The position numbers and the translations under genes were made by a program. The notes below the pieces were generated by a model that worked only from the letters and a program-made list of their open reading frames with translations, made no database searches and had not been told where the DNA came from. From contig NC_047028.1 of assembly GCF_902652985.1 (NCBI RefSeq), positions 12,462,001-12,526,000 on the forward strand: DNA of 64,000 bases, read 5' to 3'. Shown here piece after piece: positions 1 through 64,000 of the stretch; position 1 is the first letter of the stretch, and each line of letters opens with the position of its first letter. This stretch comes from Pecten maximus. Taxonomy: Eukaryota.

Positions 1-421
1 TCACCATCAGTACAAACTAACAGTTTAGTACATTAGAATCAAAATTAAATAGCTGGAAAGGACAAAACTGTTGTATTAAGGGTCGTTAGTGATGCTCGCG
101 ACCTTACTGCTGAAACCTGAGGAAGCAACTTCCGGAGGAAAGTAAATATAGACCAAAAGAAATATCGAAGTATAGATATAACTTCATAACTCAATTAATT
201 TAGCAATTTTCAGGGCGAGTGTTTATGCTATTAACTCTTATTCAGTAGCTGCTGATTCACACTCTTCACGGTAATTAACATTCATTATTATGCAAATCAA
301 CACTCTACAGTTGATGTGGTGATGGGTGGGTGGGTAGGCGGTGTATAGTATAGTGGCTCCTACATCGTGATGCCATATATGATCACATTCAAAAAATGAA
401 AGAAGATGTAATTTATAAGTA

Positions 422-2690
422 AACAAGAGATCCCAGAGGGATCTTGGCGCCCACCATTGAATGATCTTTATAGGTTCCATGTCAGATTGATCTTTTCTCT
501 ACTTTTCCCTTCCTCTAAGTCTTACTAATCTGTGTAAATTCAGAAACAGCCCTCTAGTACTTTTCAAACAAGGGGAACCTATATATAAAATTTAAGATTT
601 AGCAATAGTGGCTGTCTGTTGTTTTTGGATTGGTCCCAAAATGCAACACCAGGGACCAAGGGGAACCTACATATGAAATTTGAGAAAGATCCCTTCAGTA
701 CCTTCTGTAAAATAGCGATAACAAACTTCAATTGTCAAAATACAAGATGGCTGCCTGTCGGCCATGTTGTTTTCCTATTGGTCCCAAGATGCAATATGCA
801 GAACTACAGACCAAGGGGAACTTATAAAAATGTTTGAGAAAGATCCCTTCAGTACTTTCTGAAAAATAGCGATAATAAGTTTCAATTGTCAAAATCTAAG
901 ATGGCTGCCTGTCGGCCATGTTGTTTTACGATTAGTCTCAAAATGAAATATGCATAACTAGGCACCGAGGGGAACCTAAATATGAAACTTGAGAAAGATC
1001 CCTTCATTACTTTCTGAGAAATAGCGATAACAAACTTCAATTGTCAAAATCTAAGATGGCTGCCTGTCGGCCATGTTGTTTTCTGATAGGTCTTAAAATG
1101 TAATATGCATAACTAGGCACCAAGGGGAACCTATATATGAAATTTGAGAAAGATCCCTTCAGCACTTTCTGAGAAATAGCGATAACAAACTTCAATTGTC
1201 AAAATCCAAGATGGCTGCCTGTCGGCCATGTTGTTTTCTGATAGGTCTCAAAATGCAATATGCATAACTAGGCACCAAGGGAAACCTACATATGAAATTT
1301 GAGAAAGATCCCTTCATTACTTTCTCAGAAATAGCGATAACAAACTTCAATTGTCAAAATCCAAGATGGCTGCCTGTCGGCCATGTTGTTTTCTGATTGG
1401 TCTCAAAATGCAATATGCATAACTAGGCACCAAGGGAAACCTACATATGAAATTTGAGAAAGATCCCTTCAGTTCTTTCTCAGAAATAGCGATAACAAAC
1501 TTCAATTGACAAAATCCAAGATGGCTACCTGTCGGCCATGTTGTTTTCCGATTGGTCTCAAAATGCAATATGCATAACTAGGCACCAAGGGGAATCTTCA
1601 TATGAAATTTGAGAAAGATCCCTTCAGTACTTTCTCAGAAATAGCGATAACAAACTTCAATTGCCAAAATCCAAGATGGCTGCCTGTCGGCCATGTTGTT
1701 TTCCGATTGGCCTCAAAATGCAATATGCATAACTAGGCACCAAGGGAAACCTACATATGAAATTTGAGAAAGATCCCTTGAGTACTTTCTTAGAAATAGC
1801 GATAACAAACTTCAATTGTCAAAATCTAAGATGGCTGCCTGTCGGCCATGTTGTTTTCCTATTGGTCTCAAAATGCAATATACATAACTAGGCACCAAGG
1901 GAAACCTACATATGAAATTTGAGAAAGATCCCTTGAGTACTTTCTTAGAAATAGCGATAACAAACTTCAATTGTCAAAATCTAAGATGGCTGCCTGTCGG
2001 CCATGTTGTTTTCCTATTGGTCTCAAAATGCAATATACATAACTAGGCACCAAGGGAAACCTACATATGAAATTTGAGAAAGATCCCTTCAGTACTTTCT
2101 CAGAAATAGCGATAACAAACTTCAATTGTCAAAATCCAAGATGGCTACCTGTCGGCCATGTTGTTTTCCGATTGGTCTCAAAATGCAATATGCATAACTA
2201 GGCACCAAGGGGAATCTACATATGAAATCTGAGAAAGATCCCTTCAGTACTTTCTCAGAAATAGTGATAACAACCTTCAATTGTCAAAATCCAAGATGGC
2301 TGCCTGTCGGCCATGTTGTTTTCCGATTGGTCTCAAAATGCAATATGCATAACTAGGCACCAAGGGGAATCTACAGATGAAATTTGAGAAAGATCCCTTG
2401 AGTACTTTCTCAGAAATAGCGATAACAAACTTCAATTGTCAAAATCCAAGATGGCTGCCTGTCGGCCATGTTGTTTTACGATTGGTCTCAAAATGCAATA
2501 TGCATAACTAGGCACCAAGGGGAACCCACATATGAAATTTGAGAAAGATCCCTTCAGTACTTTCTGAGGATTAGCGATAACAAGAATTGTTTACGGACGG
2601 ACGGAGGGACGGACGGACGGACGGACGGACCACGGACCACGGACGCAGGGCGATTTGAATAGCCCACCATCTGATGATGGTGGGCTAAAA
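422..2690 (-). mobile_element. Non-autonomous Helentron-associated element (HINE/DINE-1-like) with an internal 155-bp tandem array
   Basis: Read on the - strand it shows a 5' hairpin (AGCCCACCATC...GATGGTGGGCT, ~2662-2687), a (GTCC)n microsatellite (~2594-2645), ~13 copies of a 155-bp repeat (AGATCCCTT at 841, 996, 1151, 1306...2546), a 3' sub-terminal GGTGGGC and a stem-loop AGATCCC-TCT-GGGATCT ending in CTTGTT. Confidence 0.8.
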
Positions 2691-2992
2691 AATCTCAGAT
2701 GATGATATTGTATATTGACACATTTGTAGGCTTAAGCTATGACGAATGGATATGCTTGTTTATCGTCTTGTTAGATAAGATAAGTTACATTTTATTTAAA
2801 GTCGGTTGACATATAAACAAATAACATAAGCTATGAAGAGTTTTTGACCGACATATATACAACTATAATACATGGTACGTAAAACATTGTAATACCGACA
2901 TGAGGTACGAAATATATTTTGTAGATCAAACTCTAAAGGCTTTGTAGTACTATATCATGTCTAGTTGTAAAATATATGTGTCTGCAGAAAAA

Positions 2993-3200
2993 GGGGCCGC
3001 GATGGTCAAGGTGTCCCGACACCTTATCACTAGCCCTCCACCTCTGGGTCCCGGGTTCGAAACCCACGTAGGACAGTTGCCTGGTACGGGCGCCTATGGT
3101 TTTTCTCCGGATACTCCGGCTTTCCTCCTACCTCAAAACCTGGCACGTCCTTAAATGACCCTGGCTGTTAGTAGGACGTTAAACAAAATAAACCAATAAA
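2993..3200 (+). mobile_element. tRNA-derived SINE with V-domain (V-SINE-like), internally deleted
   Basis: GGGGCCGCG head, B box GTTCGAAAC, core GGTTTTTCTCCGGATACTCCGGCTTTCCTCC and A-rich tail. Flanked by an 11-bp TSD CTGCAGAAAAA (2982-2992 / 3201-3211). Homologous to the copies at 18.7 kb and 48.6 kb. Confidence 0.85.
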
Positions 3201-3429
3201 CTGCAGAAAAAGAAGGAGTATGTAGATAGATCACATTAGAGAAAATAACTTGAACACTAATTAAGATAATTCAAATGTTGAAAATATTGTTAAAGAAGAT
3301 GTGTAGGCAAAAGACGTGTTATTGGTTCCGATTTGCAATCGGTTCCAATGCAGGACGCTAGCAGAGAAGTGAAGTGGTTGCAATGAGTTCCAACTTCTTG
3401 CATGTCAAATATGTTTGTTTTCTGAAGAT

Positions 3430-4010
3430 TGAATTTTCTGGTTTTCGGTCTTACGAAGTTGTTGAGACATGGCGGTGTGGTTTTTGGCCTGACGGAGTTG
3501 TGGAGACATAGCGGTGTGGTTTTTGGTCTGACGAAATTAAGGAGACATGGCGGCGTGGATTTGCGTCTGACGATATTGTGGAGACATTGCGGTTTTTTTT
3601 TGGTTTTTTTTGTTTTGTTTTTGCTTTGTTTTTGTTTTGCCTGGCGATTTTGTGGAGATATGACGTTATGTTTTTTGTCTGACGAAGTTGTGGAAATATG
3701 GTGGTGAGGTTTTTGTGTCTGACGAAGTTGTAAAGACATGCTGGTGAGGTTTTTGTGAGTGACGAAGTTGTGAAGACATGGTGGTGTGATTGTTGTGTCT
3801 GACGGTGTTGTGGAGATATGGCGGTGAAGTTTTTGGTCTGCCGATGTTGTGGAGACATGGCGGTGTGATTTTACACATTTGTATCCAAGATGGAGATATC
3901 TAATATGTTTAGAAGTTTTACACATTTGTGTCCTAGACGTAGATATCTAATAAGTTTAGAAGTTTTCCACATTTGTATCCTAGACGTAGATATCTAATAA
4001 GTTTACAAGT
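3430..4010. repeat. Degenerate ~40-bp tandem repeat followed by ~3 copies of a ~49-bp repeat
   Basis: Recurring GTCTGACGAAGTTGTGGAGACATGGCGGTG motif, then ACATTTGTATCCTAGACGTAGATATCTAATAAGTTTA units. Confidence 0.7.
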
Positions 4011-4630
4011 TGTACACAAGGCTAGCTTCTGAAAGGGTTAAAGTGTCAGCTAGAAATACTGAACTAGAAACAGTCATACAATACACGAGATTCCTCTCGG
4101 CCAATATGAAATCCATGGAATTATGCGTTCATAATATCTATAAAGCGATGAGTAAAGATGTCATGGGTCGTAAAACTCACAAACGTGACCAAAACAAAAT
4201 GTCCTTTACCAAACACATTCATGGTCTTCATTTCTATCAACTTTTATCGAAATTCATTAAACATGAGTTGCGTAGGAGAGTTCATAAAAAATCAAATCAT
4301 TGACAGACGTTTGGTCGAGTAATGACGAAGAAAGGTCACGTGATTTGTGTTTCTCGATAATTCTATGTTGTACCCATTTTTGCTAATGTCTTCACGACAA
4401 GTAAGTTTACTCAAATCTAGAAAAAATGTGCCTCTGATATTTGCACAAAGCTACGATTGACATGTTTGTACAACTGATTAAATCAATGCGTTTAGGAAAA
4501 AAGTAAATGTTATCATTGTTCAAACATTTACTAAGATATGCTTACCAACTGTTCAGGAATGCCCTAAATCAAGCCATTGCTGATAACAAATGTTTCTATT
4601 TTAGCAATGACACAAGATTGTGAGTTGGTA

Positions 4631-6441
4631 AGAGGTGTACATGTACCCTAATATGATCCTTTAGGTCAGAGGTGTACATGTACCCTAATATGATCCGTTA
4701 GGTCAGAGGTGTACATGTACCCTAATATGATCCGTTAGGTCAGAGGTGTACATGTACCCTAATATGATCCGTTAGGTCAGAGGTGTACATGTACCCTAAT
4801 ATGATCCGTTAGGTCAGAGGTGTACATGTACCCTAGTATTATCCGTTAGGTCAGAGGTATACATGTACCCTAATATGATCCGTTAGGTCAGAGGTGTACA
4901 TGTACCCTAATATGATCCGTTAGGTCAGAGGTGTACATGTACCCTAATATGATCCGTTACGTCAGAGGTGTACATGTACCCTAATATGATCCGTTAGGTC
5001 AGAGGTGTACATGTAACCTAATATGATCCGTTAGGTCAGAGGTGTACATGTACCCTAATATGATCCGTTAGGTCAGAGGTGTACATGTACCCTAATATGA
5101 TCCGTTATGTCAGAGATGTACATGTACCCTAATATGATCCGTTACGTCAGAGGTGTACATGTACCCTAATATGATCCGTTACGTCAGAGGTGTACATGTA
5201 ACCTAATATGATCCGTTAGGTCAGAGGTGTACATGTACCCTAATATGATCCGTTAGGTCAGAGGTGTACATGTACCCTAATATGATCCGTTAGGTCAGAG
5301 GTGTACATGTACCCTAATATGATCCGTTAGGTCAGAGGTGTACATGTACCCTAATATGATCCGTTAGGTCAGAGGTGTATATGTACCCTAATATGATCCG
5401 TTACGTCAGAGGTATACATGTACCCTAATATGATCCGTTAGGTCAGAGGTGTACATGTACCCTAATATGATCCGTTAGGTCAGAGGTGTACATGTACCCT
5501 AATATGATCCGTTAGGTCAGAGGTGTACATGTACCCTAATATGATCCGTTAGGTCAGAGGTGTACATGTACCCTAATATGATCCGTTATGTCAGAGGTGT
5601 ACATGTACCCTAATATGATCCGTTAGGTCAGAGGTGTACATGTACCCTAATATGATACGTTATGTCAGAGGTGTACATGTACCCTAATATGATCCGTTAG
5701 GTCAGAGGTGTACATGTACCCTAATATGATCCGTTAGGTCAGAGGTGTACATGTACCCTAATATGATCCGTTACGTCAGAGGTGTACATGTACCCTAATA
5801 TGATCCGTTAGGTCAGAGGTGTACATGTACCCTAATATGATCCGTTAGGTCAGAGGTGTACATGTACCCTAATATGATCGGTTAGGTCAGAGGTGTACAT
5901 GTACCCTAATATGATCCGTTAGGTCAGAGGTGTACATGTACCCTAATATGATCCGTTAGGTCAGAGGTGTATATGTACCCTTATATGATCCGTTACGTCA
6001 GAGGTGTACATGTACCCTAATATGATCCGTTAGGTCAGAGGTGTACATGTACCCTAATATGATCCGTTAGGTCAGAGGTGTACATGTACCCTAATATGAT
6101 CCGTTAGGTCAGAGGTGTACATGTACCCTAATATGATCCGTTAGGTCAGAGGTGTACATGTACCCTAATATGATCCGTTAGGTCAGAGGTGTACATGTAC
6201 CCTAATATGATCCGTTAGGTCAGAGGTGTACATGTACCCTAATATGATCCGTTAGGTCAGAGGTGTACATGTACCCTAATATGATCCGTTAGGTCAGAGG
6301 TGTACATGTACCCTAGTATTATCCGTTAGGTCAGAGGTATACATGTACCCTAGTATGATCCGTTAGGTCAGAGGTGTACACGTACCCTAATATGATCCGT
6401 TAGGTCAGAGGTGTACATGTACCCTAATATGATCCGTTAGG
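4631..6441. repeat. 37-bp minisatellite, ~49 copies
   Basis: Unit AGAGGTGTACATGTACCCTAATATGATCCGTTAGGTC in near-perfect head-to-tail copies. Confidence 0.97.
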
Positions 6442-7055
6442 TTTTCACAAATCGTTATCGCCTACTGTTAAAGCTGATGAGTAATTTTAAATAATTTAAT
6501 TCTTGCCCGAAAGCAAAAACTCGAAGAGAAAGAACGAAATCTTATCATCGATTACCTTAGATATGACGTCTTTTTTGTTATTTTGGGGTATACATTGTAC
6601 ATTAAATGTAAACGGGTAATCCTCTGTATGACTTTGTCTGTAGCCATCAAACTGACAATTTTTGTATGAATGTGTCTGTAGCCATCAAACTAACAATTTT
6701 GTATGACTTTATCTGTTGTCAATAAACTCCCAATAATTTCTGTATGACTTTGTCATCGAACTCCCTTTTTTTTCTGTATGAATTGTCTGTCGCCATTAAT
6801 TCTAAAAAAAAAACGTCTGGTTAAAACAAGCTAATCTGAATTATATCGTGGCCAAATATAGGTCTAAGTAAATCAGTCATACACGCATTTTATGAATCAC
6901 ATAACTTTGTTCAGAGTTCAAGACAAAATTCCGAATGAGAATCGCTCCCTCTAAAAATAAAATCTAACATTAATACATCAGTTCCAACAAACGTTTTCAG
7001 TATATTTAGCTTAATAAAATAATAACACGGAAAAGATTATTTACCAGTAACTGAA

Positions 7056-8890
7056 AAGTGTATGACATGATTTGTCCTCTGGTACATTAGGACGTTTTGA
7101 GAGTGTATGACGAGATTGGTCCTCTGGTACATTAGGACGTTTGAGAGTGTATGACGAGATTGGTCCTCTGGTACAATAGGACGTTTTGAGAGTGTATGAC
7201 GAGATTGGTCCTCTGGTACAATAGGACGTTTCGAGAGTGTATGACGAGATTGGTCTTCTGGTACATTAGGACGTTTGGAGAGTGTATGACGAGATTGGTC
7301 CCCGGGTAAAGTAGACGTTTTGGGAGTGTATGACGAGATTGGTCCTCTGGTACATTAGGACGTTTGGAGAGTGTATGACGAGATTGGTCCTCTGGTACAA
7401 TAGGACGTTTCGAGAGTGTATGACGAGATTGGTCCTCTGGTACATTAGGACGTTTGGAGAGTGTATGACATGATTCGTCCTCTGGTACATTAGGACGTTT
7501 GGAGAGTGTATGACATGATTGGTCCTCTGGTACAATAGGACGTTTGGAGAGTGTATGACGAGATTGGTCCTCTGGTACATTAGGACGTTTGGAGAGTGTA
7601 TGACATGATTGGTCCCCGGGTAAATTAGACGTTTTGGGAGTGTATGACGAGATTGGTCCTCTGGTACAATAGGACGTTTTGGGAGTGTATGGCATGATTG
7701 GTCCTCTGGTACATTAGGACGTTTGGAGAGTGTGACGAGATTGGTCCTCTGGTACATTAGGACGATTGGAGAGTGTATGACATGATTGGTCTTTCGGTAC
7801 AATAGGACGTTTTGAGAGTGTATGACATGATTGGTCCTCTGGTACATTAGGACGTTTGGAGAGTGTATGACGAGATTGGTCCTCTGGTACATTAGGACGT
7901 TTGGAGAGTGTATGACGAGATTGGTCCTCTGGTACAATAGGACGTTTGGAGAGTGTATGACGAGATTGGTCCTCTGGTATATAGGACGTTTGGGGAGTGT
8001 ATGACGAGATTGGTCCTCTGGTACAATAGGACGTTTGGAGTGTGTATGACGAGATTGGTCCTCTGGTACAATAGGACGTTTGGAGAGTGTATGACGAGAT
8101 TGGTCCTCTGGTACAATAGGACGTTTGGAGAGTGTATGACATGATTGGTCCTCTGGTACAATAGGACGTTTGAGAGTGTATGACGAGATTGGTCCTCTGG
8201 TACAATAGGACGTTTGAGAGTGTATGACGAGATTGGTCCTCTGGTACAATAGGACGTTTGGAGAGTGTATGACGAGATTGGTCCTCTGGTACAATAGGAC
8301 GTTTGGAGAGTGTATGACGAGATTGGTCCTCTGGTACAATAGGACGTTTGGGGAGTGTATGACGAGATTGGTCCTCTGGTACAATAGGACGTTTGGAGAG
8401 TGTACGACGAGATTGGTCCTCTGGTACATTAGGACGTTTGGAGAGTGTATGACATGATTGGTCCTCTGGTACATTAGGACGTTTGGGGAGTGTATGACAT
8501 GATTGGTCATCTGGTACATCAGGACGTTTGGAGAGTGTATGACATGATTGTTCGTCTGGTTCATTAGGACGTTTGAGAGTGTATGACGAGATTGGTCCTC
8601 TGGTACATTAGGACGTTTGGAGAGTGTATGACATGATTGGTCCTCTGGTACATTAGGACGTTTGGAGAGTGTATGACATGATTGGTCCTCTGGTACAATA
8701 GGACGTTTGGAGAGTGTATGACGAGATTGGTCCTCTGGTACATTAGGACGTTTGGAGAGTGTATGACATGATTGGTCCCCGGGTAAATTAGACGTTTTGG
8801 GAGTGTATGACGAGATTGGTCCTCTGGTACATTAGGACGTTTGGAGAGTGTATGACGAGATTGGTCCCCGGGTACATTAGGACGTTTTGA
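7056..8890. repeat. 45-bp minisatellite, ~40 copies
   Basis: Unit GAGTGTATGACGAGATTGGTCCTCTGGTACATTAGGACGTTTGGA. It produces the 15-aa periodic spurious ORFs in the track. Confidence 0.96.
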
Positions 8891-9810
8891 GATCCCTCCA
8901 AATTTGCTGAACATCAATTTTAAACAATAATTCCACATATGCTTTGACATATTTTGTCACCATATAAGCATGCACCTGTCCGCCGATAACCATAAATATG
9001 GTTGACAACATTTTGTCGTAACACACTTCACGTAACAGACTTAAATAACAGTACATAGAAGATCGCCGCCCGGGGTAATTATTTACATACCGTTTCATTA
9101 GGTCTTTGTTCTCGAGTTTATTAACCAGTTAACCGTTAGTAGACAAGATTAAGACATTTTGAGGTTTGGTGGCTGTCCTACACATTCTTTCCGAGCATGT
9201 TTACATATACAGGTATGTGTGTATTCACGGCGCACACATACAGTACTAATGGTATACATACCCTGTCGTCTGACCACCGACGTACGTCTACACTTCCATG
9301 TGTGGTAACATGAGGTATATGGTATTGATCCATGTGTCACTCATACATGAACAAGAGTGTCCATTCACAGCGAAAACAAATCCTCAACGGTCATCTGTAC
9401 ACATAAAGGAATGTCCAGTGGGTCACTTGAATGTCGATACAAGTCCAACTGGTCACCATACGTATACGTGTCGGTACCCGACCCTCAGACAAAATGTGTG
9501 TACCTGTTGAAAGAAAGCATTGGCGACTGTGATAAAAATAGGCTAACCCAAGCCACCAGCTGACTAGCTATAGTAAGCGCAATGAAATTGACCCCACGAG
9601 GTAGTCTCGTTCCAGCTGAGGGATTCTCGCCCTATTGATCTGTTCTATATTTATCCCCAGCCATCCCCTGACAACTGTGAAGTATAAACGAACCCAAATT
9701 ATCAAAGAAGTCGTGATACTTTAACTATAAGTTATATTAAACCAAGCAGATTAGTATTCGCCCACTAGTTAACACTGTCTAATCGCAACCACAGCGGCCT
9801 GGCACGATTA

Positions 9811-10342
9811 TATGGCAAGTCAAAGTGAAAAAAAGTCACTATTTATGGATATCCATAAATCATTTCGAATATCCATAAATGAATTATGGATATCCATCAA
9901 TCGAACCACGGCCAGGTTTTTGGTAAATTTAATCTTGATTTGAAATCGGTAATATGCACATTGTATGAGAGGTACTTTAAATGCATAAATTGAAGAAAAA
10001 TCATTCATGTCCTCTCTATTTGACAGCGTATGGATCATAGTGTTCGTAGAGTGTAGAATGTACCTGTCGTTGGTGTACGTACATAGATCTACAGTACAAC
10101 ATAAATTATAAACAAACTTTGTGGATATTCATAAATTGCCTGTAAATATCCATAATTCGTATCTTAATATCCATAAATGAATTATGGATATCCATAATTA
10201 AAGTTGATTTATGGATATCCATAAATAAGTATTTATGGATATCCATAAATCGAATTATGGATATTAGAATTAATTATGGATATTAAGAATTATTTATGGA
10301 TATCCATAAATAGTGACTTTTTTTCCACTTTGGCTTGCCATA
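9811..10342. mobile_element. MITE with TATGG...CCATA termini and 6-bp TSD (IS3EU-like)
   Basis: ~50-bp TIRs (TATGGCAAGTCAAAGTGAAAAAAAGTCACTATTTATGGATATCCATAAAT and its reverse complement). Direct repeat CGATTA at 9805-9810 and 10343-10348. Internal palindromic ATTTATGGATATCCATAAAT subrepeats. Confidence 0.8.
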
Positions 10343-10540
10343 CGATTATACACATATATATGGACCATAATTTGGAAAATCGTGTCAAACCCCTGTGATT
10401 GCAACCACAGAACACATATTCATGTTCTAATTTAAAAGAAATTTCAGATGAATTTCGTTTCCGACTGCAATTTCTATTTTATTGTGATATTATGATAAGC
10501 AAAGCGTTTTTGTTTTTGTTTTTAGCGGTTTAAAGTGCCC

Positions 10541-11156
10541 CCAACAGCTAGAGTCGTATGAGGTCGGATGTCTAGGAGACACCAACAGCTAGAGTCGTAT
10601 GAGGTCGGATGTCTAGGAGACACCAACAGCTAGAGTCGTATGAGGTCGGATGTCTAGGAGACACCAACAGCTAGAGTCGTATGAGGTCGGATGTCTAGGA
10701 GACACCAACAGCTAGAGTCGTATGAGGTCGAATGTCTAGGAGACACCAACAGCTAGAGTCGTATGAGGTCGGATGTCTAGGAGACACCAACAGCCAGAGT
10801 CGTATGAGGTCGAATGTCTAGGAGACACCAACAGCTAGAGTCGTATGAGGTCGAATGTCTAGGAGACACCAACAGCTAGAGTCGTATGAGGTCGAATGTC
10901 TAGGAGACACCAACAGCTAGAGTCGTATGAGGTCGGATGTCTAGGAGACACCAACAGCTAGAGTCGTATGAGGTCGAATGTCTAGGAGACACCAACAGCT
11001 AGAGTCGTATGAGGTCGAATGTCTAGGAGACACCAACAGCTAGAGTCGTATGAGGTCGAATGTCTAGGAGATACCAACAGCTAGAGTCGTATGAGGTCGA
11101 ATGTCTAGGAGACACCAACAGCTAGAGTCGTATGAGGTCGGATGTCTAGGAGACAC
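10541..11156. repeat. 41-bp minisatellite, ~15 copies
   Basis: Unit CCAACAGCTAGAGTCGTATGAGGTCGGATGTCTAGGAGACA. Confidence 0.96.
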
Positions 11157-11454
11157 TTATAAAAGAAAACAAAGCACAGAAAGACAGAAGTGCGAGAAAG
11201 GAAAACATTTGAGTTGTAATGATAGACAGAAGATCTATTTAGGTCTCTTCAATTTCCCATGGATACAAAAGACACGGAAGAAAATCCAATTCTTCAGGGC
11301 CCTACCTTTAGTGACTTTCTAGGATCAACAAAGAAAAATCAGTAATTAATATGCAGTAATAACGTTAAAGAAAAATAGAACAGGTAACATTATACATTTA
11401 GCTTGTAAGAAAAGGTCAGACCAATCGAATGGGTAAATATTGTTGTACAAAAAT

Positions 11455-12424
11455 AGTAATATGTATGGTATTAACAATGTACAGGTATAATAGTATGGTA
11501 TTAACAATATATAGGTATGATAGTATGGTGATCACACAGGTAATGTGTATGGTATTAACAATATACAGGTATAATAGTATGGTATTAACAATGTACAGGT
11601 ATAATAGTATGGTATTAAGAATATACAGGTATAATAGTATGGTGATCACACAGGTAATGTGTATGGTATTAACAATATACAGGTATAATAGTATGGTATT
11701 AACAATATACAGGTATAATAGTATGGTATTAACAATATACAGGTATAATAGTATGGTATTAACAATATACAGGTATAATAGTATGGTATTAACAATATAC
11801 AGGTATAATAGTATGGTATTAACAATATACAGGTATAATAGTATGGTGATTCACAATATGGTATACAAGGTATGATAGTATGATCGTATGGTATAACCAA
11901 TATACAGGTATAATAGTATGGTATTAACAATATACAGGTTAATTAGTATGGTCTTAAACAATATACAGGTATAATAGTATGGTGCTTCACAATACAGGAT
12001 AATAGTATGGTGATTCACAATCAGGTAATGATAGTATGGTTAATTAACAATATACAGGTATAATAGTATGGTATTAACCAATATACAGGTTATAATGTAT
12101 GGTATTAACAATATACAGTATTAGATAGTATGGTATTAACAATATACAGGTATAATATGCAGTATTAACCATATACAGGTATAATAGTATGGTATTAACC
12201 AATATACAGGCTATAATAGTATGGTGATTCACAACATGTAATGTGTATTATACAAATATTATGGTATTAACAATTATTTACAGGTTCTAATAGTATGGTA
12301 AATCACTACAGGTATAATAGTATGGTATTAACAATATACAGGTATAATAGTATGGTATTAACAATATACAGGTATAATAGTATGGTGATCACACCGGTAT
12401 AATAGTATGGTATTAACAATATAT
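11455..12424. repeat. 30-bp minisatellite
   Basis: Unit TATGGTATTAACAATATACAGGTATAATAG. The central part (~11860-12310) is indel-noisy. Confidence 0.93.
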
Positions 12425-13384
12425 GGAATGGTTTCCCGTTTAATGTAACATATATTTCACGAGGATGACAGACTATCGATATTTTCACGCATATAGTTAT
12501 ATGTTGTTATAAGATTCTCTTAGAAATAAAAAAAAAAAAAGCCTGAAAAATGAAAAACGATCTGTGACATCAAACACCCTCGCTAGATATGTTGGACACG
12601 TCGTGTCCTTGGACGACAAGAATACTGTTTTCGGTTGTTCCCAAACACTGAACAATGTTCTTAGCCCCAGAAAACTGTGAAAAATGCACAGAATATATTC
12701 GGACGGGAAGAACATAAATGGCTGCGATGTACTGATATAAATCTTCCATACGTCTGAAATTTATTCATATTTTTGTTCAATAAACATCCTTGATTTTGGA
12801 AATTCCTGATCTGTAGTTGAAAAAGTATCTAGCCAACAAAGATTAACAGAAAATATCTTAAAATAGAGCTTTGCGTATTGATTAAGAGTAATTTATGGCG
12901 TACATTTTCTTGTTGTCTCCTCTGCTTGCGAGACAGTCAAGAGATCTAAGTTGATGTACTGGCACCACCTGTGACTGGTTAATACGAGGATGTTAAACAT
13001 AGTACAAACGAAAAGGATTGGAGATACAGATGACCTATTGATAAGAGGATAATGAATGAGTTTTGTGGACACCGTGTTTGTGTTCCTGTCACGAGCCTGG
13101 TGATAGGACGAAAATTTACAGGAACATGTTCTATGTAGTTCCTGAATCGACAAGAACCTTTGCACCCGAAGACACTCCAGGTGTTATGGACAGCATAGCT
13201 AAATTTCACTTATGAATATGTTGAAATGCAGTGGTCCGAGTGCCCTGAGGTAAGCGACGATCGGATTCTATGTATGGCCACTAATGCAATTATAAATAAA
13301 AATAGAGGGCGAAATATAAGTCCAAGTTCACCACTGACTTTATTAACAAAATGGGCGCCACGTCTGTACAACTAATGTTAATGT

Positions 13385-13875
13385 ACTGTTCTTTGTAATA
13401 CACCGTACTTGGTAATACACTATACTTGGTAATACAATGTACTTTGTAATACACTGTAATTGGTAATACACTCTACTTGGTAATACACTGTACTTGGTAA
13501 TACACTGTCCTTGGTAATACACTATACTTGGTAATACAATGTACTTTGTAATACACTGTAATTGGTAATACACTCTACTTGGTAATACACTGTACTTGGT
13601 AATACACTGTCCTTGGTAATACACTATACTTGGTAATACAATGTACTTTGTAATACACTGTACTTGGTAATACACTGTCCTTGGTAATACACTATACTTG
13701 GTAATACACTGTCCTTGGTAATACACTGTAATTGGTAATACACTGTAATTGGTAATACACCCTACTTGGTAATAAACTGAACTTTGTAATACACTGTTCT
13801 TGGTAAATCACCGTACTTGGTAATACACTCTAATTAGTAATACACTCTACTTGGTAAACACTGTACTTGGTGATA
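13385..13875. repeat. 17-bp minisatellite
   Basis: Unit TGGTAATACACTGTACT with variants. Confidence 0.9.
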
Positions 13876-14183
13876 TAATGTATATTTCCTGGGGATATGA
13901 AAAGGTTTATAATCCAGTCAAATAACAATCACAAATATCCAGATTTTTTATTACGTGTGTTTTTGTTTAATAAACATTATTTCGCTCTCCCAAATACATG
14001 TAGTACATCTCATAAAGGACGGTTGGGATTCCTGTAGAAAACATCATAATCTAGAGACGGTGATACGGGCGGAAATTTACCAGCTATTTCTCGTTCTTCT
14101 CATGACATGTCCCGTGTGACTACATTCTGGAACAACCTTGACATTGTTTCTGCCATTGGAGTTCATGTTGTTACAAATGTTGG

Positions 14184-15147
14184 TCAGGGACAAATAGTAA
14201 TGTCGTAATTAATCATTTTTGCAGTAAACATATATGCGTAGATGCAGCCCTCATGGAGTTTATACAAGATAACGGAGAGAACAGAGCGGTCGATGTTACA
14301 CCCATCTCCGCCATTTTCACGATGTCCTGTCACCGACAGAGTACCTGCCCTTTTTATCGAAATCGCCACAGGGATGCGCAGAAATCGTTTGTTTTGAAAA
14401 GAAACATTTACGTTTGACTGCGCATTTCATCCATGGTGATATGACTGTCTCCATGACGCCAGTTCGTCGGTTGATGAGCAGCCAATCAGTGTTCAATTCT
14501 CGGGTATATTCGTAAAATATCGGCTCGTCCCGGACACTTTGCGTGACAATGTCCTTTGTGGCTTTAGACTTGAGAAGCTCCCTGCTATCCAGTACAATGA
14601 TCCCGCTTTTAGCAGACCGCGCAAGATCAAACAGGATGTTCAAGCTACCGTCAGAATTAAATCGGAGTGAGGATCCAACCCACATAACGAAATCATACTC
14701 TACAAGCACTAGGTCTAAAATTATTGGTTTCAAAGCGCCTGATTCGATCCGCTGAAGCTGAGCAGGATATTCGAAGAATGGAAATCGACGTATTTCCATG
14801 GCAACATCTTTAGACCAACTATACAATGTATCGTTCTGTGTCTCAGTCAAACCAATGTCATAGAATATCACATAAATGCTAGGATGTTGTCGTGTCAAAT
14901 TCACTAACACAGTCTGTAACATGATCATCGATTGGTCGAAATTATGCGCATGAGCAGCGGAGACAATGACAGGTAGATCTTCGACTTCTTTTACAGCGGG
15001 TATAAGGGGAGGGATGTATTCTTCTTCTGTGAAGCATTTGAGTTTTTCTTTAACTAAGGTCGACATCACAATTAAGAAAAGGACCGATATAACAAAGAGA
15101 CCTAATGTCACCAATCCAATAACTGGTGGAGCACATCGTGTTTCCAT
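14184..15147 (-). CDS. DUF1647-like (GT-A fold-like) type II membrane protein; single coding exon with an apparent frameshift near 14320-14360
   Basis: ATG at 15147 just after a polypyrimidine-CAG acceptor (exon starts 15151). N-terminal TM helix VIGLVTLGLFVISVLFLIVM. Motifs VIVSAA..HNF, IFYDIGL, KPIIL, VMWVGSSLRF and PWMKCA. The expected C-terminal C..D.SVLSVILYKL lies in another frame (14184-14369). Family assignment is from motif recall only. Confidence 0.65.
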
Positions 15148-15409
15148 AATACTGAAAAACAAAATGAAATGGTGATCAAGAATACACAGCGGGTACCATT
15201 ATAGCTCTATGGTCGTCAGGAAATAACATAATTCTAGAAATAAAACTGCTGGACACTTCTCTATGTGACAGTGCTTCATGAACACTAGACTTTTCCCATT
15301 CTTCGTGTACCTTTTCAAGGGTCGTGAAAGTCACTCTTTTGCTTGAGGCAGATTAAAATACGGTTTCGTCTCCAAGTGAAGTATTTAAGGATATATTCAC
15401 AGGTTTTCG

Positions 15410-15750
15410 CGAAGATAAAAGTTTATCCTGGATAATCAAGTTTATCCTGGAGATCAAAGTTGATGCTGGAGATCAAAGATTATCCTGAAGATCAAAATTA
15501 ATGCTGGAGATCACGGTTTTATTGTGAAGATCAGTTTATTCTAAATATCACAGTTGAAGACGAAAGGAGACGAAAGTTTATCCTGAAGATCACACACAGT
15601 TTATCCTGAAGGATCAAAATTGATGCTGAAGATCAAATTTAATCCTGAAGATAAGAGTTTAATGTGAAAATCACAGTTTATAGTGAAGATCAAAGTTTAT
15701 CCTGAAGATAACAGTTTATTCTGAAGGTCATAGTATATCAATCATGAAGG
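15410..15750. repeat. Degenerate ~20-bp tandem repeat
   Basis: Recurring GATCAAAGTTTATCCTGAA-like units. Confidence 0.7.
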
Positions 15751-17270
15751 TCACCCAGTGATCAGATTTCAGCAGACATGCAAAGTTATTATTTTCATTA
15801 AGATTAAATCTGTTTAACCATCAATGACAAGGAGTTATGTGACTGCTCAATAAGCACATGAAGTGACACTTGCGTGGAGTCTTGTAGATACTGACGAAGG
15901 TTTAGCACATTCGAGGAAAATCCAACAACCAACTAATTCCATGCAAGCAGTTCCGGGTCGTCTCTGGTCTGGATCAGCATCACGGAGTATTTGATTTGAC
16001 TTCAAGTATGTTTTACTGAAGTGGATCAAAGGGACTTAAAAGAAGTTCTTACAACTGACTCCTCGATACTCCGGGAGTTACGTATTCACTCTCTGAACAG
16101 GAATGTGCCAAAGTAAAGTTGAAGGTTCAGTCACCGACATCTTGTGGGAAAAATAAAAAGACAACATGTATTTTCAAAGTAAAACATAAAAGAAGTTACT
16201 TTCTCGAGACACACGCATGCACAACATTGCCCTTACGAGAAGTGCCTTTTTTATATTGTATGTATATACAGTATATATATATTTGGATAAAAATCAAACA
16301 TGACATCACACTTGATTCTCATTACTAAGCTAAAATATTTTGATGATATATGTTTTTAAAACTGTAGCGTATCATAATAATTGCACACAGTACTATTTTC
16401 CAGTTTTTATAATTGTCTATTATTGGCAATAGATTGGTATTCATAAAACACCGATCTTATTTGGTCTGTTGAGCTTGAATAAAATGAACACAACAAAACC
16501 AATCACCATTGTGTTGTCTGGTGTGTGGGACAAGGATATCAGACTTGTCGTGTAACATGGCTGTCTAGTGTAATGTATTGATTCGAACCCCCTAATACTA
16601 CCCGATTAACCGTTATACATGTAGCTCCAGGATTATATCATGAAATAATAAAGATTTAATAACCATTATTTTCTTGTATAATGCATGTGCGTCTTTGAAA
16701 TATGTGTACCGTCGATATTCGATCAAAACAACTACTGTTTCACGCGGTAATATTCCCACAGACAGACAGTGAGTTGCCTTGACAACATCCTTGATGTAAA
16801 CAAGTACAGGTACTCACCCGTGCATGACCCCCGCGTGTGTTAATGGAGCCGGGAATATGCAGCTACATTCGATGTATCAGCAGTTCATTTTACCAATCAA
16901 TTCTTCGTCGAGATGACGCCTCTGTCTCAGATATTTCATACAAGGTAACTCAATATATTATTAACTACCGTGGTCTTTATATCATACACAGCAAATAACT
17001 ACAAACTAGTCAGGCTTAATTAGATTATAAGGCCGGGTGGTTATCGAGATGATATATTGGTCTACGATGTATAGATTAAAAAAAAACCGAGGTGCACCTT
17101 CTACAAAAACCGCCTTTATGATTAATAAGTTATATGATATCTTATTTTCTCCTTACTGACATAACGAGAATCGTATGTGGTATTAAAACTAAATAAGAAA
17201 CTTTAAAACATCGCTGTGTAACCTAAGGACAACACAGTCAAAGAGGATACAAGAGAGACCGGGACTTTGG

Positions 17271-17343
17271 TTATCAGGGCTTTGGAAGGAGTGAATGGGA
17301 TCTAACAGAACAGTCCCATTCACTCCCTCCAAAGCCCTGATAA
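17271..17343. repeat. 73-bp near-perfect hairpin
   Basis: 30-bp arms TTATCAGGGCTTTGGAAGGAGTGAATGGGA / TCCCATTCACTCCCTCCAAAGCCCTGATAA, one mismatch, 13-nt loop. Confidence 0.8.
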
Positions 17344-17959
17344 TCTCACATGTATTTTATTTATACGATCTATTCCTCTCAAATTAAACCCATGGGACTT
17401 GTTCCCCCAGTAGCCTGATGTATACACTGTATGGGTTGGCTACAGATCGGGCAGAAACAGGCGGGCGGCTTGTGCATTATTTTTTTTTTCATACGCGTAG
17501 AATGATGTTAATCTGGTAAAATTCGTGGACAAATGAAACCGGTTAAATTTGGTAGTTTCATTGAGTTTGATTTGAGAAGAAATTGAAATATTTGAAGTAA
17601 TAGCCTCTTTAAATCAAAATCATTTCACAATAAAAACGTCATAATAACGCAATGGTTCTCAATCAGAATCATTGCTGCGTTTGATTAATCCGTAGCGCTG
17701 TGTGAATTCCTCGACGTTGATCAAAATAGTGTAACAATCACGCCATGTTATATAGACTACATGTCCGCGCTCAAAGCAAACTTCATTTTATTTATCTTCA
17801 CAAAATTAGATGTACAGAGAAAAATATGTTTACAACAATGTACAAACAAAACAAATTTGATTGCATGTGGAGGACAGATCATGAGAATTTTTTAAACATA
17901 TAAAAATCTCCAAAACTTCTGATTTTTTTTTTTACATTTTTTTAGTGTCCTTTTTTTCT

Positions 17960-18210
17960 GAAAATTTAATAAACTTTGGTAATTCGTATGACAAATTCTG
18001 TTTTTATATTCAATATTTTGCCATCTCCCAGTTACTACTATAAATTTATGATAACAAGTTCTAAATTTACACAATAACCTTCGCCTATTCTCATTTGATA
18101 TTTCTAAATAATTTTCAAAATCACAATTATTTTTATATATTCTATAACAAACAGATTTAGAGGAATTAAAAACTTCACTGCTAAACTTCTTGTAAGAACT
18201 GGTCATCTAA
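17960..18210 (-). mobile_element. LINE ORF2 C-terminal remnant
   Basis: Translation SSKSVCYRIYK...FENYL...LCKFRTCYHKFIVVTGRW..IEYKNRIC resembles the C-terminal region of non-LTR retrotransposon ORF2. Confidence 0.65.
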
Positions 18211-18645
18211 TATTTGTTTTACAGATAGTTTTACAAATTCTAGGTTAATCTCATAAATATACCCCAGGTTAACATGGAGATAATAGGAGATTGCGCCGCC
18301 AAATGTGAATTATAAAATAGAACACATCTATCATTGAGAGGGAATGCTTTCGAACTTTTGGCGACATACTTATGGACTTAACACACCTGTATTTAAACCA
18401 TCTACATATGGTCACCGGTCAACACTAGGTAATAACATCAGTTCTATAACTCTTGTGTCGACTACCCCATAATTCATTGGATTATAATTTCATACATTAT
18501 TCAATTACGTAACTCAAAATGAACTTATGAAATGAGATAATTAATTCACAATACTGCTGTCAATCCTGTTTTACCATGTATTATTGTTATCCATTTGTTA
18601 ATGTTCATAGATAGTGTCTGCACTGTACTTGTTATGAGAATAAAC

Positions 18646-18865
18646 TTTTGGTTTGTTTTTGTTTAACGTCTTATTAACAGCCAGGGTCATTTAAGGACGT
18701 GCCAGGTTTTGGAGGTGGAGGAAAGCCGGAGTACCCGGAGAAAAGCCACCGGCCTACGGTCAGTACCTGGCAACTGCCCCACGTAGGTTTCGAACTCGCA
18801 ACCCAGAGGTGGAGGGCTATTGTTAAAGTGTCGGGACACCTTAACCACTCGGCCACCGCGGCCCC
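18646..18865 (-). mobile_element. tRNA-derived SINE with V-domain, full length
   Basis: A box TGGCCGAGTGG, B box GTTCGAAAC, V-like core and 11-bp TSD TGAGAATAAAC (18635-18645 / 18866-18876). Confidence 0.9.
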
Positions 18866-19479
18866 TGAGAATAAACAAGTGTCATTGTAAACAACAAGGA
18901 GACTCCGATCATGGTTCCATTATATGCCAACGAAACGATGTAAAACTGACAGAACTATATACAGCAGCAGAGTCATCACCTAATTAGTGTGTTTTAATTA
19001 CAGTGTGTATGTATTGGTAAGTTGTGTATTGGCAAAATCAATCTGAGGTAAGTTATGTTTATATTTAAAATACTACCTATCTAGTGGATAGAAGCTCATT
19101 AATTTTTATTTTGAGGTTTGTTGTTTTTTAAACACTGTTATAACGTTTTAGTAAACTTTTTTTGTATGAAATATTCACTAGGTTTTATCTGTTGATGTTT
19201 TTTTTATTAATTCCATTTTTGTAGAGTGTTATTTGTAATAAGATAACAAAGCTGACTTAATTGTACATGTTTTCAACCACTATGTACAACTTTAAAATAA
19301 GGCAAAAAGACCGTAATTGGTTAAACACATTTAATTTCAATTTAATCGAACTATTTCGGATCTTGTAAATAACATTACTCTCTCTCGTAGATTGATCTAA
19401 CAGATCTATGATATATCGGAAGCGTCAGAAATAAAAAACAAATGCATAACTTTGTTTGGGTACACATACAAGTGTTAAC

Positions 19480-19570
19480 TGCGTTCGTTTGATTTACCCT
19501 ATTCCGATAAATTACACGAGTGTACACAAGTAAACATTACGCCCAACGCGGAAGTATTCCACAGGTAAGT
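19480..19570 (+). promoter_or_regulatory. Putative promoter / non-coding exon 1 of serpin copy 1
   Basis: CGTTTGA...TTCCGATAA...GTAAACA (19530-19536)...CGCGGAAGT (19547-19555)...CAG|GTAAGT donor (GT at 19565). The same motif order occurs upstream of copies 2-4. Confidence 0.6.
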
Positions 19571-20589
19571 CAAGTTTTATTGATACAGATAACTGATATA
19601 CAAACCAAGACCATAGCGTCTTTAAATTTGATCAGTATTATATTCTCTGTGCAATATCAAAAGTAGAAGCCCCCGACAAATAGCAAAGAAAGTAAAAAGG
19701 TTGACACTTCAGGATTTACCTGAGATGAACTTTCGTGCATCCAACTGTATGTACTGTAGACGTGTGTTTCGTGTATTGAGAAATTGATGCATGACATGGA
19801 GAATATAACACGTCTTCTGACTAACAACCTCTATGATCGTGTAATGTTTAATGCTTGGCTGCGAGGGAATATCTAAAATATATTATAAAACAGGCGAGCC
19901 TCTGTACAGCTTCCATCTTTTTATTCTTCTTTTCAACTATCTCCCAAAAACGGATTCGGAGAATCTGGTCAGGTATAAAATAATAAAACATGCTGAAGTC
20001 CTACTATGCATCAATCTGTTTAAAATACCATCTTAATACACTGCGTTATGAAATACGATAGTTTGTAAATATGATCTGTATTTTAATCAGATCGTAGATG
20101 CATTGACCAAATTTCTGTGTCCAGTGCCTCTAGCACATCGTAAGACCCTCTAAATCAGCTGGAAAAAAAGGGAAAGAAACCTTTAAATCCGGGCATTTTT
20201 TTTTACACTTTGTGTTTAAAAAAGCATACGAGTATATAGAATACTACACTTGTCATTTTCCTCCTTAACCTTTCAGCAATACCTTAATATATAGTTACAC
20301 GTAGTGTATGTTAGCGGCAATAACATATAAATGAATATACAAGCACATGTAATTCAATAAATATTTTGAAAAAAAAACATACGTTTAAGACGCTCACAAT
20401 TTGTTATTTTGAAACTTATTTCCCCTGGATATATCCCATTGTCAGTCCATGTGAATGGGTTTGCTAAAAATGTAACTACGTGGGTTCTTGCTTAGAATTA
20501 GAATTACAATGCATTTATTGTTGATATACGAAAACATGAACTTTTACACTTAAGCCTTGATGTCAATTTTCTTTAGTTTCATCGGGGTA

Positions 20590-21230
20590 AAATTAATTTT
20601 TCTTTGTTTTCATGGTAAATACTCAAATGTGATTGGTCGAAAAATTCTTTTCATTCTTCTATGAAAGAAATTCCGAGAATGGCGCGAAACATGTGACGTC
20701 ACAATACGACAATTGACGTTGCGTATTGATTTGAGAAAAAGAATCCCATTTAAAACCAGTAAATTGTACATAAAACATGTTTTAAATTAGAAAATCATAT
20801 TCAAAAATGAATTATAAGCGTTGATGTCAAGTATTTTTTAGTTTCATCGGGGTATGAAACCAAAAAAAAAATGACATCAATGCTTAAATGAAAAAAAATT
20901 TGTTTGCAAACTGTATGAATCCGCTTGATTCTTACAGAAGTTTGCAAACAAATTTTTTTCATATCTCTCTGAAACTAAAAAATAATTGACATCAACGCTT
21001 ATAATTAATTTTGAAAATAATTTTCTAATTTAAAACATTTTTTATGTACAATTTTACTGGTTTTATATGGTATTCTTTTTCTTCAAATCAATACGCAACG
21101 TCAATTGTCGTATTGTGACGTCATATTTTTCGCGCCCTTCTCGGATTTTTTTCATAGTGGTATGAAAAAATATCTCAACCAATCAGAAAGCCGCATTCTG
21201 CTTACCCACAACGGAAAATTAATTATATTT
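20590..21230. mobile_element. Long palindromic MITE/foldback element in intron 1 of serpin copy 1
   Basis: ~260-bp inverted arms, e.g. TGACGTCACAATACGACAATTGACGTTGCGTATTGATTTGA (~20694) versus its reverse complement at ~21084-21124. Confidence 0.8.
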
Positions 21231-21408
21231 AAATATAATTTTTGGCAATATATTCACACCTTGGGTTAAATATGGTATATGTGAGTCATAAAATGATGGG
21301 AAATGATTTTGACAAAATCAATCAAATGAAAGTAAATGAGTTATATACATCCTTTCTAAATTTGCTGGTATTTCATTTTTTCAGGAATTGCTGTCCTTTA
21401 ATCTTACC

Positions 21409-22596
21409 ATGGCTTTCCATCAGTCACCCAGAAGCGCCACAGTCTTCAGAGATGATAAACTGCATACAGATTTCCAGACGTCCAATGCGGAGTTTACCTT
21501 GGAGATTTATAAGCGTTTGACTAAAATGTCCACAGACGGAAATTTGTTCTACTCGCCTTTCTCAATCTCCGCCGCCATGTCCATGGTTTATCTTGGTGCC
21601 AGGGAGCAGACGGCAGACCAGATGATTCCCGCGCTTAGTATTCAATCCTTAGGTCAGCGAGTGCATGATGCTTATGAGGATTACTTGAAGGTGGTTTTAG
21701 GTAAAAGCGATAATGTCACACTTCATATTGCCAACAGACTATATCCTAACAGTAAGACGGACATTGTACCATCTTTCATTGAGCTATGTGCTAAGCACTA
21801 CCAAGCTGACACCAAAACAATGGACTATCGACAATTTGAAGCTGCAAGAAAAGAAATTAACGAATGGGTAAGCCAGCAGACAGCAGAGAAAATAAAAGAC
21901 CTTCTTCCTGAGGGATCTCTAAATCCATTAACAATGATGGTATTGGTAAATGCCATCTACTTCAAAGGTGACTGGGAGACACCATTTGACGACAAAGTTA
22001 CTAAAGATATGACTTTCCATAACCTTAACGGTCAACAAAAGACTGTGAAAATGATGATTGAGAAAGCTACAAAATTTCCGTTCAAACAAGATGATGAATT
22101 AAAATGTAAGGTTTTGGAATTGCCCTATAGAGGAAATGACCTCTCAATGGTCATTATTTTGCCAAATGATATAGACGGATTACCTGCCCTTGAAGAGAAA
22201 TTAACCCCTTCCGTAATTAAAGGACTTACGACAAAAATGCCACCTATAAAAGTGGAAGTGTTTCTACCAAAATTTAAACTTAAATCGAGATTTGAGCTTT
22301 CAAAATTGTTCCAGAGCATGGGAATGACAGATCTGTTTGATGGATCCAAAGCCGACCTGACTGGCACAGACGCTTCCAAGATGTCGTATGTGTCCGCCAT
22401 CTTTCACCAAGCTTTTGTAGACGTAAACGAGAAAGGCACCGAAGCAGCTGCAGCAACAGCCGTTGTAATGATGTTTGGAATGGCTCGTCCAACAACGCCA
22501 ATACAGTTCAAGGCCGATCACCCATTCATGTTTGTCATCAAAGACAATCGATCCGACACAATTTTGTTTGTTGGAAGGTATGTCGATGTCGTTTAA
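21409..22596 (+). CDS. Serpin copy 1 (395 aa), predicted intracellular; RCL P2-P1-P1' = Phe-Gly-Met
   Basis: Serpin motifs NLFYSPFSIS, NAIYFKGDW, LPKFKL, hinge EKGTEAAAAT and FKADHPFMF. Acceptor TTTTTTCAG ends at 21384 and the first ATG (ACCATGG) is at 21409. No signal peptide and no KDEL. Confidence 0.95.
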   Translation: MAFHQSPRSATVFRDDKLHTDFQTSNAEFTLEIYKRLTKMSTDGNLFYSPFSISAAMSMVYLGAREQTADQMIPALSIQSLGQRVHDAYEDYLKVVLGKSDNVTLHIANRLYPNSKTDIVPSFIELCAKHYQADTKTMDYRQFEAARKEINEWVSQQTAEKIKDLLPEGSLNPLTMMVLVNAIYFKGDWETPFDDKVTKDMTFHNLNGQQKTVKMMIEKATKFPFKQDDELKCKVLELPYRGNDLSMVIILPNDIDGLPALEEKLTPSVIKGLTTKMPPIKVEVFLPKFKLKSRFELSKLFQSMGMTDLFDGSKADLTGTDASKMSYVSAIFHQAFVDVNEKGTEAAAATAVVMMFGMARPTTPIQFKADHPFMFVIKDNRSDTILFVGRYVDVV

Positions 22597-23859
22597 ACGC
22601 CAGAAAGGGACGAATCACGAAGATAAATATAGAGGACCTTGTATTACCTATCACACACCAGACTTTATGTACTGATATACGTTTAGTGCAATGGAACTTT
22701 CCTGGCAGCTACAGTTGGTTCTGATGTTTTCACTGTATAGTCTTATAAACTATTGTCCACGTCCACTCGTGGTGTAAAATTCGGATACCAAAGTATGTTC
22801 AAATTAACTTTACACTCATTTATTTCTTGTATGTATTTTCTTATAACTTTTTGCCATCTGTTCAAGAAGGATTCTTTTCTGGTGATGTATCTTATTGTCT
22901 TTTTTTTATGTTTAATTGGTAATTGAAGGCGATGTATACCCCGGTATGTGTATACCTGGTCTGCATTGTTAAGGAGTCTAGACAAAAGTAGAAACTAATT
23001 TTATAATTAATTTATCAGCGTGTTCTGATCACAGTGAGCGATGTTGAGGTTTGAATTTCTTGATTCTTGTAATGCTATTTAAAGACTGCAATTTCCGAAC
23101 ACATCATAAGACTTCTTACATATTTCTAAAAAGGTGAGAAAAACATCGTATCTGCTTATTACTTCCCATGTCATAAGTTTTGATGTTCGATGTTCAGAAT
23201 TTATTAAAGTAATAGAACGCATGATAAACGACAGGCTGTGCGCACGATTACATCTGTTTAAAAAAATCCTCTGTCATAAACACAGCCACGCGCGCGTATG
23301 CATATTTTCGGTGTGGGGGGGGGGGGGGGGGTGCAAAAAGTAGGTACGTTGTAAGATGTGTAATACTTTTTCATTTGAAGGAAAATATTAACTCCGATTA
23401 TTTCTTCGAACGTATCAATTTTGTTAACTAGAAAAGATATCAAAATGTATACATACATGATATATATCCATGCTTTGCCTAATTTTGTCATTTTGTTAAA
23501 AATAAATTGCAAATTAACAAATTAACTCATTGGCAAACCAATAATACAGCACCTGGCGATTTTTACTTGTTCATGTCATAGACGTAAGACGTCCGGTCAA
23601 AAAGTGGAAGCAGAAAGCGATATTTAATTGATCAATGCAAATAACGTTATTGTAAGGAAGAGCAATACTTCTGTATGCTGTGTAATAATTGACTGTTGGT
23701 TGTTCAATTCTGTCGGAAATGAAAATAATAAAAATTCAAAATGTCAACATTGACAGCGGTCATCATTTATAAATTATTTTTCTTGTTATCTATATACAAT
23801 GTAATTATATCGGCAATGAATAAGCTTCGCAATCATTGATTGCACATGATAATTATATT

Positions 23860-25690
23860 GGGCCAGTAGTTCAGATATTATGCAAAGAAAGGAACAAAAA
23901 TACTAATGGCAAGTTTTAGAAATACATCAAAGTATGCAAAGAAATATATATACTTGACAAAGCGTAGAAGTACATATCTGAAATGACATAGAGCTTATCA
24001 ACGATACCACAAACGTAATAATGTACAGACTTTTTGAAAACAAAAGAAATACAGATTGACCACCCAACCTATTCATAGTACAGATTTATAAGACCTTTGT
24101 TGGAATATGCGAGTGAAGTTTGGAAAAAATGTATCAATGCAGATTCAGAGAAATTAGGAAAAAAATCAATTAGAAGCAGCCATATTAGTTTCAGGTTTAA
24201 CCTCCTTCTCTTAGTAGACAGTCAATATACTCGTATATAGAAACTGGATGGGAAACATTGTCTGAAAGAAGAGAGCAGAAACAAATGTTATCATTCTATA
24301 TTTATATTCAGTATGCTTGAAAGCATTGGCGAAAATTGTATCCATTTTTCATAACAACATTAGCCTCATCACAGTGAGTAGTAATATCAGGGACCGCGTT
24401 ACTACGAGTAGTACTCTCCGCCGTCGGATTTCTTCTTCTCTTATTCTTTTAAATAAATGCGATCCATGAAATATTTACATAAACCTAATATGTTACGGTC
24501 TTCTAAATGTTCAAAACATAAAAATCACTCCAAAAATTTCAAAGAATAAATGGTGTAGATAAAACTACATTTTGTTTGTATTGTTTTATGACGGTTGCAA
24601 AGACCGTGCCAAGAATTGGCGGACAATTTCCCGCGAAAATGAATGTTCTCTCTCCGACGTCACTCCCAGGTAAAACATTAAAAATGCATTATCTATTTTG
24701 AGGTGTTTTAACAGATAAGATAAAAAATAATCAATATGTAAATACATTGTATAACATTCATGACGTCAAAACAACATTGGGTTTCTGGACATATTTACTG
24801 TGAATCACTAACGCGATTCAAGGAATATGTCCAGAAGCCAATGTAATTAAGACCTCATGAATGTTGGAAAGATACATTTTTTTTTTCAAACAAACATTTT
24901 ATTCACTCAGATTTATAGCAATACACATTACAATATTTGTCCTCTCACAAGAGGGCTCTCACTCGTCATACTTCATTCACACACTAATTTAATTTACTAG
25001 TTTCCATATTGTGTACTGTACCTTATATATCTATTGACTAGGCCTAAAAAAATAAAATAAAAAATAAATTACACGGTTTTTGTGTGTTTTTTTTTGTTTT
25101 TTTTTAAATCCGCTTATCCGACGACCGTATCGTTGTATTACCCGCCATGCTTACATTAATAATAATAAATTTCATTCCTTAAATAAAATGTTCCATAATA
25201 TAGCTTCATCTATTTAAACGACATTTTACCAAACAGTGTTAACGAAAGTAGACATCTAATTTAAGAAATAATCAATATTATGTACCACCTAGATGTCTCC
25301 CGGTGCTATTTGAAAATCATTTCTTCCTAGTACAGTAACAATTTGGAATTCTCCAGATATTTCTGTAAGATCTTTAGAAACTATATCAAAATCTAAAAAT
25401 CAAATAAAACGGGAAAAACTATAACTAGACTGACGGTCGGAAACAGAAAACTTGATATTATACATACCCGACTTCGACATGGATGTAATGCCGACCTCTT
25501 TAAAGTCAATTTTATTTTGTATCCATCTTGTAATTGTTACTTTCCCGTTGTAAATGCATCCCACTACTATTATCTATATATCATGTGAATATTGCTTTGA
25601 ATTTGATACTCAATGGTTCTGATACACAACGAAAATATACGCTTGACAGTTGAAAAGTATATAAAAAATACTAACCGGTTTTAGTAAGCT
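23860..25690 (+). mobile_element. Degraded LINE (CR1-group-like) ORF2 3' part, interrupted by ~1 kb of other sequence
   Basis: Fragments RFIRPLLEYASEVW (~24082), ETGWETLSERR (~24240), KSFLPSTVTIWNS (~25314) and LDIIHTRLRHGC (~25451). The interrupting segment contains a hairpin at ~24753-24865. Confidence 0.7.
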
Positions 25691-26169
25691 TACCGATATT
25701 TTTATTTCTTAAATTGTGTAAGATATTTATTGTAATAACTAATCCATATTCATCAAACTTATTTACATGGATGGGTGTTTCATTAGTATTTGAAGTAAAA
25801 TAGTACATATTAACCACTCGTCCTATAATCAATAGTACAGATTGACTACTCGTCCTATAATTAATAGTACATATTGACCACCCATCCTATTAAATATACA
25901 GACTGACCACCCATCCTATTAACAGTACAGATTGACCACCCATCGTATTAAGTTTTCGTCATCTGCAGACGCTTATCTGTTCAGTTGTATTTTAAAAATG
26001 GTCAGTTATATTTCTTCAGAAAATGTTATTTTGATTTCTGAAATATGAAATTATCTTATTCATCCGTGTTTTATAAATAATGAAATGAAATGCATATCGT
26101 CTTTTATGTCAGAAATATTCCTTCAAATCCATAAAAAGGGAGATAATGTTTTGTGAAGTTTCGCGCAAA

Positions 26170-26296
26170 AGTTCGCTCCGTTTGTTTGATTTGCTTCATT
26201 CCGTTAATTTATATATGTATACATGTAAACAAACGAGTCCACGCGTTCAATATCGCGGAAGTATATTGTGTGTATGTTAATCAAAGTAGGTAAGTA
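26170..26296 (+). promoter_or_regulatory. Putative promoter / non-coding exon 1 of serpin copy 2
   Basis: TGTAAACA (26224-26231), CGCGGAAGT (26254-26262) and donor AG|GTAAGT (GT at 26290). Confidence 0.6.
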
Positions 26297-26699
26297 ACTA
26301 ATATATCTACATTAGTTTTGTAAGGTGGTTGTACTGATATTCTTGATACAATGTCCGGCTTATCTGTGTAGGTAAAGAACTGATATCAATAGATGATAGC
26401 GTTTGTGATAGTTGTAATCGATTTATATAAGCAGTTCTTCATACAGGAAAATTTAACAAGAGCCGGTCCCGAAGAGGACGAGAGTTACTAGGTTTACACA
26501 TTTTACCTTTCAAGTAAATGGAATTTATCAGTTAATTAACTTGTTTAGCGCATACATGACGGATTCTACTGCTATGTTTCAGCAAAACGATTATATCGGT
26601 GTTAGTTACAAAGTAGTCATAGTGGCGTATCGCCCGCATGAATCCGGAATGGAAGGGTGGGTAAATACGGGATTTTACAGTAAGGGGAACGCAAGTGAT

Positions 26700-27570
26700 T
26701 TATCAGAGAGGGGAATGAAAGGGATGGGAATCATGAGATTTGACAGGGAGGGAATCTAAGGGGTGGGAATCATGAGATTTGACAGGGAGGGGAATGTAGG
26801 GGGTGGGAATCATGAGATTTGACAGGGAGGGGAATGTAAGGGGTAGGAAATCATGAGATTTGACAGGGAGGAGAATGTAAGGGGTGGGAATCATGAGATT
26901 TGACAGGTAGGAGAATGTAAGAGAAGTGGTAGAAATCATGAGATTTGACAGGTAGGTGAATCCAAGGGGTGGGAATCATGAGATTTGACAGGGAGGAGAA
27001 TGCAAGGGGTGGGAATCATGAGATTTGACAGGGAGGTGAATGTAAGGGGTCGGAATCATGAGATTTGACAGGGAGGAGAATGTAAGGGGTGGGAATCATG
27101 AGATTTGACAGGGAGGAGAATGTAAGGGGTGGAATCATGAGATTTGACATGAAGGAGAGTGCATGGGGTCGGAATCATGAGATTTGACAGGGAGGGGAAT
27201 GTAAGGGAAGGGGTCGAAATCATGATATTTGACAGGGAGGGGAATGTAAGGGTAGGGAATTATGAGATTTGACATGGAGGTGAATTCAAGGGATGGGAAT
27301 CATGACATTTGACAGGAAGGAGAGTGCATGGGGTCGGAATGATGGTATTTGACAGGGAGGGGAATGCAAGGGGGCGGAATCATGGGATTTGACAGGTAGG
27401 TGAATTCAAGGGATGGGAATCATGAGATTTGACAGGAAGGAGAGTGCATGGGGTGGGAATCATGATATTTGACAGGGAGGGGAATGCAAGGGGTCGGAAT
27501 CATGAGATTTGACATGGAGGGGAATTGAAGAGGAGTTGGGGAAACATGAGATTTGACGGGGAGGGGAATG
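26700..27570. repeat. G-rich 40-bp minisatellite in intron 1 of serpin copy 2
   Basis: Unit GGGTGGGAATCATGAGATTTGACAGGGAGGGGAATGTAAG, ~21 copies. Confidence 0.93.
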
Positions 27571-28541
27571 TAAAGTGTGGGAAATACGGAAGTAACAAGG
27601 AGGGTAGTTATATAGCATAGAGGAGGATCAAGGGCTTTTACAAGATATGGAACGCAAGTGTAGGGAAATATTGGATTTAACACTGAGGAGAATTTCAATG
27701 TGTGAAAAGGGGATTAAGGAGGGAGAGGAATCACGTGATTAAACAGAGAGAATTGTGAGGGATGGAAATTACTTGATTTAACAGGAAGATGAATGCAAGG
27801 GATAGGTATTTTACAAGGAAGTATTTCCAGACTCGAGCACCACTTAACTATTTTATGGCCCTCATTTTACTCCTTGACAATCTAATCTTATCTAAGAGAC
27901 AAAGTAGTAGTAATAAAACCTGTTTAAAGACACTGTTTTGCGGCCGTTAAAAAGATTGACTAATAAATAATTACCGAATATTTTATTTGTACATTTAAAG
28001 GTATTGCTTCAAACAAAAGTTATTGTTGACCTATGATTAATATAATATCATTTAGGAACTTTTTAACATTTAACATACAGAAAAACAGCGAGAGGAATAT
28101 ATATTTAAGAAAAATGCTAAAAAAAAAGATTGATACATTATTAGTCGCATTTATATCCGCTTTCAAATTCTATCTTCATTGCTGTCATACACTCTATCCT
28201 ACACAATGCTTGTCATCCTATGACATATTCTATATTGTTACGATACCCACTGTATATTCCTTTCCTACGGTACAATGTATATTCCAACGATACAGTGTAT
28301 ATTCCTATCATACTGATGCATTGTATAGTATCCTTCATTGTTTATACATAGCATAAACTGTACGTTATATTATTGTCAATTCTTATATATATCCTACATT
28401 GTAGATAACTTTCCAACATAACATATGCCTATCCTACATCGTACATTGTATATACATATAGCATTGTATATTCCTATTTACATCCTCCATTGTACATACC
28501 TATCCTACATTGTATATTCCTGTTTTGATTTCTTTAGGGAT

Positions 28542-29783
28542 ATGAAACACCAATGGTTGTCCCTAGTCCTTATCATGGCTTTCCTTCAGTCACCCAGCAG
28601 CGCCAAAGTTTTCAGGGATGATAAACTGCATACAGATTTCCAAACGTCCAATGCGGACTTCACCTTGGAGATTTATAAGCGTTTGACTAAAATGTCCACA
28701 GACGGAAATTTGTTCTTCTCGCCTTTCTCAATCTCCGCCGCCATGTCCATGGTTTATCTTGGTGCCAGGGAGCAGACGGCAGACCAGATGATTCCCGCGC
28801 TTCGTATTCAATCCTTAGGTCAGCGAGTGCACGATGCTTATGAGGATTACTTGAAGGTGGTTTTAGATAAAAACGATAACGTCACACTTCAGATTGCCAA
28901 CAGACTGTATCCTGACAGTAAGACGGACATTGTACCATCTTTCATTGAGCTATGTGCTAAGCACTACCAAGCTGACACCAAAACAATGGACTATGGACAA
29001 TTTGAAACTGCAAGAAAAGAAATTAACGAATGGGTAAGCCAACAGACAGCAGAGAAAATAAAAGACCTTCTTCCTGAGGGATCTCTCAATTCATTAACAA
29101 TGATGGTATTGGTAAACGCTATCTACTTCAAAGGTGACTGGGAAACAAAATTTGATGAAAAAGCTACCAGGGATATGACCTTTCATAACCTCAAAGGTCA
29201 ACAAAAGACTGTGAAAATGATGTTTCAGAAAGCTACACAATTTCCGCTTAAATACGATGGTGAATTAAAATGTAAGGTTTTGGAATTGCCTTACAAAGGA
29301 AACAGCCTCTCAATGGTCATTATTTTGCCTGAGGATAGAGACGGATTGCCTGCTCTTGAAGAGAAATTAAGCTCGTCCGTAATTAAAGGACTTACGACAG
29401 AAATGTCACCTATAGAAGTGGAAGTGTTTCTCCCAAAATTTAAACTTAAATCGGGATTTGAGCTTTCAAAAATGTTCAAAAGCATGGGAATGACAGATCT
29501 GTTTGATGGATACAAAGCCGACTTGACTGGCATAGACGCCGCCAAGATGTCGCATGTGTCCGCCATCTTTCACCAAGCTTTTGTGGACGTAAACGAGGAA
29601 GGCACCGAAGCAGCTGCAGCCACAGCCGTTACAATGGAGACATTTTCATCTCCAGGTCCACCATTACAATTCAAGGCCGATCACCCATTCATGTTCGTTA
29701 TCAAAGACAATCGGTCCGACACAATTTTGTTTGTTGGAAGATTTGCTGATGTTGTTCAGGCACAAGAAAAAGATGAATTATAG
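28542..29783 (+). CDS. Serpin copy 2 (413 aa), signal peptide + KDEL; RCL P1-P1' = Phe-Ser
   Basis: Acceptor TTTAG ends at 28537. N-terminus MKHQWLSLVLIMAFLQSPSSA. Hinge and loop EEGTEAAAATAVTMETF|SSPGPP. Ends QEKDEL*. Confidence 0.96.
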   Translation: MKHQWLSLVLIMAFLQSPSSAKVFRDDKLHTDFQTSNADFTLEIYKRLTKMSTDGNLFFSPFSISAAMSMVYLGAREQTADQMIPALRIQSLGQRVHDAYEDYLKVVLDKNDNVTLQIANRLYPDSKTDIVPSFIELCAKHYQADTKTMDYGQFETARKEINEWVSQQTAEKIKDLLPEGSLNSLTMMVLVNAIYFKGDWETKFDEKATRDMTFHNLKGQQKTVKMMFQKATQFPLKYDGELKCKVLELPYKGNSLSMVIILPEDRDGLPALEEKLSSSVIKGLTTEMSPIEVEVFLPKFKLKSGFELSKMFKSMGMTDLFDGYKADLTGIDAAKMSHVSAIFHQAFVDVNEEGTEAAAATAVTMETFSSPGPPLQFKADHPFMFVIKDNRSDTILFVGRFADVVQAQEKDEL

Positions 29784-31257
29784 AAAACCCATTTGTTCAA
29801 TTTCATTGATACAGATAATGTGGTGCTGACGTACTTGCCTTCTGGTTATCACAACTGAACCCTGTCCTAGTTTGTTGGTGTATATGAGACTGAAATCATC
29901 ACCGTATACTATACTGTTACTATTGCTGTCATTCTTATATCCTATATACTGAGTATATAGTATAATCTTCATACTGATAACATTGCATTGATCATCTTTG
30001 TTGATATGGATATCTAGATTTCCTTCCCTGTCCCTTACTTTTTGGATCTCTTGATTGGTTATCGACATATTTACATTCCGTGAGCTTGTTTTCGCTACCA
30101 TATGATGTTTAGACTGTGATTGCCATTGCCGAAGATGAGCTAGTGGAAAGAAACAACTAGGTAACGATTTGTTATTTGACAACGTGTTTTGCAATTCTTC
30201 CTGAAGAACTTAATTTCGAATTGAGATGCTTGATGACAATGATTTTTTTATTATCTTTTATATAAATATTGATACACATTTTTAAAATGATCAGTCATAT
30301 ATATTTATTTGCATTATCTTTTTTTTCAATTCGGGAAACTGTTTTATCGGTGAACCAAATATTTTGTTTTTGGAACGGACGTGTGCTGGCACAATGTCTT
30401 TTATTGTTATACGGAATACAAATGTAAAAATCAGTGTTTGGAAAATGTGTACTATTTCAGGAATCGTTACTCGCACACACGTGACTCCTGTCTATTTTAT
30501 CCATGTAGTATTATTACAAAAATCAACCGAGATTAATTTTTATCTAAGACTCGTAAACATATATCTATAGAATAGTTTTACGGTATACGCTTGGGTATCG
30601 CTATTTTAAAATTCCATTTCATTATATATAAGAGAAAACCATCGTTTAATAAATATTAAATACAGTTTTAATCGCTTTAAGGAAATTTAAAAAAGCATAT
30701 GGACGTTAAAGCTCGTCATATCTATAGACATCAAAAACGATAACACGAGTGGAAACTGAACTAAAGGAAGTGATGTATATGTACAGTCGTGTAAGTCGAA
30801 CTTCATATCGCATTGTGGTGACGATCTTCAATCTCGGGTAGATGTTATCTTGGTTTTAAAGGTATTCATCACCAGCAATATTTAAAAAGTGATCCTCGCA
30901 GCCTTTCATGATCAGCTTGTATTTATTTTGAGGTAGACAATGGTGTGCTTTAGTCACATGTATCGCTTTGTTTCATTTATATTGTATTCCTTTTGTTGCG
31001 TTTAAGAGTAATTTTAATTGTTAGTTATGAACAACAGTGGTATTATTGACTAGTTTTAACAATATCTAAAGGTTGAACATGATTTAATTGATGATCAATG
31101 TTTAAGCTGTTGAATGTAATTTGATTTACCAATATTTTATTTTAGTTAAATAAAATATATATTTTACGAATTTATTTAACTGTATGATTACTTAAAGCTA
31201 ACGTGAAATATAGTGTTAACCCTAAGTGATATTATGCGGATTGAAATGAAATAAAAT

Positions 31258-31727
31258 AACTAGAACTGTCTCAAGGATGGCTGACTAATACTCCCGAAAT
31301 CTACAATGGTGAAATGGAACTGTTAATTAGAGGCTTACTAAGATAACCCAGTAATATAGTGACCAGTTGCTATAGCAACCATAATTAAAAAAAAAAAAAA
31401 ATAAGTGGCATGCACATCAACACATATTCGTGTAAAGTTTCATTGAAATCGGCCCATCGGTTTCGGAGGAGTTGTCCGGACCAACTTAAAGTTATGGTTC
31501 TTATCAGAAAACCTGTGTATAGTTACCAGTTGCCATAGCAACCATAATTTTGTGAAAAATAAAGTGGCATGCACATCTACACACGGTCCTCTATATTTGT
31601 GTGAAGTTTCATTGAAACCGGCCAATCGGTTTAGGAGGAGTTGTCCGGACAAAATGCGTCTACAGACAGACGGACGGACGGACAACCTGATTCCAGTATA
31701 CCCCCTAACTTCGTTGCGGGGGTATAA
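31258..31727 (-). mobile_element. Non-autonomous Helentron-associated element (HINE-like), present only in duplication unit A
   Basis: The - strand begins TTATACCCCCGCAACGAAGTTAGGGGGTATA (hairpin), followed by a (GTCC/GTCT)n microsatellite and two ~163-bp core repeats. Absent from the paralogous site at ~39040. Confidence 0.8.
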
Positions 31728-32582
31728 TAAAATAATTTTTATTACATCCGTTTCGTAGATAGCGAATTGTGGCATTACTGTGGGCATACATGGGAAAATA
31801 ACAAAATTATTATATCAAACAATATTCATTTCAATTAATTGTCATACAGGAATATATAAGGATACTTAGTTATACATGTATATACTAATCATACACACTA
31901 ATGCTTGTTTTACAGAAATATATGAGTCATTGTCAGAAATCTTTAAATATTGCAAGAAATGTTTTTTATTCTATTTAACCAAACTTTAGGGTAAAATGTC
32001 CATTATGGCATCAATTTCAAAATAAAGTTTTCACAAACAAGAAACAGGAATTTGAAATTAAACTTAGAATCATTATAAAAGCGTCAACTTCCCAAGTTGT
32101 ACATGTTGATATTATTTGCTCATGTGTCCTAAGAGATGATCTATGATGATATCTCAGAGGCTCTTTAAGTAACACAATGGTGGGGGACTGTTTTGAAGAG
32201 AACATTTTAACTTTTAAATCAATAAGGTTGATGATGAATCAAGTTTTAATTGCTTTGTTGTTTAAAGTTAAAATCTTGTGAGCACAAAGAAAAAAAAAAA
32301 AAAAAAATCATCAAAGAAAAAAAACAAGTTTTGGATCCTGACCGAAAAATGTCTATAGCTTATTTCAAAATCACGGTTTAAAATGAACAACATTTTACCA
32401 ACATTGATTGTTTTTTACTGGTCAGAAAAGCATGACTTCTTTCCCCTGTCTTTCTTCTTTCTCATATATATATATATATATATATGGGCAATACATTTAT
32501 CCTTCATGGCCTATAATGCCTTTGCCTTCATTAAGCACATTAACAAAATTTACTTATGGTTCAGTTTAAAAATCTGGTAATT

Positions 32583-32800
32583 CCTCGCCTCAATAACCTC
32601 CGATTTTACCTCACCTCAATAACCTCCGATTTTACCTCGCCTAAATAACCTCCGATTTTACCTCGCCTCAATAACCTCCGATTTTACCTCGCCTTAATAA
32701 CCTCCGATTTTACCTCGCCTCAATAACCTCCGATTTTACCTCGCCTCAATAACCTCCGATTTTACCTCGCCTCAATAACCTCCGATTTTACCTCGCCTAA
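32583..32800. repeat. 26-bp minisatellite, ~8 copies
   Basis: Unit CCTCGCCTCAATAACCTCCGATTTTA. Confidence 0.93.
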
Positions 32801-33299
32801 ATAGCCATTGCTCTTGTTTGTCTTTTCCACACTCTCCTTCTGATTTTTTTGCACTCTCTCTTTCACTTCTCACCTCAACCTCCTCGTGATTATTCCTCCT
32901 TCCAACACTCTGCTCCAGCTTGTCCGTTGTAACAACCCACTCCTGTTTCTCCATTAGCTGCGATAACATAGCTCTGGACGACGGACGGACAATATCTGAC
33001 AGATGGTCGTCGTTAGAAGAGCAGGTTAGGCAGGGTATTAATATTCGTTCTATTTCTCCATCACCTCAACAGTCTCATCGTGTTCTTTCTGGTCTCGTCA
33101 CCATCAATATGATTCTCTTTCATTTCACACTCTCCTTCTGATCCCCATTACACTGTTAGAAAGTAAATGGAAGGTGGTATAGATCAGGAATGGTTAATAT
33201 AACTAGGAAGGCAGGGATGGGGTTAAGCAGTGTTTAAATGGTACAAAATGAACGTATTTGAATTACGAGATTTAATAGGAAGAGGAATGACTGAAAAAG

Positions 33300-33945
33300 A
33301 ATGGGAATTACAGGGAGGGTAATGGAAGGGTGGAGATTACGGGACATAACAGGGAGGGTAATGGAAGAGTGAAGATTACGGGATATAACAGGGAGGGTAA
33401 TGGAAGGGTGGAGATTACAGGATATAACAGGGGGTAATGGAAGGGTGGAGATTACGGGATATAACAGGGAGGGTAATGGAAGGGTGAAGATTACGGGATA
33501 TAACAGGGAGGGTAATGGAAGAGTGAAGATTACGGGATATAACAGGGAGGGTAATGGAAGGGTGAAGATTACGGGATATAACAGGGAGGGTAATGGAAGG
33601 GTGGAGATTACGGGATATAACAGGGAGGGTAATGGAAGGGTGGAGATTACGGGATATAACAGGGAGGGTAATGGAAGGGTGGAGATTACAGGATATAACA
33701 GGGGGTAATGGAAAGGTAGTATTACAGGATATAACAGGGAGGGTAACGGAAAGGTGGATATTACGGGATATAACAGGGAGGGTAATGGTAGAGTGGAGAT
33801 TACAAGATATAACAGGGAGGGTAATGGAAGGGTGGATATTACAGGATATAACAGGGAAGGTAATGGAATGTTGGAGATCACGGGATATAACAGGGAGGGT
33901 ATTGGAGGGGTTAATGGAAGGGAGTTGGTTACGGGATATAACAGG
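33300..33945. repeat. G-rich 39-bp minisatellite (unit A copy)
   Basis: Unit GGAGATTACGGGATATAACAGGGAGGGTAATGGAAGGGT, ~16 copies. Confidence 0.93.
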
Positions 33946-34394
33946 ATACAACATTGGAATCGATTATAAAGCGCTTTTTAACCCGTTTCTGGTTGTTATA
34001 ACACTATATTTTATAACAACAAGAAACGGGTGTTTTTTTTAAAGCACTTTATAATCGATTCCAATGTTGTATCGGTGCATAAATAGACAAGAAATGATGT
34101 TACAAATTAAAATTAGACAATTCCATTATAACTTTAGTTCCTGATCCCAAGTACCTGTGAATGAAAGTGCATTAAAGTCTGAGGCGGTACAAAACTAGAT
34201 CGCCAATGTTAACAGTGAATGTATTCAAACGCAGGCAAGAAAGTGATTCGTCTCTCAGAACAGAAGCACGCGACCCAAAATCTTAACATTCAACGGGAAA
34301 TTCAGATCGAAGTGAAAAAGTAAATATATCGTTGTAATTGTCAGAGAGAATAATCCATCAATAAGAATAATAAATGCCATGTTTCGTAAACTTT

Positions 34395-34551
34395 CGTTCC
34401 GTTTGTTTGAGACGATTTATTCCGATAATTTGCGTGCGTATATGTAAACAAACGTGTCCACACCTTCACTAGGCCGTATCGCGGAAGTTTGCTGTGCATA
34501 GTTTCTTATCTACATAGCGCACGTATACATGTTTATTAACACAGGTAAGTA
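34395..34551 (+). promoter_or_regulatory. Putative promoter / non-coding exon 1 of serpin copy 3
   Basis: TTCCGATAA, TGTAAACA (34443-34450), CGCGGAAGT (34480-34488) and donor CAG|GTAAGT (GT at 34545). Confidence 0.6.
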
Positions 34552-36189
34552 ACTGATATATCTACATTCTTTTCGTAAGGTGGTTGTTCTGATATTCTGG
34601 ATATAACCCCCAATTTATATATGTAGATCATGATCGAGTAGTTCTTTAATATCGATAAAAATGATAACTGATCATCATGATAACATTGATCTATAATCGA
34701 TAAATTTAACAAGAGTCGGTCCCGAAGGGGGCGAGAGTTACCATGCTTACACATTGTACATATGAAGTTAATGACTTTTGTCCGTTAATTAACTGGTGTG
34801 TCGTATACAAGAAGTACCCTACTGTTAGGTTTCGCCAAAACGAGTATAGTATATATATACAAATGTAGTTATAATTGTTTAGTATCGCATCTCGTCTGCT
34901 GAAAGACCCGTTCAATAAATAAATAGTGTCACATGACTCGGGATTGGAAGGGTAGGAATTACGGGATTTAACAGGGAATGTCGTGATAAATATACCTTAA
35001 GCCAAGTTGACGTGATAAGATTGGTCATAAAACCTGCTAAACTGACACAGTTTTATGGCCATAACAACAGGTAGGCCTACAAATAATTACCGAATATTTC
35101 ATTTCCACAGTTACATATATCAGGGATCAGAATCATGATATTTAACAGGGAGGGAAATTGAAGAGGAGTTGGGGAACATGAGTTTGACGGGGAGGGGAAC
35201 GTAAAGTGTGGGAAAGACGGACGTAACAAGGAGGGTAGTGATATAGCATAGAGGAGGATCAATGGCTTTTACAAGATATGGAAAGCAATCGTAGGGAAAT
35301 ATTGGATTTAACATTGAGGAGAATTCCAATGTGTGAAAAGGGGATTAAGGAGGGAGAGGGATCACGTGATTAAACAAAGAGAAAATTCCGTGGGAGGGGA
35401 TTACTTGTTTTAACAGGAAGATGGACGCAAGAGATCTAGATGGATTACTGGTTATAACAAGAAGAGGGATGTAAGGGATGGGAGTTACGGTATTTTACAA
35501 GGAAGTTTTTCCAGACTCAAGCTCAACTTAACTATTTTAAGGGACTCATTTTACGCCTTGACAATCAAATCTTTATTTTTAAGAATTTAAGAGACATAGT
35601 AGTAGTCGTAAAACATGTTTATAGAAACTGTTTTGTGGCAGTTAAAATGATTGGCTAACAACTAATTACTGAATATTTTATTTGTACATTTACAGGTATT
35701 ATTTCAAAGATAAGTTGATGTTAACCTATAATTAATATAAAGATATGATGTAGAAACTTTTGAACATTTCACATACAGAAAAACAGGATCTGCTAAAAGA
35801 GATTTATTCATCATTCTCCGAATTTATATCTGCTTTCAAATTATACATTTATTGCTTTCATACGCCTTATCCTACATAATATTTGCCTGTTATATATTGT
35901 TACGATACTCATTGTATATTCCAACGATACATTGTATATTCCTGTCATTCTGATACATTGTATAGTATCCTTCATTGTTTATACATATCCTAAATTGTAC
36001 ATTTTATTATTGTAAATTCTTATATATATCCTACATTGTAGATAACTTTCCAACATTGCATACGCATATCCTACATCGTACATTGCATATACATATATAA
36101 CATTGTATATTCCTATTCCACATTATTTATGCTCACTTCACATTGTATATGCCCATCCTCATTCCTGTTGTTTTGATTTCTTTAGGGAT

Positions 36190-37431
36190 ATGAAACACCA
36201 ATGGCTGTCCCTAGTCATTATTATGGCTTTCCTTCAATCACCAAGCAGAGCTAAAGTTTTCAGAGATGATAAACTGCATACAGATTTCCAGACGTCCAAT
36301 GCGGACTTCACCTTGGAGATGTATAAGCGTTTGACTAAAATGTCCACAGACGGGAATTTGTTCTACTCGCCTTTCTCCATCTCTGCCGCCATGTCCATGG
36401 TTTATCTTGGTGCCAGGGAGCAGACGGCAGCCCAGATGATTCCCGCTCTTAGTATTCAATCCTTAGGTCAGCGAGTGCACGATGGTTATGAGGATTACTT
36501 GAAGGTGGTTTTAGGTAAAAGCGATAACGTCACACTTCAGATTGCCAACAGACTGTATCCTGACAGCAAGACGGACGTTGTACCATCTTTCATTGAGCTA
36601 TGTGCTAAGTACTACCAAGCCGACACCAAAACAATAGACTATCGACAATTTGAAGCTGCAAGAAAAGAAATCAACGAATGGGTGAGTCATCAGACAGCAG
36701 AGAAAATAAAAGACCTTCTTCCTGAGGGATCTTTAACTCCATTAACAGTGATGGTATTGGTAAACGCTATCTACTTCAAAGGTGACTGGGAGACAAAATT
36801 TGATGACAAAGTCACCAAGGATATGACCTTTCATAACCTCAAAGGTCAACAAAAGACTGTGAAAATGATGTTTCAGAAAGCTACAAAATTTCCGCTTAAA
36901 TACGATGATCAATTAAGATGTACGGTTTTGGAATTGCCTTACAAAGCGAACAGCCTCTCAATGGTCATTATTTTGCCAGATGATATAGACGGATTACCTG
37001 CCCTTGAAGAGAAATTAACCCCTTCTGTAATTAAAGGACTTACGACAAAAATGCCACCTGTAAACGTGGAAGTGTTTCTTCCAAAATTCAAACTTAAATC
37101 GAGTTTTGAGCTTTCAAAATTGTTCCAGAGCATGGGAATGACATATCTGTTTCATGGATCCAAAGCCGACCTGACTGGCATAGACACTTCCAATACGTCA
37201 TATGTGTCCTTCATCTTTCACCAAGCTTTTGTAGACGTAAACGAGGAAGGCACCGAAGCAGCTGCAGCCACAGCCGTTATAATTGTGGCATGTTCATCGC
37301 GAGGGCTACCATTACAATTCAAGGCCGATCACCCATTCATGTTCGTTATCAAAGACAATCGGTCCGACACAATTTTGTTTGTTGGAAGATTTGCTGATGT
37401 TGTTCAGGCACAAGAAAAAGATGAATTATAG
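36190..37431 (+). CDS. Serpin copy 3 (413 aa), signal peptide + KDEL; RCL P1-P1' = Cys-Ser
   Basis: Acceptor TTTAG ends at 36185. N-terminus MKHQWLSLVIIMAFLQSPSRA. Hinge and loop EEGTEAAAATAVIIVAC|SSRGLP. Ends QEKDEL*. Confidence 0.96.
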   Translation: MKHQWLSLVIIMAFLQSPSRAKVFRDDKLHTDFQTSNADFTLEMYKRLTKMSTDGNLFYSPFSISAAMSMVYLGAREQTAAQMIPALSIQSLGQRVHDGYEDYLKVVLGKSDNVTLQIANRLYPDSKTDVVPSFIELCAKYYQADTKTIDYRQFEAARKEINEWVSHQTAEKIKDLLPEGSLTPLTVMVLVNAIYFKGDWETKFDDKVTKDMTFHNLKGQQKTVKMMFQKATKFPLKYDDQLRCTVLELPYKANSLSMVIILPDDIDGLPALEEKLTPSVIKGLTTKMPPVNVEVFLPKFKLKSSFELSKLFQSMGMTYLFHGSKADLTGIDTSNTSYVSFIFHQAFVDVNEEGTEAAAATAVIIVACSSRGLPLQFKADHPFMFVIKDNRSDTILFVGRFADVVQAQEKDEL

Positions 37432-40400
37432 AAAACCCATTTGTTCAATTTCATTGATACAGATAATGTGGTGCTGACGTACTTGCCTTCTGGTTATCAC
37501 AACTGAACCCTGTCCTAGTTTGTTGGTGTATATGAGACTGAAATCATCACCGTATAATATACTGTTACTATTGCTGTCATTCTTATATCCTATATACTGA
37601 GTATATAGTATAATCTTCATACTGATAACATTGCATTGATCATCTTTGTTGATATGGATATCTAGATTTCCTTCCCTGTCCCTTACTTTTTGGATCTCTT
37701 GATTGGTTATCGACATATTTACATTCCGTGAGCTTGTTTTCGCTACCATATGATGTTTAGACTGTGATTGCCATTGCCGAAGATGAGCTAGTGGAAAGAA
37801 ACAACTAGGTAACGATTTGTTATTTGACAACGTGTTCTGTCATCCTTCCTGACGAATGTAACTTCGAATTGAGATGCCTGATGACAATGATTTTTTATTA
37901 TCTTTTATATAAATATTAATACACATTTTTAAAATGATCAGTCATATATATTTAATATCATTATCTTTTTTTCAATTCGGGAAACTGTTTTAATCGGTGA
38001 ATTAAAGATTTTGTTTTTGGAACGGACGTGTGCTGGAACAATGTCTTTTATTGTTAAAGGGAATACAAATGTAAAAATCAGTGTTTGGAAAATGTGTCAT
38101 ATTTTCAGGAATCGTCACTCGCACACACGTGACTCCTTTCTATTTTATCCATGTAGCAAAAATCAACCGAGATTAATTTTTATTTAAAACTCGTATACAT
38201 ATATCTATAGAATATTTTTACGGTATACGCTCGGGTATCGCTATTTCAAAATTCCATTTTCATTATTTATAAGAGGAAATCATCGTTTAATAAATATTAA
38301 ATACAGTTTTAGTCGCTTTAAGGAAATTTAAAAAGCATATGGACGTCATATCTATAGACATCAAAAACGATAACACGAGTGGAAACTGAACTAAAAGGAA
38401 GTGATGTATATATACAGTCGTGTAAGTCCAACTTCATATCGCATTGTGGTGACGATCTTAAATCTCAGGTAGATGTTATCTTGGTTTTAAAGGTATCCAT
38501 CACCAAACAATATTTAAAAAGTGATCCTCGCAGCCTTTCATGATCAGCTTGTATCTATTTTGAGGTAGACAACGGTGTGCTTTTGTTACACGTATCGCTT
38601 TGTTTCATTTATATTGTATTCCTTTTGTTGCGATTAAGAGTGATTTTAATTGTTAGTTATTAATTACAGTGGTATTATTGACTAGTTTTACCAATATTTA
38701 AAGGTTGAACATGATTTAATTGATGACCAATGTTTAAGCTGTTGAATGTAATTTGATTTACCAATATTTTATTTTAGTTAAATAAAATATATATTTTACG
38801 AATTTGGTTAACTGTATGATTACTTAAAGCCATAATATGACCGCTTATCCTAAACAATTCATTTGGACGGCATACCAAAATATCAAATGTGTAAATCATA
38901 TTGTGAAACTGTTTATATGATGACAACTTTTCAGAGTGAATATGAAAAATTTGCAAATTGACTATAGGGAAGTTACACTGAAACGTGAAATATAGTGTTA
39001 ACCTAAAGTGATATTATGCGGATTGAAATGAAATAAAATAAACAGAAGCAATACAATCATTTTTATTACATCAGTTTCTTAGATAGCGAATAGGCATTAG
39101 TGTGGGCATACATGGAAAAATAACAAAATTATTATATCAAACAATATTCATTTCAATTATTTGTCATACAGGAATATATAAGGATACTTAGTTATACATG
39201 TATATACTAATCATACACACTAATGCTTGTTTTACAGAAATATATGAGTCATGGTCAGAAATCTTAAATATAAGAATTTTTTTAATCTATTGAACCAAAC
39301 TTTAGGGTAAAATGTCCATTATGGCATCAATTTCAAAATAAAGTTTTCACAAACAAGAAACAGGAATTTGAAATTAAATTTAGAATCGTTACAAAAGCGT
39401 AAACTTCCAAAGTTGTACATGTTGATATTATTTGCTCATATGTCCTAAGAGACAAAATGATGATTTATCAGAGGCTGTTTAAGTCACACAATGGTGGGGG
39501 ACTGTTTTGAAGAGAACATTTTAACTAAAATCAATGAGGTTGGATGATGAAACAAGTTTTAATTGCTTTGTTGTTTAAAATTAAAATCCTGTGAGCAAAA
39601 AGAACAAAAAAATGTCAGAAAGGAAAAAACAAGTATTGGATCCTGACCAAAAAAATGTCTATAGCTTACTTTAAAATCACGGTTTACAATGAACAACATT
39701 GTACCAACATTGATTTGTTTTACTGGCAGCACTTCTTTCCCCTGTCTTTCTTCTCTCATATATATATGGACAATACATATATCCTTCCTGGTCAATAATG
39801 CCTTTACCTTAATAAAGCACAAAATTGCGAATTACATATGTACTTATGGTTCAGTTTAAAAATCTGGTCATCCCTCGCCTCAATAACCTCACCTAAACAG
39901 CCATTGCTCTTTTTTGTCTTTTCCACACTCTCCTTTTGATTCTTTCGCACGTCTTCGCTCTCTCTTTCACTTCTCATATCAGCCTCCTCCTGATTATTCC
40001 TCCTTCCAACACTCTGCTCCAGCTTGTCCGTCGTAACAACCCACTCCTCCTGTTTCTCCATTAGCTGCGATAACGTAGCTCTGGACGACGGACGGACAAT
40101 TTCTGACAGATGGTCGTCGTTAGAAGAGCATTGTAGGTAGGGTATGAATATTCGTTCTATTTCTCCATCATCTCAACAGTCTCATCGTGTTCTTTCTTGT
40201 CTCGTCACCATCAATATAATTCTCTTCCATTTCACACTCTTCTTCTGATCTCCCATTACACCAATACTATCATTTTATTTTCCCACTTATGTTACACTAA
40301 GAATATAACACGACACAGTGCCGTTGTAATAGATAGTACTAAGACATTGCTTTGTTCCGAATATGAAATATTCACAGAACATATACAGTTTGAACTGGAA

Positions 40401-41399
40401 GCTGAGAAACGGGCCGGTCTTTGCTGTCGTGGTTGTGTCCTTCGGCAATACACTTTACTCAAATTGCTCTGGATAACATGTGACGGGCCTCCCGTATGTT
40501 GTTGAATGAGGTAATCACCAACTACTACAAGGAGACCCTGCCTTTGAATTCCAATGAAGTCAATAGTAAAAGCACCTACGTCTGTTTTCTGTTATCCTAC
40601 CAATTGATGTATGTAACAAAAAATAGTTTGACTTTTATTACCAAAATTCTAACAGATGGATGCAAGACATGACATGGATAATAACAGTCTTCACAACAAA
40701 CAACTTCTCTCTTTCTTCATGCATTAATTTTGTCCCTTAAAATTTCCGTTTTCTCGATCTCATCGATGGTCCGAAGAACATCGGAGTCATAGTCACTTAC
40801 ATTTCTTGTATATTCGACAGGTTTTTGGATATGGAATTTATCTCACACGAGTAAGCTAAAGCTCGTGTCTTTTGTAATAAATAACTTACGAGTGGGAAAT
40901 AAATTCCATATCCAAAAATCACAAAAATCAGGGGCTCGGACTCCGGAGTAATACCTGGCATCAGGTTCATGTTTATAATGTTTAATGTAATATATCTCTT
41001 ATACCTAAAAGACTTAGGGCTTTTAGTTAATAAAGAACTAAACTGAACTAAGTTGATAAACAAAACAATAAAAAAATGTAGCAATACTTACAAGTATGGG
41101 GTATTGATATACATTTTTTAGAGTATGTTTGATTGCTGGATTTTTAGTGGCGTCTTTCACGAATGAAGTAAATGGAATTTGTTAGTTAGTTATTGGTATA
41201 TCTGAATGACTCCTCTTACTAATAGGTGTCGTCTCACCGACTATAAACTGTGTTAGAAAGTAAATGGAAGGTGGCACAGATCAGGAATGGTTTATATAAC
41301 TAGGAAGGCAGGGATAGGGTTTAGCAGTGTTTAAAAGGGGATAGAATGGAAGGTATTTGAATTACGAGATTTAATAGGAAAAGGAATGACAGGGAAAGA

Positions 41400-43358
41400 A
41401 TGGGAATTACGGGATATAACAGGGAGTGTGATGGAAGGATGACATTACGGAATATAACAGGGAGGGTAATGGAAGGGATGATATTACAGAATATAACAGG
41501 GAGGGTAATGGAAAGGTGGAAATTGCGGGATATAACAGGGAGGATAATGGAAGGCTGGAGATTACGGGATATAACAGGGAGGGTAATGGAAGGGTGGATA
41601 TTACGGAATATAACAGGGAGGGTAATGGAAGGGTGGAGATTACGGGATATAACAGGGAGGATAATGGAATGATGGAGATCACGGGATATAACAGAGAGGG
41701 TAATGGAAGGCTGGAGTTACGGGATATAACAGGGAGGGTAACGGAAGGGTGGATATTACGGGATATAGCAGGGAGGGTAATGAAAGAGTGGAGATTACAG
41801 GATATAACATGGATGATAATGGAAGGGTGGAGATTACAGGATATAACATGGAGGATAATGGAAGGGTGGAGATTACAGGATATAACATGGAGGATAATGG
41901 AAGGGTGGAGATTACAGGATATAACATGGAGGATAATGGAAGGGTGGAGATTACGGGATATAATAGGGAGGGTAATGGAAGGGTGGATATTTCGGGATAT
42001 AACAGGGAGGCTAATGGAAGAGTGGAGATTACGGGATATAACATGGATGATAATGGAAGGGTGGAGATTACGGAATATAACAGGAAGGGTAATGGAAGGG
42101 TGGAGATTACGGGATATAACAGGGAGGATAATGGAAGGGTGGAGATTACGGGATATAACGGGGGGGGGGGGGGGGGGGGTAACGGAAGGGTGGGGATTAC
42201 GGGATATAACAGGGAGGGTAATGGAAGGGTGGAGATTACGGGATATAACAGGGAGGGTAATGGAAGGGTGGAGATTACGGGATATAACAGGGAGGGTAAT
42301 GGAAGGGTGGAGATTACGGGATATAACAGGGAGGGTAATGGAAGAGTGGAGATTACGGGATATAACAGGGAGGGTAATGGAAGGGTGGAGATTACGGGAT
42401 ATAACAGGGAGGGTAATGGAAGGGTGGAGATTACGGGATATAATAGGGAGGGTAATGAAAGGGTGGAGATTACGGGATATAATAGGGAGGGTAATGGAAG
42501 GGTGGATATTTCGGGATATAACAGGGAGGCTAATGGAAGAGTGGAGATTACGGGATATAACATGGATGATAATGGAAGGGTGGAGATTACGGAATATAAC
42601 AGGAAGGGTAATGGAAGGGTGGAGATTACGGGATATAACAGGGAGGATAATGGAAGGGTGGAGATTACGGGATATAACGGGGGGGGGGGGGGGGGGGGGG
42701 GGGTAACGGAAGGGTGGGGATTACGGGATATAACAGGGAGGGTAATGGAAGAGTGGAGATTACGGGATATAACAGGGAGGGTAATGGAAGGGTGGAGATT
42801 ACGGGATATAATAGGGAGGGTAATGAAAGGGTGGAGATTACGGGATATAATAGGGAGGGTAATGGAAGGGTGGATATTTCGGGATATAACAGGGAGGCTA
42901 ATGGAAGAGTGGAGATTACGGGATATAACATGGATGATAATGGAAGGGTGGAGATTACGGAATATAACAGGAAGGGTAATGGAAGGGTGGAGATTACGGG
43001 ATATAACAGGGAGGATAATGGAAGGGTGGAGATTACGGGATATAACGGGGGGGGGGGGGGGGGGGGGGGTAACGGAAGGGTGGGGATTACGGGATATAAC
43101 AGGGAGGGTAATGGAAGGGTGGAGATTACGGGATATAACAGGGAGGGTAATGGAAGGGTGGAGATTACGGGATATAACAGGGAGGGTAATGGAAGGGTGG
43201 AGATTACGGGATATAACAGGGAGGGTAATGGAAGAGTGGAGATTACGGGATATAACAGGGAGGGTAATGGAAGGGTGGAGATTACGGGATATAACAGGGA
43301 GGGTAATGGAAGGGTGGAGATTACGGGATATAACAGGGAGGGTAATGGAAGGGTGGAG
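41400..43358. repeat. G-rich 39-bp minisatellite (unit B copy), ~50 copies with poly-G tracts
   Basis: Same unit as 33300-33945. Poly-G runs at ~42159-42179, ~42679-42703 and ~43046-43069. Confidence 0.95.
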
Positions 43359-43561
43359 AACAGCTAGGCCTACTGCGCTACGTACATGTAGGTCATGAGC
43401 TCGGTGCTATCGGGAGTGTCAGTGTTTTGTCAGATCCTGTTTTCTAAACTGTCTGCATTATACTGGCATCCTCCTTATCAGCACATAAAACGGCTCTTCT
43501 ACTTGTGTTTAAATACTTTATAACAATGTTACACAACTCACAAAACGAAAGCACAAGTATA

Positions 43562-43722
43562 TTCTTGTCTATTTATGCACCGATACAACATTGGAATCGA
43601 TTATAAAGCGCTTTTTAACCCGTTTCTGGTTGTTATAACTCTCTATTTTATAACAACCAGTTTTTTTTAAACGCGCTTTATAATCGATTCCAATGTTGTA
43701 TCGGTGCATAAATAGACAAGAA
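43562..43722. mobile_element. Palindromic MITE-like element (truncated paralogous copy at ~33945-34093)
   Basis: TTCTTGTCTATTTATGCACCGATACAACATTGGAATCGATTATAAAGCGC ... GCGCTTTATAATCGATTCCAATGTTGTATCGGTGCATAAATAGACAAGAA. Confidence 0.75.
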
Positions 43723-44039
43723 ATGATGTTACAAATTAAAATTAGACAATTCCATTATATCTTTAGTTCCTGATCCCAAGTACCTGTGAATGAAAGTGCA
43801 TTAAAGTCTGAGGCGGTACAAAACTAGATCGCCAATGTAAACAGTGAATGTATTCAAACGCAGGCAAGAAAGTGATTCGTCTCTCAGAACAGAAGCACGC
43901 GACCCAAAATCTTAACATTCAACGGGAAATGAAGTAATCTGAGTTTACTAGTTTCAGAGCGAAGTGAAAAAGTAAATATATCGTATTAAATGTCAGAAAG
44001 AATAATCCATCAATAAGAATAATAAATGCCATGTTTCGT

Positions 44040-44189
44040 GCCGTTTGTTTGAAACGATTTATTCCGATAATTTGTGTGTGTGTATGTAAACAAACGTGTC
44101 CACACCTTCACTAGGCCGTATCGCGGAAGTTCGCTGTGCATAGTTTCTTATCTTCATCACGTATACATGTTTATTAACACAGGTAAGTA
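44040..44189 (+). promoter_or_regulatory. Putative promoter / non-coding exon 1 of serpin copy 4
   Basis: TTCCGATAA, TGTAAACA (44085-44092), CGCGGAAGT (44122-44130) and donor CAG|GTAAGT (GT at 44183). Confidence 0.6.
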
Positions 44190-44919
44190 ACTGATATATC
44201 TACATTATTTTCGTAAGGTGGTTGTTCTGATATTCTGGATATAACCCCCAATTTATATATGTAGGTAATGATCGAGTAGTTCTTATCGATAAAAATGATA
44301 ACTGATAACACTGATCTATAATCTATAAATTTAACAAGAGTTGGTCCCGAAGGGGGCGAGAGTTACCATGCTTACACATTGTACATATGAAGTTAATGAC
44401 TTTTGTCCGTTAATTAACTGGTGTGTCGTATACAAGAAGTACCCTACTGCTAGGTTTCGCCAAAACGAGTATAGTATATATATAGTTATAATTGTTTAGT
44501 ATCGCATCTCGTCTGCTGAAAGACCCGTTAAATAAATAAATAGTGTCACATGACTCGGGATTGGAAGGTAGGAATTACGGGATTTAACAGGGAATGTCGT
44601 GATAAATATACCTTAAGCCAAGTTGACGTGATAAGATTGGTCATAAAACCTGCTAAACTGACACAGTTTTATGGCCATAACAACAGGTAGGCCTACAAAT
44701 AATTACCGAATATTTCATTTCCACAGTTACAGATATAACTATTACAAGCCACTTATAAGTTGATGTTAACCTATCAATATAACAATATGATGTAGTGAAT
44801 TTGGACTTTTATATTGTAAACAATTACAAAATAACAAGAGTGATATATATTAAACTACACGTTAGACAATGTGTGAGTATGAGTATGTTAATAGTGATTT
44901 AATACACTATTTCTATCTG

Positions 44920-46110
44920 CTTACCTATCCTACATTGTATATATTCTATCCTACATGGCATATATTTACATATATATATATATATACTTTATTGTATAAT
45001 TCATAGCATACATGAAATATTGTGTATATTCTATCCTATATTATATATATATATATATCCTACACTATATGTATGTTACCCTTCATTGAATATATTCTAT
45101 CCTATATTGTATTACTAGTATTCATATCCTGCATTGTATGTACATTCTATTGTATGTATTCTAATCTACTTTGTATATATTCTATCTTACATTTTATACA
45201 TCTATCCTGTATTGGGTATATATATATGTACGCTTATGTTTAACGGTATATTTATATGAATATTAATATTTTATTGCTTTATATTATCCCGTGATAAAAT
45301 AATAATCCAGTATTTAGATTTAAGTAACCTTAGCCAAAGGTTTACTCTCTTATACAATCTCAAGGAGTTACTTCCCCTTAAGTCAATTTGTCATATCAAT
45401 GTGTACATATACATTGTATTTGTCTGTATATAAGGAGAAGACTAAGGTAGGCTATTCCTGATATCTAATGCTATTGACTTTCTTTCTATGTCAATAAAAT
45501 TTGTCAAAATTGAAATTGAATATATCTTTTATTATACATTTAAAAAAAATCCTTTCCTATATCTATCCTACATTGTATATATTCTATCTTACATTGTATA
45601 TATGTCTATTACCTGCATTGTTGCATCCTAAGTTATATATATGCCTGTTTTACATTGTATATATTTTATCCTACTTTGTATAATTCCTATCCTACATTAT
45701 ATATGTGATCATACTTTGTATATCTTCTTATTCTACATTGTATATATCTATCCTTCATTTTATAAATTCTATCCTAATTGTTTATATTCTATCCTACAGT
45801 TTATATATCTATCCTGCATTGTATAAATCCTAAATTATATATGCCTGTTTTACATTGTACATGTATATATTTTCTCCTACTTTGTATAATTCCCATCCTA
45901 CATTGTTATACCCATCTTTAATTTATATTTCTTATCCTACATTATATATATTCTGTCCAAAATTGTTTATATCTATCCTGCATTGTATATATCCTTAATT
46001 ATATATACGTTTTACATTGTACACTGATATTATATTTTATATATTCATATCTTCCATTGCATATTCTATTCATACATTGTGTATTGTTGTCCCATATTAT
46101 ATATTCCTAT
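44920..46110. repeat. Degenerate ATCCTACATTGTATAT low-complexity repeat in serpin intron 1 (shorter versions before copies 2 and 3)
   Basis: Recurring TATCCTACATTGTATAT-like units up to the splice acceptor. Confidence 0.65.
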
Positions 46111-46127
46111 TCTACTTTTTCAGGTGT

Positions 46128-47369
46128 ATGAAACAACAACGGCTGTCCCTAATCCTTACCATGGCTTTCCTTCAGTCACTTAGCAGCGCTAAAGTCTTCA
46201 GAGATGATGGACTGCATACAGATTTCCAGACGTCCAACGCGGACTTTACCTTGGAGATTTATAAGCGTTTGACTAAAATGTCCACAGACGGGAATTTGTT
46301 CTACTCGCCTTTCTCCATCTCTGCCGCTATGTCCATGGTTTATCTTGGTGCCAGGGAGCAGACGGCAGCCCAGATGATTCCCGCGCTTAGAATTCAATCC
46401 TTAGGTCAGCGGGTGCACGATGGTTATGAGGATTACTTGAAGGTGGTTTTAGGTAAAAGCGATAACGTCACACTTCAGATTGCCAACAGACTGTATCCTG
46501 ACAGTAAGACGGACATTGTACCATCTTTCATTGAGCTATGTGCTAAGCACTACCAAGCCGACACCAAAACAATGGACTATGGACAATTTGAAACTGCAAG
46601 AAAAGAAATCAACGAATGGGTGAGTCATCAGACAGCAGAGAAAATAAAAGACCTTCTTCCTGAGGGATCTTTAAATCCATTAACAATGATGGTATTGGTA
46701 AACGCTATCTACTTCAAAGGTGACTGGGAGACAAAATTTGATGACAAAGTTACCAGGGATATGACCTTTCATAACCTCAAAGGTCAACAAAAGACTGTGA
46801 AAATGATGTTTCAGAAAGCTACAAAATTTCCGCTTAAATACGATGATGAATTCAAATGTAAGGTTTTGGAATTGCCTTACAAAGGGAACAGCCTCTCAAT
46901 GGTCATTATTTTGCCAGATGATACAGACGGATTGCCTGCTCTTGAAGAGAAATTAACCCCGTCCGTACTTAAAGGACTTACGACAGAAATGCCACCTGTA
47001 AAAGTGGAAGTGTTTCTCCCAAAATTTAAACTTAAATCGGGGTTTGAGCTTTCAAAAATGTTCCAAAGTATGGGAATGACAGATCTGTTTGATAAATCCA
47101 AAGCCGACCTGACTGGCATAGACGCCTCCAAGATGTCATATGTGTCCGCCATATTTCACCAAGCTTTTGTGGACGTGAACGAAGAAGGCACTGAAGCAGC
47201 AGCAGCCACAGCCGTTGTAATGATGAAAAGATCATTGCCAAGACCACCATTACAGTTCAAGGCCGACCACCCATTCATGTTTGTCATCAAAGACAATCGG
47301 TCCAACACAATTTTGTTTGTTGGAAGATTTGCTGATGTTGTTGAGGCACAAGGAAAAGATGAATTATAG
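46128..47369 (+). CDS. Serpin copy 4 (413 aa), signal peptide + KDEL; dibasic RCL MMKR|S, candidate proprotein-convertase inhibitor
   Basis: Acceptor TTTTTCAG ends at 46123. N-terminus MKQQRLSLILTMAFLQSLSSA. Hinge and loop EEGTEAAAATAVVMMKR|SLPRPP. Ends QGKDEL*. Confidence 0.96.
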   Translation: MKQQRLSLILTMAFLQSLSSAKVFRDDGLHTDFQTSNADFTLEIYKRLTKMSTDGNLFYSPFSISAAMSMVYLGAREQTAAQMIPALRIQSLGQRVHDGYEDYLKVVLGKSDNVTLQIANRLYPDSKTDIVPSFIELCAKHYQADTKTMDYGQFETARKEINEWVSHQTAEKIKDLLPEGSLNPLTMMVLVNAIYFKGDWETKFDDKVTRDMTFHNLKGQQKTVKMMFQKATKFPLKYDDEFKCKVLELPYKGNSLSMVIILPDDTDGLPALEEKLTPSVLKGLTTEMPPVKVEVFLPKFKLKSGFELSKMFQSMGMTDLFDKSKADLTGIDASKMSYVSAIFHQAFVDVNEEGTEAAAATAVVMMKRSLPRPPLQFKADHPFMFVIKDNRSNTILFVGRFADVVEAQGKDEL

Positions 47370-47566
47370 AAAACTCATTTGTTCAATTTCATTGATACAG
47401 AAAATGTGGTGCTGATGTACTTGCCTTCTGATTTTTACAATTGAACCCTGTCCTAGTTTGCTTGTGTATATGAGACTGAAAACATCACCCTTTAATATAT
47501 TGTTACTACTGCTGTCAATTGTTATATCCTATAGTGTTCACACTGATAACATTGCATTGATAATCT

Positions 47567-47621
47567 TTATTAGTCCCATGCCGTTTGAAAAACGGGGGGA
47601 CTTTAGGTTTACCCTCCGTCC

Positions 47622-47655
<34 letters not shown>

Positions 47656-48279
47656 ACGTCCGTCCGTCTGTCTGTCTGTCATGCAATAGTTGTCCGGACA
47701 ACTCCTTCTAAAGTACTACTCCGATTTTAATGAAACTTGGTATACATGATCAGTATAACATGTAGTTGTGCATCGCATCGCACATTTTTTGTTCCAAAAA
47801 CCAATTTTTAAAATGGCCGCCGACTTGTCATTGGTTGAGACTTTTCCGGACAACTCCTCCTAAAGTACTACTCCGATTTTAACGAAACTTGGTATACATG
47901 ATCAGTATAACATGTAGTTGTGCATCGCATCGCACATTTTTTGTTCCAAAAACCAATTTTTAAAATGGCCGCCGACTTGTCATTGGTTGAGACTTTTCCG
48001 GACAACTCCTCCTAAAGTACTACTCCGATTTTAACGAAACTTGGTATACATGATCAGTATAACATGTAGTTGTGCATCCCAATTTTTCTTTTCGTATGAA
48101 ACATTTTTCAAAATGGCCGCCGGCTTCTCATTGGTTGAGGTGTGTCCGGACAATCCTAAAGTATTACTCCGATTTTAACGAAACTTGGTACGTAGTTTAA
48201 AAAATGGGAAATAAATAGTTGCATTCCAGGGTCAGGCAGGGGACTTTGTATTGCTGTTGCAATACTATCCATCCTTGTT
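47567..48279 (+). mobile_element. Non-autonomous Helentron-associated element (HINE-like) in the 3' flank of serpin copy 4
   Basis: 5' hairpin AGTCCC..CCGTTT-GAA-AAACGG..GGACT, (GTCT/GTCC)n, ~3 copies of a 152-bp repeat (CCGGACAA at 47694, 47846, 47998, 48146), 3' GGGGACT and stem-loop GTATTGC-TGTT-GCAATAC, ending CTTGTT. Absent from the paralogous 3' flanks. Confidence 0.82.
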
Positions 48280-48604
48280 AACATTGCTGATATTGATACA
48301 ATGTATCTAGATTTATTCCTTGTTCCTTGCCTGTTAGATATTTTAAACTTGTTCCAGCTACCTGTCAAGCATTTAGAGAGTGAAAGGTATTCTTGAAGAT
48401 GAGCGATTGGAAACAGTAAGTGCTTAGTTATTTTTGAGTGACAATGTGTTGTGATAAGAGTGTGAAATAGGGATCTTAATTTTGTTTTCTGGTAAGACTG
48501 AGAGATCTTAATTTGTTTCTGTTTTGTGCTTGATTTTTATGGATAAAAGAAAAACTCCACAATGCATACACCCTGCTACGACTGCTGTCTTTAAAAAAAA
48601 ATCA

Positions 48605-48814
48605 GGGGCCGCGGTGGCCGAGTGGTTAAGGTGTCTTGACACTCTATCACTAGCCCTCCATCACTGGGTTGCGAGTTCGAAACCTACGTGGGGCAGTTGT
48701 CATGTATTGACCGTAGGCCGGTGGTTTTTCTCCGGGTACTCCGGCTTTCCTCCACCTCCAAAACCTGACACGTCCTTAAATGACCCTGGCTGTTAATAGG
48801 ACGTTAAACAAAAA
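48605..48814 (+). mobile_element. tRNA-derived SINE with V-domain
   Basis: A and B boxes and core near-identical to the 18.7 kb copy. Confidence 0.88.
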
Positions 48815-49574
48815 TGCATGTTCTATACATGTATGTAGTACTGTTAACTTGAAGCACGAAAACGTTATTTGTCATCTTTCGAATATTAACAAATTGTGTT
48901 GTTTAAGTCTACAAGGACTTTTTACTTTCTTTTCTTTTTACATTTCGTACACATATTTTAATGATCAGTCATGAATATTTGTTTATAGTATGATCTATTT
49001 TTGTTTTCGATCGTGAAACCGTTTTAATTGGTGAACTGAATAAAAGTTTGTTTTTCCCCGAAACGGATGTGAAGTTAAACGCTGGCCTTATGTATTTCCT
49101 TGTTAAGGAATTGAATGAGTATATGGCCGTTAAATCTCGTCATTTACACACGAAATCCCCGCAGACTTTCAGCTTGTATTTATTTTGAGGTAGACTACGC
49201 TGCCCTTTGTTCCGTTTGTATTGTTTTCCTTTTGGTACTATTAAAATCAATGTTAATTGTTAATTATCATGGTGTTATTGATAAGTTTTACAACTGAACA
49301 CCATAGCAATATAAATAAATAATGCTTAAGCTGTTTAATATAATGTGATTTACCAATGTTTCCTTCTTCAAAATAAAGTTGTGTAAAATCAATTGTTCAT
49401 GGAATGATACGTTTTGACCCGAGCCTATAATCAGAATATGGCCGCTTGTTTTAAACAAGTTCATTTGGACGGCATATCAAAATATCAATTATACTATGAA
49501 ACTGAATATCTTATGGTTTTAAGATTTGTTTTCATAGTAGATATGAAAAAATTGCAAACTGACACCTGTATACA

Positions 49575-49850
49575 TTGTAGTATATAGTAATTGTACAGAG
49601 TATAATAGGGTACTATATAATAATTAAACAGTGTTATATATAGTAATTATACAGAGTATTATAGAGTAATATATAATAATTAAACAGAGTTATATATAGT
49701 AAGTATACAGAGTATTATAGAGTAATATATAATAATTAAACAAAGTTATATATAGTAATTATACAGAGTATTATAGAGTAATATATAATAATTAAACAGA
49801 GTAATATATAATAATTATACAAAGCAATATGTAATTATTATGCAAAATAA
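49575..49850. repeat. AT-rich ~21-bp degenerate tandem repeat
   Basis: TATAGTAATTATACAGAGTAT-like units. Confidence 0.7.
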
Positions 49851-50239
49851 TGCAAAACTATACCGAACATATAATTATTCAGATTATCATATGATTATAC
49901 AAAGAGAATAACATCTTTTCTCGGGTAGTGAAAACTTAAACTAAATAAAATTTTCGTATCATTTGAACTTCAAATGAGCGATTGAAGGTACGGAATCACT
50001 AGTAATAACAGAGTAAAATATTTCGTTGTGCGAGACCTTTATATGATAGATACGGGTAACTTATTGGACGGCTACCGGTGGTGTATCTGACTTCTGCGTA
50101 CGTACTAATACATCTCCAAGACATATATTTAAGTCCGTGGATATAGAAAAAAACAAAGAAAACTGATAATATCTATATTAGAACTTTGTATTTTAAACAT
50201 CTCTCCTTAATTATTGAAATGTACGAAACAACCAAAAAG

Positions 50240-51620
50240 TTTTGGAGCATATCTTATGTCGTAACATTCTACAACATTTTGAAAACTATAACATCCTTAC
50301 ATCTCTCAACCATGAATTTTGACCAGGGACTTCATGTGAGACCCAACTCGCAGTTACCATCGATGATCTAGCCAGGAGCTACGACACCGGCTCCCAAACA
50401 GACATAGCCACATAAGGCGTTTGACACCGTGCCTCATGAACATCTACTATATAAAAAACAAGCCTATGGTATCAGAGGATCTCGATATCGGACCGAGAAA
50501 GACCACCTAGCCGCGCCCATGTCCGTCCCAGGGAGCTTTCCGGCCTTGTGTAAGTACCGGATGGATAGGACAAGACTCACCTGAGAGGGGCAAAGGTACC
50601 GGAGAACTCGACCACCGGCCCCATCACGTCGCCTGAACACAGCGTTCGTAGTGGAAGGAGACGTGAAACTCATAACCAAACCAAACGGTATCAGATGTCC
50701 TCTCCATCGATGAATCCAAGCATTCCTATGTCATCGTCTCATGAAATTGGAAGTGGACAGGCAGTGTACCAATTCCTTTTTGAGTCCCCCAAGGGACAGT
50801 GTTTGGTCCACTTCTACGCGTCAACCCAGGTTCGAATACTGGTCACGGTACCAAGTATGCAAAAGGAAGGAGTGATGATATCTTGCCCGTGCCGGGCTTC
50901 GACCTAGCGACGTTTCACTCACAAGGCAAACATCCTACCTCTAGGCTTAAGGGAAATTCCCACTAGGCTGAACTAGTAAGGTGACCTTATATTCTCTACT
51001 TTTACAGTCATATAAACGATCTGCCCCATGTATAGTGTTTCATTCAGTGTCCGTCTTTTGGCAAACGACTTTTAATATGTAGGGGTATGAGAAACCACAG
51101 TAATTAACTTGAATTTCAGAAGAACCTTAATAATTAAGAGGAATGGATGAAAAACTGGTTATACGATTTAATACATCAAAATGCTACATCATATCAGTAA
51201 AGAAAAAGTTATCCTATTTCTAAAAACTCAACAACAGTTTTGAAGGACGTAACATCTTATTCCTACTTCGGCCTATCCATCTCATCAGATCTTAAATGGA
51301 ATACACATATTATTACCATTTGTAAGAAAGCCAGTTCATTGCATTCCGGAGGAACCTGCAGCACAGTTCCGAAATCACACGTAGAACAGCATACATTACT
51401 CTTGTTCTCTCGACATTGGAGTATGGATCCATAATTTGAGATCCCTTCCTCCTATCAGATGTCAACAAAATTTAGAGTTTCATCCAAAGGAAAGCAGTCA
51501 TATCTATGACTAGGGACTATATAGATATTGTAATACTAACTGCATTACCAAAATGCTGAAAGATCTGGAACAACTAATGTACCAACTCTACAAGATCGCA
51601 GGAAAAATAATACAATTAAT
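50240..51620 (+). mobile_element. Degraded LINE reverse-transcriptase region, interrupted at ~50480-50985 by an unclassified GC-richer insert
   Basis: Fragments SCETQL (~50332), KAFDTVPH (~50414), YGIRG, INDLP (~51012) and YFGLSISSDLKWNTHI (~51264). Confidence 0.75.
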
Positions 51621-51682
51621 GAATTATTATTTTTATGTCGTAAATGTTGATGAAAAGATTAATGTCAGCATTTATATCATTA

Positions 51683-52383
51683 TGTAGCGAAAACTGCGGA
51701 ACTGTCGAATCAGAGTCCCGTAGTCCTCGGTTGGTGTCTTCGTGGTAGCGTCAGACAACCGCCACAATACCCGAGTTTAGAGAAAAAGTAGAGTGGGTCG
51801 TCGAGAAAACAATATTCAACACCGCAGTACAGTTCCAGGCTATCTGTATTCAGCAACATCAGCATACAAAGGATATTGCTACAGTTCACAGAGTAACTCG
51901 CAACACCGCTCTCGCATAAGGAATACCAGTAAAGTCCAGCAAAGCTAAACCCTAGGCATGTAAAACTCGAACTACCCCTCCGGTCTCGCTCTCATCCCTT
52001 TTATACAGGAAGCTGCAGGAGCGCTTGCAGGAGCAGAAGGAGCAGAAGGAACACTCCGCTCCTGTGAAGGAGCGGTCGGTTCCTTTTACCTAAATGTGAC
52101 AATAACAATACACATAACACTTTCAAAAACAAATAGCGATAAGTAAATGTTGACCTAGTGTAATATAGATGTGGACATGGCAGGAACCCCCAGATAGTGT
52201 ACCCATCTGCAGTAAATAACGGGATTGAAAGGCGATTAATACCTCTCTAACAGGGGTCAATAAAACTGAGGAGAGCTATGCGGACGATTAGTGCCAAGGG
52301 CGTGAAGAATTACTTACTTCGCGGATTAATGGCCCAGCGTGTCCCTCATCTAATTACCATAGGCCAACAGACAGATGCGCTAT
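51683..52383 (-). mobile_element. Possible solo LTR
   Basis: Begins TGTAGCG and ends CGCTA(T), with a minus-strand TATAAAAGGGA at ~52000. No clear TSD; the right end abuts the Harbinger element. Confidence 0.3.
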
Positions 52384-52386
52384 TAA

Positions 52387-53493
52387 AAGCCCCTCTCACA
52401 CCAAGCCGCGTTTCCACTGCGTTTGTGCGGAGTTGTTTAATTTTCCGGAGCGCCGTGAGATAGCAAGAAAACCCTAATATTTTTCGTGAAAAAGGGCCTG
52501 TCACGGCGTCCTTACAGCGACCAATGCGTTGCTTAGGAGTTCGTACGGCGTTCTATAGCGTCTCTACGGAGTTCTTGTTGGCGTTTCTCCGCGCTCTCAC
52601 TGCGCTTTCACGGCGTTCGCACTGCGCTGACGGCGTGTTGAAGACGTTCGTTTGCACAACAAAACGAATTCTGTGTCCGTTGTATATTTGTTCTCGAAAT
52701 AGAAACTAGCCCGCAAAAAGAGGAAGGAAGAAGGCAGGGAAAGAAAACATGCCAAAAAGAAGCAAAAGCCATTTGTTAGCAAAGAAGATATTGTACTCAT
52801 TTTTATAGAGTTCATTTGTTGATAACTTTATATATCATGTAACGGTAGCTTTCAATTCGTTGTTATCCTGGCAGGGAACCGAACCATCTTCGGAGTTGAA
52901 GTACAACTTTAGGTACTCGCGTACGTTGCCTTTTTTGCCGCAGTGCTGTCTCGATTGTTGCCTTGAATACTGTCCACATCATACATGTTCGCCTTGGTCG
53001 GTCATGCACCGGGGATGACTTGGTAGTTGCCATTTTCGTAGTCCATGTCATTATTCTCAAGGGCAGGATAACGCATCCGCATCAAATTGTATAGAATGAC
53101 ACATGCCTGCACGATGATAGCGATGGTTTGTGGCTCGTGTTACACTCGTCTTTGAACTCATCAATAATGGCCTGGCATACTTCAGGTACATACAAAGACA
53201 TCGTATTGTGAGGCACTCTAAAATCGAATTTCTTACTGGCATACCTGTCCCCAGAAGCAAGGCGACCTCACTGCGCTCTTATTAGAACACCGAGCGACGG
53301 CGTTTGTTTTGAGCATGTTCAAAGGTCGCGCCATCGCTCGGCGTTCTATGCGATCCCACAGCGTCTACTGGCGATGTCACTGCGTTGCTGCGGCGAGGAT
53401 TGCGATCGTACTACGCGCACCTCGGCGTTCTGCATTTTTCTTGGACGCCGTGGGATCGCCGTAACTTACGCTGCTCTGGTGTGACAGGGGTTT
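52387..53493 (-). mobile_element. Internally deleted PIF/Harbinger DNA transposon
   Basis: TIRs AGCCCCTCTCACACC / GGTGTGACAGGGGTT in TAA context. Minus-strand remnants RLASGDRYASKKFDFRVPHNTMSLYVPEVCQAIIDEFKDE, IIVQACVILYNLMRMRYP and YLKLYFNSEDGSVPCQD are typical of Harbinger/HARBI1 transposases. The DDE core is deleted. Confidence 0.85.
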
Positions 53494-53743
53494 AAGAAAC
53501 ATACAATAATAACTGTATTGAATGATAGAAAAATACTACAAGAATGTAGAAAAATTATACAATTATCTAATTTATTGAAATTGTTACTTAAAATGTCTTT
53601 TTTTTTTATCTTTTTTTTTTTGGCAAGGACACGACTTCAATTTGAGATTATACAGTTCTACTGATCCCCGCGCTTTTTGGCACACAGATTTTTTTCTTTC
53701 GATTACTAATTTCATTACACGTTTTACAGACAGGGACTTTTAT

Positions 53744-53968
53744 AATTTGTTACAGTCTACATGTATTTGGACCTTCCCTAGTGTGTATAGCACATTTTGA
53801 GACGTTTTGGGGGGGCTATATTAAAATTCGGTAAAAATGACACCCCGATGCATACAATGAACGCCGGAGGTGCCATTTTTACCGAATTTTAATCTAGCCC
53901 CCCAAAACGTCTCAAAATGTGCTATACACATTAGGGAAGGTCCAAATACATATAGACTGTAACAAATT
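53744..53968. mobile_element. Foldback palindrome / MITE
   Basis: ~100-bp inverted arms (AATTTGTTACAGTCTA...AAAATTCGGTAAAAATG vs CATTTTTACCGAATTTT...TAGACTGTAACAAATT). Confidence 0.8.
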
Positions 53969-54569
53969 TATCACCATTTATTCACGTTACAATACTGCCT
54001 ATTTTCACTATCGGGCCTTCGGACTATTGGACCTAAGGACCAATTAATTGACATTCGGACTATTGGACCTTAGGACCAATTGACATTCGGACTTTTGGAC
54101 CTATCATAAGGACTAATGGACCTTCGGACTATAGGACATTCGTTTTTTGCGGTCCAAACGGTTGGACCAGTTGGGCCGATGTTGTTCGTTTATGAAATAA
54201 AGACAGACCTGGAGATTTTATATTGTTCTAAGCCTGCAATAACATTTGTAGGTCCGTCAAAATATATGTTTGAAATTTATTACATTTAAGAACTGACGAA
54301 CCGGTTTTTCCGCATAAACGAACAGGCACCTGTTTATGTTGCTGGATTGTATTTAATCTAAACGTTTGTTATGACGTCACGCATAACTTATGTTTTATTT
54401 AATTTGATAGAATATATTTGGTCGAAAACAACAATTATACCATTGTGATCCGTATGTTTCAAAATTCCGCAATTTCAATTAAATCCATCTTTGTCATACC
54501 AGTGCTCCCTTTACAAAACCCAGCAATCAAAGAGTTTGGCTGATCCCGGTTTAATGTAAAACTGGCAAC

Positions 54570-57500
54570 ATGGCGGCTGCCTATGCTCCTCCAATAGTTG
54601 TTCCTATGCATTATGTTCCGTCATTCAAAGGTGAGGACTAAATACGCTAATTATATACATCTCATATATAACGAGCACTTTATCTGGATTACCTTGCACA
54701 CAAATGTTTGGGAGGAATATGTCGCTACCGTTTGTCCAGCAGTTACTGTCCGACTGTAATCGATAAAGCGGTTCGGCCCTACTCCTATAACATAAGAGGC
54801 CACTGGTCGGCTCTTTTTCTATCGGATAGTAGGTTCGGCCCTAGCCCGAGTTACTTCTGGTTCTACACCAGACGTGGTGTCAGGGCCAGAGGAACCTCGG
54901 GCTATAGAGCGGTGTACCTAATGAGTGACCAGGGAGTGTCCAGGGACATTTTGCACGCCCTGCAGGAATCCGATAAAGTTACTGTACGGTTCCAGATTTG
55001 TGGATTGGATTGACTGTGTGATATCTTAAGACCACTACGAGGATTGTTATTTTATAAACATTTAAAATTAAGCATCTGAACTCGCCATATTTAATGAAAG
55101 TACCTATGACTTTCAACACACTGGTTCTCAATATTTTCAATTATAACTTGAACAGAGGAATTGGTAGAATTGTGGAATGAGAATTAAAAATTAAAAAAGT
55201 GTGTTCGACTTCATGCACTACTAGCAGCACTAGTCCCGTTCGAAGACTGGTCAGGTTTACCGTTACCTACAGGTAGAATTGACGGCATGGTCAAAACCTC
55301 AAACAGTGTCAAAGGCCAATGTCAGGCAAAGAGGCATATCAAAATAATTAACTATACTGTAATTGACACACATATTTTCATACAGACATGACTCTACCAC
55401 TATTGATTTTAAATTCCCCTGTCAAGTATACGATATGTACTTATATGTTTAACAACGAAATTGTACATGTATACGTAAATATTATGTACTTTTATACTAG
55501 CTCATGTCTAAGTAAGTAAAACATGCATTTCTCGAGTAGGTCTAACTTATATAATGCTTGCAATGTGTGATCTGAAAATCCAGATTATGGAAATATGTAG
55601 TCTTATATTATAACAGATGTGAGAAACGTATACATACCGACTAATTGCTAATTGTCTCTTGTTATCGACCTGATGTACTCTCAATATTGTCCAGTAATTT
55701 TTCCATCATCTATTCATTATTTTGCATAAAAATATTATTCCAACAACCAAGGTGTTCAGTGCAACATATACTTCAATGCCAAATATTAAAATACAGTAAT
55801 ATCGCACTGCATTACATGGTTATATTTGATCTCATGCTTTGTCTGTGTTATTTGTTATATACAATATGGCAGATATTACACACTTGTGATGTCACAGCTT
55901 GATAGGTCAGCTATATACGACGAGCGACATTCACATACATGTACACATGTGCATTTCATGAATTTGTGCATATCACAAAAACGATACAATATTTTCACGT
56001 AATTCCTTCACAATACTTTATGTTACAACTTTAACAACTATAGCTATAGTAACCATAACAAAAATCAGTCACGACACACTTTAAGTATATCAGAACAACA
56101 AAGTAAAATGAGCCATAATCAGTGACCATACCAACTTGTCACAATTTTTTTATGTTTAGATTTTGTTTACTACTAATCTTAAGAAATATGAGTCCCAGTC
56201 CTGTTTTTTTTTTGTCAACAGTTGATGTCAGATTACATGAACCACTTGCAGGAGGGGAGGCAACTCCAAGGGACATAGAAATAGAGATGATGTCGCTTTG
56301 TTCTCAGTTGGATGTGCTGTGCAAGAAGGAACTACGAGATGTGAGGAAATTTTCCCTGTTACAATTAACAATGTCTTTAAGGCATCCAGTTATTGATGTT
56401 TAGCAATTTCAGAAGTTAAATTAATATTTTTCAGAAATCTGAATGTCAAAATGTGAAAACTTATATAGGATATATTGGATTAAGGCATTTGCATTACAGT
56501 TAATTCTAAAAAATGGGAAGAAAAAAGGATATTCACAGCTCGCACTTCAAAACATTGACAGTTTTCTGACAGGCAAGTCGTTTTTGGCGAAAACCAAACC
56601 TTTCAATCTGAAGAGTAGTCTCTTTTTTTGGAGATAAAACATATTCTCAAGGGTTCACTGGATGCCCTGGTCTTGTTTATCCTATATACTGGCACTCCAT
56701 ATAAAAACTATAATTCTGGATACATATAAAGATACAAAATAGTAGTGAAGAGGGATGAAGGGAGTATCACATGGAAAACAGACTAAGAATAGAAGAATGC
56801 ATAATCTGTGTATATGAATAGCTTTGAGATGGCTATGTTGCTGTGATATAATATAATAGCGATATATAAAACTCCCACATATCATTGATCATTTTTATCT
56901 TATCATTTTATGTGAGGAATTTATAGCAATATACATTTTTTTTATTATGTATCTGATTTTAGCAACAAAGAAAGAAAACAACGGAGCATGGAAAAGTGAG
57001 TGGGGCATTCCTGGACAAAGGTAGGATACAATTCTAATGGTGTACCATTGTGTAGGCTTCATAATTCTGAAAGTTGGCAGACACAGAATCTCTTTTGTGT
57101 TAGTATTTGTACACATGTTGGTCATACATATCCTGTACTGCAGGTAGGGTGTAAGAATTGTACCTGCTGCGCCAATTGCTACTCCTATAACATAAGAGGC
57201 CGCTGGTCGGCTCTTTTTCTATCGGATATTATTTTGCCGACTGCGTTACACGGCGCCTGTCAAAAGTATCTCGCCGTGTTAAACCTCTAACATTGTTGGA
57301 GTACCCCAAATGCATGATTGTAACAGGCGACTAATTTGGGATTTTTTTTCTCTCTAAGCAACTTTCTTCATCCTAATGTCTCCCTTGACTTTGCCTCAAA
57401 TTTAGCAATTATTTGAGCATTCACCCATTTGAGGAAGGCTCAAAGTCTATAAAAATGTAGCAGCAACTCCTGCTTAATGCTCAGCATTTTAGGAGTCTTG

Positions 57501-59340
57501 ACAACTGGCCTGGCTGTTGTCAGTATAATGTGACTGGGTGAGGTGCCCTGCAGGATGTCTTCAGCAGTATGCTTCAGTGAGGTAGCACTACACTATCATA
57601 AGAAGACAAATACAGATATACCACAGCCTCCCAAAACGTACATACAGTACAACCCAAGTTATACATGGTGTCAAGACCAGAGGACACTGGCTGATACACT
57701 ATATGCATGTAATTGACATACAGCCAGTCAGGGGAGGATGTCCTTAAAATTACCATAGCTGTTGATAGGATGTAATAGTTAAACAAAAACCAAACAAACC
57801 ATTCATGTCAAAGCAGTGAATTGCTTATATTTACCATTTTCTGCCATGTTCTTTCATTATTGACATTTGTAATGATAGAAAAACAATTTTTAATATTTAC
57901 ATGATATTGTTTAATGTAATTTTTTAATCAATATTAACAATATACAAATTAAATGTCCATGCTAATAATGCAAAGTTGTTCTGATGATATCATCGATCAA
58001 TAAACAGGCCATTGCATTCATAGCTGTATTAAACGTAATGGTATTTTGTTCTGTGGCATCTTGTTCATGTTAACATTTTTGTTTCCAAAAAATCAAGAAA
58101 AAATAAAATATCTTTCAATAATGTTCAATAAAATGCCAAAATATGATTTCTAGTGACTACATGCATGCATCTTAATTAGCTTAGGTATATACATGTGTGC
58201 AAGCATTGTTTAGAAACTAGAAATTCCTGTACAGTTATTCAGGATACTCTGCTTAATTTGAAGAGAATGACTCACATTGGGTGAACCAAATCTGATTCAT
58301 CAAATATTTTTCAGCAACGGTTGTCCATGATCGGATGAAGCAACTGCTCCTAAAACAGAAACAGGACATGAGCCTTGGGGTATGTGTTTTTTGGAAAATT
58401 TTGTTTTGTTTACATAATTTACATCTGTAATGTAAAAACTGAAAACATTTTATTCCTTGAAAAGTTTTTAAATTATTGACAAGATCATTGTGACATCACT
58501 GTGCTTACAATGATAACGATTATATTGTACTACAAATTGGACAACATTAATAGATAAATAAATAAATGAAAATAAATAAAATAAATAAATAAATAAATAA
58601 AAAGTGAATACAATAATTGTAAATGAATAAAAATAACTTTAGTAGACAGTATATTTCTATTCACAGAACAACTTTAGAGAATCAAATATTATAAAATGAA
58701 AACTTCCATTTATGGAATTCTGAATCATTCATATCAAATTGCTTGCTGTACAGCAATACATTGTATGGCGAGGATTGGATAGGGTATTCCCGAGGGCTGC
58801 AACCTTCCTTTCTAAACCTGATGGACTTAATCTACTAGATAAGAAAACAGGCTTGGATGGTTAGTACAATTTAGTCATTTACTAAAATAAACTTCATCTT
58901 AATATGAACATTCCTTTGATTAGTAAAAAAGTATTTATCAAACACTCATTGTTGAACATGGTCATAGTAAATAAAAAATATTAAGTATCTAATATTCTCA
59001 ATTAAGTATTACATGTATGATAATTAAATTATGTACAAATCTTCAAATAAAGATTAGAAATCTACTTTTGTTTTCCAATAGACGTTATAGTAATTTATGT
59101 TGATGGACATTACCAGTGTAAAAAGATATTTCTGATCATTGATCATCGCCATGGTAACATGAAAATCGACATCATTATTACTTTTAGTTAGTTCAGTGTT
59201 AACTTTTGTATGTGATTCCAGGTTACTACCAGGAGTTAGCCTGTATCAACCAGCTCCTCTCACTCTCCATGCAGATTAACTCAGACTTACACAACCTTTC
59301 TGATCATAAGTACATCGCCCATCAGCTGGCCATTCTGTAT
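54570..59340 (+). CDS. Uncharacterised multi-exon gene, 5' part (6 exons; continues beyond the window)
   Basis: Exons 54570-54630, 56222-56340, 56963-57020, 58315-58379, 58754-58859 and 59222-59340, all with GT-AG introns and compatible phases (1,0,1,0,1,0). The joined open frame reads MAAAYAPPIVVPMHYVPSFKVDVRLHEPL...GLDRVFPRAA...YYQELACINQLLSLS...HKYIAHQLAILY. Start context is AACATGGCGGC. Confidence 0.8.
57295..57800 (+). mobile_element. Degraded SINE with Meta-like central domain
   Basis: AAAAATGTAGCAGCAACTCCTGCTTAATGCTCAGCATTTTAGGAG...GTCAGTATAATGTGACTGGG. The 3' tail GTCCTTAAA..ACC..AGCTGTT.ATAGGA..AAACAAAAACCAAAC resembles that of the V-type SINEs in this window. Confidence 0.6.
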
Positions 59341-59557
59341 GTAAGTATTTCATCAGTTGATAAATACAGGGGTTTTTCAGATATGGTTATTTACCGCCTG
59401 GAACATCAGGTTTCTCCTGTGTCCTATTTTATATTCTCCATCCATGCATCTCAAATGATTATTCATCACCAGTCAGAAAGTCAAGTGTGTTTATATACAT
59501 CTGTGATTCATTTTATACCTTAAATCTGTAGAAAATCACTTGTATCTGTGTTTTTAT

Positions 59558-62500
59558 ATCATTCTCCATCCACCTCATCCCTCCCTGTCTGTGGTATCAT
59601 TCTCCCTGCACCTCATCCCTCCCTGTCTGTGGTATCATTGTCCCTCCACCTCATCCCTCCCTGTCTGTGGTATCATTCTCCACCTCATCCCTCCCTGTCT
59701 GTGGTATCATTCTCCACCTCATTCCTCCCTGTCTGTGATACCGTTCTCCCTCCACCTCATCCTTCCCTGTCTGTGGTATCATTCTCCCTCCACCTCATCC
59801 CTCCCTGTCTGTGGTATCATTCTCTCTCCACCTCATCCCTCCCTGTCTGTGGTATCATTCTCCCTCCACCTCATCCCTCCCTGTCTGTGTTATCATTCTC
59901 CCTCCACCTCATCCCTCCCTATCTGTGATATCATTCTCCCTCCACCTCATCCCTCCCTGTCTGTGATATCATTCTCCACCTCATCCCTCCCTGTCTGTGA
60001 TATCATTCTCCCTCCACCTCATCCCTCCCTGTCTGTGTTATCATTCTCCCTCCACCTCATCCCTCCCTGTCTGTGGTATCATTCTCCCTCCACCTCATCC
60101 TTCCCTGTCTGTGGTATAATTCTCTCTCCACCTCATCCCTCCCTGTCTGTGGTATCATTCTCCCTCCACCTCATCCCTTCCTGTCTGTGTTATCATTCTC
60201 CCTCCACCTCATCCCTCCCTATCTGTGATATCATTCTCCCTCTCCTTCCTCCCTCCCTGTCTGTGGATATTCCATTCTCCACCACTCATCACCTCCCCTG
60301 TCTGTGTATCATTCTCCTCCACCTCCATCCCTCCCTGTCTGTGGTATCATTGTCCATCCATCCTCATCCCCTCCTGTCTTGTTAGCATTCTCCCTCCACC
60401 TCATCCACTACCTGTCCTGTGATATCATCTCTCCCTCCCCCTCATCCCTCCCTCGTCTCGGTGGTATCCATTTCTCCCTCCACCCTCAGCCCTCCCTCCT
60501 CCATGTCTGTGATATCATTCTCCCCTGTGGGGATCTTCTCCACCTACCCCCTCCTTCTGTTTTATATCTCCCCCCACCTATCCTCCTTCTGGAACATTTC
60601 CCTCCCCCTACCTCCCGTCTGTGGTATCATTCCCCCTCCCCCTACCTCCTGTTGTGGATCATTCCCACCTATCCCTCCCTGTCTGTGGATCATTTCCATT
60701 TTCCCCTCCCTTTTCTGTGTTCTTCTCCCTCCACCTCATCCCTCCCTGTCTGTGGTATCATTCTCTCTCCACCTCATCCCTCCCTGTCTGTGGTATCATT
60801 CTCCCTCCACCTCATCCCTCCCTGTCTGTGGTATCATTCTCCACCTCATCCCTCCCTGTCTGTGGTATCATTCTCCACCTCATTCCTCCCTGTCTGTGAT
60901 ACCATTTTCCCTCCACCTCATCCTTCCCTGTCTGTGGTATCATTCTCCCTCCACCTCATCCCCCCTGTCTGTGGTGTCATTCTCTCTCCACCTCATCCCT
61001 CCCTGTCTGTGTTATCATTCTCCCTCCACCTCATCCCTCCCTGTCTGTGATATCATTCTCCCTCCACCTCATCCCTCCCTGTCTGTGATATCATTCTCCC
61101 TCCACCTCATCCCTCCCTGTCTGTGTTATCATTCTCCACCTCATCCCTCCCTGTCTGTGTTATCATTCTCCACCTCATCCCTCCCTGTCTGTGTTATCAT
61201 TCTCCACCTCATCCCTCCCTGTCTGTGATATCATTCTCCACCTCATCCCTCCCTGTCTGTGATATCATTCTCCACCTCATCCCTCCCTGTCTGTGATATC
61301 ATTCTCCCTCCACCTCATCCCTCCCTGTCTGTGATATCATTCTCCCTCCACCTCATCCCTCCCTGTCTGTGGTATCATTCTCCCTCCACCCCCATCCCTC
61401 CCTGTCTGTGGTATCATTCTCTCTCCACCCCATCCCTCCCTGTCTGTGGGTATCATTCTCCCTCAACCTCATCCCTCCCTGTCTGTGATATCATTCTCCC
61501 TCCACCTCATCCCTCCCTGTCTGTGATATCATTCTCCCTCCACCTCATCCCTCCCTGTCTGTGGTATCATTCTCCCTCCACCTCATCCCTCCCTGTCTGT
61601 GGTATCATTCTCCCTCCACCTCATCCCTCCCTGTCTGTGCATTCTCCCTCCACCTCATCCCTCCCTGTCTGTGATATGATTCTCCCTCCCCCTCATCCCT
61701 CCCTGTCTGTGATATGATTCTCCATCCACCTCATCCCTCCCTGTCTGTGGGTATCATTCTCCACCTCATCCCTCCCTGTCTGTGTTATCATTCTCCCCTC
61801 CACCTCATCCCCTCCCTGTCTGTGATATCATTCTCCCTCCACCTCATCCCTCCCTGTCTGTGGTATCATTCTCCCTCCACCTCATCCCTCCCTGTCTGTG
61901 GTATCATTCTCCACCTCATCCCTCCCTGTCTGTGGTATCATTCTCTCTCCACCCCATCCCTCCCTGTCTGTGGTATCATTGTCCCTCCACCTCATCCCTC
62001 CCTGTCTGTGGTATCATTCTCCACCTCATCCCTCCCTGTCTGTGGTATCATTCTCCACCTCATCCCTCCCTGTCTGTGATATGATTCTCCCTCCACCTCA
62101 TCCCTCCCTATCTGTGGTATCATTCTCCCTCCACCTAATTCCTCCCTGTCTGTGATATCATTCTCCCTCCACCTCATCCCTCCCTGTCTGTGGTATCATT
62201 CTCCCTCCACCTCATCCCTCCCTGTCTGTGGTATCATTCTCCACCTCATCCCTCCCTGTCTGTGGTATCATTCTCCATATCATCCCTCCCTGTCTGTGAT
62301 ATCATTCTCCCTCCACCTCATCCCTCCCTGTCTGTGGTATCATTCTCTCTCCACCTCATCCCTCCCTGTCTGTGGTATCATTGTCCCTCCACCTCATCCC
62401 TCCCTGTCTGTGGTATCATTCTCCACCTCATCCCTCCCTGTCTGTGGTATCATTCTCCACCTCATTCCTCCCTGTCTGTGATACCATTTTCCCTCCACCT

Positions 62501-64000
62501 CATCCTTCCCTGTCTGTGGTATCATTCTCCCTCCACCTCATCCCCCCTGTCTGTGGTGTCATTCTCTCTCCACCTCATCCCTCCCTGTCTGTGTTATCAT
62601 TCTCCCTCCACCTCATCCCTCCCTGTCTGTGATATCATTCTCCCTCCACCTCATCCCTCCCTGTCTGTGATATCATTCTCCCTCCACCTCATCCCTCCCT
62701 GTCTGTGTTATCATTCTCCACCTCATCCCTCCCTGTCTGTGTTATCATTCTCCACCTCATCCCTCCCTGTCTGTGTTATCATTCTCCACCTCATCCCTCC
62801 CTGTCTGTGATATCATTCTCCACCTCATCCCTCCCTGTCTGTGATATCATTCTCCACCTCATCCCTCCCTGTCTGTGATATCATTCTCCCTCCACCTCAT
62901 CCCTCCCTGTCTGTGATATCATTCTCCCTCCACCTCATCCCTCCCTGTCTGTGGTATCATTCTCCCTCCACCCCATCCCTCCCTGTCTGTGGTATCATTC
63001 TCTCTCCATCTCATCCCTCCCTGTCTGTGGTATCATTCTCCCTCAACCTCATCCCTCCCTGTCTGTGATATCATTCTCCCTCCACCTCATCCCTCCCTGT
63101 CTGTGATATCATTCTCCCTCCACCTCATCCCTCCCAGTCTGTGGTATCATTCTCCCTCCACCTCATCCCTCCCTGTCTGTGGTATCATTCTCCCTCCACC
63201 TCATCCCTCCCTGTCTGTGCATTCTCCCTCCACCTCATCCCTCCCTGTCTGTGATATGATTCTCCCTCCACCTCATCCCTCCCTGTCTGTGATATGATTC
63301 TCCCTCCACCTCATCCCTCCCTGTCTGTGGTATCATTCTCCACCTCATCCCTCCCTGTCTGTGTTATCATTCTCCCTCCACCTCATCCCTCCCTGTCTGT
63401 GATATCATTCTCCCTCCACCTCATCCCTCCCTGTCTGTGGTATCATTCTCCCTCCACCTCATCCCTCCCTGTCTGTGGTATCATTCTCCACCTCATCCCT
63501 CCCTGTCTGTGGTATCATTCTCTCTCCACCCCATCCCTCCCTGTCTGTGGTATCATTGTCCCTCCACCTCATCCCTCCCTGTCTGTGGTATCATTCTCCA
63601 CCTCATCCCTCCCTGTCTGTGGTATCATTCTCCACCTCATCCCTCCCTGTCTGTGATATGATTCTCCCTCCACCTCATCCCTCCCTATCTGTGGTATCAT
63701 TCTCCCTCCACCTAATTCCTCCCTGTCTGTGATATCATTCTCCCTCCACCTCATCCCTCCCTGTCTGTGGTATCATTCTCTCTCCACCTCATCCCTCCCT
63801 GTCTGTGTTATCATTCTCCCTCCACCTCATCCCTCCCTGTCTGTAATATCATTCTCCTCCACCTCATCCCTCCCTGTCTGTATTATCATTCTCCACCTCA
63901 TCCCTCCCTGTCTGTGGTATCATTCTCCCTCCACCTCATCCCTCCCTGTCTGTGGTATCATTCTCCACCTCATCCCTCCCTGTCTGTGGTATCATTCTCC
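59558..64000. repeat. Intronic C/T-rich 38/34-bp satellite, >4.4 kb, runs off the window end
   Basis: Unit CATTCTCCCTCCACCTCATCCCTCCCTGTCTGTGGTAT and a 34-bp variant lacking CTCC. Confidence 0.97.

Follow-up and report, generated by a model that had tools for sequence, protein, structure and literature searches.

The locus analysed is a 64,000-nt window, the whole stretch of DNA considered here, from the chromosome-scale scaffold C14 (NC_047028.1, positions 12,462,001-12,526,000) of the king scallop Pecten maximus. Four tandem serpin genes lie within the window, each with a single coding exon. Copies 2-4 have a signal peptide and a C-terminal KDEL. Copy 1 shares 87-89% identity with copies 4 and 3 (P0002, P0003), and its exact 395-residue product already exists in the protein collection as entry P0001. 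The automatic name given to this gene, leukocyte elastase inhibitor-like, hides the history of the cluster. The features of the four copies are collected in Table 1.

Table 1. Features of the serpin cluster, numbered from the first base of the window.
Feature	Position	Strand	Remarks
Putative promoter-proximal block and 5'-UTR exon 1 of copy 1	19469..19564	+	Assigned from conservation; the only upstream stretch alignable to copies 2-4
Putative intron of copy 1	19565..21384	+	Predicted; donor CAG/GTAAGT to acceptor ttttttcag/G
Signal-peptide fossil (5' UTR portion of the coding exon)	21385..21408	+	14-17/23 nt identical to h-region codons of copies 2-4
Copy 1 coding sequence	21409..22596	+	395 codons plus TAA
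Hinge and reactive-site loop of copy 1	22435..22536	+	Hinge EKGTEAAAAT; loop VVMMFGMARPTTP vs VVMMKRSLPRPP in the conserved copy
Fossil C-terminal spacer and KDEL codons, now 3' UTR (T-P-E-R-D-E-S-R)	22597..22620	+	14/24 nt identical to copies 2 and 3
Copy 2	28542..29783	+	413 codons; signal peptide and KDEL; loop VTMETFSSPGPP
Copy 3	36190..37431	+	413 codons; signal peptide and KDEL; loop VIIVACSSRGLP
Copy 4	46128..47369	+	413 codons; signal peptide and KDEL; conserved loop VVMMKR↓SLPRPP

The 395-residue open reading frame of copy 1 is intact, as a preliminary description of this DNA had claimed. It matches the Pfam Serpin profile (PF00079) from position 2 to position 369 of 370 with an E value of 3e-123, and thus encodes a full-length domain. 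Among PDB sequences, it matches human leukocyte elastase inhibitor 4ga7 best (E 5e-85). In the AF2 model (mean pLDDT 89.5, pTM 0.89), disorder is limited to residues 1-8 and the loop, residues 347-361 being the sole internal stretch of low pLDDT, and helix A is preceded by about 15 residues from the former signal region. Of 98 highly conserved serpin columns, copy 1 deviates at only 2, against a median of 3 across the rows. Its hinge fits the inhibitory consensus, used here as quoted in PMC2770083, at 10/10 positions. Since the serpin body, the hinge and the flexible loop are intact, copy 1 is predicted to be still a suicide-substrate protease inhibitor. Its loop carries many substitutions and one extra in-frame codon, the only indel. 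It reads MMFGMA in place of MMKRSL, and the dibasic K/R-R at P2-P1 is absent; FGM lines up with FCM, the reactive centre of leukocyte elastase inhibitor, an alignment in which the P1 assignment is uncertain. Since KR↓S, a dibasic site suited to proprotein convertases, has given way to FGM, we infer that the target protease of copy 1 must differ. The two N-glycosylation sequons (NVT, NRS) and the two Cys residues of copy 1, compared by eye in the alignments, are the same as in the sister copies and are for that reason uninformative on the compartment.

The 5' end of the coding exon agrees with the layout that had been described. The acceptor AG (21383-4) is followed by GAATTG, an 18-nt remnant and the ATG at 21409, and copies 2-4 have 13 extra bases there that include their ATG. 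The lesion is a 13-bp deletion right after base 21385, beside the splice acceptor, by which the ancestral ATG is gone. The 23 nt leading up to the internal Met that the copies share match copy 2 at 15/23 positions, copy 3 at 14/23 and copy 4 at 17/23, and their translation is ELLSFNLT, to be compared with (W/R)LSL(V/I)L(I/T) in copies 2-4. The best 9-residue hydropathy is 1.43 for this remnant and -0.34 for the N-terminus of the copy 1 protein, as against 2.3-2.9 in copies 2-4. Judged by eye from hydropathy and the -3/-1 rule, the copy 1 protein has no signal peptide. The reported change from MAFLQ to MAFHQ was also borne out, Leu being the outgroup state. With the old start removed by the deletion, the first AUG of the predicted mRNA would be the Met codon conserved inside the old signal peptide (ACCAUGG). 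This codon stands in the context cttaccATGg, which is the optimal Kozak ACCATGG. The product would begin MAFHQSPRSA and, because no hydrophobic core is present at this N-terminus, it is predicted to reside in the cytosol or nucleus.

Upstream of the coding exon, the putative exon 1 block is 72% identical to copy 2 (26166-26231) over 68 nt (sensitive blastn, E 8e-7), and copies 3 and 4 match more weakly. The copies have in common the boxes CGTT.GTTTGA, ATTCCG.TAA, a GTAAACA-like element and CGCGGAAGT, and, measured from the CGCGGAAGT box, the donor at 19565 falls where copies 2-4 have their GTAAGT donors. A retrocopy origin of copy 1 is ruled out, because the homologous exon 1, the intron and the acceptor are all kept. 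The putative intron also contains an inverted repeat (20630-20859 vs 20957-21185, 89% over 232 nt).

At the 3' end, the TAA previously described at 22594-6 occupies the place of a Q/E codon, eight codons ahead of the old stop. As had also been noted, the DNA behind it can be matched codon for codon, and free of gaps, with the codons for AQEKDEL and the stop. The identity over these 24 nt is 14/24 to copies 2 and 3 (binomial P about 0.001) and 13/24 to copy 4. Further 24-nt blocks downstream, again ungapped, reach only 5-10/24, and the homology ends at the old stop codon. The protein has the C-terminus ...GRYVDVV and lacks a KDEL-type retrieval signal; the corresponding remnant after the stop reads RDES. 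The nonsense codon has taken away the eight-residue spacer plus KDEL, a signal with no use beyond the ER.

All pectinid orthologues, from Argopecten and Mizuhopecten (P0004-P0007), begin with an MK..-hydrophobic N-terminus and terminate in (K/R)DEL. The more distant bivalves (unionid, oyster) and amphioxus Spn-1 have a signal peptide, a K/R/N-DEL-type end and an MMKR↓S or KR↓S loop. The loop of copy 4 is common to other scallops, and its MMKR↓S is also found in amphioxus Spn-1. In the whole-protein tree, the four window copies form a clade at 99/98, with copy 1 inside, and this clade is nested in signal-bearing scallop proteins. The nesting of copy 1 among signal- and KDEL-bearing scallop serpins places its descent in the ER-resident lineage of Spn-1 type. 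Both signals were lost in copy 1 rather than gained elsewhere, because the scallop, distant-bivalve and amphioxus outgroups carry both, and the direction of change proposed in the preliminary description is upheld. The same double loss is found in the protein models Mizuhopecten P0008 and Sinanodonta P0012, which start at the internal Met and stop just before xDEL. These losses are probably independent of that in copy 1. An old loss shared by copy 1 and P0008 as orthologues is ruled out: P0008 is equidistant from the four copies (63-65%), it comes no nearer to copy 1 in the unconverted segment (60% vs 59%), its stop lies two codons further on, and the genome has no further close copy. A tree of the segment only (110 columns) left the branching without resolution.

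We favour the reading, with a probability of roughly 0.6, that copy 1 is a live paralogue in a family of ER-resident KDEL serpins that has lost both targeting ends and whose product is presumably cytosolic. A cytosolic function is most likely because both ER signals are lost yet the gene is intact and constrained. The term relocalised, which had been applied to copy 1, is a well-supported inference. The family itself is the molluscan counterpart of the secretory-pathway serpin Spn-1 of amphioxus and sea urchin. Neofunctionalisation and the subfunctionalisation of an ancestrally dual gene, with and without signal peptide, fit about equally well. In a broader form of the latter, the ancestral molluscan Spn-1-type serpin would have been targeted to both ER and cytosol, by alternative 5' exons or by starts at the conserved Met at or near the mature N-terminus. 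Bivalve lineages would then have split the two jobs repeatedly, copy 1 having specialised for the cytosol in what would be one of three or more convergent events. Hints in this direction come from three sources. The Haliotis RefSeq isoforms occur with and without a signal peptide, by alternative 5' exons, and all end in KTEL; the heterodont protein models have KDEL and no signal peptide; and in copy 4 the first AUG, in a weak context, overlaps the stop of a preceding 7-codon uORF, and the ACCAUGG Met comes after it. We put this scenario forward as a tentative one.

Copy 1 could also be dead or dying, its reading frame kept open only by conversion from working neighbours. It is a clear gene-conversion mosaic, near-identical to copy 2 at codons ~40-180 (dS 0.08) and to copy 3 at codons ~262-340 (dS 0.08), and the informative sites along it are clustered (P=0.0025). 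About 60% of the reading frame was recently overwritten from copies 2 and 3; gene conversion is able to keep a dead copy intact-looking. The loss of the start and the early stop are, in addition, ordinary disabling lesions. The unconverted parts, however, show dS of about 0.4 and omega of about 0.2 (segment B) and contain no stop or frameshift, the only indel being in-frame. The changes specific to copy 1 are 22 synonymous and 27 non-synonymous, which gives an omega of about 0.33 (P=1.7e-4 against neutrality); with outgroup proteins used to polarise changes, the derived unique residues number 16 in copy 1 vs 19 in copy 3. The promoter and exon 1 boxes, the donor, the acceptor, the optimal Kozak context and the conserved serpin residues are all kept, and neither signal was ever restored by conversion. 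The constraint, the conserved residues and the confident model support the view that copy 1 does not look like a decaying gene, and we consider a dying copy unlikely.

Flanking DNA places copy 1 as the outgroup among the four genes. The flanks and the unconverted parts indicate an early split, older than the 91% identity hints, and copy 1 is not a simple recent derivative. The 10/24 differences in the tail fossil have a P of 2e-4 or less if the tail was neutral for half the lineage or less. These differences are too many for a recent tail loss, which is thus unlikely. For the 182 unconverted codons, the chance of no stop over the same time as the tail decay is about 1%. This argument, which is built on 24 nt, indicates that the loss of the tail is probably old.

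For copy 1 to be secretory, translation would have to begin in a coding exon further upstream or at a non-AUG codon (TTG 21388 or CTG 21391), and without KDEL its product would be secreted. No stop interrupts the frame between the acceptor and the ATG, LLSFNLTMAF as a remnant retains mild hydrophobicity (1.43), and the signal peptide of Haliotis lies on alternative 5' exons. The scallop signal peptide, however, sits in the main exon, and the remnant is without a charged n-region and has Asn, Ser and Thr within the core. Start codons were read by script across the putative exon 1/exon 2 junction. No ATG was found in any frame at 19500-19564, and none precedes the 19565 donor within the homologous exon 1. 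The donors at 19048 and 19565 are both good GTAAGT sites and, in line with what had been stated earlier, neither has a Met upstream in an open phase-0 frame; at the sequence level no upstream exon restores an in-frame signal peptide. Alternative exons running from an ATG to a donor were searched for over ~6 kb (15200-21384), which gave three candidates only, all with weak donors. Secretion of the copy 1 product is therefore quite improbable. The reverse polarity, in which copies 2-4 gained signal peptide and KDEL from an intracellular clade-B-like ancestor, would suit the database names and best PDB matches, which are clade-B serpins, and the outgroup position of copy 1 on flanking DNA, but with both signals and the MMKR↓S or KR↓S loop present in the Argopecten, Mizuhopecten, unionid, oyster and amphioxus relatives, and copy 1 nested as described above, it is in practice refuted by the outgroups.

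Spn-1 is known from Branchiostoma (Spn-1) and sea urchin (Spu-Spn-1) and is the ancestor of neuroserpin (Kumar and Ragg 2008, PMC2556349). Scallop copies 2-4 and their orthologues resemble it in having a signal peptide and KDEL or RDEL, the MMKR↓S of copy 4 equals P4-P1' of amphioxus NMMKR↓S, and the scallop serpin core is intronless, as in the sea-urchin gene. Copy 1, in contrast, lacks all three hallmarks, i.e. the signal peptide, the dibasic P2-P1 and KDEL. A further difference concerns PDCD10, which adjoins Spn-1 in deuterostomes. In P. maximus the sole match to the PDCD10 C-domain is at C14:24.32 Mb, on the same scaffold and 11.8 Mb from the serpin cluster, with no head-to-head linkage. 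In Drosophila Spn42Da (Spn4), the furin-directed isoform carries an ER retention signal (PMC2556349). Whereas that single gene uses alternative 5' and 3' exons, the scallop relies on distinct genes in tandem, and a deletion and a stop codon hard-wire the choice in copy 1. The clade B (ov-)serpins, e.g. SERPINB1, have no signal peptide and no C-terminal extension, and neither does copy 1. Copy 1 is, however, probably not an orthologue of these proteins but a secondarily signal-less member of the KDEL-serpin clade. Its identity to clade B serpins is 42-45%, similar to that with many metazoan and even bacterial serpins, and its nearest kin are the KDEL serpins; the resemblance is best described as one of architecture.

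Duplicates are known to change compartment through the loss of an N-terminal targeting signal and then to be retained (PMC2397506, PMC2817416, PMC3879971). Copy 1 differs in having lost both the entry and the retention signal, and both are still legible as UTR beside unaltered sisters. It is a tidy, not an unprecedented, case of a duplicate gene changing compartment. An ER-adapted serpin may fold or work poorly in the cytosol. The KDEL-bearing serpin of this type was known from amphioxus, sea urchin and Drosophila; in the literature searched, we found no bivalve example and no paper on P. maximus serpins. The cluster sets scallops, and bivalves generally, into the history of the KDEL-bearing serpin of proprotein-convertase type. 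Its four near-identical neighbours, which differ mainly in targeting signals and reactive loop, form a clean natural experiment on the co-evolution of compartment and target. If the parallels in Mizuhopecten and Sinanodonta are real, relocalisation would be repeated and predictable, following one route with a start at the internal Met and a stop before KDEL.

At their N-termini, copies 2-4 of the serpin cluster read MK(H/Q)Q(W/R)LSL and continue into a hydrophobic core with an SxA↓K cleavage-type site behind it; their C-termini read (Q/E)AQ(E/G)KDEL. In the alignment of copy 1 to these sisters, a clean 13-base gap lies straight after the acceptor AG↓G with the ATG inside it, and the 23 nt following the gap are identical to the sister copies at 14-17 positions. 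The deletion of the first ATG and the persistence of a readable signal remnant, both claimed in the preliminary description, are thus confirmed; the remnant 5' of the present first ATG (21409) reads ELLSFNLT. At the 3' end, a TAA takes the place of the Q/E codon, and the 24 nt after it align in codon register with A-Q-E-K-D-E-L-stop (14/24 identical, P ~0.001), as compared with only 5-10/24 in later 24-nt blocks, so that the fossil KDEL tail proposed earlier also holds. Neither of the two suggested donors (19048 and 19565) gives an in-frame ATG; each is a good donor (GTAAGT) whose open phase-0 frame contains no Met. The factual statements of that description on copy 1 are all borne out. The absence of a signal peptide was judged from the best hydropathy window, which scores -0.34 in copy 1 versus 2.3-2.9 in copies 2-4.

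Coordinates of the serpin copies, their reactive loops and the uORFs predicted in copies 2-4
Feature	Position	Strand	Remark
Serpin copy 1	21409-22596	+	395 codons, all coding sequence in one exon
Serpin copy 2	28542-29783	+	413 codons, all coding sequence in one exon
Serpin copy 3	36190-37431	+	413 codons, all coding sequence in one exon
Serpin copy 4	46128-47369	+	413 codons, all coding sequence in one exon
Reactive loop, copy 1	22462-22503	+	loop segment
Reactive loop, copy 2	29628-29666	+	loop segment
Reactive loop, copy 3	37276-37314	+	loop segment
Reactive loop, copy 4	47214-47252	+	loop segment
uORF, copy 2	26274-26289 + 28538-28545	+	assumes inferred exon 1 splicing
uORF, copy 3	34529-34544 + 36186-36193	+	assumes inferred exon 1 splicing
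uORF, copy 4	44167-44182 + 46124-46131	+	assumes inferred exon 1 splicing

The window lies at 12,462,001-12,526,000 of scaffold C14. When the full genome (918,306,378 bp in 3,983 scaffolds, figures as published for Pecten maximus, PMC7191990) was searched in all six frames, no further close serpin copy turned up elsewhere; the next-nearest serpin, on a different scaffold, is 36% identical. The nearest proteins to the window copies are scallop orthologues, and those of Argopecten irradians (protein-collection entries P0004 and P0006) and Mizuhopecten yessoensis (P0005 and P0007) all have an MK...hydrophobic N-terminus and an RDEL or KDEL end. KDEL-type ends also occur in more distant bivalves, Haliotis, a hemichordate, a sea cucumber and amphioxus Spn-1, an ER serpin that inhibits proprotein convertases (Kumar and Ragg, PMC2556349). 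In a maximum-likelihood tree, copies 1-4 form a single clade (support 99/98) inside the signal-bearing scallop proteins. The signal-bearing outgroups and the clade placement therefore indicate that the signals were lost by copy 1 rather than gained by its sisters, the direction of change read in the preliminary description.

Copy 1 matches its sisters by blastn only over 21386-22593, with intron and 3' UTR unalignable, whereas copies 2-4 have long flanks in common. Within the exon, codons ~40-180 are nearest to copy 2 and codons ~262-340 to copy 3 (dS 0.08 each), and codons 180-262 and the 3' end are distant from all sisters (dS ~0.4, omega ~0.2); the informative sites are clustered (P=0.0025). 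The unalignable flanks and the patchy divergence thus argue that copy 1 is an old paralogue still swapping sequence with its neighbours. Such exchange has never restored either signal. The fossil tail carries 10/24 differences (JC distance 0.61), a divergence improbable for recent neutrality (P <=2e-4 if neutral for half the lineage or less, on a clock of 24 nt).

That copy 1 is a pseudogene is argued against: if the tail loss is old, as timed by the same 24 nt, its 182 unconverted codons had only a ~1% chance of staying stop-free under neutrality. Pairwise comparisons with the sisters give dS of 0.19-0.25 and omega of 0.23-0.37. Changes unique to copy 1 (22 synonymous, 27 non-synonymous) give an omega of ~0.33 (P=1.7e-4 against neutrality), and the whole-gene terminal branches of copies 2 and 3 have omega of ~0.9-1.0. 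Copy 1 deviates at 2/98 highly conserved serpin columns, its inhibitory hinge is perfect, and its AF2 model is a confident serpin with disorder only at residues 1-8 and the reactive loop. When polarised by outgroup proteins, derived unique residues number 16 in copy 1 versus 11, 19 and 2 in copies 2, 3 and 4; three of the 16 lie in what used to be the signal c-region, residues 1-11 (Fisher P=0.007).

Upstream of copy 1, sensitive blastn aligned a single block (19469-19536, continuing to 19564) to a block ~2 kb upstream of copies 2-4. The blocks of all four copies have the boxes CGTT.GTTTGA, ATTCCG.TAA, a GTAAACA-like box and CGCGGAAGT in common, and AG↓GTAAGT comes after each of them, forming donor 19565 in copy 1. 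From this conservation and the splice consensus, on which the exon 1 model rests, we infer that the block comprises the promoter-proximal region and an untranslated exon 1 joined to the acceptor at 21384/21385. The first ATG across this junction is 21409, in an optimal context (cttaccATGg). When 15200-21384 was scanned for exons that run from an ATG to a phase-0 donor and encode a hydrophobic stretch, three candidates emerged, all with weak donors. The inferred intron contains an inverted repeat (20630-20859 / 20957-21185, arms of ~230 nt, 89% identical) resembling a MITE or foldback element. With exon 1 so spliced, copies 2-4 would carry a 7-codon uORF (MLIKVGI, MFINTGI and MFINTGV) whose stop codon TGA shares bases with the main start (ATGA); the shorter exon 1 of copy 1 would have none. 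The context of the main AUG is weak in copy 4 (T at -3, A at +4), where the next AUG is the internal Met in ACCATGG. Given the uORF and the weak main AUG, the ER-type genes could make some protein lacking the signal.

The copy 1 mRNA would then consist of exon 1 and the coding exon, translated from AUG 21409. Since it lacks an h-region, the product would go unseen by SRP and remain in the cytosol or nucleus. With KDEL lost, nothing would retrieve it; the motif would be irrelevant outside the ER, leaving the tail free to decay. The body would act as an ordinary inhibitory serpin, with a loop no longer offering a dibasic site suited to secretory-pathway convertases.

The reactive loops are hypervariable (FGMARPTTP, METFSSPGP, IVACSSRGL and MMKRSLPRP in copies 1-4), with loop omega above 1 (1.27-1.68) whenever two of copies 1-3 are compared and 0.18-0.52 in pairs with copy 4. 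Copy 4 alone keeps the scallop-conserved loop; its VVMMKR↓SLP, also present in Argopecten, Mizuhopecten and Ylistrum, includes the MMKR↓S of amphioxus Spn-1. In copy 1 the dibasic site is gone. Its MMFGMA falls opposite the reactive centre of human leukocyte elastase inhibitor (Phe-Cys-Met) in the alignment, which hints at a chymotrypsin- or elastase-like protease, or a cysteine protease, as target.

Signal-less serpins are common, and the protein collection already contains the exact 395-aa protein of copy 1. A 392-aa protein model of M. yessoensis (P0008) begins with MASSSAK, at the same internal Met as copy 1, and its stop lies two codons past that of copy 1. It is equidistant from copies 1-4 and a search of the P. 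maximus genome found no closer relative, so its double loss looks independent. A Sinanodonta woodiana model (P0012) starts at the Met just past the signal peptide of the Potamilus orthologue and ends nine residues short of NDEL; both models, lacking signal peptide and xDEL tail, appear independent of copy 1. Haliotis RefSeq isoforms (protein models) differ solely in the presence of the signal-peptide exon, and Drosophila Spn42Da makes the same switch via alternative exons (PMC2770083). Relocalisation of duplicates by targeting-signal loss is an established process (PMC2397506, PMC2817416, PMC3879971). Our literature search found no paper on the bivalve branch of the KDEL-serpin lineage; what is new is this branch, the reading of the copy 1 gene and the possible recurrence of the double loss.

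The sole genome match to the PDCD10 C-domain lies on the same scaffold (C14:24318134-24321274), 11.8 Mb from the cluster, so this genome does not preserve the close PDCD10/Spn-1 linkage seen in deuterostomes. A 281-codon ORF (14317-15162, minus strand) with a DUF1647 match (E 6e-7), some 4.3 kb upstream of copy 1 exon 1, is probably the neighbouring gene. The 432-codon ORF of tandem 15-residue NVLMYQRTNHVIHSP-like repeats at 7266-8564 (minus strand) is probably a translated satellite, not a gene. Long 39-bp-period minisatellite arrays upstream of copy 3 (33303-33911) and copy 4 (41403-43359) give rise to spurious long GYNREGNGRVEIT-type ORFs. Upstream of copy 3, 33945-35120 matches 43582-44736 of copy 4 (92%) and 35122-36117 matches 27489-28478 of copy 2 (78-90%), a two-source region (33945-36117) consistent with a chimeric copy 3.

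Follow-up and report, generated by a model that had tools for sequence, protein, structure and literature searches.

How can one serpin scaffold come to vary both the protease that it would bait and the compartment to which it is addressed? This question is raised by a 64,000-nucleotide stretch of Pecten maximus DNA (the window) from chromosome scaffold C14, which contains four complete serpin ORFs with coding sequences (CDSs) free of introns. All four lie on the + strand, at 21409-22596 (copy 1, 395 aa), 28542-29783 (copy 2), 36190-37431 (copy 3) and 46128-47369 (copy 4; copies 2-4 are 413 aa each), and the array spans 26 kb at C14:12.48-12.51 Mb. Each copy matched the Pfam Serpin profile PF00079 over its full length (408-413 bits, E ~1e-122, profile positions 2-369/370), which places all four in the serpin superfamily; the fold itself is certain. 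In the public annotation, these genes are already listed as 'leukocyte elastase inhibitor-like'. A genome-wide search recovered just these four copies, plus a single 36%-identical serpin on a different chromosome. By tblastn, the window yielded four full-length matches. Each is a single-loop ORF without interruption, and neither additional loop fragments nor reactive centre loop (RCL) cassette exons turned up, so the locus is not a multi-RCL gene of the Spn42Da type. Identity among the copies was 91-93% for nucleotides and 87-90% for proteins (87-89% for copy 1 against copies 2-4, and 87-90% for copy 4 against the rest). An earlier sequence-only reading had called the scaffolds near-identical; this slightly overstates the likeness of the proteins, which differ by 10-13%.

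Our preferred reading, which we regard as probable, is that a tandem array arose in the P. maximus lineage from a K-R/KDEL serpin, with copy 4 keeping the ancestral form, copies 2 and 3 diversified in their loops and copy 1 relocalised. The founder would have been a conserved serpin of the early secretory pathway, with a signal peptide, a K-R centre and KDEL (the Bl-Spn1 / Spn4A class).

The inhibitory hinge, E-[EK]-G-T-E-A-A-A-A-T (common core EGTEAAAAT), is unbroken in copies 1-4. The features of inhibitory serpins were all found, namely P17 Glu, P15 Gly, P14 Thr, small residues at P12-P9 and a P17-P1 distance of 17; P16 of copy 1 is Lys, a residue present in 2% of homologs. We placed P1 by counting 17 residues from P17 Glu. 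Using this count, P2-P1|P1' was F-G|M in copy 1 (P17 to P6' at 22429-22497, +; one residue longer than the other loops), T-F|S in copy 2 (RCL 29595-29663, +; P1 codon 29643-29645), A-C|S in copy 3 (37243-37311, +; P1 codon 37291-37293) and K-R|S in copy 4 (47181-47249, +; P1 codon 47229-47231), exactly as the sequence-only reading had given for four serpins with unbroken hinges. The dibasic P2-P1 bait of convertase inhibitors (K-R or R-R) was found only in copy 4, within M-M-K-R|S-L. Because F-G, T-F and A-C are not dibasic, copies 1-3 are relatives of this class rather than convertase-type members.

Copies 2-4 also carry both address signals, in agreement with the earlier reading. Their N-termini begin M-K-x-Q, followed by an 11-residue hydrophobic core and S-x-A at -3/-1 ahead of the mature end. 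On this heuristic (basic n-region, hydrophobic core, S-x-A), signal peptides were assigned at 28542-28604, 36190-36252 and 46128-46190, and copy 1 failed; the best 9-residue Kyte-Doolittle mean was 2.3-2.9 in copies 2-4 versus 0.10 in copy 1. KDEL ends copies 2-4 (29769-29780, 37417-37428 and 47355-47366) and is absent from copy 1; it fits the PROSITE pattern for ER retrieval, [KRHQSA]-[DENQ]-E-L, as quoted in PMC4476131. A gene for a KDEL receptor is present in the genome, which also has five or more loci with a convertase P-domain. From signal peptide and KDEL together, copies 2-4 are predicted to reside in the ER. Immediately upstream, an acceptor-like polypyrimidine tract plus AG lies 4 nt 5' of the copy 2 ATG (28520-28537, +), with equivalent sites at 36168-36185 (copy 3) and 46106-46123 (copy 4); this suggests a non-coding 5' exon for these three genes.

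In our preferred reading, copy 4 would most likely inhibit a furin-type convertase in the ER/cis-Golgi by the standard suicide mechanism, with retrieval via the KDEL receptor. Copies 2 and 3 keep signal peptide, hinge and KDEL, and their P1 Phe and P1 Cys would present chymotrypsin-like and elastase-like baits in the same compartment. Targets of the chymotrypsin, elastase and cathepsin types are predicted from the identity of P1, as is the 'surveillance or anti-pathogen system' proposed in the earlier reading, a possible role for the array. Site-1 protease (SKI-1/S1P) was considered as a target of the hydrophobic-P1 copies and rejected, as both lack the P4 Arg/Lys of engineered RRLL Spn4A.

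The loops of copies 2 and 3 have changed far faster than their surroundings. Across P5-P5', 9 of 30 nt differ, one per codon, and 7 of these differences are nonsynonymous and 2 synonymous. The CDS just 3' of the loop is identical (0/123 nt). Beyond the stop codon, the two genes have a common 3' flank of 1.4 kb (29784-31198, +, in copy 2; 37432-38830 in copy 3), which we used as a neutral yardstick for this duplication and which diverges by 3.9%. Relative to the flank rate, the loop excess was about eight-fold (P=1.4e-6). Across the array, nonsynonymous differences per site in the loop (0.30-0.64, in a small window of 10-14 codons) exceeded synonymous differences per site in the scaffold (0.12-0.21) in five of six pairs, and scaffold dN/dS was 0.20-0.41 in all pairs. 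The fast change of the loop supports the earlier reading, and the combination of a loop rate above neutral with a conserved scaffold is that of a hypervariable-reactive-centre array. The contrast between copies 2 and 3 points to diversifying selection, which would have rewritten the P5-P5' bait through a rapid series of single-base substitutions, most of them changing an amino acid. For part of the loop excess, positive selection may not be the cause: the loop could have escaped homogenisation or been micro-converted from a donor since lost.

Outside the loop, the copies fell into two groups. Private changes in copy 4 were 10 synonymous and 9 nonsynonymous (omega ~0.24), whereas the private scaffold changes of copies 2 and 3 (6:18 and 6:19, omega ~0.8) were indistinguishable from neutrality. 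Constraint on copies 2 and 3 was significantly weaker than on copies 1 and 4 (Fisher p=0.010), although gene conversion blurs counts of private changes. The non-basic KDEL copies may therefore not be fully functional. In addition, copy 3 carries G253A and D319Y, both in columns with 88-92% conservation, and a newly acquired N-T-S sequon at residue 335. Such features would be expected if copies 2 and 3 were redundant young duplicates drifting towards pseudogenes, their K-R function lost and not re-targeted, with copy 4 alone being biologically important; an ORF hit by ~27 random substitutions would, moreover, stay open by chance 31% of the time. We nevertheless consider this unlikely. Drift would be less local than a loop excess followed by 123 identical nucleotides, and the hinge, signal peptide and KDEL are all unbroken. 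The CDSs of copies 2-4 show no indels amid 85-92 substitutions, whereas the flanks have 0.06-0.33 indel events for every substitution. Paralogs with xDEL and P1 Phe, Val or Met are likewise retained in other bivalves. RNA-Seq runs contained 0.22-0.29 of the words sampled, at coarse resolution, from the stretch of copy 2 plus copy 3, of which the two CDSs make up 0.27; this share is larger than one CDS explains, although 0.29 could also be explained by one transcript with a long 3' UTR. Loop diversification with the address kept therefore remains our preferred account of copies 2 and 3.

Copy 1 differs from the others in address as well as in loop. Its start Met aligns with residue 12 of copies 2-4, and its stop falls eight codons 5' of the KDEL position. 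Upstream of the ATG, an in-frame stretch (21385-21408, +) reads ELLSFNLT and lacks an ATG, as would a relic of signal-peptide coding sequence, and it is preceded by an acceptor-like polypyrimidine-CAG (21368-21384, +). At the other end (22594-22620, +), a TAA stands where the other copies have a Gln codon and is followed by a decayed tail, TPERDESR, in place of AQEKDEL-stop. With relics of both signals still legible, the absent addresses of copy 1 are secondary losses by mutation. Private changes in copy 1 were 20 synonymous and 22 nonsynonymous (omega ~0.29, P=1e-4 against neutrality), indicating that the gene is under purifying selection. With the initiator region lost and a stop gained before KDEL, translation of copy 1 most likely begins at the internal Met and would give a nucleocytoplasmic serpin with Phe at P2 of its loop. 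This designation depends on the genomic ORF, and an upstream coding exon may exist. A processed retrocopy was rejected as the origin of copy 1: an intronic polypyrimidine-AG acceptor is kept, a poly(A) tract and 3' UTR homology are lacking, and the upstream sequence matches nothing upstream of copies 2-4.

Copy 1 might, however, not be a cytosolic inhibitor at all, but either a dead relic or the last part of a protein spliced to an upstream coding exon and secreted without KDEL. The acceptor-like site is in frame with the ATG 24 nt downstream of it, no stop intervenes, and the homology of copy 1 to copies 2-4 ends at the CDS borders; in the Drosophila system, a stop ahead of the Spn4A retention signal yields a secreted serpin (PMC3252376, PMC4006314). 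These observations are outweighed by others, and we judge this alternative to be less likely still than the drift of copies 2 and 3. A dead relic is at odds with the rejection of neutrality over 42 private changes. The h-region of the upstream relic is broken up by Ser, Asn and Thr, the Met sits in a strong ACCATGG context, and the public gene model (P0003, 395 aa) begins at the same Met. Furthermore, both addresses are likewise lost from Mizuhopecten P0008 and Sinanodonta P0023, which start at the equivalent position. Copy 1 might be the ortholog of Mizuhopecten P0008, but trees placed it within the Pecten clade; as the copies are conversion mosaics, the double loss is either a parallel event or an old one that conversion has hidden. 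A relocalised, constrained copy 1 is thus the reading that we retain.

The history of the array was read from its flanks and from shared sites. A G-rich minisatellite of 39-40 bp units upstream of copy 2 (26697-27583, +) belongs to the duplicated unit, and related arrays lie upstream of copy 3 (33303-33911) and copy 4 (41406-43359); this repeat is a likely substrate for unequal crossing-over. Far upstream of copy 3, a block at 34032-35120 (+) is common with copy 4 (43660-44736) at 2.3% divergence. As copy 3 is copy 4-like up to 35120 and resembles the copy 2 unit from 35122, its unit is a mosaic. Within the genes, 38 informative sites fell into three blocks with incompatible groupings, a clustering equalled in 230 of 100000 shuffles, and synonymous divergence in the CDS (0.13-0.15) exceeded flank divergence (2-4%). 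All four copies are accordingly read as a recombination mosaic, formed by gene conversion or unequal crossing-over, and the four genes would still be exchanging sequence while their reactive loops remain different. Copies 2 and 3 are evidently young paralogs, with the reservation that gene conversion also blurs dating from trees. The K-R copies had the shortest branches in both trees, and the array has the make-up of tandem duplicates of an ER-addressed K-R/KDEL serpin. Although bivalve genomes are very heterozygous (1.71% in P. maximus), the four copies are almost certainly not collapsed or duplicated haplotypes, an outcome that the earlier reading had named as fatal to it, since their CDSs differ by 7-9%, their flanks, minisatellite lengths and loops are distinct, the assembly was built from long reads, scaffolded by Hi-C and curated, and adjacent paralogs also occur in Argopecten, Mizuhopecten and unionid genomes.

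Non-basic baits on retained serpins recur in other bivalves. Among close homologs ending in xDEL, P1 was non-basic in 8 of 37, and at least five bivalve lineages had such serpins alongside K-R copies. A non-basic P1 on a KDEL-type serpin is, on this evidence, not unique to the P. maximus array. The sequence-only reading had described KDEL serpins with non-basic P1 as unusual; this is true of the literature but not of sequence data, and Ciona cases have been published. As a tentative and rather doubtful extension, bivalves may repeatedly have made ER-lumen repertoires (P1 Phe, Cys, Val, Met) out of one ancient convertase inhibitor with K-R and KDEL. Scallops, unionids, oysters and others would each have done so independently, and each array would tend to release one copy to the cytosol when its signal peptide and KDEL are both lost. 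In that case, the early secretory pathway of these animals would hold an unrecognised chymotrypsin- or elastase-like activity that needs policing, perhaps that of prematurely activated digestive or immune zymogens, or of the proteases of intracellular parasites. This recurrent pattern was not found in the literature searched; searches for scallop or oyster KDEL serpins turned up nothing relevant, and serpins go unmentioned in the P. maximus genome paper. Nearly all known ER-retained inhibitory serpins are basic-loop convertase inhibitors, and the array adds aromatic and cysteine P1 baits. Its four closely matched natural proteins are well suited to testing the parts played by loop and address in serpin function.

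Among known serpins, the best PDB matches by sequence were the clade B serpins SERPINB1 and SERPINB3 (4ga7 at 1.9e-89, 2zv6), along with conserpin and PAI-2. Clade B serpins such as SERPINB1 and SERPINB3 lack a signal peptide, as does copy 1. The reactive sites of SERPINB1 are a Phe and a neighbouring Cys, and SERPINB3 inhibits papain-like cathepsins through a Phe-Gly loop. Unlike clade B serpins, copies 2-4 end in KDEL and carry signal peptides that look cleavable, and copy 1 would be intracellular secondarily. Tandem duplication coupled to a hypervariable reactive centre is a classical way for serpins to evolve. Vertebrate clusters of this kind include the rodent Serpina1 and Serpina3 arrays, treated by Hill and Hastie in 1987, and reportedly woodrat SERPINA3. 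These arrays share with the scallop genes tandem duplication, a conserved scaffold, a reactive centre evolving above the neutral rate and exchange between paralogs; however, the vertebrate proteins are secreted into plasma, whereas the diversifying scallop copies bear an ER-retrieval signal.

Copy 4 resembles lancelet Spn-1 (Bl-Spn1 / Bfl-Spn-1) in its signal peptide, P4-P2' M-M-K-R|S-L and KDEL, with 45% identity overall to the B. lanceolatum protein, and Mizuhopecten and Argopecten orthologs have the same MMKR|SL and KDEL. This likeness, together with the four separate complete genes, bears out the earlier proposal that tandem duplication varied loop and address. Within the 'secretory pathway serpin' lineage, sea urchin and Nematostella cores are intron-poor or intronless (Kumar and Ragg 2008, PMC2556349), as in the scallop. 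The scallop differs from the lancelet Spn-1 class in having a four-gene array in which K-R survives in a single member. The deuterostome Spn-1 lineage is defined by head-to-head microsynteny with PDCD10, which the scallop array lacks, as PF06840 matched C14:24.32 Mb, on the same chromosome but 11.8 Mb distant, and neuroserpin/Spn-1 orthology is not indicated by gene order. Ciona group U6 serpins (Ci-Spn-9, Ci-Spn-10A/B, Cs-Spn-2; PMC4150122) are likewise clustered, with varied loops and ER-retention C-termini, but these are HDEL/HDEF rather than KDEL and the phylum is different; that descriptive catalogue offers no evidence for accelerated loops, gene conversion or lost addresses. A further counterpart is Drosophila Spn42Da (Spn4), to which the sequence-only reading had accurately compared the array: one scaffold bears several loops, with or without a signal peptide, and Spn4A is an ER-retained furin inhibitor with a basic loop and HDEL (PMC4006314, PMC3252376). 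Engineered Spn4A is freed from the ER by a stop inserted before HDEL and retargeted by loop swaps (PMC4006314, PMC3252376), and copy 1, with its start lost and a stop gained before KDEL, would be a natural parallel. The outcome is the same, a panel varying target and address, but Spn42Da reaches it within one gene, through RCL exons that are spliced in a mutually exclusive way and through alternative 5' exons, whereas the scallop uses separate complete genes, and its non-basic loops still carry the retention signal.

Four tandem serpin genes lie on the plus strand, with open reading frames (ORFs) at 21409-22596 (copy 1), 28542-29783 (copy 2), 36190-37431 (copy 3), and 46128-47369 (copy 4), each giving a full-length Pfam Serpin match. 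DNA identity among the copies was 91-93%, and copy 1 shared 87-89% protein identity with copies 2-4. No further serpin fragments were found in the window by tblastn, and a six-frame search of the genome (918,306,378 bp, 3,983 scaffolds) recovered just these four and a more distant serpin (36% identical) on a different chromosome. The hinge E-[EK]-G-T-E-A-A-A-A-T was unbroken in all four copies. Counting from the P17 Glu, the residues flanking the scissile bond of the reactive-centre loop (P2-P1|P1') were F-G|M in copy 1, T-F|S in copy 2, A-C|S in copy 3, and K-R|S in copy 4. In copies 2-4, a basic n-region led into an 11-residue hydrophobic core followed by S-x-A, and the C-terminus was KDEL, whereas copy 1 had neither a signal peptide nor KDEL. 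These results bear out the sequence-only reading, which had described intact hinges, four different loops, and an ER address on all copies except copy 1.

The coding sequences (CDSs) contained no introns. In each gene, a polypyrimidine tract followed by AG preceded the coding start; its distance to the ATG was 4 nt in copies 2-4 and 24 nt in copy 1. This acceptor-like tract suggests a non-coding 5' exon in the four genes. The context of the first ATG is weak in copy 4 (46125-46131; T at -3, A at +4), and the conserved Met12 codon is in a strong one (A at -3, G at +4) in all copies (46161-46164 in copy 4; 28575-28578 in copy 2, where the first ATG and its context span 28539-28545). It is tempting to speculate that leaky scanning could yield an isoform of the KDEL copies that lacks the signal peptide. 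In copy 3, an N-T-S glycosylation sequon has arisen at residue 335 (37192-37200), and P1 is an unpaired Cys (37291-37293). A free Cys is odd in the oxidising ER lumen and might affect retention or activity. Upstream of the array, long minus-strand ORFs gave weak Pfam matches, to DUF7637 at 7132-8950 (4.9e-10, in short stretches that recur) and to DUF1647 at 14317-15162 (5.8e-7); they are probably exons or intronless genes unrelated to serpins.

The closest named homologs were scallop proteins (Mizuhopecten, Argopecten; 82-83% identity) annotated as 'leukocyte elastase inhibitor-like'. The loop and tail of copy 4, V-M-M-K-R|S-L-P ... KDEL, were common to the K-R copies of both genera and recur in K-R/KDEL serpins from unionids, oysters, clams, and hemichordates. 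Branchiostoma Spn-1 is of the same type (N-M-M-K-R|S-L ... KDEL); it is the serpin that Kumar and Ragg (PMC2556349) term the 'secretory pathway serpin', and it inhibits convertases. K-R copies had the shortest terminal branches in both trees, and the private changes of copy 4 comprised 10 synonymous and 9 nonsynonymous substitutions (omega about 0.24). We take copy 4 to be the ancestral-type gene. The dibasic bait of the convertase-inhibitor class is missing from copies 1-3, and copy 1 also lacks both of its address features. Judged by these features, only copy 4 would belong to that class. A KDEL receptor is encoded in the Pecten maximus genome, as are convertase P-domains at five or more loci; therefore, the inferred mechanism would be feasible. 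Microsynteny with PDCD10, arranged head-to-head with neuroserpin/Spn-1, defines the deuterostome lineage (PMC2556349). It was not kept at the scallop array; the PDCD10 matches (L006, L007) lie on the same chromosome, 11.8 Mb away (G000:C14:24319634-24323098).

We then compared the loop with the scaffold. Across P5-P5', copies 2 and 3 differed at 9 of 30 bases, with one base per changed codon (7 nonsynonymous, 2 synonymous); the 123 coding bases directly after this stretch were identical, and the adjoining flank was 3.9% divergent (binomial P for the loop excess = 1.4e-6). Against copy 4, 12 of the 30 bases differed (P about 1e-5). Nonsynonymous differences per site in the loop (0.30-0.64) exceeded synonymous differences in the scaffold (0.12-0.21) in five of six copy pairs, and scaffold dN/dS was 0.20-0.41. 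The reactive loop thus evolves far more rapidly than its surroundings. The pattern corresponds to a classical hypervariable reactive-centre signature, read over a short window. Micro-conversion from a donor since lost might also account for the loop difference.

Homology of copy 1 to copies 2-4 was limited to about 21365-22620, and the flanks were not common. Upstream of its ATG, we found an in-frame, decayed signal-peptide relic (ELLSFNLT) whose initiator region has been lost. At its 3' end, a TAA replaces a Gln codon and is followed by the decayed relic TPERDES (AQEKDEL in the other copies). The Met context is ACCATGG. Copy 1 carried 42 private scaffold changes with omega about 0.29 (P=1e-4 versus neutrality). 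Two homologous database serpins, from Mizuhopecten (P0008) and Sinanodonta (P0023), have lost both addresses in the same way and start at the equivalent position. Copy 1 is most likely a secondarily intracellular serpin. If an upstream coding exon were present, it could instead be secreted and non-retained; in Spn4A, a stop placed before HDEL led experimentally to release from the ER (PMC3252376). An origin as a retrocopy was rejected, as the acceptor-like tract is kept and poly(A) and UTR homology are absent. An inverted repeat occupies 20630-21185; its arms of roughly 230 nt show about 89-93% complementarity, divided over three collinear pieces. The repeat lies upstream of the copy 1 acceptor-like site, stopping some 200 nt short of it, and may represent a foldback or MITE-like insertion that could bear on the copy 1 promoter.

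The CDSs of copies 2-4 showed no indels against 85-92 substitutions, although the flanks carried 0.06-0.33 indel events per substitution. Copies 2 and 3 also retain an unbroken hinge, a signal peptide, and KDEL. RNA-Seq runs of one study contained 0.22-0.29 of the sampled words of 28400-37600, a stretch of which the two CDSs account for 0.27, and parts of it were present in runs of seven studies. These observations argue against decay of copies 2 and 3. However, the scaffold changes private to these two copies (6:18 and 6:19; omega about 0.8) were indistinguishable from neutrality, constraint is weaker on them than it is in copies 1 and 4 (Fisher p=0.010), and copy 3 has two replacements in columns that are 88-92% conserved, all of which would be compatible with decay. 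A single transcript with an extended 3' UTR could also explain the RNA-Seq word share. On balance, we consider decay unlikely; copies 2 and 3 are probably young, functional genes under relaxed or adaptive evolution.

Copies 2, 3, and 4 have flanking DNA in common, and each is preceded by a G-rich minisatellite with a repeat of 39-40 bp (26697-27583, 33303-33911, and 41406-43359; the family as a whole has repeats of 38-40 bp, present 16 to 49 times). In the opposite orientation, a related array with at least 120 units occupies 59557-64000, up to the window end. The minisatellite may promote unequal crossing-over between the serpin copies. Divergence was 3.9% across 1.4 kb of 3' flank between copies 2 and 3, and 2.3% in a far-upstream block between copies 3 and 4; from 35122 on, the match of the copy 3 unit switches to the copy 2 unit. 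The 38 parsimony-informative CDS sites formed three blocks whose groupings conflict with one another: copies 1+2 versus 3+4 (nt 130-510), 1+3 versus 2+4 (nt 773-1010), and 1+4 versus 2+3 (nt 1056-1124). Such clustering was matched by just 230 of 100,000 shuffles. CDS synonymous divergence (0.13-0.25) exceeded the divergence of the youngest flanks. Together, the mosaic, the flank switch, and this difference in divergence indicate that gene conversion or unequal crossing-over is continuing among all four genes. Paralogs clustered by species in the tree, which fits independent duplication or concerted evolution alike. That the copies are haplotigs, a possibility raised in the sequence-only reading, is ruled out by their 7-9% divergence, far above the heterozygosity of 1.71% (PMC7191990), and by their distinct flanks. 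ORF translations downstream of copy 2 (31440-31787, minus strand) and copy 4 (47458-47730, plus strand) have the motifs RPSVC... and RTTPPK/RTTPSK in common, and copy 4 is followed by a tandem repeat of 152 bp (47693-48190); these look like a dispersed repeat element.

Non-basic P1 residues on KDEL serpins had been called unusual. Among the 120 closest database proteins and 142 further cluster representatives, 37 had a KDEL-type (xDEL) C-terminus; most had K-R or R-R, several were monobasic, and eight were non-basic. Non-basic P2-P1 residues with such an end were A-C in copy 3, I-V in Mizuhopecten, L-F in Sinanodonta, T-F in Mya (HEEL), and V-M, L-S, P-S, and D-F in four other proteins. At least five of the eight had a hydrophobic N-terminus, which was absent from the Mya model and one other. 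In the tree, non-basic xDEL proteins were sister to K-R copies in at least five bivalve lineages, and several such pairs were adjacent genes by locus tag or scaffold. Our literature search turned up no paper about KDEL serpins of molluscs, but ER-retention serpins with differing loops have been described in Ciona (PMC4150122). The combination has thus seldom been described, but it also occurs outside this window.

The Cys reactive site of SERPINB1 acts on an elastase-type protease, and the P2 Phe loop of SERPINB3 acts on papain-like cathepsins. By analogy with SERPINBs, the P1 Cys of copy 3 would point to an elastase-type target and the P2 Phe of copy 1 to a papain-like cathepsin; the P1 Phe of copy 2 would suggest a chymotrypsin-type target. 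The array is a well-defined tandem extension of a known class, the ER-resident serpins, and includes copy 1, a probable natural relocalised member. Its evolutionary mode, combining duplication, a hypervariable reactive centre, and gene conversion, is already known. In Drosophila Spn42Da, a single scaffold is joined to several different loops, and the signal peptide may be present or absent (PMC4006314); the scallop array is similar in outcome. Unlike Spn42Da, which uses cassette exons, the scallop uses separate genes, and the retention signal stays on non-basic loops.
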